In this document: positions 1 to 33,145 of the stretch, piece by piece
Layout: every line of letters starts with the position of its first letter
Numbering within the stretch: position 1 is the first letter of the stretch
Source of the DNA: an uncultured Gammaproteobacteria bacterium
GTDB taxonomy: Bacteria > Pseudomonadota > Gammaproteobacteria > JAKDMP01
Length of the DNA stretch: 33,145 nucleotides
Assembly: GCA_964554305.1 (NCBI GenBank)
Contig: CAZKOE010000004.1
Span: 1-33,145 of the forward strand
Direction: 5' to 3'
The notes under the pieces: model-generated
Databases searched by the model: none
Told to the model about the DNA's origin: nothing
What the model saw: the letters and a program-made list of their open reading frames with translations, nothing else
Translations under genes and position numbers: made by a program

Positions 1-904
1 GGATCTCGATCGTCATCGCCCGGCTCACCACGTCGCGCGAGGCGAGATCCTTCGCATGCGGCGCGTAACGTTCCATGAAGCGCTCGCCCTCGGCGTTGGT
101 AAGGTAGCCGCCTTCGCCGCGCGAACCCTCGGTAATCAGGCAGCCCGAACCGTAAATCCCGGTGGGGTGAAACTGCACGAACTCCATGTCCTGCAACGGC
201 AGGCCCGCGCGGAGCACCATCCCGCCACCGTCGCCGGTGCAGGTATGCGCCGAGGTGCAGGAGAAGTACGCCCGCCCGTAGCCACCGGTGGCGAGAACGA
301 CGCGCTGGGCGGCGAAGCGATGAAGCTTGCCCGTCATCAAATCCCAGGCCAGAAGCCCGCGGCAAACGCCCTCTTCCATCAGGAGATCGAGCGCGAAGCA
401 TTCGATGAAAAACTCCGCCTTGTGCTTGAGCGATTGCTGGTAGAGCGTATGCAGCATCGCGTGGCCGGTGCGATCGGCCGCGGCGCAGGTGCGATGCGCG
501 GTGCCCTCGCCGAAGTGCGTGGTCATGCCGCCGAAGGGCCGTTGATAAATCTTGCCTTCTTCGGTGCGCGAGAACGGCAGGCCGTAGTGCTCGAGTTCGA
601 CCACGGCGGCCGGCGCCTCGCGGCACATGTATTCGATCGCGTCCTGGTCGCCCAGCCAGTCGCCGCCCTTGACGGTGTCGTACATGTGCCAGCGCCAGTC
701 GTCCTCGCCCATGTTGCCGAGCGAGGCGGCCATCCCGCCCTGCGCGGCGACCGTGTGGCTGCGCGTCGGAAAAACCTTGGTGACGCAGGCGGTCTTGAGT
801 CCCGCCTCGGCGAGTCCCAGCGTCGCGCGCAAGCCCGCTCCACCCGCACCCACGACGACCACATCGTAGCTGTGGTTGATGACCTCGTAATCGCCGCTTG
901 TCAC
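1..904 (-). CDS. sdhA: Succinate dehydrogenase flavoprotein subunit (5' part; runs off window)
   Basis: Read manually from GTG at 904: [27 protein letters not shown]...[16 protein letters not shown] (FAD-binding GxGxxG, covalent-FAD His motif); follows sdhCD. Confidence 0.96.
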
Positions 905-905
905 G

Positions 906-1286
906 TCAGAAACTCCTGAAACCGGCCATCGCGGCGGCGATGATGCCGAGCAACGCGAGCGCGATGCTCAAAAACCTGACGAGAGCGATGCAAACGAAAG
1001 CCTTGCCCGGAGACAGGTAATCCTCGATCACGACCTTGAGTCCGAGGTAGCCGTGCCAATACACGACGGCGACCAGCAACACCGCAAAGAGCAACACCCA
1101 GGGCCGGTGCATGAGCGCGAAGACCGGGTAGTAGCCGGTGCGCATGAGCCAGAAAAAGAGCACCGCAGCCGCCAGGCCGAGCGGAATCATCGCCAGCGCG
1201 GTTGCCCGCTGCAGCAGCCAGTGGGAGGTGCCGTTTTTGGCCGAACCCTTGCCTCTTGCAATGCCGAGATCGGAACGATACTTCAC
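906..1286 (-). CDS. sdhD: Succinate dehydrogenase membrane anchor subunit
   Basis: [17 protein letters not shown]...[14 protein letters not shown]; GTG start at 1286 overlaps the sdhC stop (GTGA). Confidence 0.93.
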
Positions 1287-1705
1287 AGCACGCCCCCGGC
1301 GATCAACCAGCCGAAGGCCCAGGCCGCGGCGGTCAGAACCAGTGCGCCCAGAACGACGAGCCAGCCGCTCACCCGATATTGAAGCGCTCCGCGTTTGGCG
1401 TGAACGGGCTTGTCGAAACCATGCCCGGTATCCCAGACCAGGTGGCGCACGCCGTTCAGCAGATGATAGAAAAACGCGAGGCTCCACAGGCAGAGCAGCG
1501 CCTGTCCCACCCAGAAATGAAAGAACCAGCGCGCCGTCGCGAAGGCATGCGGCCCGAGCGCAAGCGCGACGAGCCAGTACGTCAGCCCGAGCGCTCCGGT
1601 ATAAAGTATGATCCCCGACGCTCGATGCAGGATCGAGAGCGTCATCGTGATCCGCCAGCGATAGATCCCGAGATGTGGAGAGATGGGCCGCGTGTCAGAA
1701 ATCAA
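1283..1705 (-). CDS. sdhC: Succinate dehydrogenase cytochrome b556 subunit
   Basis: RPISPHLGIY...SILHRASG...YHLLNGVRHLVWD; probable TTG start at 1705 after AAGGGG (start inferred). Confidence 0.93.
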   Translation of the reverse strand: MISDTRPISPHLGIYRWRITMTLSILHRASGIILYTGALGLTYWLVALALGPHAFATARWFFHFWVGQALLCLWSLAFFYHLLNGVRHLVWDTGHGFDKPVHAKRGALQYRVSGWLVVLGALVLTAAAWAFGWLIAGGVL

Positions 1706-1895
1706 TGCAGCGCCCCTTTCGCTCCCAGTCGCCATAGCGCGTCGGTTCGGGACCACTCGGCCCGCCGAACTCGCGTACGCCGCCGGCATCGCGGTTCGAA
1801 TCGACCGTGCGGGAGTTGCAATCGTCACCTCGGTTCCCGCGGCTGTCACGATCGCCCGATTGTTCGGATTGTAAAGCGATGTGCTCCGTTTTCAT
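1695..1895 (-). CDS. DUF1674 / SDHAF4-like SDH assembly factor
   Basis: C-terminal EFGGPSGPEPTRYGDWERKGRCIDF signature, directly upstream of sdhC. Confidence 0.9.
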   Translation of the reverse strand: MKTEHIALQSEQSGDRDSRGNRGDDCNSRTVDSNRDAGGVREFGGPSGPEPTRYGDWERKGRCIDF

Positions 1896-2605
1896 GCCGG
1901 AGATTCTATCATCTTGCGCCCGGCAAGTACCGCCTCGGCCAATGACGAATCCTCCGGACGCGTTACCTTCAAGTTGCTCTCCAGGGCAGCGACAAGCCGC
2001 GGCGCGAAGCCTGCATGCTCCATGGCCATCGCCTCATCGGTCACCTCGAAGCCGGCGGCCGCGGCGGCGTCAAGCGCGCGGCGCAGCAGCCCGAAACGAA
2101 ACATCTGCGGTGTCTGCGCCCGCCACAAACGATCGCGTTCAATCGTTTCCGCGATGATGCTCCCGGCGGCGTCTGCGCGCTTCAGGGTATCGGCGAGGGG
2201 CGCGGCAAGAATACCGCCGACCGGCTCGTCGCGAAGTGCCGCGATCAACCGTTCGAGATCGCCGCCGGAAAGGCAGGGCCGGGCCGCATCGTGGACGAGT
2301 ACCCAATCGTCGTCGCCAAGCCGATTCGCCATGGCCTCGAGCGCGGCGGCAACCGATGCCGCGCGGCTGGCGCCACCGGTCACGGTGAGCAACGGTTTCG
2401 CGGGATGACCGGGAGCGACTCGCGGCCATTCTTCGTCGTCCGCCGCCAGCGCCACCGCCACCCCGTCTATCGCGGGCGAAGCGAGGAACGGTGCAAGACT
2501 GTGCGCCAGCATCGGCTGGCCCGCAAGCGGCAGGTACTGCTTCGGGCGGCCCGCCCCGAAACGTTCGCCCCTGCCCGCCGCCGGAATGATCGCCCACATC
2601 GCCAT
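1892..2605 (-). CDS. ispD: 2-C-methyl-D-erythritol 4-phosphate cytidylyltransferase
   Basis: AIIPAAGRGERFG..PKQY, VLVHDAARP, RAQTPQMF, NLKVT motifs; start set at ATG 2605 (2599 also possible). Confidence 0.95.
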   Translation of the reverse strand: MAMWAIIPAAGRGERFGAGRPKQYLPLAGQPMLAHSLAPFLASPAIDGVAVALAADDEEWPRVAPGHPAKPLLTVTGGASRAASVAAALEAMANRLGDDDWVLVHDAARPCLSGGDLERLIAALRDEPVGGILAAPLADTLKRADAAGSIIAETIERDRLWRAQTPQMFRFGLLRRALDAAAAAGFEVTDEAMAMEHAGFAPRLVAALESNLKVTRPEDSSLAEAVLAGRKMIESPA

Positions 2606-2719
2606 CGTTACATTCCGTTCAAAAATGCGGACCGGAAAGCACACGGGAGAAGCCGCGTGTCTCCGACACTCCGACTCCGGTACCGGGAAAGGTTCGTGGC
2701 TCGCGCCGGCAGGCTCATT

Positions 2720-3051
2720 CTACTTGCCGGTAGCGGGTGCCGGCGCCCGCGTCCTGGCCGGCTTTGCGACGCTCGCCGGCGCACGCACGATCTGGTAAAA
2801 GGTTTCGCCGCGCTTGACCCAGCCGAGGTCCGTACGCGCATGCTCTTCGATGGCCGCGCCGCCCGCCTTGAGCGCCTTGACTTCCTGCAGACGTTCGGCA
2901 TTTTCCCGGGCGAGTTTTGCGTTTGCCTGCCTGCGCTTGGCGATCTCGGTGTTGAGCTGCCAACCGTAAGGCAAGCCGCTGGCCGTGGACCAAAGCCCCC
3001 GTTGCAGGAAAATGAAGCACACGACCAGCGCGACGACAACCAGCCAGCGCA

Positions 3052-3055
<4 letters not shown>
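2720..3055 (-). CDS. ftsB: Cell division protein FtsB (septum formation initiator)
   Basis: N-terminal TM, coiled coil, [19 protein letters not shown]; usual position upstream of ispD. Confidence 0.9.
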
Positions 3056-5783
<2,728 letters not shown>

Positions 5784-5804
5784 AGCGGTAACCGACCTGT
5801 CCAA

Positions 5805-8800
5805 CTATGGACTATGGGCGGGGGCGGCGAGACCGATGAACTCCACCAGGCCGCGATCGTTGGGCGCGTTGCTGGTGGTCCAGATGTTACCGGCCGCGTC
5901 AATCGCGATGCCGCGCGGCCAGGCGAGCCCCGCACCCGCGTAGCCGCCTTGCAGGCTTGTCGCCGGAGCCGGCGGCGAGATCGCGGTCACCGTCGGTGGA
6001 CTGTTACTGTAATCGGCAGCGAATGCGCTGATCGAATGACCGAAGCCGTTCGCAATCCAGGCATCGCCCGCGCTGTCCACGGCGATCGCCATCGGGCCGT
6101 CGAGCCCGGCGCCGGTGACGGAGGTCGACGCCGACGAAGGATCGAACACGGTCACGGAATTCTGGTTGTTATTGGCAAGCCAAGTGCCGCTGACACCGCT
6201 GGAAACGGCGATGCCCACCGGACCGCTCAACGCGGACGCGGAAAAGCAATTAAGGCCGCTTAAGGATAAGGACTGGGCTGCGCAAAAGCTCCCATTTGCA
6301 TGATTCGCAATCAAAACCAAAATACCAACCGGGGATGTCCCCGCGGCCACACCGACGGGGTCGTCGAGATTGACGCTGGTGAGGGAAGTGGGCAGAGGAG
6401 AGCTTCCCGTCGCATTCACCTTGATGAGTGTATGCTCACCGACAGTCCAGACGATGCCGGGGGTGACGCCGGCGGCAAGGGCGGTAGGCGCGCTGGCGGG
6501 AACGCTCGTGAGGAAGCTGCCGTTGTCGGCATCGAATTCCGCGAGGTTGCCGCCCGCGTGGTTCGCCACCCAGATATGGCTCGCGCCATCGGCCACGACG
6601 GCCACGGGCCCGTCGAGATCACCCGACCCAAACGGGCTTCCGGCAACCGGCGTGCCCTGGGCATCGAACTCACTCAACGTGTTGTCCTCGTAGTTCACGA
6701 CCCAGATATTGCCGTTCTTGTCCACGGCAAGCGCGGCGGGGCCCTGCACGCCGAGATGTTGAAGCAGGTTCGCCGCCTTGGGGCTGCCCCAGCCGGTGGG
6801 ATGATCCCAGCCCGTCCCGGCGCAGGAATCCATGGAGCCGCCGGGAGTGCCCGGCAACCAGCCGTTGCAGCCGCTGGTGACGTCGCGGAAGTCCGTTGCG
6901 TAATGCGCGTTGGCGTCGTTGTAGATTTGCTCGTTCGACTGGCCGAGGCGAATCAGGCCCGGTTGGTGGGAAACGCCCACGGCAAACATCCCCGCCAGCA
7001 TCGGCGCGACGGCGCTCGTGCCATAGGCAAGAAAGTAGTAGTAACCCGGCCCGCTTGGTCCGCTGGCGGTGTAGTCCAGCGTCACATAAGGATGGGTGGA
7101 TCCTGCATTGAGCGAGAGATCGGAATTGTTGCGATGGCCGTTTTGCGGCACGCCGTTGCCCACCTGCCAGAACGGCTCGGCGAAAATCTGACTGACCCCG
7201 CCGCCGGTGCCCCAACCGGCCAGAGGGCTATTGAATATCCACGCGGTCTCGCCCCAATAAGTCCCGCTGGTGTCGGCAATGGAAAGCACGGTGCCGTTGG
7301 CCGACGTGATCCACTGGCTGGAAGACGGATAGTCGGCGTTGTTGTTCGTGCCATTGAAGCAATTGTCGCCCGAACCGTGATCGCCAGCCGCCGCAAACAT
7401 CGAAATCCCCTGCGCCGCCGCCTGCAGGAAGATCGGCTCGTCGGTCTGGACGAAATAATGGGGACCTTGAGCATCGCAGACACCCCAACTCGTCGTCATC
7501 ACCTGAGCAAGGTTGTCGGTCACCACCTGGTTGTAGGCGGTCGTGGCCGTGAGAAGGCTCGGGGTGGCAGTGATATACACACGGATCGCCGCGCCTGGCG
7601 CCATCGCCCCGCTCCACTCGACATCGAGTACGGTTTCCGCCTGCCCGGCCGTGGACGCCGGCGGCCCGCCCACCGCGACGGTCGTGATGGCGTGCGCGGG
7701 CAACCCGTAAGCCGACCAGAACAGAGCGGGCCCGTTGAAATTGCCGCCGCCCGTCAGTTTGCTCGCGGCGGTGACGATCGCAATCGTGACGCCGGCACCG
7801 TTGGCCGTGTCGGTCACGCTCGGCCAGTCGTAGGCCTGCTGAATCTGGCAGGGATTGAAGTAGTTGGTGGAATCCGGGATTGGAGTCGAACAGGCACCGG
7901 CCGCCGGGCTCGGAACCGAGCCGCGTGCCGCGAACGCGAGTGGCAGCGACTTGATATGCGAGTGCGGGTGCATCTGCACGCCATGGTTGAGGCCGAGGAT
8001 GCCGGTCAGCCGCCCGGCGACCGCGCGCGGCAGCGTTGGGCTGTCCGTCGTGCTGTAGAACTCGCGCCCGTTCATGCGGTAGTCGTTGACGTGAATGCCG
8101 AGCGCCTGCTCGTATGCACCGGTGCTGGCCTCGGTGTGAATCAACGTGCGGTTGGAGGAGACCTTGAGCACGCGGATACCGCGGCTTTGCAGCCAATCGG
8201 TCACGGTGGCCACGTCGCTCGCGCTCGGCCCGTACAGCGCAGTGAATTGTTGCGGCGTCAGGAAATGCCGATAGGTCGGACTCGCCGGATCGGCAACGTC
8301 ACGCAGGAAGTGCTTGAGCGCCGCGACGTTGCGCAGCTTCAATCCGAAGGTCAGCTTGATCGGCGCGCTTGCAGTATGCGCACCGAGCAGCGTCGCATGG
8401 TTCTCCAGCAAACTCACGCTGCTTTGCGGCGCGAGTCGCAGTTCGGCACCGCTGCCGCTCGGCGCGAAGTCGCTCGCCTCGGGGCCGGTGTAGGCTGCCA
8501 GTCGGGCCTGCGCCTGCGCCGCCGCGACGGCCGGACTCGGGTTGAGACCGCCGCCGGTGAAACGCAGCGCGAGCGTCCAGGCCCGCGGCGCACTGGCAAG
8601 CGCAGGCGCATAAATCGGCGTGGCCGAAGCCCCCAGATTGAAGATCGCCGTGCCCTGGTTGCGGACCTCGCCAACGTCGGCAATATTCTTCATCGCATAC
8701 AACACCAGGCTCGGCGTCGTGCCGCCACTGGGCGTGGCGGCCGAAAAGAGGTTCGTGCAGGCCGCGGCGCCGGCGCTCTGCTGATTGACGCAGAAGGCGG

Positions 8801-9521
8801 CAATGTTCGCGAGTGTGTCCATGCGCCTGAGCGCCTCGCAGTTCACCGGATCGCCGCTACCGGTACAGGAAGCGCCCTCGTCGGTGCCCGGCACACGCGC
8901 GGTCCCGGTCGCCGGATCCACCAGATTGAGGAAGGTCTTCGCCGCCTGCGCCTGGCCGGCACCGGGCCCCGTGATGCCCGCAGCGCCGAAGAAATTCCCC
9001 GCGCTGTAAACCGCTGCAACGGTGGTCAACTCGTTGACGTTGACAAAGCCGGGGAAATTGCAGCCGTCGCCACCTGAGCAGTAAGCGCCCGCGATGGTCA
9101 TCAGATAAATGGCGGCATTGCTGGATACACTCGGATCGCCGCCCAGCGAGTTGCCCCCATGGGCCGTGACATAGATGATCGCCCCGTTCGCGGGTACGGG
9201 CGAGAAACTGGCAATGCTGAACTGCCCGTTGGCGCCCGTGATTGCGGTGCCGATAGTCGCCGCGAGCGTCGCCGTCGCCGCGTCGGGCGCCACGGCGTAA
9301 ACCGTGACGAAGGCGCCCTTGATCGGCTGGCGTCCGCCGAAGACGCTACCGTGAAAAACGGCGGCCTGCGCCACCGGCGCCGACGCGCTCGACTGCTCGC
9401 TCGAGTGCGACGGGCAGCCCGCAAGAAGCCCGGTACCCGCAATCAACGCGGCGCCCGCCGCCATCGTAACGGCCCACGCTACAAAAGAATTCCGTGCTGT
9501 CACAAATGAAAACTTGAACAT
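5805..9521 (-). CDS. Lipoprotein: shared N-domain + inserted S53 (sedolisin) pro/catalytic domains + NHL-like propeller
   Basis: Lipobox LAGC; GSVFGGRQP and VNELTTVA; pro-domain FLTPQQF..YGP; ETVLD, AAAGDHGS, GTSAVAP, WDHPTGWGSP; AVD..GNIW repeats; ends EFIGLAAP. Confidence 0.88.
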   Translation of the reverse strand: MFKFSFVTARNSFVAWAVTMAAGAALIAGTGLLAGCPSHSSEQSSASAPVAQAAVFHGSVFGGRQPIKGAFVTVYAVAPDAATATLAATIGTAITGANGQFSIASFSPVPANGAIIYVTAHGGNSLGGDPSVSSNAAIYLMTIAGAYCSGGDGCNFPGFVNVNELTTVAAVYSAGNFFGAAGITGPGAGQAQAAKTFLNLVDPATGTARVPGTDEGASCTGSGDPVNCEALRRMDTLANIAAFCVNQQSAGAAACTNLFSAATPSGGTTPSLVLYAMKNIADVGEVRNQGTAIFNLGASATPIYAPALASAPRAWTLALRFTGGGLNPSPAVAAAQAQARLAAYTGPEASDFAPSGSGAELRLAPQSSVSLLENHATLLGAHTASAPIKLTFGLKLRNVAALKHFLRDVADPASPTYRHFLTPQQFTALYGPSASDVATVTDWLQSRGIRVLKVSSNRTLIHTEASTGAYEQALGIHVNDYRMNGREFYSTTDSPTLPRAVAGRLTGILGLNHGVQMHPHSHIKSLPLAFAARGSVPSPAAGACSTPIPDSTNYFNPCQIQQAYDWPSVTDTANGAGVTIAIVTAASKLTGGGNFNGPALFWSAYGLPAHAITTVAVGGPPASTAGQAETVLDVEWSGAMAPGAAIRVYITATPSLLTATTAYNQVVTDNLAQVMTTSWGVCDAQGPHYFVQTDEPIFLQAAAQGISMFAAAGDHGSGDNCFNGTNNNADYPSSSQWITSANGTVLSIADTSGTYWGETAWIFNSPLAGWGTGGGVSQIFAEPFWQVGNGVPQNGHRNNSDLSLNAGSTHPYVTLDYTASGPSGPGYYYFLAYGTSAVAPMLAGMFAVGVSHQPGLIRLGQSNEQIYNDANAHYATDFRDVTSGCNGWLPGTPGGSMDSCAGTGWDHPTGWGSPKAANLLQHLGVQGPAALAVDKNGNIWVVNYEDNTLSEFDAQGTPVAGSPFGSGDLDGPVAVVADGASHIWVANHAGGNLAEFDADNGSFLTSVPASAPTALAAGVTPGIVWTVGEHTLIKVNATGSSPLPTSLTSVNLDDPVGVAAGTSPVGILVLIANHANGSFCAAQSLSLSGLNCFSASALSGPVGIAVSSGVSGTWLANNNQNSVTVFDPSSASTSVTGAGLDGPMAIAVDSAGDAWIANGFGHSISAFAADYSNSPPTVTAISPPAPATSLQGGYAGAGLAWPRGIAIDAAGNIWTTSNAPNDRGLVEFIGLAAPAHSP

Positions 9522-9696
9522 GGCTCACCTCCGCCTTTCGGATCAACCCGGTGGGCCGCCACGGAACAGGCTCAAGCCAAGGGGATTTCAGCCGCCTCTT
9601 GCCCGCACCCTGCCCACTTGCATACGCGAACCGTTTTGCGGCCGCGCTCCAAACCGCATCGCCGCACTCGCCAGGACGGGCAGGCGGCATCCGCGA

Positions 9697-9805
9697 GCTT
9701 GGCCGGGGTCGGGCTTGTAATCACCTCCGCTGCCCGCATCCGGGCTGGGGATTCTGGCCGGGGCCTCGACACCGCCTTCCTCCTGATGCGGCGCCGATTT
9801 CAAGC
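9697..9805 (-). ncRNA. Structured 5'-leader RNA motif, copy A (candidate riboswitch/cis-regulator)
   Basis: GCTTGAAA-TCGGCGCCGC/GCGGTGTCGA-GGCCCCGGCCAGAA-TCC..GCCCG/CGGGC..GGA-GGTGATTACAAGCCCGACCCCGGCCAAGC; closing stem extends to 9691/9813. Confidence 0.75.
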
Positions 9806-9814
9806 TTTCGCGGC

Positions 9815-9842
9815 ATTATAAACCAGCTCCCTGAAAACGCAA
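9815..9842 (-). promoter_or_regulatory. Sigma70-like promoter upstream of motif A
   Basis: TTGCGT-16 nt-TATAAT. Confidence 0.7.
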
Positions 9843-9897
9843 GCATCCGCATGACTCCAGGACATAAGGACACAACAGGGAAGGTTGATTAAGCAAC

Positions 9898-9944
9898 GCA
9901 AAAGCCGACGGCAAGGCCCACCCGGGGCGTCGGGTTTCACCGCG
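9898..9944 (-). terminator. Possible intrinsic terminator after 9992..12577
   Basis: CCGACG...CGTCGG stem followed by CTTTTG; imperfect. Confidence 0.4.
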
Positions 9945-9991
9945 TTCAGGCCAGCAACCGGCAATGCGAAACAGAAACAGTTCCCCCGGGA

Positions 9992-12577
9992 TCAGGGGGC
10001 GATCGGAAGGCCTGAAAGCGGCGTTTTCACCGGCGCGGCGATGCCGATGAACTTGACCAGCTTGGGCGGCGCCGAGGAAACCATCCACAGATTGCCGGAG
10101 GCGTCTATCGCGACGCCCTCGGGCAGATTGATGCCAGGATTGCGGTAGCCGTTCGCCGGGCTGAGAGCACTTCCGTCCGCCGTCGCGAGTTCGGTCAGGC
10201 TGTTGCCGTGGTAGTTGCTGATAAAGATATGCCCGGCGCTGTCCACGGCCGCGATGCTGGCCGCATACAATCCCCCGCCCATGAACCCGTCCACCGGCGA
10301 AAGCGGGCAACCGGTATCGCCCGGTCCGGGATGCCTGGGACAGGTCGCGGGGGGCGTGTTGCCGCCCACGAGTTCGGTAACGGCGCTGCCGTTGGCGGGA
10401 TAATGCGGGCCGAAGAAATTCGGTACCCACACATTGCCGTCCGCATCCAGCGCAAGACTATCGGGCTCGTTCAACCCTCCACCAGTGTAACCCGCCGCGG
10501 GTGAAAGCCACGTGGCGGCGCCGGGCGCAAACTCGCTCACGCTGAGACCGGCCTGGTTGGCGATCCACACGTCACCGAGCGCATCCACCGCTATCGATAT
10601 CGGCAACGAAATGCCCCCGCCGCGATACTGAGCGATTTCGGTACCGGAGGCGTCGAGATGAGTGAGCGAACTGTTGCCGAAATCGGCCACCCAGACAGTG
10701 CCGTCTTTCGCGATCGCGACTCCATACGGCCCCGGACTGGTGCCACTGATGGTATAGCCTTGCGCTGCGACGGGCGTGCCATCGGGCGCGAGTTCGGTGA
10801 CGATGGTGCCATTGCCGCCGTTCCAGTTGCCGATCCAAACGTTGCCGTTGCCGTCAATGGCGAGACCGGCGGAGCCACTCAAGCCGCCGCCGGTAAAGCC
10901 CGTGGGCGGCGACAGAGCCGTGCCGTCGGGCGCGAACTTGCTCACCTTGCCGTGCGGCGTAGCGGGCGGATCAGAGGGAATGTAATTGGTCACCCAGACA
11001 TTGCCCTCGGCGTCCACGGCAACGTTGCGCGCCGATCGCATGCCCCCGCCCGTGTAGACAAGGGCGAGGCTCCAGTCGTTCGGCGCCCGCGTCAACGCGG
11101 GCGAATACGCGGTCGCGGGCGCCGGAACCAGTTCGTAAACGCCGGCGCCGGCGCTGCGCAGCGCCGGTTGAGTGGCGATATGGAACAACGCGGCAAAAGT
11201 GTCGGTGACCGAACCGGCCCCGGCGAGCAAACCACTACAAGCCGTCGAGCCGGGGCCGGCGCTGGCCGTGCAGGCAGCGACAAAGTTTGCCAGTGTATTC
11301 AGTTTACGCAGCGCGTCGCAGTTGTCCGGCTCGTCATCGCCGCCGATGCAGAGTACCGTACTGGCGCCGGACACGGCGACCTTGCCGCTCGCGGCATTCA
11401 CCAGGGTAGCGAACGTAACAACGGCGTTGATGAGTCCCGGCCCCGACGCGGGGCCTGAGATATTGACAGTTCCGCCTGAAAGATCGGTGTAGCCCTCAAG
11501 ACTGTAGGCCGTGGCGACGCTCGTCAGCGGGTTGATCGTCACCGTGGAAGAAAAACCGCAGTCGCTGCCGCGGCAGAAACGGCCGGCAATGGTCGCAAGC
11601 CGGATCGCGTCATTGACGCCCGCACCCGCATCGCCGCCGCTCGCCACGGCATACACGACCTGGCCCGTGCCGGGCACCGAGTCAAATCCGACCTTGAATT
11701 TGCCGCTCGCATCCGTTTGTCCGACTCCGAGCAGAGTCGCCGGCGCATGCGGCGTGGGACTGGCCGCCCAGACCTTGACCGTCGCGCCATCCACGGGCCG
11801 ACCTCCACTCACGACCGCGCCCGCCAGCGAATGCGTCGCGGGCGGCGGGAGGGCGACAAAATGTACCGTCGCCGTACTGGGCGATTTCGTGCCGTTGACC
11901 GCGAAGCTCAACGTGATGTCTTCGGCGGCCTCGGATTTGAGGGTGCCCGTCACCCGGCCATTGTCGTTGGTGTAGTGGAGCGTGCAGATCGTGCAGGGAT
12001 CGGCGTTGATGTTCACCTTTGCCGAGCCCGTGAACGGTTGACCCTTGGTGTCCCTGAGAGTCACGGTAACGGCAGCAGCCGCCTTGCCGTCGGCCGTGAC
12101 GCTCGCCGGCACCGCCGTGATGGTGGATTTCGCCGCGCTCACCTGCGGGACGGCGACAAAGTGCACCGTCGCCGTGTTGGGCGATGCCGTGCCGTTGACC
12201 GTGAAGCTCAGCGTGATGTCTCCGGCAACCGCGGATTTGAGGGTGCCCGTCACCTGCCCATTGTCATTGGTATAGTGAAGCGTGCAACTCGCGCAGGGAT
12301 CGGCGCTGATATCCACGCTCGCCGAGCCCGTGAACGGTTGCCCCTTGGTGTCTTTGAGGGTTACGGTAATGGCCGCCGCGGCCCTGCCATCGGCCGTGAC
12401 GCTCGCCGGCACCGCCGTGATGGTGGACTTGGCCGCGCTCACCTGCGGCTTGGGCGGCGGGGGCTTGGGATTACTGCCACCGCCTCCGCCGCAACCGCCC
12501 AGCAAGACGACAAGTATGACCGTACCTGCCAGGGCAGAGAGCGAACGCCCTGTGCGCATGGAAAATCTGTTCTTCAT
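9992..12577 (-). CDS. Lipoprotein: two invasin/Big_1-like Ig domains + shared N-domain + NHL-like propeller
   Basis: Lipobox LGGC, Pro-rich linker, two 100-aa repeats (ADG..AAA.TVTL.D..GQP), GAVVSGGRP, TINPLTSVA, ends KFIGIAAPVKTP. Confidence 0.85.
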   Translation of the reverse strand: MKNRFSMRTGRSLSALAGTVILVVLLGGCGGGGGSNPKPPPPKPQVSAAKSTITAVPASVTADGRAAAAITVTLKDTKGQPFTGSASVDISADPCASCTLHYTNDNGQVTGTLKSAVAGDITLSFTVNGTASPNTATVHFVAVPQVSAAKSTITAVPASVTADGKAAAAVTVTLRDTKGQPFTGSAKVNINADPCTICTLHYTNDNGRVTGTLKSEAAEDITLSFAVNGTKSPSTATVHFVALPPPATHSLAGAVVSGGRPVDGATVKVWAASPTPHAPATLLGVGQTDASGKFKVGFDSVPGTGQVVYAVASGGDAGAGVNDAIRLATIAGRFCRGSDCGFSSTVTINPLTSVATAYSLEGYTDLSGGTVNISGPASGPGLINAVVTFATLVNAASGKVAVSGASTVLCIGGDDEPDNCDALRKLNTLANFVAACTASAGPGSTACSGLLAGAGSVTDTFAALFHIATQPALRSAGAGVYELVPAPATAYSPALTRAPNDWSLALVYTGGGMRSARNVAVDAEGNVWVTNYIPSDPPATPHGKVSKFAPDGTALSPPTGFTGGGLSGSAGLAIDGNGNVWIGNWNGGNGTIVTELAPDGTPVAAQGYTISGTSPGPYGVAIAKDGTVWVADFGNSSLTHLDASGTEIAQYRGGGISLPISIAVDALGDVWIANQAGLSVSEFAPGAATWLSPAAGYTGGGLNEPDSLALDADGNVWVPNFFGPHYPANGSAVTELVGGNTPPATCPRHPGPGDTGCPLSPVDGFMGGGLYAASIAAVDSAGHIFISNYHGNSLTELATADGSALSPANGYRNPGINLPEGVAIDASGNLWMVSSAPPKLVKFIGIAAPVKTPLSGLPIAP
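11849..12448 (-). repeat. 300-bp tandem duplication (two Ig-like domains)
   Basis: Sequence recurs with a 300-bp period (e.g. gggtgcccgtcacc at 11941 and 12241). Confidence 0.9.
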
Positions 12578-12607
12578 GTTGCCGGATACCTCGAATTTGT
12601 GGTTGGG

Positions 12608-15600
12608 TTAGGGTCCGATCACGATGGCCTCGGGTCCGGAGCCGGCCGGAAACGGCGAACTCGCCATGATCGGCGCGAGCGCTCCGTTCGCACCAATGCG
12701 AAAGGCCGACACATCATTGGCCGAGTGATTGGCAGTATAAACGTAACGCCCGCTCGGGTCCACCGTAATCGCCAGCGGCTCGTTGCCGGCGGGAAACGGT
12801 GAACCCGGCACGCCCTGCAAACTCCCATCAGCGAGAATCCGCCAGGCAGACACATCATCGCCTGTATGGTTCGCCACATATGCATAACGGCCGAATGGAG
12901 CCACGGCAACCGCGCGCGGGCGTCTACCCGTACCTACCGCAATCGGTGAACCGGGCACCGGTGTCAGTTTCCCGCCCGCCCCGATCCTGTAACCCGAAAG
13001 ATTGTCGGTGAAGAAATTGACGGCATAAGCGTATGGAGCAACCGGATCAATTGCGATCCAGTCCGTACTCGAGCTGGCCGGAAAAGGCGAACCGGTAACC
13101 TCTGCATTCGGCAAATCCGTACCCGGATCGAGCGCATAGGCCGACACATTGGCGCTCTTGTTGTTGGTGACATACAAATACCGGCCGTTGGGTGTGATCG
13201 CGACGGAAAGCGCACCGCTGCCGCTCACCGGCGCCGTTTCGACGAAATCCAGACTGCCGTCGGCGTTGCGCGAAAAGACGGAAATGGCACTCGCGGCGTA
13301 ATCAGCCGTATAGACGTGGCTTCCATTCGGACTCACCGTGATCCCGTATGGACACGCGCCGGCCGCAAGCGGATAGTCGCCAACAGTAAGCAGTGCACCG
13401 TCGCGATCGTTCACGGCATAGGCCGTCACGCCGTCTTCGCCTCCGGCACCGCAGTTCGCTACATACACGGATCGGCCGTCCGGACTCACTGCTAAAAGTT
13501 CCGGCGACACGCCGGCAGCGAACGGCGAGCCGGCAACAGGAATCAGCGCCCCGCTCACCGGGTCCAGCCGCCAGGCTGACACCGACCCGGTGGTTCCGGC
13601 ACAGGGTCGTTGCGGATCGTGACAGTTGGAATTCACGGCCCAGACATAGCGGCCGGTCGGATCCACGACAACGGCATCCGTATGAAGACCCGATGGATAA
13701 GGCGCGGCGAAATCGAGTGGCACAAGTGCCCCGGCGGCAGTGCCCGACGACGTGGCCTCTTGCACGATGGTCCAGGTCGATACATCGTTGCCGGCCCTGT
13801 TGACGGCATACAAACGAGAGCCGGCGGCGTCCACGGCGACGGGAGAGTCGCCGACGGCAAAGGGGCTGCCGGCGATCGGAACAAGCCTGCCCCCTGAATC
13901 CACCGCAAAAGCGGAAATAACGGTGCTGTTCTCGTTGGCCACGTAAACGTAGTGCCCATTCCCGGAAACGGCAACGGCGGCAGGCCCGTTCCCGGCAGCA
14001 AAGGGGCTCCCCGCAACTTCCTCCAATACGCCTTGCGCACCGATGGCATAGGCTGATACATCGCGACTTCCGGCATTGGCGGCATAGAGGTACTGCCCAT
14101 CGGGGGAGATGGCAAGGGAAACGGGTTCGACACCGGCGGTGAAGGGGCTTCCGGCCAGCGCGTCGAGCGCCCCGTCCGGGCCGACTGCATAGGCCGAAAT
14201 ATCGCCGCTCCCCGCATCGACTACATACAGGTTGCGACCGTCAAGGCTCATCGCCAACGCTCTCGGCGCCGAGCCCGTGGCGACCGCCGTGAGCCGGCTC
14301 AACTCGCCGGTGGTGGGATTGATACCGTAAACGCCAACCGTGGCGTCGTCATGATTGGCGACGTACAGATGACTGCCTGGTGCATCCACGGCAAGCGCGC
14401 GCGGACCCGCGTCATCTACAAGCGATGAATCTTCACGGACGAGCGCGCCGGTGGCCGGATCAACCGCCCAGGTAGCGATCGTGCCATCGCTCCGGTTCAC
14501 GACCCAGAGGAACCGGCCCGCGAGCCCGAGCGCCAGGGCAGAAGGCGAATCGCCCGCGGCAAAGCAGTTCGCAGGATCCGGCGAAAGAGGTACAGCAGAG
14601 GTGGAACAGGCCGTAGCCCCACCGCTCCGCAACGGTACGAGCACACCGGTCAAGGGGCTCAGGCGCCAGGCGGACAGCTTGCCGCTCACCATGTCACTTG
14701 CCCACGCAAAACGCCCGCCCGCGATCGTCCAGTTGTCCGGAGCGGAAGACAGCACCGGACGGTAAGCAGGCCTTTCCGGCAGCAGTTCCATCAATGCCCT
14801 GCCCTTCGCGTTGGCGCCCGGCCAGGCGGCGATCTCCCAGGCGGCCTGAAACGTCGTTTCCGGGCGCCCGGGAATCACCGCGAACAACGAGCGACAAGTC
14901 GCGGAAGGATCCGTTGCCGTTCCGGAACTGTTCGCGCAGGCTGCGAGCACGCTGGCAAGCGTATCGAGCTTTTGCAATGTCACGTGGATGGGATCGATCG
15001 TCGTCGCCGGTTGCGCAGCCAGGAAATCCGACGGCTTCCCGCTCGCGATATCGACAAGATTCTCCACCGTCTTCGTCGCCTGCGCAAGCCCGCGAGCCCC
15101 AACAATCGTCAAACATCGACCCGTCCGGGTGTTGCTGGCCATTGTCACGCAGTCCGCGAAACGAATATACCGGTGCAGAGCGGCCGTGCTCGCCGTTGTG
15201 GTCAATTCATTGACCGTGACGGCGGGCGGAAAGGTACAACGGGGATCGACTGCGGGCTCGCAATAGGCTCCAATCACACTCATCAACCCGAGCGCTGCAT
15301 TACTGCCTTTGCCGGCGTTTCCGCCGTGCACCGTCAGATAAACCGTCTGACCGCTCGCCGGTTTGGGCGAAAAGTTCATGGCAAAGACACCGTTCACATC
15401 ACTGTGCGCGATGCCAAGCTCGACCGGCTCTGCTCCCGCGGTTGTCCCCGCCCCATAGGCCACCACGATGGCGCCGGAGATGGCGGCGTTGCCGCTCGCG
15501 ACGGTACCTTTCAGGTCATGGGAGATCGGCGGCTTGGACGGCGGCGAGGGCAATTGCGACGAACTGCCACCTCCGCCGCAACCGCCGAGCGCAGCAAAAA

Positions 15601-15703
15601 GACTCAGGCCCGCGACGATAGCTACGCCGGGGTGCGCCAAAAACCTCGCTCGGGTGACAACACGCTTCGCTGCCGCGATAAATGCTTCTCCTTCAATATT
15701 CAA
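12608..15703 (-). CDS. Lipoprotein: shared N-domain + long lactonase (Pgl/YncE-like) propeller repeats
   Basis: LGGC lipobox, VTVNELTTTA, many GSPF.AG..P..VAV.P.GRYLYVAN repeats; TTG start uncertain. Confidence 0.82.
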   Translation of the reverse strand: MNIEGEAFIAAAKRVVTRARFLAHPGVAIVAGLSLFAALGGCGGGGSSSQLPSPPSKPPISHDLKGTVASGNAAISGAIVVAYGAGTTAGAEPVELGIAHSDVNGVFAMNFSPKPASGQTVYLTVHGGNAGKGSNAALGLMSVIGAYCEPAVDPRCTFPPAVTVNELTTTASTAALHRYIRFADCVTMASNTRTGRCLTIVGARGLAQATKTVENLVDIASGKPSDFLAAQPATTIDPIHVTLQKLDTLASVLAACANSSGTATDPSATCRSLFAVIPGRPETTFQAAWEIAAWPGANAKGRALMELLPERPAYRPVLSSAPDNWTIAGGRFAWASDMVSGKLSAWRLSPLTGVLVPLRSGGATACSTSAVPLSPDPANCFAAGDSPSALALGLAGRFLWVVNRSDGTIATWAVDPATGALVREDSSLVDDAGPRALAVDAPGSHLYVANHDDATVGVYGINPTTGELSRLTAVATGSAPRALAMSLDGRNLYVVDAGSGDISAYAVGPDGALDALAGSPFTAGVEPVSLAISPDGQYLYAANAGSRDVSAYAIGAQGVLEEVAGSPFAAGNGPAAVAVSGNGHYVYVANENSTVISAFAVDSGGRLVPIAGSPFAVGDSPVAVDAAGSRLYAVNRAGNDVSTWTIVQEATSSGTAAGALVPLDFAAPYPSGLHTDAVVVDPTGRYVWAVNSNCHDPQRPCAGTTGSVSAWRLDPVSGALIPVAGSPFAAGVSPELLAVSPDGRSVYVANCGAGGEDGVTAYAVNDRDGALLTVGDYPLAAGACPYGITVSPNGSHVYTADYAASAISVFSRNADGSLDFVETAPVSGSGALSVAITPNGRYLYVTNNKSANVSAYALDPGTDLPNAEVTGSPFPASSSTDWIAIDPVAPYAYAVNFFTDNLSGYRIGAGGKLTPVPGSPIAVGTGRRPRAVAVAPFGRYAYVANHTGDDVSAWRILADGSLQGVPGSPFPAGNEPLAITVDPSGRYVYTANHSANDVSAFRIGANGALAPIMASSPFPAGSGPEAIVIGP

Positions 15704-15726
15704 AACGCCACTGCGTGGTTTCGGCT

Positions 15727-17757
15727 TCAGGGTGCCGTTGGCAGACCACCCAGCATGGGCGTTTTCACGGGCGCCGCAAGACCGATAAACTTGAGCAGTT
15801 TGGATGGCCCCTTATTCACCGACGAATTGGTTGCCATCCAGACATTCCCCGAGGCATCTATCGCCACTCCCTCGGGCTGGTTGATTACGGGATTCCTGTA
15901 ACCACCCGTCAGACCCGTCGGGCTGAGCGCGCTGCCGTCCGCCACATTCAACTCGGTGAGGCTGTTGCCGTGGAAATTGCTCACGAATAGGTGCCCCGCA
16001 CTGTCTATGGCCACGATGTCGGGCGCGAACAGGCCACCACCAGTGAAACCGTCCGCAGGCGAAAGCGGGCAACCGGTGTCACCCGGCCCGGGGTTTGCCG
16101 GGCAACTCGCCGGCGGCGTGTCACCCCCCACCAATTCGCTCATCACGGAGCCATCCGCCGGATAGTTCGAACTGTAAAACTCCGGCACCCAAACGTTCCC
16201 GTTGGCATCCAACGCGAGGCTTTGCGGCGAATACTGCAAACCGCCACCTGTGTAGCCGTGGGCCGGTGAAATCCAGGTTGCCGCCGAAGGTGAAAATTCA
16301 GCTACGCTGTTGCTGCCGTAGTTGGCCGTCCATACATTGCCCAGTGCGTCTATGCCGATCCCGAGGGGATAGGCGATGCCGCCGCCGTGGTACTGAGCAA
16401 TTTCGGTTCCATTCGGATCGAGACTGGTGATTGAGGCATTGCCGTTATCCAAAACCCAGATGGTGCCGTCAGGGGAGATCGCGATGACATACGGCCCCGG
16501 GCTGATGCCGCTGATCTTGTGTCCGTTGGCCGACACGGGCACGCCGCTGGAGTTGAACTCGCTGACTTCGGTACCGTCGCCGCCGTTCCAGTTGGCAACC
16601 CAGACGTTACCGCTGGCGTCGATCGCAAGGTTGACAGGGCCCTGTAACCCGCCCCCCTGAAAGCCACCGCTCGTGTTGCAATTCGCTCCGCTGTTCGGAG
16701 AGATTGCTGCACCAATTGGAGAAAACTCGCTGATATGACCGTGCGGGGTCTGACCCTTGTCCCAAGGAAGGTAATTGGCCACCCAGACGTTGCCTTGAGC
16801 ATCTATGGCAATACCCTCCGAGAAGCACAGGCCCCCGCCGCCATAAACCAGCGACAAGGTCCAATCGTTCGGGGTCGCACTCAACGCCGGCGAATAGATC
16901 TGCTGTCCGGATGGCAGCAGGTTGAAAATGCCGGTACTGTCATTACGGACGGACGCCTCGGTAACAATGCTGAACAAGGCGGAAAAGGTGTCGTCCTCCG
17001 CCGGACTGGTCGCATCGAAAAGACCGCCGCAGGCCGTCGAAGCGGGTCCATTGCTGTTTACGCAAGCGGCGGTAATGTCGGCCAGCGTATTGAGCTTTTC
17101 CAGCGCATAGCAGTTATCGGGTTCGCCGCTGCCGGTGCAGTCAGTGCCCTTCAAAAACACGCTTCCGCCGCGATTGTTCACCAGGTTCGCGAAAGTAGCG
17201 ACCGCATTCGCAAGTCCCGGCCCGGCCGTGGGCCCCGAAATGCCGACGATCCCGCCCGACAGATCGGTGTAGCCTTCCAGGCTGTAGGCCATGGCGACAG
17301 TCGAAAGCTCGTTGATATTCACAAAGTCGGGAAAATTGCAACCGTTACCCGAGCAATACGGTCCCAGGACGCTGGCGAGCCGGATCGCGCTGTTCATGCC
17401 CGAACCGGCATCACCGCCGCTCGCGACGGCGTAAACGATCTGCCCCGGCGCCGGCGTGGGAGAGAAGGTCACGCCCGTAAACCCGCCGTTCTGATTCGTC
17501 GTGACCGTGGCGAGATGTGTCGGCCCTGCGCCGGAGAGGCCGGCCCCCCAGAACTTGACGGTGGCGCCCGCAACCGGTTGTCTCCCGCCCATGACGACGC
17601 CCGAGAGCGATTCCGCGACGGGCGCCTGCACTGTTGACGATGCACCCGATCCATTTCCGCAGCCGCCGAGTGCGACGAGCAAACCCAACAGGCCGAGCCC
17701 TGCCGGTACGGCGAAAGCCCGTGAAATCGAAAAAACTTTACCGTTTGAGCGTTCCAT
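15727..17757 (-). CDS. Lipoprotein: shared N-domain + NHL-like propeller (close paralog of 9992..12577)
   Basis: ATG at 17757 after AAGGGGGAG; LGGC; GVVMGGRQP; NINELSTVA; ends KFIGLAAPVKTP. Confidence 0.87.
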   Translation of the reverse strand: MERSNGKVFSISRAFAVPAGLGLLGLLVALGGCGNGSGASSTVQAPVAESLSGVVMGGRQPVAGATVKFWGAGLSGAGPTHLATVTTNQNGGFTGVTFSPTPAPGQIVYAVASGGDAGSGMNSAIRLASVLGPYCSGNGCNFPDFVNINELSTVAMAYSLEGYTDLSGGIVGISGPTAGPGLANAVATFANLVNNRGGSVFLKGTDCTGSGEPDNCYALEKLNTLADITAACVNSNGPASTACGGLFDATSPAEDDTFSALFSIVTEASVRNDSTGIFNLLPSGQQIYSPALSATPNDWTLSLVYGGGGLCFSEGIAIDAQGNVWVANYLPWDKGQTPHGHISEFSPIGAAISPNSGANCNTSGGFQGGGLQGPVNLAIDASGNVWVANWNGGDGTEVSEFNSSGVPVSANGHKISGISPGPYVIAISPDGTIWVLDNGNASITSLDPNGTEIAQYHGGGIAYPLGIGIDALGNVWTANYGSNSVAEFSPSAATWISPAHGYTGGGLQYSPQSLALDANGNVWVPEFYSSNYPADGSVMSELVGGDTPPASCPANPGPGDTGCPLSPADGFTGGGLFAPDIVAIDSAGHLFVSNFHGNSLTELNVADGSALSPTGLTGGYRNPVINQPEGVAIDASGNVWMATNSSVNKGPSKLLKFIGLAAPVKTPMLGGLPTAP

Positions 17758-17799
17758 GGTTCTCCCCCTTGCAGCCGAGCCTGCCCCGGCGACTAACCC

Positions 17800-17834
17800 A
17801 AAAAAACGGGGTGACGCGAAAATCGCCCACCCCG
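17800..17834 (-). terminator. Intrinsic terminator after the EpsI-like gene
   Basis: CGGGGTG...CACCCCG stem followed by T7. Confidence 0.75.
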
Positions 17835-17905
17835 CATGAAAAACAGCAGCCTCGAAAGGCAACTCCAATAATCTTCGGCAGATTCCATCTGCCTGTTCAT
17901 CAACG

Positions 17906-18574
17906 TCAATCCGCCTGAGCCGCGGCCAGACGACGCGCGGGTTCGAGGTTGATCAGCGGCATCACCCGTTCGAGCTCGGCATGAAGATCGGCGATCGTGG
18001 CGTCCTGCCCCTCGGGTCCGACTTTCTTCTTCAGAATTACCGCCACCGGCACGACGCCGTTTACATAGGAGGTTCGAAACAGATTTTTCACGCTCCACTG
18101 CTCGGTCAGTCGTTCCGCGAAAGGCAGGCGATGGCCGAGGCACTCCTTCGGGGTACAAGCGGTTGCCGCTACCAACTGTATTTCATTTCCGGAACGTACG
18201 GCGCCCATGTCAAATACAACGAAGCCACTGGCCGTACGAAACCTGTTCAAACGCTCGAAGATAAGATCGTCGCCCTTGGTCAGGAAGCAGCCGATGCCGT
18301 TGTGTGCGCGTGGATCGCCGCGACGAAAATCGAGCAGGATCGGGGACGGCCCGAAGGTTCCCGCCGCGTACAGTGCACCGGTCTCCACGATGCTGCCACT
18401 CAAGTTATTATGCCAGTTTTTGAGCATATGCGAGGATCCCAGACTTGCCGGCACCAGAGTGATGCCCGGAACCTTGGCATTGGCTACTTGCAAGTGAGAC
18501 AAGTTAAGGAAAACGCTCGCCAGCACACCCATGGCGATCACGGCGACGCTTGCGACGATCAGTTTGAGGTACAC
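17906..18574 (-). CDS. Exosortase-associated EpsI-like protein (may correspond to the XrtJ C-terminal domain)
   Basis: GTG at 18574 overlaps the exosortase 3' end; one N-terminal TM; AHNGIGCFLTKG resembles the EpsI H-x4-C-x4-G motif. Confidence 0.65.
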   Translation of the reverse strand: MYLKLIVASVAVIAMGVLASVFLNLSHLQVANAKVPGITLVPASLGSSHMLKNWHNNLSGSIVETGALYAAGTFGPSPILLDFRRGDPRAHNGIGCFLTKGDDLIFERLNRFRTASGFVVFDMGAVRSGNEIQLVAATACTPKECLGHRLPFAERLTEQWSVKNLFRTSYVNGVVPVAVILKKKVGPEGQDATIADLHAELERVMPLINLEPARRLAAAQAD

Positions 18575-19524
18575 GGTTTCGAGCGCAGCCAGCGCGGAAC
18601 TGAAAAAAGGAACAACGCAGCACAGAAGAACAGCACGCCCCCGATGAGATAATCCGCCATCGTGCCGTGGGCGTCGGTTATGTTGAGTTGCATCGTGCAC
18701 CAATAATAAACCACCACGCCGCACAACCGAACGAGATTGAACACATAGGCGAGGAACACGGCCGCGACGACATAGCCGATCCAACGCGACCAACGCAGAC
18801 GATAGAGATAACCGATGACCAGCGCGAGATAGCCCATCGTCAGCGCGCCGCGCATCCCGTCGCAGCCGGGGGCGATGAACATCCCCAGATGTGGCGTGAA
18901 CATCATGCGCAGCGTGCCTTCGGTGACCGCCACTCCCATGAAGGCGGCGAAGCCTCGTGCCATATGCGCCGCGAAGTACTGCAGCGGCAGGTCAACCAGA
19001 CTGTTGAAGAAGCCCGGCGCCGGGTTCACGGCAATCAGCAGCAGGAGCGGAAACCAGGCTTTGCGCCAGGCCCGTGTTCCCCCGAACAGGAGCACCACAC
19101 CGCTTGTGTAGCCGCTGATCAGAAGACCGCGCGGAATGAAAGCGACTCCCGGAACAGTTTCAAGCGCATGCAAACGCACGGCGAAGAGGTAAGGGGAAGC
19201 ATCAATCAACAAAGCCAGTGCGGCCGTCACTAGAAGCAGCGGCAGTCCCCACCAAGTACCGCCGTGCCCGAAGTCCTCGAGACGCCAGGCGCGGATCGCG
19301 AGCACAAGGCTCGCTACCGGAATTGCCATGCCGATCGAGCGCAGCGGATCGGTGGTCCACGTTCGCCACAGGCTCTCCCACTGCCAAACAAAACAAAGGA
19401 CAAAACCGAGCGCAAGCAGCAGCACAGTGGAAGCAACCGCCAGCCAGGCGCGGCGCCGATCATCCAGCCCCGTGGTGGAAACCTGAGCGGCTTTCGCGAC
19501 GATTCTCGAGCCGGGTACACTCAT
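18559..19524 (-). CDS. xrtJ: Exosortase, J-like (exosortase/archaeosortase family)
   Basis: Multi-TM protein; DLPLQ; catalytic-type Cys in FIAPGCDGMRG; Arg in FNLVRL; adjacent PExPT-CTERM genes suggest subtype J. Confidence 0.8.
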   Translation of the reverse strand: MSVPGSRIVAKAAQVSTTGLDDRRRAWLAVASTVLLLALGFVLCFVWQWESLWRTWTTDPLRSIGMAIPVASLVLAIRAWRLEDFGHGGTWWGLPLLLVTAALALLIDASPYLFAVRLHALETVPGVAFIPRGLLISGYTSGVVLLFGGTRAWRKAWFPLLLLIAVNPAPGFFNSLVDLPLQYFAAHMARGFAAFMGVAVTEGTLRMMFTPHLGMFIAPGCDGMRGALTMGYLALVIGYLYRLRWSRWIGYVVAAVFLAYVFNLVRLCGVVVYYWCTMQLNITDAHGTMADYLIGGVLFFCAALFLFSVPRWLRSKPCTSN

Positions 19525-19650
19525 GACACTGAATTTTACACCGTAATGACAAGAAGAGTGCGGAAACAGATCGGCCGTAAATCTCGCGCCAACACAACTA
19601 TCGAAACTACAACACCCAGCAAACCGGCGCACCGTCGAGCACGAACAGTT

Positions 19651-19683
19651 AAAAAAACCCGACACCCCACGCCGGGCTCGGGT
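19651..19683 (-). terminator. Intrinsic terminator after PExPT gene 19767..19976
   Basis: ACCCGA...TCGGGT stem ending in a T7 run; a second hairpin GCCCCGCCG/CGGCGGGGC lies at ~19714-19742. Confidence 0.7.
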
Positions 19684-19766
19684 ATTCAGCAGCCCTTAAC
19701 GGGGGGCTCACAAGCCCCGCCGCGCAGCTGACACGGCGGGGCCCGATTCCTTGCTGGTTCGATTTC

Positions 19767-19976
19767 TTACTTGTCGTGCTTGCTGCGGCGGCGTCGAACA
19801 ACCGAGCGGACCCACGGTACACCCGCTGCAACCGCACCGATACCGGCAAGAATCCAGGTCGGGTTCTCGGGCGAGTTCACGCAGCCACCGAAGGCGAAGG
19901 CCGTCGAGGCCAAGCAACTCAGACCGACCACGGCCGCTCCGCCGGTAAGCGTCAGCATCAAAGTACGTTTGAACAT
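19767..19976 (-). CDS. PExPT-CTERM (XrtJ-associated TM-motif-TM) small protein, copy 1
   Basis: Signal peptide + GGCVNSPENPT + TM + RRRR tail; GGAGG upstream. Confidence 0.88.
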   Translation of the reverse strand: MFKRTLMLTLTGGAAVVGLSCLASTAFAFGGCVNSPENPTWILAGIGAVAAGVPWVRSVVRRRRSKHDK

Positions 19977-20023
19977 GGTGTTTCCACCTCCTCTGTCAAG
20001 AGAAAAATTAAAAGGTCAATCGC

Positions 20024-20052
20024 AGTATAGGCCACATCGTCAAAGAATGCAA
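20024..20052 (-). promoter_or_regulatory. Sigma70-like promoter of PExPT copy 1
   Basis: TTGCAT-17 nt-TATACT. Confidence 0.7.
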
Positions 20053-20170
20053 GCCTTTTTCGGCCAACCCGTACCCCTCCCGCAACAACGGGAGAAGGAC
20101 CTCACACCGATCGCAGCCGACCGCATCTCACAATCTCGGCCCGGACAGGGCGTTCCGGCCCTTCTTCCCT

Positions 20171-20208
20171 CGGTAGCAGGAGGGGGCGTGACGCCCCTCC
20201 TGCTACCG
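20171..20208. repeat. Near-perfect inverted repeat (~17-bp arms)
   Basis: CGGTAGCAGGAGGGG(G)CG-TGA-CGCCCCTCCTGCTACCG. Confidence 0.8.
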
Positions 20209-20265
20209 GATGCCAGAGCCCTCTCACTGCCAACGGCACAGAAACCGGGCCTCAATCCGCGGCAA

Positions 20266-22260
20266 TTACGGGGTGAACCCGTCGCTGCCGGTCGCGGCCA
20301 CGAGCGGTGTGCGCGTGGGCGCGGCCAGACCAATGAATTCGGTCAGGGAGTCGTTGGACGAATTGCTCACCCACAGGTTGCCGGAGGCATCCACCGCGAT
20401 CGAGAAGAACGCCGGATTGCACAGCCCGCCACCGGTGTAGCCCGTGCTCGGCGAAAGCGCCGCAACCACGGTACCGCTGGCCGGGGCCTTGAACTGGCTG
20501 ACGCTGCCAACGGCGCAGTTGGCGACGGAGGATGCCGTCGTTCCGTAGTTCGAGACCCAGATGTTGCCGTCCGCGTCAATGGCTACGCCATACGGCGAGT
20601 CGAGTCCGCCACCGGTGTAACCGGTGTCGCTGCCAAAAGTGGCCCCGATGCCAAAGAAAACGCCCGGATAGTAGTAGTTGATCGTATTGTTGCCACTACT
20701 CGCGATCCAGAGATTTCCGTCACCCCCAAGGGCTATACCAACGGGATGATCAAGCTGCCCGTTTCCACCCACGCAAGTTGCATAGTAAAAAAAGAACCAA
20801 CCGAACTTGCAGATATAACCGTTATTGTAACTCGTGGCCCACGGAGCCCCGCCAGTAGCGGCGCCTGAGGCGATGCCCATGGCCCCACTGAGGTTGCTGC
20901 TGGTGATCGGGCCGGTAAATATGGAGGTCGAGAACGAATACCCGGTGACGGAGCTATTGCCGAAATTCGCGGTTCCCAGATAAACGCCGTTGCCGCCGAA
21001 GTTTTCGAAACCGATGCCATAAGGCTGGCTGATCCCACTGCCGACCGTCGCAATCGGCGGCACAAAGGTTCCGTTTGCCGTCTGAAACTCGCTGATTGAG
21101 CTGTTGCCGTTGTTTGCGGTCCAGACGTTACCGTTCGGACCCACGGCAATGCCGATGGGTGCGACAAGCCCTGCCGTGCTCGTCGTGAGAATCGGAGCTC
21201 CAATCGGACTGAACTCGCTGATCGAGTTGCCGGCGTTGTTTGCGACCCAGACATTGCCCGCGGCATCAACGGCAATGCCCATGGGAGCATCGAGCCCGTT
21301 ACCCGTGTAGTTAAGCGCGAGGGTCCAGGCATTGGGGGCGGCCTGCAGTCCCGGAGTGTAGATCTTGGTCAGCGGGTTAAGCGCATACAGCGTCGCCCCC
21401 GCATTGCGTACTGCCGAGGCGGTCGCCACGTTGTAGAGCGCCTGGAAGACATTGGCCGGCACGTTGCCGCCAGCCGTCGTCCCGTTGAAGAAACTCGTAC
21501 ACACGCCCGCACCGGCAGACGGGCTGTTCACACAGGCCGCCGCGATGTTGGCCAACGTATTGAGCGTCTCCAGCGCCGCACAGTTCACCGGCTCCCCGCT
21601 GCCCGTGCAGGCCTGCCCACCATCCGTTCCCGGCACATTGCCCGTGCCGTTATCGGAGTTGACCAGATTGGCAAACGTGGCGGCCGCATTGGTCAGCCCA
21701 GCCAGGGCATTCGAATCGTTACCCGCCACCGCCACGTTCACCGACGTACCGGTAATGCTCGTGAACCCACCCATGCTGTAAACCATGGCGGTCGTGGCCA
21801 ACTCGTTGATGTTGACGTTGGTCAGATTGGTGCAGCCGTAGTCCTCACAGACCCCCGCCACGGTCCCCATCAGGATCGCTGTGTTGGAACTGTCGCTGCC
21901 TGAACCGTCGCCTCCGGCCGCCGTCACATAGACAATCGCCCCGGTTCCGGGTACGGGGGCAAAACCCGCAACCGAGAAATTACCGTGTGCGTCGGTCGTG
22001 GCCGTGGCGATCACCGGAGCGGGCATTCCGCCCTGCCCGGCCATGTAGACCGTAATCCGGGAGCCCACGACCGGCTGGCGTCCTCCGAAAACCGTACCCG
22101 AGAACGCCGCACCTCGCGCCACTGGCGCCGCCGACGCACCGGAACTGCTGGAGGAGCCGGCCGGACAACCCGCCAGCAAGCCGAGACCGCCCACCAGCGC
22201 GGTGCCCGCAAAGCCCATGGCGATGCGGGACGCCAAAGAAGAAACCGAAATCTTGAACAT
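20266..22260 (-). CDS. Lipoprotein: shared N-domain + NHL-like propeller
   Basis: LAGC; GTVFGGRQP; NINELATTA; GIAVD..GNVWV repeats; ends EFIGLAAPTRTP...GFTP. Confidence 0.88.
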   Translation of the reverse strand: MFKISVSSLASRIAMGFAGTALVGGLGLLAGCPAGSSSSSGASAAPVARGAAFSGTVFGGRQPVVGSRITVYMAGQGGMPAPVIATATTDAHGNFSVAGFAPVPGTGAIVYVTAAGGDGSGSDSSNTAILMGTVAGVCEDYGCTNLTNVNINELATTAMVYSMGGFTSITGTSVNVAVAGNDSNALAGLTNAAATFANLVNSDNGTGNVPGTDGGQACTGSGEPVNCAALETLNTLANIAAACVNSPSAGAGVCTSFFNGTTAGGNVPANVFQALYNVATASAVRNAGATLYALNPLTKIYTPGLQAAPNAWTLALNYTGNGLDAPMGIAVDAAGNVWVANNAGNSISEFSPIGAPILTTSTAGLVAPIGIAVGPNGNVWTANNGNSSISEFQTANGTFVPPIATVGSGISQPYGIGFENFGGNGVYLGTANFGNSSVTGYSFSTSIFTGPITSSNLSGAMGIASGAATGGAPWATSYNNGYICKFGWFFFYYATCVGGNGQLDHPVGIALGGDGNLWIASSGNNTINYYYPGVFFGIGATFGSDTGYTGGGLDSPYGVAIDADGNIWVSNYGTTASSVANCAVGSVSQFKAPASGTVVAALSPSTGYTGGGLCNPAFFSIAVDASGNLWVSNSSNDSLTEFIGLAAPTRTPLVAATGSDGFTP

Positions 22261-22418
22261 GACTCATACCCTCTGGTCCTGTATCAACCACGCGGGCCGC
22301 TACAGCATCATGTTCAAGTCAGGGTGCACAGCACCGGCTCGAAATATGCCCGACCCGCACGAAGCAGCAGTCGACGCACGACTGCCCCTCAACTCCTCGC
22401 CCCGCGGGGCTTGGAGTT

Positions 22419-22530
22419 GCTTGACCGGGGTCGGGCTTATTACTACCTCCGCCTGCACCACTTCCGTGGGGGCGAATTCTGGCCGGGGCCTCCGCGTCGC
22501 CCGTTCATCACGGCGACGCGGATTTCAAGC
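22419..22530 (-). ncRNA. Structured 5'-leader RNA motif, copy B
   Basis: GCTTGAAA-TCCGCGTCGCC/GGCGACGCGGA-GGCCCCGGCCAGAA-TTCGCC..CCAC(GGAA)GTGG..GGCGGA-GGTAGTAATAAGCCCGACCCCGGTCAAGC. Confidence 0.78.
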
Positions 22531-22539
22531 TTGGGAAAG

Positions 22540-22568
22540 AGTGTAGGCCAGGTCTCTGGAAAAGTCAA
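22540..22568 (-). promoter_or_regulatory. Sigma70-like promoter upstream of motif B
   Basis: TTGACT-17 nt-TACACT. Confidence 0.72.
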
Positions 22569-22701
22569 GCCAAGGCTGGTTGCCGGCAAGCAACACAGAG
22601 AGAGGGGCCCCGCTCCATCAGGTGGAGCGGAGACCCAGCTTACAAGGAAAGCGCCTGGGGCACGGCATTACGTGCTCAACGGAGAGCCCTCCGAGGGAAG
22701 A

Positions 22702-22917
22702 TTACTTTTCGCGTTTGCCGCGGCGGCGTCGGACGACCGAACGAACCCACGGCACGCCCGCCGCAACGGCGCCGATACCCGCGAGAATCCAGGTCGGATT
22801 CTCCGGCGAGTCCACGCAGCCGCCTATGGAGGCAAATGCCGGAGTCACCGCGAACAGGCTCAAGCCCGCCGCGGTCACGCCCGCACCGAGCACCGCAAAC
22901 ATCAGTCGTTTCGTCAT
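22702..22917 (-). CDS. PExPT-CTERM small protein, copy 2
   Basis: Signal peptide + IGGCVDSPENPT; the TM and basic run WILAGIGAVAAGVPWVRSVVRRRR are identical to copy 1. Confidence 0.88.
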   Translation of the reverse strand: MTKRLMFAVLGAGVTAAGLSLFAVTPAFASIGGCVDSPENPTWILAGIGAVAAGVPWVRSVVRRRRGKREK

Positions 22918-22994
22918 GACCTCATACTCCTACTCCAGAGATATTCTGGGTAATTTTCCGCTACGGCTCCCGGTCCTGGCCGCGAGCCCTCGTT

Positions 22995-23023
22995 ACTTTA
23001 CCTTGCCTCTTCGCAAAAAACAA
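22995..23023 (-). promoter_or_regulatory. Possible sigma70-like promoter of PExPT copy 2
   Basis: TTGTTT-17 nt-TAAAGT, with the same GCTTG -35 context as the other island promoters. Confidence 0.5.
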
Positions 23024-23136
23024 GCAGAAGCCCCCCGCGTGACTACCGTTCACCCGAACCCGCCGCACATCCTCCCTTCTCGGTGCAAAAGCGAAGAAAA
23101 GGCGGCGGCGGACACGGGACGAACGTATAGCTCATA

Positions 23137-25056
23137 TCACGGCGTGAAACCATTCACTAGGGCGCTGGCAATCGGCGTGACCGTGGGTGCGGCGATACCG
23201 ATAAACTCGGTGACCGAGTTGGGAGAGCCCTCGTTGGCTACCCAGAGATTACCGCTCGAATCCACGGCGAGTCCCTGTGGGCTGTTCAGCCCGCCGCCAT
23301 CGTAGCTGCCGAGCAGCCCGCCGGTCTGTGTGAACAGGCTGACCGCATTGCCACTCGAATTCGATGCCCAGGCTTCGCCGGCGGCATCCACGGCGATCCC
23401 GTCCTTGGTGCCCGTACCGGTACCGCTCAGGGTCCAGTGGCCGATCGCGGTGCCGGATGAAGTAAATGCGCTCACCGAACCGTCGCCATTCGCAACCCAG
23501 AGATTGTTGGCCGAATCCACGGCGAGTGCCTGAAGGCTGCCGAGACCATTGCCCGACGCGGTCGCCGTTTGGCTGCTGCCGTTGAATTGCACGGCTTCGC
23601 TGCCATCGGCCACCCAAACGTTGTCGTCGGCATCCATGGCGATGGCACGGGGGTCACTCGAAAGCAATCCCTGCAGACTGAGGCTGGTGAGCTGTGTCCC
23701 CGCCGTGCTGAAGGAGGCGAGCGTCGGAAGAAGAAGACTCAGAAGCCCGGAACTGGGCAGCCATACATTCCCCGCCGGACCGACGGCGATGCCTTGCGGA
23801 TTACCGATCTTGAGGAGAATCCCGATTAGCCCCCCCGTGTAAGTGCCAATGTAGCCGCCATCGTTGCTAAACTTGCTGATGGAGCCGCCAAGCAATCCAA
23901 GTACGTCCGCTTTGCTGGTAACCCAGACATCGCCATTCAAGTCCACGGCGATGTCGTGGATGCCGTTAAGGTTGCTGTCGGTGAAATTGCCCAGGGCCGT
24001 GCCATCGTTGCCGAACTTGCTGATGGTATCGTCGGTCGTGTTTGTCAACCATACATTGCCACTGGCGTCGATTGCAAGTCCGGCCGGATTGTTCAGCCCG
24101 TTATCCGTGTAGTTGAGGGCGACGATCCAGGCGTTGGGCGCGGCATCGAGGCCGGGGTTGTAGATCTTCGTCAGCGGGTTGAGCGCAAACAGTGCCGTCC
24201 CCGCACCGCGCACCCCCGGGTCGGTCACCACGTTGTAGAGCGCCTGGAACACATTGCCCGGCACGCTCCCCCCGCTCGTCGTGGTCGCATTGAAAAAACC
24301 CGTGCACGCACCCACGCCCGCGCTCGGACTGTTCACGCAGGTCGCCACTATGTTGGCCAATGTATTGAGTGTCTCCAGCGCCATGCAGTTCACCGGCTCT
24401 CCGCTGCCCGTGCAGGCACTGCCATCATTCGTGCCGGGCACCCGGTCCGTACCGTTCGCGGGATTGACCAGATTGGCAAACGTATTCACCGCATTTGTCA
24501 GGCCCGCCACGGCATTAGTGTCGTTACCCTGCACCGCCACGTTCACCGACGTACCGGTAATGCTCGTGAACCCGCCCATGCTGTAAACCATGGCCGTGGT
24601 CGCCAACTCGTTGACGTTGACGTTGCTCAGATTGGTGCAGCCGTAGTCCTCACAGACCCCCGCCACGGTCCCCATCAGGATCGCTGTGTTGGAACTGCCG
24701 CTGCCTGAACCGTCACCACCGGCCGCCGTGACGTAGACGATCGCTCCCGTCCCCGGCACCGGCGAAAAGCTGGCCACGGTGAAATTGCCACGCGCGTCGG
24801 TCGTGGCCGTGGCGATCACCGGAGCCGGCGTGCCGCCCGTCCCGGCCATGTATACCGTAATCGCCGAACCCACAACCGGTTGACGACCACCGAAGACCGT
24901 GCCCGAAAGCGCCGCACCCCGCGCACCCGGCATCGCCGAAGCACTGGAACTGCTGGAGGAGTTGGCCGGACAACCCGCCAGCAAGGCGAGCCCGGCTACC
25001 AACACGGCGCCGAAAAGTACGGTGGAAACAAACGAAAATTTGTGCTCACTATTCAT
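23137..25056 (-). CDS. Lipoprotein: shared N-domain + NHL-like propeller (close paralog of 20266..22260)
   Basis: Start at ATG 25056 after GGAGG; LAGC; N-terminal half nearly identical to the 20266 gene; ends EFIGIAAPTVTP...GFTP. Confidence 0.88.
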   Translation of the reverse strand: MNSEHKFSFVSTVLFGAVLVAGLALLAGCPANSSSSSSASAMPGARGAALSGTVFGGRQPVVGSAITVYMAGTGGTPAPVIATATTDARGNFTVASFSPVPGTGAIVYVTAAGGDGSGSGSSNTAILMGTVAGVCEDYGCTNLSNVNVNELATTAMVYSMGGFTSITGTSVNVAVQGNDTNAVAGLTNAVNTFANLVNPANGTDRVPGTNDGSACTGSGEPVNCMALETLNTLANIVATCVNSPSAGVGACTGFFNATTTSGGSVPGNVFQALYNVVTDPGVRGAGTALFALNPLTKIYNPGLDAAPNAWIVALNYTDNGLNNPAGLAIDASGNVWLTNTTDDTISKFGNDGTALGNFTDSNLNGIHDIAVDLNGDVWVTSKADVLGLLGGSISKFSNDGGYIGTYTGGLIGILLKIGNPQGIAVGPAGNVWLPSSGLLSLLLPTLASFSTAGTQLTSLSLQGLLSSDPRAIAMDADDNVWVADGSEAVQFNGSSQTATASGNGLGSLQALAVDSANNLWVANGDGSVSAFTSSGTAIGHWTLSGTGTGTKDGIAVDAAGEAWASNSSGNAVSLFTQTGGLLGSYDGGGLNSPQGLAVDSSGNLWVANEGSPNSVTEFIGIAAPTVTPIASALVNGFTP

Positions 25057-25185
25057 AATGTCAACCTCCATGCCTCAATCAATTCCCGCGCGATCGAGAA
25101 CGACCGTCGACGGCCAAATACCCCCATCTCGCCTGCCTGGCAAGACGAGAGGCTACTTGATTGCAGTCTAGACGGAAATGAAAAA

Positions 25186-25230
25186 ATGAGGTAATCAAGA
25201 CGTCTCATGAGGATCATCCCGACGTCTCAT
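25186..25230 (-). promoter_or_regulatory. Tandem operator-like repeats, candidate AraC-family binding sites
   Basis: ATGAGACGTC twice with a 22-bp period (25199-25208, 25221-25230), each followed by CCTCAT; possible -10 TAGACT at 25165-25170 with a poor -35. Confidence 0.55.
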
Positions 25231-25297
25231 TCACGCGGTCCTGTCATCGGCACGAACCGGAAAACCCGGCACGGGCCCTGCCCCCGCCGATCTCGGT

Positions 25298-26167
25298 TTA
25301 TTGGATCGCGAGACTCCGCGCCTCGGAAGGCGTCATGTGATAGCGTGCGCGAAAACTGCGGCTCAGATTGGGACTGTCGTACAGTCCGCAGCTCGCCGCC
25401 AGTTCACCAATCGCCGCATCGGAGGAAGCCGTTTCCAGTAACAAACGCAGCCGGTCCAGACGTTCGTTGCGAATGTAGTTCGCAACGGTCAACCCGTGCT
25501 CGGAAAAGACCCGATACAGCGTCGCGCGCGAACAGCCGAGTGTGCGTGCGATCCAGGCGGAACCGAGATCGGGGTCGGCGAGATTGCTCTCGATGCAGTA
25601 GCAGGCTTGAATAAAAAAATCCTCACGATGAGTCCGCCCGCTCCGCGGTACAACCTCCGTCCAGGCGTCACCCATGGCGGAAAGCGCCGCTCTCACGACG
25701 CCGGTTGCGACCGCCTCGACAGCCAGCAACGAGGCGGCCCTTTCCCCCTCGTCTAGGTTGTCGAAGACGGTGTGAAGCGCTTCCAGTTCATCGCGGAGCA
25801 TCGCCGTCAGGGTGCCGGCGTGGATTGCCTTCGATGCCGCGCCGGCGGACAGCGGAGTCACCGATTCGGGTAAAAACAATCGCCGCGGCAAAATCATTTC
25901 GATAATTTTCGCGGCATCGGAGGCAATCCGGGCAGGAATCGCCCTGTCGCACAGATAGAAATCCTGCGGTCGGACACGGAAGGGTTCGCCACCCAGTTGT
26001 TGGTAGGTGATGCTTCCGCACTTGACATAATTGAGGGCAAGCTTTTTTTCATCGGCACCCGCGAAGGAAAACATCCGGAGGACGTGACCGGATTCCGGCG
26101 TAGACCCTGCCAAACAGCTTTCCGACTTGAAACCCGGCTTCTTCTGTTTTGTACCCTGTCTGTACAT
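25298..26167 (-). CDS. AraC-family transcriptional regulator
   Basis: C-terminal double HTH: IARTLGCSRATLYRVF...IRNERL...IGELAASCGLYDSPNLSRSFRARYHMTP. Confidence 0.9.
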   Translation of the reverse strand: MYRQGTKQKKPGFKSESCLAGSTPESGHVLRMFSFAGADEKKLALNYVKCGSITYQQLGGEPFRVRPQDFYLCDRAIPARIASDAAKIIEMILPRRLFLPESVTPLSAGAASKAIHAGTLTAMLRDELEALHTVFDNLDEGERAASLLAVEAVATGVVRAALSAMGDAWTEVVPRSGRTHREDFFIQACYCIESNLADPDLGSAWIARTLGCSRATLYRVFSEHGLTVANYIRNERLDRLRLLLETASSDAAIGELAASCGLYDSPNLSRSFRARYHMTPSEARSLAIQ

Positions 26168-26236
26168 GTTACCGCCACCCTGTCGGACCCGGACGGACGG
26201 TTGCCACGACCAAGCCTCCCCACGGGAACTTGGCTG

Positions 26237-26350
26237 GCTTGACCGGGGCCGGGCTTATAGCTACCTCCGCTTGCCCGCATGAAGCAGGTGCGAATTCTGA
26301 CCGGTATATCCATACTGAACCCTTCACTACAGGCAGTACGGATCTCAAGC
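26237..26350 (-). ncRNA. Structured 5'-leader RNA motif, copy C
   Basis: GCTTGAGA-TCCGTACTG/CAGTATGGA-TATACCGGTCAGAA-TTCGC..CCTGC/GCGGG..GCGGA-GGTAGCTATAAGCCCGGCCCCGGTCAAGC. Confidence 0.75.
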
Positions 26351-26358
26351 TCATTGAC

Positions 26359-26387
26359 AATATAGGCCAATCTTGCCAAAAAATCAA
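26359..26387 (-). promoter_or_regulatory. Sigma70-like promoter upstream of motif C / araC-like gene
   Basis: TTGATT-17 nt-TATATT. Confidence 0.72.
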
Positions 26388-26500
26388 GCCTTAAAGCCAA
26401 ACATTTTTCGGACCTCACGCCCATGATCCGTCAGACTCCGCGTCATTCAGCCCGGGCACGACAGCAACCGATCCGGCGTGACTCCTAAAATAGGCGTGCA

Positions 26501-29500
26501 ATGACAAATGCATCCTCCCCTCTGATCGGCTCTCTGCCCGCACCGGCCGAGAATGAAACCGTGTCCTGGCCGTCGCTTGGCGGCGCGGCACTCGCACTTG
26601 CGCTGGCCGAGGCGGCCGTGCAGGCACCCGGACCGGTAGTCGTGCTTGCGCCCGACGCGCATGCAAGCGATTCGATCGCCGCCGCGATCGGTTTTTTTGC
26701 CGCCGAAGGCACGCCCCTCCTCATCCTGCCCGAACGGGAGATGCTGCCGTACGACATCGTCTCTCCCGCCCGCGCCATCGTCTCCGAACGGCTGCGCGCA
26801 CTGGCAAGCCTGCCGGTTCTCGCCCGTGGCATCGTGTTCGCAACCGCCGACCTCGCACTCGAGCGTCTGCCTCCGCACGACTGGCTCGCCGGCGCGAGCT
26901 TCGACCACGCGGTCGGGCAACGACTCGACCCCGAGGTCTTCCGCCACGAACTCGTCGCGGCGGGTTACGCGACTGTCGGCGAGGTTCGCGAACCGGGCGA
27001 GTTCGCACCGCGTGGCGGGCTGATGGACGTCTTTCCCACCGGTGCAGATGCTCCCGTGCGCATGGAGCTGCTCGACAAGGAGATCGAGAGCCTGCGTTAC
27101 TTCGACCCGGATACCCAGCTTTCCGGGGAAAAGATCGAATGCATTCGCCTTTTGCCGGCCCACGAATTCCCCTTCGGCGACGAAAGCATCAAACACTTTC
27201 GCGGCGCCTGGCGCTCGCGTCTCGCGGGCGATCCGATGGCAAGCGATGTCTACCGCGCGATCAGCGAAGGGCGAATCCCGGCGGGCATCGAAGGCTGGTT
27301 GCCGCTGTTCTTCGGAGCCACTGCCGGCTTCGCCGATTACCTGCCTCCGAGCGCGACACTCGTCATGCAGCCCGGCTTTGATCGGGCGCTGCACAACGCC
27401 TACGGAGACGTCGAAAACCGCTACGAAGCACTGCGCCACGACATTGCCCGCCCGCTCCTGCCCCCGGACGAGGCTTTCTTCACGCCTGGTGCCGTGCGCG
27501 ATTCGCTCGCCGGGTATGCTCGCATCCAGATCGGAGCTACCCCAACTTCCCCTGCTCGCTTGAAGGGAGAGTTCATTCCATTTTCTCCCTCTCCCTCAAA
27601 GAGAGAGGGTCGGGGTGAGGGTGAAAAACACCAGGCGCCGCTTCGCGGCCCCTCCCCTCACCCCAACACTCTCCCCGCGAAGCGGGGCGAGGAAGAAGAA
27701 GATGTTGACCCTCTTACGCAAGGGGAGAGGAAGCAGGAAGTTGACGACTCCGGCGTAAATGCGCTTCCCGATCTGAGCCTCGATCCCAAGGCCGACGAAT
27801 CGCTCGCGGGTTTCATCTCCTTTGCCGAAACGACCCCTTCATTGCTTCTCGCGGCGGAATCGCCCGGACGGCGCGAGACGGTTCGCGAATTGCTCGCACG
27901 GCGAGGGCTGGAGCCGGCATTGATTGAAAGCTGGCAGGCGTTTTGCGAACGGCGCCCACCGCTTGCCCTCGCCGTGGCCGAACTCGGCGACGGCTTTTCC
28001 CTGCCCGACGCCGGCATTGCCGTAGTCCCCGATGCCGCCGTTTTCGGCGCGAGGGCAACGAGCCGGCGCCGGCGGCGACGTGCCGCGCGCGATCCCGCGA
28101 CCATCATCCACGATCTCACCGATCTGCGCGAGGGTTCGCCCGTCGTGCACCAGGATCACGGCGTCGGGCGGTTCCGCGGACTCGTCACTCGCGAGGTGGA
28201 CGGCAACGCCATCGAGTTCGTGCTGCTCGAATACGCCGGAGGCGACAAGCTCTACGTGCCGATCGCCTCGCTCGACCGACTCTCGCGCTACCTCGGCGCG
28301 GATGCCGACCACGCTCCGCTCACCCGGCTCGGAAGCGGCCAGTGGGATCGGGCGCGGCGGCGCGCCGCCGAGAAGGCGCGCGATACCGCCGCGGAACTGC
28401 TCGAGGTCTATGCCCGCCGCGCCGCGCGTCCCGGCACGACCGTTCGCTGCGACCCGGCGGAGCTCGAACGCTTCGTCCAGGCCTTCCCTTTCGACGAAAC
28501 GCCCGACCAGACGCGCGCCATCGCCGAAGTCGTGGACGATCTCGCAAGCACGCGGCCAATGGACCGGCTGGTCTGCGGCGACGTCGGCTTCGGCAAGACC
28601 GAAGTGGCACTGCGCGCCGCCTTCATCGCCGTCGAGGCGGGCTACCAGGTGGCCGTGCTGGTGCCGACGACGCTGCTGGCCGACCAGCATTACCGCGGCT
28701 TCACCGACCGCTTCGCCGACTGGCCCGTGCGGGTGGAACTGCTCTCGCGCTTCCGCGGCGCGAAGCAGCAATCCGAAGCCCGCGAAGCCCTCGCCGACGG
28801 GCGCGTGGACATCGTGATCGGCACCCACGCGCTTCTCAACCGCGCCGTCAGGTTCAAGCGACTCGGACTCGTCATCGTGGACGAAGAACACCGTTTCGGC
28901 GTGCGCCACAAAGAGCGTCTGCGGGCATTGCGCGCCGAGGTGGACGTGCTCACGCTCACCGCAACGCCGATTCCGCGCACGCTCTCGATGACGCTCGCCG
29001 GCATCCGCGAACTCTCGATTATCGCCACGCCACCCGAGGAGCGCCTGCCGATCAAGACCACCGTCGGCCCGTGGCGAGACGCACAAATCCGCGACGCGCT
29101 GCTGCGCGAACTGCGTCGCGGCGGCCAGGTTTTCGTGGTTCACGATGCCGTGCGCAACATTGGCGAACTCGCCGAACGCATCCACCGGCTGGTACCGGAG
29201 GCCTCGGTGCGCATCGGCCACGGCCAGATGCCGGAACGCGAACTGGAAAACCTGATGGTGGACTTCTACCACCGCCGCTTCGACGTGCTCGTATCCACCA
29301 CGATCGTCGAGAGCGGACTCGACATTCCAAGCGCCAACACCATCCTGATTCACCATGCACACCGCTTCGGCCTCGCACAACTGCATCAGCTCCGCGGCCG
29401 CGTCGGGCGCTCGCGCCACCAGGCCTACGCCTACCTCGTCACTCCGCCGCCGGAATTGCTCGGACGCGACGCGCGCGCGCGGCTCGATGCGATAGAAAGT

Positions 29501-30154
29501 ATGGAAGATCTCGGCGCGGGATTCTTTCTCGCAACGCAGGACATGGAAATCCGCGGCGCCGGCGCGCTCCTGGGCGAGGATCAGAGCGGCCAGATCGAGG
29601 AGGTCGGGCTCGAACTCTACAACCGCCTGCTTGCGCGCGCCGTCAAGACACTCAAGGCGGGCGGCGAAGTCAACGCCGAGACCGAACTCGACGCCGGTTG
29701 CGAAATCGACCTGGGCGAGCCGGCGCTGCTGCCTGCCGACTACGTGCCGAATGTGCACCTGCGCCTCGTGCTTTACAAGCGCATCGCAAACGCCGCCGAC
29801 GAAGACGCACTGGAAGCGCTCGAAACCGAAATCGCAAACCGCTTCGGCGCCCTGCCGGAAGCCGCCCGCCGCCTGTTCGACATCACGCGCATCAAACGGC
29901 ATGCCCAAGCGCTCGGCATCGAACGCATCCACGCCAATGTTTCGGGCGCGCGCTTCGACTTCGGTCCCGAACCACGGATTGATGCGGCGGCCCTGGTACG
30001 TATGGTCCAGAACGACCCGAAAACCTATCGTCTGCAAGGCGAAAAACGCCTTACGCTCAGAAGCGAACTACCCGACTTCGCCCACCGCATTGAAGCGGTC
30101 AGCCGGACATTGACCCTGATCGCCCCCGAAAGGCCGCAGGCAACTCACGAGTAA
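26501..30154 (+). CDS. mfd: Transcription-repair coupling factor
   Basis: PEREMLPYD, RGGLMDVF, VVHQDHGVGRF (RID), CGDVGFGKT, DEEHRFG, QLRGRVGR, TRCF C-terminal domain. Confidence 0.98.
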   Translation: MTNASSPLIGSLPAPAENETVSWPSLGGAALALALAEAAVQAPGPVVVLAPDAHASDSIAAAIGFFAAEGTPLLILPEREMLPYDIVSPARAIVSERLRALASLPVLARGIVFATADLALERLPPHDWLAGASFDHAVGQRLDPEVFRHELVAAGYATVGEVREPGEFAPRGGLMDVFPTGADAPVRMELLDKEIESLRYFDPDTQLSGEKIECIRLLPAHEFPFGDESIKHFRGAWRSRLAGDPMASDVYRAISEGRIPAGIEGWLPLFFGATAGFADYLPPSATLVMQPGFDRALHNAYGDVENRYEALRHDIARPLLPPDEAFFTPGAVRDSLAGYARIQIGATPTSPARLKGEFIPFSPSPSKREGRGEGEKHQAPLRGPSPHPNTLPAKRGEEEEDVDPLTQGERKQEVDDSGVNALPDLSLDPKADESLAGFISFAETTPSLLLAAESPGRRETVRELLARRGLEPALIESWQAFCERRPPLALAVAELGDGFSLPDAGIAVVPDAAVFGARATSRRRRRRAARDPATIIHDLTDLREGSPVVHQDHGVGRFRGLVTREVDGNAIEFVLLEYAGGDKLYVPIASLDRLSRYLGADADHAPLTRLGSGQWDRARRRAAEKARDTAAELLEVYARRAARPGTTVRCDPAELERFVQAFPFDETPDQTRAIAEVVDDLASTRPMDRLVCGDVGFGKTEVALRAAFIAVEAGYQVAVLVPTTLLADQHYRGFTDRFADWPVRVELLSRFRGAKQQSEAREALADGRVDIVIGTHALLNRAVRFKRLGLVIVDEEHRFGVRHKERLRALRAEVDVLTLTATPIPRTLSMTLAGIRELSIIATPPEERLPIKTTVGPWRDAQIRDALLRELRRGGQVFVVHDAVRNIGELAERIHRLVPEASVRIGHGQMPERELENLMVDFYHRRFDVLVSTTIVESGLDIPSANTILIHHAHRFGLAQLHQLRGRVGRSRHQAYAYLVTPPPELLGRDARARLDAIESMEDLGAGFFLATQDMEIRGAGALLGEDQSGQIEEVGLELYNRLLARAVKTLKAGGEVNAETELDAGCEIDLGEPALLPADYVPNVHLRLVLYKRIANAADEDALEALETEIANRFGALPEAARRLFDITRIKRHAQALGIERIHANVSGARFDFGPEPRIDAAALVRMVQNDPKTYRLQGEKRLTLRSELPDFAHRIEAVSRTLTLIAPERPQATHE
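27545..27735. repeat. Palindromic REP-like element inserted in frame in mfd
   Basis: CCCTCTCCCTC-AAA-GAGAGAGGG, GGGGTGAGGG...CCCTCACCCC, CCCCGC-GAA-GCGGGG; translates as PSPSKREGRGEG...PSPHPNTLP. Confidence 0.75.
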
Positions 30155-30255
30155 TCGGCTCGTCGCGATGCGACGGTCTCCGTTGCCGCCTCGATCGGGA
30201 TTCTTCCGGTGCCGTTTCACGAACGGGACGGCGATACCCGGCTGAAACGGGCCTC

Positions 30256-32187
30256 TCAGTAACCGATGACTTCGCCGTCGCGGCGAAACTCGGTGGCGCC
30301 CCAGTAGACGTGATGCTCGGCGTCATACCGGATTGCCTCGTAGCCGCCGAAGCCGCCGGCATAGCCCGGTTTCATCACCTTCACCTTGTAGCCGCGTTTG
30401 CGCAGCGCAGCCGCCGCACTCGCGGGAAACCCCGGCTCCATCAGAACCGTACCCGCTCCGGATTTCTTCGCGAGGCCCGTCGGCGTCGCATCACCCATGT
30501 GGTGCCAGCGTGCGGCGTCGCCCGCCTCCTGCACATTCATGCCGAAATCAATCATGTCGACCAGCACCTGCATCTGGCCCTGCGGCTGGAAGTAACCGCC
30601 CATCACCCCGAAGGCCATCCACGGCTTGCCGTCCTTCATGACGAACGCGGGAATGATTGTGTGGAACGGGCGCTTGCGCGGCGCGTAGGCGTTGGCGGAC
30701 TTCGGGTTCAGCGAATACAATGCGCCCCGGTCCTGGAACATGAAGCCCAGGCCGGGTGCGACGAGTCCCGAGCCCATGCCGGCATAGTTCGACTCGATCA
30801 TCGAGACCATCATCCCGTCCGGGCCCGCCGTCTCGAAATCCGTCGTGTCGCCGGTGTTGCCTTCGATGCCGTTGACGCTGGCATGGTTGTACGGCAGCGG
30901 ATTGCCGGGACCGATGTCCGGATTGGCATGCTGGAAGTCCAGGAGCTTGCGCCGCTGTTCGGCATACTTCTGCGACAGCAGTCCCTTGAGCGGTGCATTG
31001 TAGAAGCGCGGGTCGGCATACCACTTGGAAAGATCGGCGGCGGCAAGCCGCTGGGCGCCGATCTCGGCCATCAACATGTCGATGCTGTCGTAGCCCATCT
31101 GCTTGAGGTCGTAGCCCTTGAGAACATTGAGTTCCTCCAGGGTCGCGAAGCCCTGCCCGTTCGGCGGCAGCTCGTACACGTCATAGCCACGGTAGCCCAC
31201 CGACTGCGGCGTCACCCACTCGCCGTGGTAGTCGGCGAAATCGTCGTAGCGCAGATCGCCGTGAATGTGCTTGAAGAATTTGGCCATCGTGTGCGCGATC
31301 TTGCCCTGGTAGAACGCATCGCGTCCGCCCTTGACAATTTCCTTGAGTGTACGCGCCATGTCGGGATTCCTGAAAATCTCGCCCTGGCGCGGCGTGTGAC
31401 CGTCGATCAGGAAAACCTTCTTCGCATTCTCGAACGGATGACCGTATTCGTTGATGAGGCCGATGTTCTTCTCGAAGGCTTCCCAGTTGCCCTTCCAGTA
31501 TCGCGCCACGACTTCGGTCACCGGAAAACCGGCGGTCGCATAGTGGATCGCGGGCGCGAGATCGACGCTCATCGGGAGCTTGCCGAACTTCTTGTGAATC
31601 GCGAACCAGGTATCCACGATCCCCGGCACCGTGACGGGCAGCGAGCCGTAAATCGGAATCTGGTTTGTGGGCTTCATGCCCGCCTTTTCATACGCCTTCC
31701 CGACCTCGGCCTTCATCTTCGCGAGCGAACGCCCCTTGGGCGACCAGCCCGAACCGTTGTAGCCGTAAAGCTTGTGCGTCTTGGGATCCCAGATGATGAC
31801 GAAGGCATCGGCGCCGAGTCCGTTCAGAACCGGTTCGGTGAGGCACAGCACGGCACTCGCGGCAATGGCGGCATCCACGGCGCTCCCGCCCCTCTTCATG
31901 ATTTCCACGGCGGCGAGCGAGGCCAGCGGCTGTTCGGTGGCGGCCATCCCGTGCGGCGCGATCACCGGCGAGCGCGAAGCCCAGGGCGCACCCGCGTAGC
32001 GATCGCCGCTGCCGACGCTGGTATACCAGGCGGGCGCCCGATCGTGGTTGCCGGAGGTACCGGCGGCCCGGGCACTCGTCGTACCGAACACGGAACTCGC
32101 AACCAGAATGGCGGCCAAAACGGCCAACCATCCGAACGGCCACCGTGGAAATTTCAGGCTGGAGTGAATGCAAATCGCACGGCCCAT
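30256..32187 (-). CDS. ggt: Gamma-glutamyltransferase family protein (secreted)
   Basis: Signal peptide; GGSAVDAAIA, VTVPG, ELPPNGQG, Ntn Thr in GDTT, KRPFHTIIP, FGVMGG..QPQG. Confidence 0.92.
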   Translation of the reverse strand: MGRAICIHSSLKFPRWPFGWLAVLAAILVASSVFGTTSARAAGTSGNHDRAPAWYTSVGSGDRYAGAPWASRSPVIAPHGMAATEQPLASLAAVEIMKRGGSAVDAAIAASAVLCLTEPVLNGLGADAFVIIWDPKTHKLYGYNGSGWSPKGRSLAKMKAEVGKAYEKAGMKPTNQIPIYGSLPVTVPGIVDTWFAIHKKFGKLPMSVDLAPAIHYATAGFPVTEVVARYWKGNWEAFEKNIGLINEYGHPFENAKKVFLIDGHTPRQGEIFRNPDMARTLKEIVKGGRDAFYQGKIAHTMAKFFKHIHGDLRYDDFADYHGEWVTPQSVGYRGYDVYELPPNGQGFATLEELNVLKGYDLKQMGYDSIDMLMAEIGAQRLAAADLSKWYADPRFYNAPLKGLLSQKYAEQRRKLLDFQHANPDIGPGNPLPYNHASVNGIEGNTGDTTDFETAGPDGMMVSMIESNYAGMGSGLVAPGLGFMFQDRGALYSLNPKSANAYAPRKRPFHTIIPAFVMKDGKPWMAFGVMGGYFQPQGQMQVLVDMIDFGMNVQEAGDAARWHHMGDATPTGLAKKSGAGTVLMEPGFPASAAAALRKRGYKVKVMKPGYAGGFGGYEAIRYDAEHHVYWGATEFRRDGEVIGY

Positions 32188-32355
32188 GACCTTGACCTCA
32201 CGTGTCCGGGAACGTCCCTTATCCTAGCACCGACCGGCCTCGATCGGCGCCTCGCGGCAATCCCGAACCACCGAAATGCCGCCGGCACATTTGGGATAGC
32301 ATCGACCATTCGAACATGCTAAGCTTTTGTTTGTCACCGTATACATTTGCAACCC

Positions 32356-33145
32356 ATGAGCAAGGGCACACACGACTATGCCGAAGACCCGCGCAACGCG
32401 AAGATCAAGGTCAGCCTCAACGGCGCCTTGGTGCCGCGGGCGGAAGCGACGGTTTCCGTCTTCGACAGCGGCTTCGTACTCGGCGACGGGGTCTGGGAGG
32501 GACTACGCCTGCATGCCGGCGGCCTGCCCTTTCTCGACATGCACCTCGATCGCCTTTACGAAGGCGCCAAGGCGCTCGATCTCGACATTGGACTCACGCG
32601 CGAAGAGCTGACCGAGCGCATTCTCGAGGTGCTGCGCGCGAACGGCATGCGCGATCACGTACACATCCGGCTCATGGTGACCCGCGGCATCAAGGCGACG
32701 CCGCACCAGGATCCGCGCTTCGTGATCGGCCCGCCGACCGTCGCGATCGTGCCCGAATACAAGGAGCCGCTGCCGGACACCATCGAGCGGGGCATCCGCC
32801 TGTTCACCGTGCACGTGCGCCGCGGCGCGCCCGACGTGCAGGACCCGAAGCTCAACAGTCACTCCAAGCTCAACTGCATCCTGGCGTGCATTCAGGCAAC
32901 CAAGGCAGGCTGCGACGAGGCGCTGATGCTCGATCCGCTGGGTTTCGTCGCGACCTGCAACTCCACCCATTTCTTCATCGTGCGCAAGGGCGAAGTGTGG
33001 ACATCCACCGGGAAGTACTGTCTCGGCGGCATCACCCGCGCGAACGTCATCCGGCTGTGTCGCGAAAATGACATTCCTGTTTTCGAAAAGGATTTCAGCC
33101 TCACCGACGTCTACAGCGCCGACGAAGCCTTCGTCACCGGCACCT
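32356..33145 (+). CDS. Class IV PLP aminotransferase (BCAT/DAAT-like), 3'-truncated by the window
   Basis: Read manually: MSKGTHDYAEDPRN...VSVFDSGFVLGDGVWEGLR...HLDRL...KLNSHSKLN...LGGITR...ADEAFVTGT. Confidence 0.9.
   Translation, partial: MSKGTHDYAEDPRNAKIKVSLNGALVPRAEATVSVFDSGFVLGDGVWEGLRLHAGGLPFLDMHLDRLYEGAKALDLDIGLTREELTERILEVLRANGMRDHVHIRLMVTRGIKATPHQDPRFVIGPPTVAIVPEYKEPLPDTIERGIRLFTVHVRRGAPDVQDPKLNSHSKLNCILACIQATKAGCDEALMLDPLGFVATCNSTHFFIVRKGEVWTSTGKYCLGGITRANVIRLCRENDIPVFEKDFSLTDVYSADEAFVTGT

Follow-up and report, generated by a model that had tools for sequence, protein, structure and literature searches.

Between pyrG and mfd, the window (the whole 33,145-nucleotide stretch of DNA analysed here) carries 11 co-oriented minus-strand genes, the number given in the initial annotation: those of six lipoproteins (LP1 to LP6), xrtJ, two PExPT-CTERM mini-proteins, araC and ORF2. 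The features, including leader RNA motifs scored with model R1 and promoter-like sites from a promoter scan, are the following.

3900-5738: pyrG, flank at one edge of the island
5805-9521, minus: LP1, lipoprotein; N-domain, pro-kumamolisin/sedolisin protease, NHL repeats, FIGLAAP tail
9695-9798, minus: leader RNA motif (copy 3), 88.1 bits; LP1 starts 174 nt downstream
9992-12577, minus: LP2, lipobox, two Big_1/Invasin_D3 domains, N-domain, NHL propeller, FIGIAAP tail
12608-15703, minus: LP3, lipobox, N-domain, seven-bladed lactonase-type propeller, without FIGLAAP tail
15727-17868, minus: LP4, lipobox, N-domain, NHL propeller, FIGLAAP tail; likely start ATG at 17757
17906-18574, minus: ORF2, detached XrtJ C-terminal domain (one TM helix and a periplasmic domain)
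18559-19527, minus: xrtJ, short form, catalytic multi-pass membrane module only
19655-19679, minus: PExPT-1/xrtJ intergenic terminator-like hairpin, 11 pairs and a T run (the regional total of terminator-like sites is not above chance)
19767-19976, minus: PExPT-1, mini-protein of 69 aa (TIGR04200)
20266-22260, minus: LP5, lipobox, N-domain, NHL propeller, FIGLAAP tail
22417-22523, minus: leader RNA motif (copy 2), 106.3 bits; LP5 lies 157 nt downstream
22540-22568: promoter-like site by leader copy 2
22702-22917, minus: PExPT-2, mini-protein of 71 aa (TIGR04200)
23137-25071, minus: LP6, lipobox, N-domain, NHL propeller, FIGIAAP tail
25298-26167, minus: araC, AraC-family regulator, local to the island (HTH_18, 57.9 bits)
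26235-26343, minus: leader RNA motif (copy 1), 98.7 bits; araC lies 68 nt downstream
26359-26387: promoter-like site by leader copy 1
26501-30154, plus: mfd, flank at the other edge of the island

The assignment of an exosortase J and its targets was upheld by HMM searches, in which XrtJ reached 285.4 bits against TIGR04199 (cut-off 200) and PExPT-1 and PExPT-2 reached 51.0 and 53.0 bits against TIGR04200 (cut-off 40), so that both models of the exosortase J/PExPT-CTERM system are matched above their curated cut-offs. XrtJ also scores 117.1 bits against Exosortase_EpsH and is the sole exosortase-family match in this assembly; C221 and R266 are invariant in 19 aligned sequences and H187 is nearly so, and the protein is probably a multi-pass membrane cysteine transpeptidase-like enzyme. 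Its match spans only positions 9-275 of the 522 of the TIGR04199 profile. ORF2 and xrtJ share 16 nt, the GTG start of the former overlapping the stop of the latter. The ORF2 product aligns in BLASTP with residues 363-475 of a 550-aa XrtJ (E 3e-6), and in phmmer it matches both stand-alone ORFs that follow short XrtJ genes and, in nine long XrtJ proteins, the C-terminal half. By these alignments ORF2 is the C-terminal domain of XrtJ carried as a separate gene, and the enzyme is split here. We found no biochemical datum on XrtJ in the literature searched.

The PExPT mini-proteins appear to be little beyond a sorting signal, with almost no cargo. In the alignment, PExPT-1 reads as a signal peptide followed by G-C-V-N-S-P-E-N-P-T, then a TM helix and finally RRRR; in the PExPT proteins as a group, a stretch of about 3-12 residues with an invariant Gly-Cys, whose Cys lies 2 residues before S-P-E, separates the signal peptide from S-P-E-x-P-T, after which come the TM helix and a basic tail. 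Compared with known XrtJ/PExPT-CTERM systems, this single genome holds eight mini-protein genes, nearly the same in sequence. From the PExPT-1 gene it is 240 nt downstream to xrtJ, and for six of the eight PExPT genes the gene immediately upstream encodes an N-domain lipoprotein, a pairing seen also at G001:C98 and G002:C2.

All six large proteins carry the L-[AG]-G-C lipobox expected from the initial annotation, the translations reading LLAGC in LP1, LP5 and LP6, LLGGC in LP2, and ALGGC in LP3 and LP4; in LP2, to correct that annotation, the lipobox stands at the extreme N-terminus and the two Big_1/Invasin_D3 domains precede the N-domain. This N-domain, of about 260-270 aa, is common to LP1-LP6: across the six copies, identity to that of LP4 is 36-54%, and 42 columns are invariant over 272 positions, among them the motifs noticed earlier. 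It has no Pfam or NCBIfam model, but matches 5,229 cluster representatives; in the island its E-values are 2e-114 for LP1, 3e-107 for LP3 and 1e-125 for LP4, and the family has expanded to about 23 copies in this genome. The heads behind it comprise NHL propellers (63.1 bits in LP4), a lactonase-type propeller (LP3, PF10282, 233.6 bits) and a sedolisin protease (LP1: Pro-kuma_activ 107.7 bits, NHL 27.8 bits, match to pro-kumamolisin 1t1e with E 3.8e-29). The FIG[LI]AAP ending attributed to five of the six proteins is present in all but LP3, though 6-17 further residues follow it. A hydrophobic and basic C-terminal tail is absent from all large proteins of the island, and PEP-CTERM models find none of them at E<=0.01, in agreement with the earlier statement that they have no PEP-CTERM tail. 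The lipoproteins bring a complete set of signals for export and anchoring and carry no tail of the exosortase type; for reaching the envelope they need no sortase.

Structural statements on the N-domain rest on a predicted model (pLDDT 92, pTM 0.92), in which it is predicted to form a transthyretin-like sandwich with a disulfide-bonded helical subdomain. All its cysteines appear paired, which leaves no free thiol for the invariant Cys of the mini-protein. The best structural match is the non-heme domain of the PgcA lipoprotein cytochrome (PDB 9i0d/9i0e), with a middling score (VIA Z 7.0, rmsd 2.6 A, 110 aligned residues, 21% identity; Foldseek E 6.6e-4) and no sequence relationship detected between the two domains; the match, which we treat as a lead only, mostly reflects the common sandwich. 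In the AF2 model of LP5 (pLDDT 85, pTM 0.91) the conserved FIGLAAP tail is built into the propeller as an ordered segment, with a pLDDT of about 90 at residues 601-610; its appearance is not that of a free sorting signal.

The repeat taken initially for an RNA motif is real: 87 nt at 22400-22486 and 26218-26304 are 74% identical, and a third copy lies at 9695-9798, where an upstream alignment places -35/-10-like hexamers before the motif. Judged from its sequence, the element is a promoter with a structured 5' leader. Ten full copies occur in this genome and two in a congener, and none was found outside the genus; the genes bearing it here are many N-domain lipoproteins, araC and a pilus operon, and in the congener it precedes a SerB-like gene. 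No AraC homologue was present at E<=1e-5 in 82 XrtJ loci. The proposal that the whole island is one system is likely for XrtJ, the PExPT proteins and the lipoproteins; for AraC and the leader motif it is not supported, these being a local regulatory layer outside the conserved module.

The functional link of XrtJ to the lipoprotein family, suggested from this island, is supported as far as comparative genomics reaches, by neighbourhood, co-occurrence and the lipoprotein-PExPT gene pairs. From 370 XrtJ relatives in one-genome-per-species contigs, 80 XrtJ loci of other species were kept, and 62 of these have an N-domain ORF in the flank; the 80 are mostly from Acidobacteriaceae, so the locus counts are not independent. 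Of 78 loci parsed, 61 have at least 3 kb on each side, and in 50 of them an N-domain gene starts within 1.5 kb of xrtJ, co-oriented in 49; the other 11 have no adjacent copy, nine of them having none within 10 kb. The gene order varies by clade (PExPT-xrtJ-LP or PExPT-LP-xrtJ), with adjacency retained in both and across clades with several phylum labels; two split-form loci, L024 and L027, read PExPT-xrtJ-ORF2-LP3-like-LP2/4-like. When the neighbour ORFs of the 80 loci were clustered all against all, the N-domain family was found in 63/80 and the next family, glucokinase, in 33/80. Five complete genomes of 4.0-6.1 Mb have 3, 18, 4, 6 and 4 N-domain copies, few enough to make chance adjacency to xrtJ unlikely, and 1, 1 (plus one below the cut-off), 1, 2 and 1 PExPT genes; here the ratio is 23 to 8, and with the N-domain paralogues outnumbering the PExPT genes one-to-one pairing is not general. 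Across 151 genomes of one class (XrtJ over the cut-off, N-domain at E<=1e-10), XrtJ occurs in 10 and the N-domain in 13, namely in 10/10 XrtJ-positive against 3/141 XrtJ-negative genomes. Among 41 relatives of this genome, XrtJ was found in G000, G002 and G005, strong N-domain matches and PExPT in these three and G001, and weak N-domain matches without XrtJ or PExPT in G007 and G016. No paper of the literature searched, which did not include NCBIfam comment text, states this link.

XrtJ belongs to the same enzyme superfamily as exosortase A (XrtA, EpsH) of the PEP-CTERM systems, and the signals share the tripartite build of motif, TM helix and basic cluster. In PEP-CTERM systems the signal is borne by many large passenger proteins and the genes lie in exopolysaccharide loci (PMC1569441; 10.1101/2023.06.07.544157), whereas the signal-bearing protein of XrtJ has almost no passenger, and what is conserved next to XrtJ is a lipoprotein gene instead of genes for polysaccharides. 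A PEP-CTERM search of this genome, run without a positive control, gave no match. The enzymes of archaeosortase A/PGF-CTERM are homologous as a class, with a Cys-Arg-His set that is inferred, and they attach a new anchor as they cleave. By analogy this coupling underlies the transfer step proposed below, but the substrate there is a large S-layer glycoprotein that receives a lipid. MYXO-CTERM signals (myxosortase) resemble PExPT in having an invariant Cys in or beside the motif of a tripartite C-terminal signal; these and related signals sit on real passengers and are paired with CPBP/Rce1-type glutamic proteases, whereas the PExPT enzyme is an exosortase.

We consider it likely that XrtJ, the mini-proteins and the lipoproteins constitute one functional module. 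Its parts would be XrtJ, split here into the catalytic xrtJ and the periplasmic C-terminal domain ORF2; the mini-proteins as near-bare sorting signals; and lipoproteins combining a constant, module-specific N-domain with a variable catalytic head. Judged from their sequences, the lipoproteins would use the ordinary Sec/lipoprotein route for export and lipid anchoring, and XrtJ, by analogy with archaeosortase and sortase, would cut the mini-protein at PExPT and hand the short Cys-bearing stub to a hypothetical acceptor. Gene linkage suggests, tentatively, that the N-domain may be the acceptor or docking partner of the stub, in which case XrtJ would modify or position these enzymes at the envelope.

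A link by use and not by chemistry is conceivable but rather unlikely: XrtJ would act on the mini-protein only, yielding for example a small lipid-anchored or released peptide, and the lipoproteins would be independent, co-regulated envelope enzymes of the same process. Their own signal and lipobox, the many N-domain paralogues far from xrtJ and PExPT and the genomes having the N-domain without XrtJ are all compatible with this, but adjacency kept through varied gene orders and phylum labels, shown by no other neighbour family, and the 10/10 against 3/141 co-occurrence speak against it. The very short mature stub with its invariant G-C-x-x-S-P-E-x-P-T might instead make the mini-protein the precursor of a small Cys peptide (a signal or cofactor-like), released by XrtJ and modified or sensed by the propeller lipoproteins, whose heads match propeller classes (Vgb_lyase, SGL and NHL) to which lyases of small molecules and of peptides belong, with an AraC regulator at hand. 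We think this improbable, as the only constant element is the non-catalytic N-domain, the heads being of several kinds (NHL, lactonase-type, sedolisin), AraC shows no conservation alongside XrtJ, and the near-identity of the PExPT paralogues shows no ligand-receptor diversification. It is very improbable that the lipoproteins are themselves the XrtJ substrates, through the tail EF[IV]G[LIV]A[AT]PxxTP...P, with the mini-protein as enzyme subunit or regulator. Conserved at the extreme C-terminus of 59/71 N-domain ORFs at XrtJ loci, this tail nevertheless has no TM helix or basic cluster, its first part is ordered in the model, and LP3-type members lacking it are still kept in the cassette, while all three elements of a sorting signal are present in the mini-protein.

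Of the horizontal acquisition also proposed initially, the insertion is supported. In three related genomes (G001, G002 and G003) pyrG and mfd are adjacent, and relative to these the segment is, by sequence comparison, an insertion; an acidobacterial source is not supported, as XrtJ here falls, in an unrooted tree, in a clade of short, split forms apart from 72 long forms (70 of them from Acidobacteriota). It groups with other Gammaproteobacteria MAG copies (SH-aLRT 99), and the nearest homologues and loci bear Gammaproteobacteria MAG names, in keeping with the proposed host. XrtJ being mainly acidobacterial and the source genome a MAG of 330 contigs, one could suspect an acidobacterial fragment misjoined into a gammaproteobacterial bin; that clustering, the position of the island between pyrG and mfd (85% and 68% identical to those of same-genus G001) on one contig and the cassette likewise next to pyrG in G005 render such an artefact extremely unlikely.

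As a whole, an envelope module working as proposed, under a local regulatory layer, is in our judgement the probable explanation of the island. The joint occurrence of exosortase J, its target mini-proteins and a large, unnamed propeller lipoprotein family in many soil bacteria points to a single envelope system.

Eleven genes, all on the minus strand, lie between pyrG and mfd in the window: six lipoprotein genes (LP1–LP6) whose products have an N-domain in common, xrtJ for exosortase J (XrtJ), ORF2 for a detached XrtJ C-terminal domain, two genes for PExPT-CTERM mini-proteins (PExPT-1 and PExPT-2), and araC. The window is contig C4 of G000, a 2.7-Mb genome bin of 330 contigs that is 90.7% complete.

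3900–5738, minus strand: pyrG, CTP synthase (843 bits)
17906–18574, minus strand: ORF2, the XrtJ C-domain, 222 aa, with a GTG start that overlaps the xrtJ stop codon
26501–30154, plus strand: mfd, the other flank of the island

In G001, a genome of the same genus, and in the relatives G002 and G003, pyrG and mfd are direct neighbours that diverge from each other across some 180–250 bp; in another relative, G005, an XrtJ cassette again adjoins pyrG, and mfd stands on a separate contig next to an N-domain gene. The 20.6-kb segment is thus variable cargo at this site. No sharp G+C break was found at the island (0.58–0.68 inside versus 0.62–0.70 in the flanks). Positions 18500–22700 of the window occur wholly or partly in four soil-metagenome DNA runs of one study, with no RNA run listed.

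The initial annotation had taken the island for one system of XrtJ, PExPT, lipoproteins, AraC and an RNA motif. Its observations were sound, and its interpretation held, at the level of comparative genomics, for the link between XrtJ and the lipoproteins but not for AraC and the RNA motif as members. The link was followed in the best 80 loci, with up to 10-kb flanks, from an alignment search that returned 370 XrtJ relatives (one genome per species); these loci are mostly from Acidobacteriaceae, a few being labelled Gammaproteobacteria, Rhodanobacteraceae, Kiritimatiellae, ‘Deltaproteobacteria’, Binataceae or Verrucomicrobiae. An ORF matching a profile of the six N-domains of the window is present in 62 of these 80 best loci, and blind clustering of neighbour ORFs placed the family in 63. 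The gene-neighbourhood comparison that the initial annotation had proposed was evaluable at 61 of the 78 parsed loci, those with at least 3 kb on either side of xrtJ: 50 of them have an N-domain that starts no more than 1.5 kb from xrtJ, co-oriented downstream in 31 and upstream in 18, and upstream on the opposite strand in one. The other 11 have none at this distance, 9 of them none within 10 kb. Since five complete genomes hold few N-domain copies (3, 18, 4, 6 and 4), chance adjacency to xrtJ would be rare. A PExPT gene was found by a strict pattern in 56 of the 80 loci, and phmmer added three. The gene orders PExPT-xrtJ-LP and PExPT-LP-xrtJ track two large acidobacterial XrtJ clades, and the split-form loci have the order PExPT-xrtJ-ORF2-LP (lactonase type)-LP (NHL type). 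The next neighbour families (glucokinase and other pentose-phosphate genes, ComEC, an outer-membrane barrel) reach at most 33 of the 80 loci and only in Acidobacteriaceae. Among them, sugar-phosphate genes (glucokinase, 6-phosphogluconolactonase, glucose-6-phosphate dehydrogenase, 6-phosphogluconate dehydrogenase and ribose-5-phosphate isomerase) lie on the upstream side of xrtJ at 11–33 of the 80, among the Acidobacteriaceae loci L030–L101, which is probably lineage synteny.

Co-occurrence was another proposed check. The class to which one acidobacterial carrier belongs supplied a sample of 151 genomes, of which 10 have an XrtJ score above cut-off and 13 the N-domain (E ≤ 1e-10); all 10 XrtJ-positive genomes carry the N-domain, against 3 of the 141 XrtJ-negative ones (G098, G111 and G146), two unpublished genomes (G132 and G140) being counted as negative. 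In a set of 41 genomes related to that of the window, XrtJ was detected in G000, G002 and G005. The N-domain is strong in these three and in G001, and weak in G007 and G016; PExPT is present in the same four and absent from G007 and G016. In G001, where no xrtJ was detected, the PExPT gene lies beside an N-domain gene, 30 bases from a contig end, so xrtJ may simply be unassembled there. As related genomes do not count as independent, all these co-occurrence figures overstate the statistics. In G000 itself there are 8 PExPT genes, and the N-domain is matched 23 times, in 20 cases at E ≤ 1e-29. An N-domain lipoprotein gene stands immediately upstream of six of the PExPT genes (two on C4 and one each on contigs C133, C51, C110 and C167), and those on C228 and C191 are not so paired. 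One PExPT gene per lipoprotein gene is rejected as a general rule by the five complete genomes, in which 1, 1 (plus 1 below cut-off), 1, 2 and 1 PExPT genes stand against the N-domain copies counted there.

The enzyme itself is an exosortase J, with 285.4 bits against TIGR04199 (E 9.8e-85, cut-off 200; 288.8 bits in the genome search), 117.1 bits against Exosortase_EpsH and 43.5 bits against the superfamily signature TIGR04178 (cut-off 23), and it is the sole exosortase-family match in the G000 assembly. In an alignment of 19 XrtJ sequences C221 and R266 are invariant and H187 is present in at least 90%, which places XrtJ in the exosortase/archaeosortase superfamily with its conserved Cys, Arg and His; a preprint by Haft (10.1101/2023.06.07.544157) gives this trio as the inferred catalytic set of exosortases. 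The full-length TIGR04199 architecture is not found in one chain: XrtJ covers positions 9–275 of the 522-position model, and the C-domain resides in the separate ORF2. The latter aligns weakly to residues 363–475 of a 550-aa XrtJ (E 3e-6), and phmmer matches it to separate downstream ORFs at every other short-form locus as well as to the C-terminal halves of nine long XrtJ proteins; one relative's locus, L011, has the same split layout with an overlapping second frame. The split is therefore a lineage variant and not a sequencing frameshift. Among the papers searched, none mentions XrtJ, ‘exosortase J’ or PExPT-CTERM, and family databases seem to be the only place where the system is described.

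The nearest XrtJ homologues (57–72% identity) are 304–320 aa long and, where the source is named, come from Gammaproteobacteria MAGs; the more distant ones (44–53%) have about 550 aa, and some bear Acidobacteriota names. In a quick, midpoint-drawn tree of 79 catalytic regions, from which L024 and L026 had been removed by a motif filter, the XrtJ of the window clusters with three Gammaproteobacteria MAG copies (SH-aLRT 99), within a 7-row clade of short, split forms that is set apart (99) from 72 long forms, 70 of which are from Acidobacteriota. XrtJ has a patchy distribution, with 3 of the 9 genomes of the family but 0 of 32 other families of the class, and horizontal transfer would fit it. 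The XrtJ of L037, in a bin labelled Rhodanobacteraceae, and that of L075 (Verrucomicrobiae) are nested within the Acidobacteriaceae long-form clade, which may reflect either recent transfer or mis-binned contigs.

PExPT-1 and PExPT-2, of 69 and 71 aa, score 51.0 and 53.0 bits against TIGR04200 (cut-off 40). Proteins of this kind consist of a signal peptide, the motif, and a hydrophobic helix with an Arg/Lys cluster; M1 and G-C-x-x-S-P-E-x-P-T-x-x-L are invariant in 43 aligned sequences. At the end of the signal peptide stands AFA in the two proteins here, and in Acidobacteriaceae mostly LHA-Q or LRA-Q; only about 3–12 residues separate the likely signal-peptidase site from the motif. As read from their sequences, the mini-proteins are thus almost nothing beyond a sorting signal. 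Between PExPT-1 and xrtJ stands a strong terminator-like hairpin (window 19655–19679, minus strand, 11 pairs and a T run). It could make the enzyme less strongly expressed than LP5 and the mini-protein; terminator-like sites across the region are, in total, at chance level.

The six large proteins are of a different make. All six translations contain the L-[AG]-G-C lipobox reported in the initial annotation, a pattern match from which lipidation is predicted, and a similar pattern occurs in 56 of 71 relatives. They have in common a region of about 260–270 aa with 42 invariant columns, and five of the six close with FIG[LI]AAP plus 6–17 residues, LP3 being the one without. The exosortase-type tail (PEP motif, TM helix, Arg cluster) is, as had been noted, absent from all six; PEP-CTERM models gave no match to them at E ≤ 0.01, and a PEP-CTERM search of G000, run without a positive control, found nothing. 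The heads vary. NHL scores (cut-off 20) are 27.8 bits for LP1, 46.2 for LP2, 63.1 for LP4, 61.8 for LP5 and 57.4 for LP6; the propeller of LP3 is 7-bladed and of the lactonase type (Lactonase, 233.6 bits, cut-off 21.7). LP2 carries two Big_1/Invasin_D3 domains N-terminal to the N-domain and an NHL propeller head. The head of LP1 combines a pro-kumamolisin/sedolisin (S53) protease (PF09286, 107.7 bits) with NHL repeats, and its match to pro-kumamolisin 1t1e (E 3.8e-29, query residues 39–483) indicates, at the level of sequence, that both the prodomain and the catalytic domain of a sedolisin are present.

The N-domain, which in relatives usually begins at about residue 35–70, matched no existing family model: the six copies gave no significant Pfam match (best E 0.035–0.35), NCBIfam none at E ≤ 0.01 and Pfam none at 1e-6 in this region of 52 relatives, and sequence comparison detected no solved structure. 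A profile of 59 sequences, searched against the representatives of clusters at 50% identity, nevertheless recovers 5,229 of them at E ≤ 0.001 and 2,780 at E ≤ 1e-30, and in a protein atlas the domain falls in unnamed clusters from Acidobacteriota and Pseudomonadota. The 52 relatives, chosen for varied length, include 28 with NHL-type propeller matches, 11 with only Ig-like, glycosidase or beta-helix matches and 13 without a Pfam match. An AlphaFold model of the domain (pLDDT 92, pTM 0.92) predicts a beta-sandwich at residues 1–105 followed by a helical subdomain. Structure searches returned transthyretin-like sandwiches only, the best being the non-heme domain of the lipoprotein cytochrome PgcA (Foldseek E 6.6e-4; VIA Z 7.0, rmsd 2.6 Å over 110 residues), which we treat as a lead from modelling and not as a relationship; the helical half, searched within the whole-domain model, had no convincing fold match.

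The tail motif, [FILVM][IVLF]-G-x-[AGS]-x-P, is shared by 59 of the 71 ORFs with an N-domain at XrtJ loci, with the consensus EF[IV]G[LIV]A[AT]PVKTP...P at the extreme C-terminus. A flexible, free sorting signal is made unlikely by the full-length LP5 model (pLDDT 85, pTM 0.91), in which the last strand and the ten residues after it are at about 90 pLDDT and only the final 13 are not confident; on this model we read the motif as part of the fold of a propeller subfamily. In the alignment around LP5, columns 586 and 588 hold two conserved cysteines of one propeller blade in most acidobacterial N-domain/NHL proteins (38–39 of 55); they are one column apart in the alignment and adjacent (CC) in the consensus, and LP5 has only one of them.

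XrtJ, PExPT and the lipoproteins probably constitute one functional module. Exosortases are widespread, and XrtJ is an extreme one: since its target is almost free of passenger, the usual idea of cargo sorting does not account for it. The lipoproteins carry predicted export and lipidation signals of the ordinary kind, the mini-proteins a complete exosortase-type signal with almost no passenger, and XrtJ has the conserved Cys, Arg and His in place. If it works like archaeosortase and sortase, XrtJ would cut the mini-protein at PExPT and transfer the upstream stub, which the N-domain, given the gene linkage, might receive or dock. That the N-domain is the acceptor or docking partner is a tentative suggestion from this linkage. 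The full scheme, in which XrtJ would act in trans as a tagging enzyme and PExPT would donate its Cys-bearing stub to the N-domain, or as a lipid-linked peptide for it, we consider unlikely. If it were true, sorting signal and cargo would lie on different genes, and we know of no sortase-like system in which this is so. The simple picture is opposed by PExPT and N-domain counts that do not scale, by a minority of XrtJ loci without a lipoprotein gene, and by the pairing of the N-domain cysteines. A conserved free Cys, a possible partner for that of PExPT, was looked for in the N-domain and rejected, as all its cysteines look paired: C97 (54 of 55 sequences) with C62 (47/55) or C102 (6/55), and C202 and C213, both invariant. 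A complex prediction for LP5 with PExPT-1 residues 26–69 scored 0.00 and, lacking controls, weighs neither way.

AraC and the RNA motif are local features. The regulator is of the AraC family (HTH_18, 57.9 bits; HTH_AraC, 43.2 bits), and 82 XrtJ loci yielded no homologue of it at E ≤ 1e-5. The repeat described in the initial annotation is real and occurs three times in the window, ahead of araC, of LP5 and of LP1; Rfam gave no match at gathering score in the whole window and none at E ≤ 1 over 9400–26600. Searches with a covariance model gave 10 complete copies and a cut one in G000 and 2 in G001, none in 39 relatives outside the genus (with stricter filters, 89 candidates scored per genome), and one chance-level match (E 0.56) in 88 loci of other XrtJ/N-domain genomes. 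All 10 full copies have -35/-10-like hexamers at a fixed upstream distance and a conserved GCTTGAA, so the element is a promoter plus 5′ leader; a generic promoter scan recovered two of the leader promoters. Four helices make up the proposed structure, in which 86.5% of cells are paired versus 33–48% with slid partners. Both partners have changed in seven pairs, six of which belong to the first hairpin, and the inner helices are nearly invariant. In single-sequence folding, compared with shuffles, the araC leader does no better (z −0.61) and the LP5 leader better (z −5.87). In the LP5 leader (window 22300–22420, minus strand, downstream of copy 2) the conserved GCCCGACCC can pair with a downstream GGGUCGGGC, followed by AUAUUU; GGGUCGGGC-like downstream words are also present in both copies on contig C121, though not in all copies, which hints at an alternative, attenuator-like fold. 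The small ORFs at 26169–26387 and 22300–22461 (minus strand; 72 and 53 aa), with their similar ‘peptides’, are shadows of the leader RNA and probably not genes.

Leader copies also precede N-domain genes on C121, C183, C180 and C280. The two on the short contig C183 (1043–1162 and 4633–4752), each before an N-domain gene, are identical including their flanks, which points either to a tandem duplication of very recent date or to a repeat in the assembly. One further copy stands before other genes:

G000:C3:8373–8487, minus strand: leader copy ahead of ORFs C3:7694–8275, 6919–7710 and 4536–7016

The first of these ORFs looks like a spore-coat-U-type pilin, a reading by eye of the N-terminal translation, and the next two like chaperone and usher genes; the leader regulon would thus extend past the lipoprotein family. 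In G001, one copy (contig C91; locus L117, locus positions 1501–1607, minus strand) precedes a HAD/SerB-like gene by about 220 nt, and the other (L115) has no clear gene downstream. To us the element is a candidate for a new cis-regulatory RNA that belongs to a single genus and would link surface-protein genes there.

To judge from sequence, this is an exosortase system with a cargo-less signal protein, consistently tied to a large, unmodelled lipoprotein family; here it has a split enzyme, a strong expansion of the lipoproteins and a genus-specific leader RNA. The split XrtJ is a natural separation of catalytic and periplasmic domains, which would be handy for their dissection. The tightly linked third component, propeller lipoproteins with their unmodelled N-domain, offers a concrete candidate for the partner or acceptor of XrtJ, and cultivable Acidobacteriaceae are hosts in which the idea is testable, among them Edaphobacter aggregans DSM 19364 and Tunturiibacter, in which the loci L069, L038 and L060 carry the cassette. 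Soil Acidobacteriaceae are rich in members of the lipoprotein family, and envelope enzymes of this type may play a part there in the turnover of polymers.

Follow-up and report, generated by a model that had tools for sequence, protein, structure and literature searches.

A genus-restricted folded leader RNA heading surface-lipoprotein, regulator and pilus-operon genes of an uncultured gammaproteobacterium: a candidate riboswitch-type sensor

Three copies of a motif of about 110 nt lie on the minus strand of the window (the whole 33,145-nt stretch of DNA analysed here, from an uncultured gammaproteobacterium), each ahead of a gene. Judging from the sequence analyses below, the motif looks like a previously undescribed folded RNA that heads surface-lipoprotein, regulator and pilus-operon messages and acts as a shared sensor or switch. 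The reading that we prefer, at a probability of roughly 0.4, is a new cis-acting structured leader RNA restricted to one genus and most likely a sensor of the riboswitch type. A structured, aptamer-like fold backed by covariation, one generic mark of a riboswitch, is present, as seen in an alignment of related rows fitted to the model. An earlier, sequence-only reading of this DNA had placed the three copies, their strand and their consensus correctly (Table 1), and had named the downstream genes correctly as well (S53/NHL lipoprotein, NHL lipoprotein and AraC-family); its copy number of three gives way to 11 copies plus one degenerate variant when the 2.7-Mb MAG is searched as a whole with a covariance model.

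Table 1. Positions of the motif copies, their predicted promoters, leader segments and downstream genes in the window
Feature	Position	Strand	Remarks
Copy 1 promoter, predicted	9815..9842	-	TTGCGT, 16-nt spacer, TATAAT; read by eye, below scanner threshold
Motif copy 1	9697..9805	-	109 nt; P1, P2, P3 and conserved junctions; 102.6 bits
Leader 1 remainder	9522..9696	-	175 nt, reaching the ATG at 9521
Copy 1 gene, S53 pro-kumamolisin/NHL lipoprotein	5805-9521		downstream of motif
Copy 2 promoter, sigma-70-like	22540..22568	-	TTGACT, 17 nt, TACACT; scanner
Motif copy 2	22419..22530	-	112 nt; P3 loop is GGAA; 115 bits
Leader 2 segment GCGGGTCGGGC	22348..22358	-	complements conserved GCCCGACCC; candidate alternative pairing
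Leader 2 mid-leader segment CTTGAACATGA	22308..22318	-	exact complement of 22252-22262
Start-codon region TCATGTTCAAG of the lipoprotein gene	22252..22262	-	ATG at 22260-22258; partner of CTTGAACATGA
Copy 2 gene, NHL lipoprotein	20266-22260		downstream of motif
Copy 3 promoter, sigma-70-like	26359..26387	-	TTGATT, 17 nt, TATATT; scanner
Motif copy 3	26237..26350	-	114 nt; 109 bits
Copy 3 gene, AraC-family	25298-26167		followed by an NHL lipoprotein gene, 23137-25071

The covariance model (R1) was built from eight copies and scores those of this genome at 65-135 bits, with E values from 1e-12 to 6e-30. The resemblance among the copies is far beyond chance, and for a single leader motif 11 copies in 2.7 Mb is a high density. 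The same model finds two copies in the genome of the only congener (G001). Nine genomes of the order were searched, and the motif is confined to this genus (g1), being absent from the seven others; the family-level negative takes in genome G006. Model searches across the class, which used Infernal's stricter filters, gave no positives among 52, then 150, other families. Pattern scans returned nine stretches from the genome_contigs set, two of them true by the model and both in the congener, and seven from the metagenome_contigs set, none of them true by the model; such scans need exact junction motifs, so that diverged relatives would escape them. One Planctomycetota match, at 23.8 bits, was taken as chance; it overlaps an opposite-strand ORF of 251 aa (373-1128, minus). 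Lipoprotein homologs in genomes G005 and G002 (at most 53% identity) are without such a leader, and BLASTN with whole leaders found no copies elsewhere in the genome. Contigs from four soil runs, all of one study, show no variant within the motif copies.

The motif folds as a three-way junction: P1 (GCUUG/CAAGC) closes it, P2 is a long variable hairpin, and P3, likewise a variable hairpin, has UUCGC/GCGGA at its base. The core consists of two almost invariant junction strands, CCGGYCAGAA and AAGCCCGRCCCCGGY. Pairwise identity is 0.96 and 0.90 in these strands, against 0.52 in the P2 stem. The pairing and identity analyses thus support the proposal of a structured minus-strand RNA with conserved junctions and covarying stems, including two of its particulars: the 5' GCTTG and 3' CAAGC strands are able to pair, and the two internal hairpins are unlike in sequence yet paired across the three window copies. 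The strand is given by wobble pairs as well. Pair 62-136 is UG in 11 of 12 cells and would be an A-C mismatch on the opposite strand; as had been claimed, the G-U pairs are compatible with the minus strand alone.

Covariation was assessed in 13 aligned rows, which are related paralogous copies from two genomes of one genus, in an alignment fitted to the model. P2 shows two-sided changes in all nine of its pairs, and P1 in two of five, both owed to the congener; these compensatory-change counts include shared ancestry, because most copies head paralogous genes. Paired cells amount to 91%; sliding the partners by 1-3 columns lowers this to 37-46%, and none of 500 shuffles reached the observed covariation score. 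When the 5' half of a P2 hairpin is combined with the 3' half from a different copy, the chimera folds at -11.6 kcal/mol, whereas cognate halves give -18.7 kcal/mol. Support is uneven across the smaller elements: (i) P3 covaries weakly, at -14.9 kcal/mol for cognate and -13.4 kcal/mol for chimeric halves; (ii) P3a has one-sided changes only; (iii) pair 141-148 of a mini-hairpin is GC in eight, AU in three and something else in one; and (iv) a proposed CCGG:CCGG helix never varies in the alignment. The core may also contain the mini-hairpin, of 2 bp, or, in competition, a CGG-A-GGU/ACC-CCG helix; the latter helix and P3a are mutually exclusive, and the data favour neither. One paralog (C121:1522-1626) keeps P1, P2 and P3 and has lost the CCGGYCAGAA strand. 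Either the core is dispensable for the gene of that paralog, or that copy is decaying.

These observations bear on the reading of the motif as a repeat or promoter cassette at the DNA level, copied recently by duplication or gene conversion among paralogs and having no function as RNA. Much about the family invites it: most copies head paralogous lipoprotein genes with conserved signal peptides, the two C183 copies are 99.1% identical over 347 nt, and the soil-run contigs join paralogs to one another. It is nevertheless already disfavoured, and we consider it very unlikely, since stems at 0.52 identity are still paired through two-sided changes with the junctions fixed, and the G-U pairs suit one strand. 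Moreover, the motif is always oriented towards a gene, some of the genes so headed are non-homologous, a second species has copies, and the length differences among copies (109 to 130 nt) are not multiples of three. A coding explanation was rejected, as no Pfam family matches the ORFs that overlap the motif. So was a REP/MITE-like repeat: all copies with downstream DNA face a gene start, after a -10-like box.

All copies for which there is downstream DNA point the same way as the gene that follows and stand 8-14 nt after such a box. The spacing of 8-9 nt given in the sequence-only reading was therefore right as to the presence of the box and too narrow as to the range, which was measured by eye over all copies. 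Its placement of the motif at the transcript 5' end is supported as a prediction, from promoter-like sites directly upstream. For copy 1, the -10 box ends about 9-10 nt before the motif (by eye). The scanner called four sigma-70-like sites in 9400-27000, a region for which shuffled sequence yields 3.9; one of the four ends 9 nt before copy 3 and another 10 nt before copy 2. The downstream genes include kinds that are not homologous to one another: NHL/S53 lipoproteins, AraC, a dehydrogenase and a pilus operon. The pilus copy heads a chaperone-usher operon with an SCPU fimbrial subunit and a PapD chaperone, and a HAD/2-hydroxyacid dehydrogenase gene is headed in the congener. Most copies, however, precede paralogous lipoprotein genes in which the promoter, a leader of about 290 nt and the signal peptide are all conserved, so the copies cannot be counted as independent evidence; as proteins, these paralogs are only 34-74% identical.

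With a promoter of its own for each copy, and a variable hairpin right after P1 in several of them, the motif could be pictured as a set of small RNAs: independent transcripts of about 110-150 nt that end at the post-motif hairpin and act in trans. We find this far-fetched. U tracts are missing from the hairpins, where the scanner called no terminator-like site; a co-oriented gene comes after every copy with no second promoter seen; and in the lipoprotein copies conservation extends into the leader beyond the motif.

That downstream part of the leader contains candidate pairings of two kinds. In leader 2, GCGGGTCGGGC complements GCCCGACCC, which belongs to the 3' junction strand of the motif; this pairing is weak in copy 2, where 18 of 200 shuffles are as good. 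The other kind joins the mid-leader to the start-codon region. The duplex of CTTGAACATGA and TCATGTTCAAG reaches -16.9 kcal/mol, which none of 200 shuffles equals, and in leader 1 a mid-leader stretch complementary to the start-codon region reaches -15.7 kcal/mol (equalled by 4 of 200). Among ten leaders, pairing between start codon and mid-leader beats nearly all shuffles (at most 4/200 as good) in four and not in six, and pairing between the 3' junction strand and a downstream segment attains the same level in three and does not better the shuffles in seven. The putative expression platform is thus not uniform among leaders.

When P1 was forced in the eight full leaders folded, the cost was 7-14 kcal/mol in every one, so a competing fold exists; across these eight, the predicted exposure of the start codon did not change in a consistent direction. 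The three window leaders have no terminator-like sites on the minus strand, and terminator-based attenuation was rejected on this ground.

A structure that senses nothing, and merely protects the 5' end from decay or sets a fixed level of translation for surface proteins that are highly expressed, having spread together with a strong promoter in a single cassette, would accord with several of these features. Promoter and motif travel together, the -35/-10 regions being alike too; the motif sits at the extreme predicted 5' end; and the platform differs from leader to leader. A stabilising hairpin, on the other hand, needs no invariant junctions amid freely varying stems, and a competing fold stabler by 7-14 kcal/mol in eight of eight leaders suggests a switch, though GC-rich leaders often behave so. 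On balance we rate a constitutive 5' structure of this sort as unlikely.

The riboswitch-type sensor that we prefer would work as follows. Transcription, as predicted from the promoters, would start a few bases before the motif, and the first 109-130 nt would fold into the three-way junction. A putative effector, seated in the junction core, would fix P1 and the 3' junction strand. Without effector, complementary segments of the downstream leader would capture the 3' junction strand and the 5' strand of P1, and in the long lipoprotein leaders this capture would go together with a helix in which the start codon is buried. As the leaders lack an intrinsic terminator, control is probably exerted on translation initiation.

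No known RNA family had been recognised in the motif by the sequence-only reading, and the Rfam covariance-model scan agrees. Rfam 15 gave no family at the gathering score over the whole window, and scans at E<=10 of copy 1 and of eight loci with eight other copies gave noise only: on the motif, hya at 14 bits and, on the opposite strand, aceE-II at 14.9 bits; otherwise microRNA and snoRNA models, and nadA at 20 bits elsewhere in a locus. Full-text literature searches, as far as listings and the beginnings of abstracts show, gave no account of such a motif.

The likeness once drawn to the c-di-AMP riboswitch ydaO (RF00379) finds no support: that model does not appear among the hits at E<=10 either, and genes of another kind lie downstream. 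The motif is loosely two-fold (by eye), with two similar half-units that run GAAWUC, hairpin, GRGG and then end in CCCCGGYCA. It has about 110-130 nt and three helices, whereas ydaO has a larger, multi-helix pseudoknotted fold. The usual genes of ydaO concern osmolyte and potassium transport and cell-wall enzymes; those of the motif encode NHL/S53 lipoproteins, AraC, SCPU/PapD pilus proteins and the HAD-dehydrogenase. Similar in plan are the purine and c-di-GMP-I (GEMM-I) riboswitches, which are three-stem-junction aptamers, GEMM-I being known to head pilus and surface-protein genes. Like them, the motif is closed by a short P1, has two hairpins that vary and conserves its junction nucleotides; it also shares a place at the mRNA 5' end (here predicted), several copies per genome and functionally related genes. 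Unlike these aptamers, it has unrelated junction sequences and a range of one genus rather than many phyla, and the models of c-di-GMP riboswitch classes I and II matched neither at gathering score nor at E<=10. A different parallel is the vsp/vlp genes of mycoplasmas, families of variable surface lipoproteins with conserved 5' regions. There, as here, lipoprotein genes have a common promoter, leader and signal peptide and differ in their mature parts; the present leader differs in having a covarying fold and invariant junctions and in heading non-lipoprotein genes also.

A narrower form of the sensor reading, which we hold to be quite doubtful, makes the motif a new riboswitch class for a signalling nucleotide, e.g. 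a cyclic dinucleotide. The two CCCCGGYCA-ending half-units, joined by the CCGG:CCGG contact, would then accommodate a symmetric ligand, and surface remodelling in this uncultured order of soil gammaproteobacteria would be switched in one step, through a whole regulon in which NHL/S53 lipoproteins and chaperone-usher pili are joined by their AraC regulator.

Two half-units would also suit a dimeric protein. The fold may be where a lineage-specific RNA-binding regulator docks, for instance a repressor of translation or an antiterminator-like factor, and this regulator would co-ordinate the pilus operon and the AraC gene with the surface-lipoprotein genes. The structural evidence for this is equal to that for a riboswitch-type sensor. 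In most copies the P2 loops are GGAGG-rich, GGAGG also being present in the junction, and so narrow a taxonomic range is commoner for protein-RNA pairs than for metabolite sensors. We still think a protein-binding leader possible rather than probable. The obvious GGA-binding candidate is CsrA, and control by CsrA/RsmA was rejected: PF02599 has no matches in the MAG, which is 90.7% complete, and the control genomes were positive. In addition, about 25 invariant unpaired junction nucleotides exceed what most such leaders need.

If the motif is a protein site or a fixed stabiliser, its reach would be local, and it would offer a clean case of an RNA fold kept under selection in a fast-diverging gene family. 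If it is a sensor, it would add a riboswitch-like class without an Rfam relative, and surface proteins, pili and a transcription factor would be marked out as one regulon in a soil lineage that metagenomes alone have revealed. At this small size the RNA lends itself to direct probing with candidate ligands, and the density of the motif makes it a good handle on the signal that drives surface remodelling in this uncultured soil bacterium.

The three copies noted in the window lie at the coordinates and on the minus strand first reported for them, and they align over the entire motif, including the conserved blocks and the two variable hairpins that the sequence-only reading had described. The source MAG (2.7 Mb in 330 contigs, 90.7% complete) holds more. 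Nine places in it match a 20-nt pattern taken from the motif's 3' block (none match the reversed control), and R1, a covariance model built from eight distinct copies and including helices P1, P2 and the base of P3, recovers 11 copies at 65-135 bits: three on the window's contig, two each on C121 and C183, and one each on C180, C280, C3 and C195, the last cut by the contig end. BLASTN with three whole leaders gave no further copies in this genome. On C121 the model also picks up a degenerate variant (24 bits), with a TATACT box of its own and a lipoprotein paralog downstream. P1, a P2 and a P3-like hairpin are retained in it, but the invariant CCGGYCAGAA strand is missing and the 3' junction is changed; either this copy is decaying or it represents a variant whose core is different. 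Two motif-plus-leader copies on the short contig C183, 3.6 kb apart, are 99.1% identical over 347 nt; they were either duplicated in tandem very recently or produced by the assembly. Four soil runs, all from one study, have contigs that cover the locus and show no variants in the motifs; no RNA run was found to hold the locus.

Coordinates of the motif copies and associated features (C, contigs of the source genome, C4 being the window; L, loci; G001, the single congener)
Feature	Contig or locus	Position	Strand
Motif copy 1	C4	9697-9805	-
Motif copy 2	C4	22419-22530	-
Motif copy 3	C4	26237-26350	-
S53/NHL lipoprotein gene	C4	5805-9521	-
NHL lipoprotein gene	C4	20266-22260	-
NHL lipoprotein gene	C4	23137-25071	-
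AraC-family gene	C4	25298-26167	-
Alternative ATG of AraC-family gene	C4	near 26076	-
Small hairpin	C4	26085-26071	-
Operon	C4	9992-17868
Exosortase gene region	C4	17906-19665	-
Degenerate variant	C121 (L010)	1522-1626	+
Near-identical pair, first	C183	873-1219
Near-identical pair, second	C183	4463-4809
Locus of second G001 copy	L011	1501-2100	+

Each copy is 109-130 nt long and is drawn as a three-way junction. P1 pairs GCUUG with CAAGC, and P2 forms a hairpin of at least nine pairs whose loop is usually purine-rich and GGAGG-like; P3 runs from a UUCGC/GCGGA base through an internal loop to a C-rich/G-rich distal stem, its loops measuring 4-13 nt. The junction strands are CCGGYCAGAA (J2/3, between P2 and P3) and GGU-RNNNNY-AAGCCCGRCCCCGGY (J3/1, between P3 and P1). 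Mean pairwise identity among the 11 full copies is 0.96 in the J2/3 core, 0.90 in the J3/1 core and 0.93 in the P3 base, and 0.52 in the P2 stem and 0.56 in the RNNNNY region. Since identity in the junctions is high while the downstream lipoproteins are only 34-74% identical at the protein level, the junctions are kept by selection and not by recent copying.

Covariation was scored on 13 rows aligned to R1, which are paralogs from two genomes in an alignment that leans towards the model. Two-sided changes occur at all nine P2 pairs and at two of the five P1 pairs, both of the latter (G-C to A-U and U-A to C-G) coming from G001. Paired cells amount to 91%, against 37-46% with slid partners, and none of 500 shuffles reaches the observed covariation score. 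Swapping P2 halves between copies costs the chimeric hairpins 7 kcal/mol in folding energy relative to cognate ones; for P3 the penalty is only 1.5 kcal/mol, since its arms have a similar composition in every copy. The G-U pairs fit the minus strand only, as first reported; at one pair of P3, for example, U-G fills 11 of 12 cells. A purine-pyrimidine pair inside J3/1 (G-C 8, A-U 3, unpaired 1), closing a four-base, often GNRA-like loop, suggests a fourth mini-helix. The rows are also compatible with a helix of CGG-A-GGU with ACC-CCG (outer pair U-A 8, C-G 1, U-G 1, other 2), which excludes the P3 base, itself equally compatible, and a CCGG:CCGG contact between the two junctions, invariant in all rows, is possible.

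Four sigma-70-like sites were found in 9400-27000, two of them directly before copies 2 and 3, and copy 1 has by eye a promoter-like TTGCGT-16-TATAAT. The -10 box claimed before each copy is present, but its claimed spacing of 8-9 nt widens to 8-14 nt when all the other copies are included (TATAAT-like, by eye). In most copies the -35 region has the sequence GCTTGA or GCTTGC, echoing the first bases of the motif itself (GCTTGA). A shared operator could account for this, or simply family resemblance; a T-run is often present in the spacer.

Wherever DNA extends downstream, the motif faces a gene. For eight copies this gene belongs to a lipoprotein family whose signal peptide and lipobox are conserved and which includes the window's S53 pro-kumamolisin/NHL and NHL propeller proteins. 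One faces the AraC-family gene already assigned to it, followed by another NHL lipoprotein gene, and another points towards genes encoding an SCPU fimbrial subunit and a PapD chaperone, together with a long ORF. One G001 copy lies upstream of a HAD/2-hydroxyacid-dehydrogenase fusion. The other is well conserved, with promoter and downstream leader elements, and is followed only by a short lipoprotein signal-peptide remnant, its lipobox cysteine replaced, and then by a convergent acyl-CoA synthetase-like gene; it looks like a leader that outlived its gene. The AraC start is uncertain: initiation at an in-frame ATG, which lies in a small hairpin picked up by the terminator scan, would yield a protein starting with MFSF (compare MFKF in the lipoproteins) and a leader of ~160 nt, like theirs.

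The lipoprotein family, with shared signal peptide, lipobox and NHL/propeller bodies, is greatly expanded in the source genome (window 5805-25071 and other contigs); one query matches 26 stretches there and two in G001, and only about eight paralogs carry the motif. Within 20266-25071, each of the four soil runs has contigs in which 24761 is linked to 21038 through 29 letters of other sequence, and individual contigs link 11638 with 22162 or with 24967, reflecting either hybrid or additional paralogs or recombination of lipoprotein genes in the population. Exosortase, invasin-like and lactonase-propeller genes of the window are without the motif. The exosortase (EpsH family) gene adjoins an ORF of 295 aa that matches no Pfam family, upstream of an operon for NHL, lactonase-propeller and invasin/Big_1 proteins that has no motif copy. 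The genome encodes two GGDEF proteins, and no CsrA was detectable in this 90.7% complete MAG.

Rfam 15, searched as proposed, holds nothing like the motif, and nothing relevant appeared in the literature listings and abstract openings covered. The suggested likeness to ydaO, the c-di-AMP riboswitch, fails both by model and by gene set. We put at about 0.8 the probability that the motif is a functional structured cis-acting leader, which takes in a sensor, a protein site and a fixed element. It resembles riboswitch aptamers in its fixed junctions around freely covarying stems, its place at the predicted 5' end and its many copies heading a coherent, partly non-homologous gene set; a small-molecule or ion sensor is the likeliest single reading, at somewhat less than even odds. 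These features fit a site for a dedicated RNA-binding protein too, which we think rather unlikely; a fixed structural element seems less probable still.

Leaders of the lipoprotein genes extend 131-176 nt past the motif (only 55 nt on C180), and this stretch is itself conserved. Several carry GGGUCGGGC, complementary to GCCCGACCC in the junction; at most 4 of 200 shuffles give as good a duplex in three of 10 leaders, with weaker results for the other seven. In four of 10 a mid-leader segment complementary to the region around the start codon stands out (0-4 of 200 shuffles as good), in copy 2 as an exact 11-nt match. Forcing P1 makes the ensemble 7-14 kcal/mol less stable than the free fold in all eight full leaders folded; in several minimum-energy folds its 5' strand pairs near the start codon, and its effect on predicted start-codon exposure is inconsistent in sign across the eight. 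Given the downstream complements, the competing folds and the lack of a terminator-like site in the window leaders scanned, the output would be translational control through alternative pairing in the leader.

Outside the source genome, R1 has true matches only in G001 (97.6 and 53.1 bits). In the other seven genomes of the family, which make up the whole order as sampled (including the unpublished G006), it matches only at E>0.1, and under stricter filters it found nothing in one genome for each of 52, then 150, other families of the class. Exact-pattern scans, which diverged forms would escape, hit nine stretches in contigs of 185,579 species, of which the model confirms just the two in G001, and seven in JGI metagenome contigs, none of them true. 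A Planctomycetota site scoring 23.8 bits lies across an ORF of the other strand and was taken as chance. The lipoprotein has homologs of up to 53% identity in two related genera; the sequence upstream of them is different and contains no motif match. Because neither these searches nor the homologs' upstream regions gave a true match beyond the genus, the motif appears, as far as the searches reach, to be an invention of one genus.
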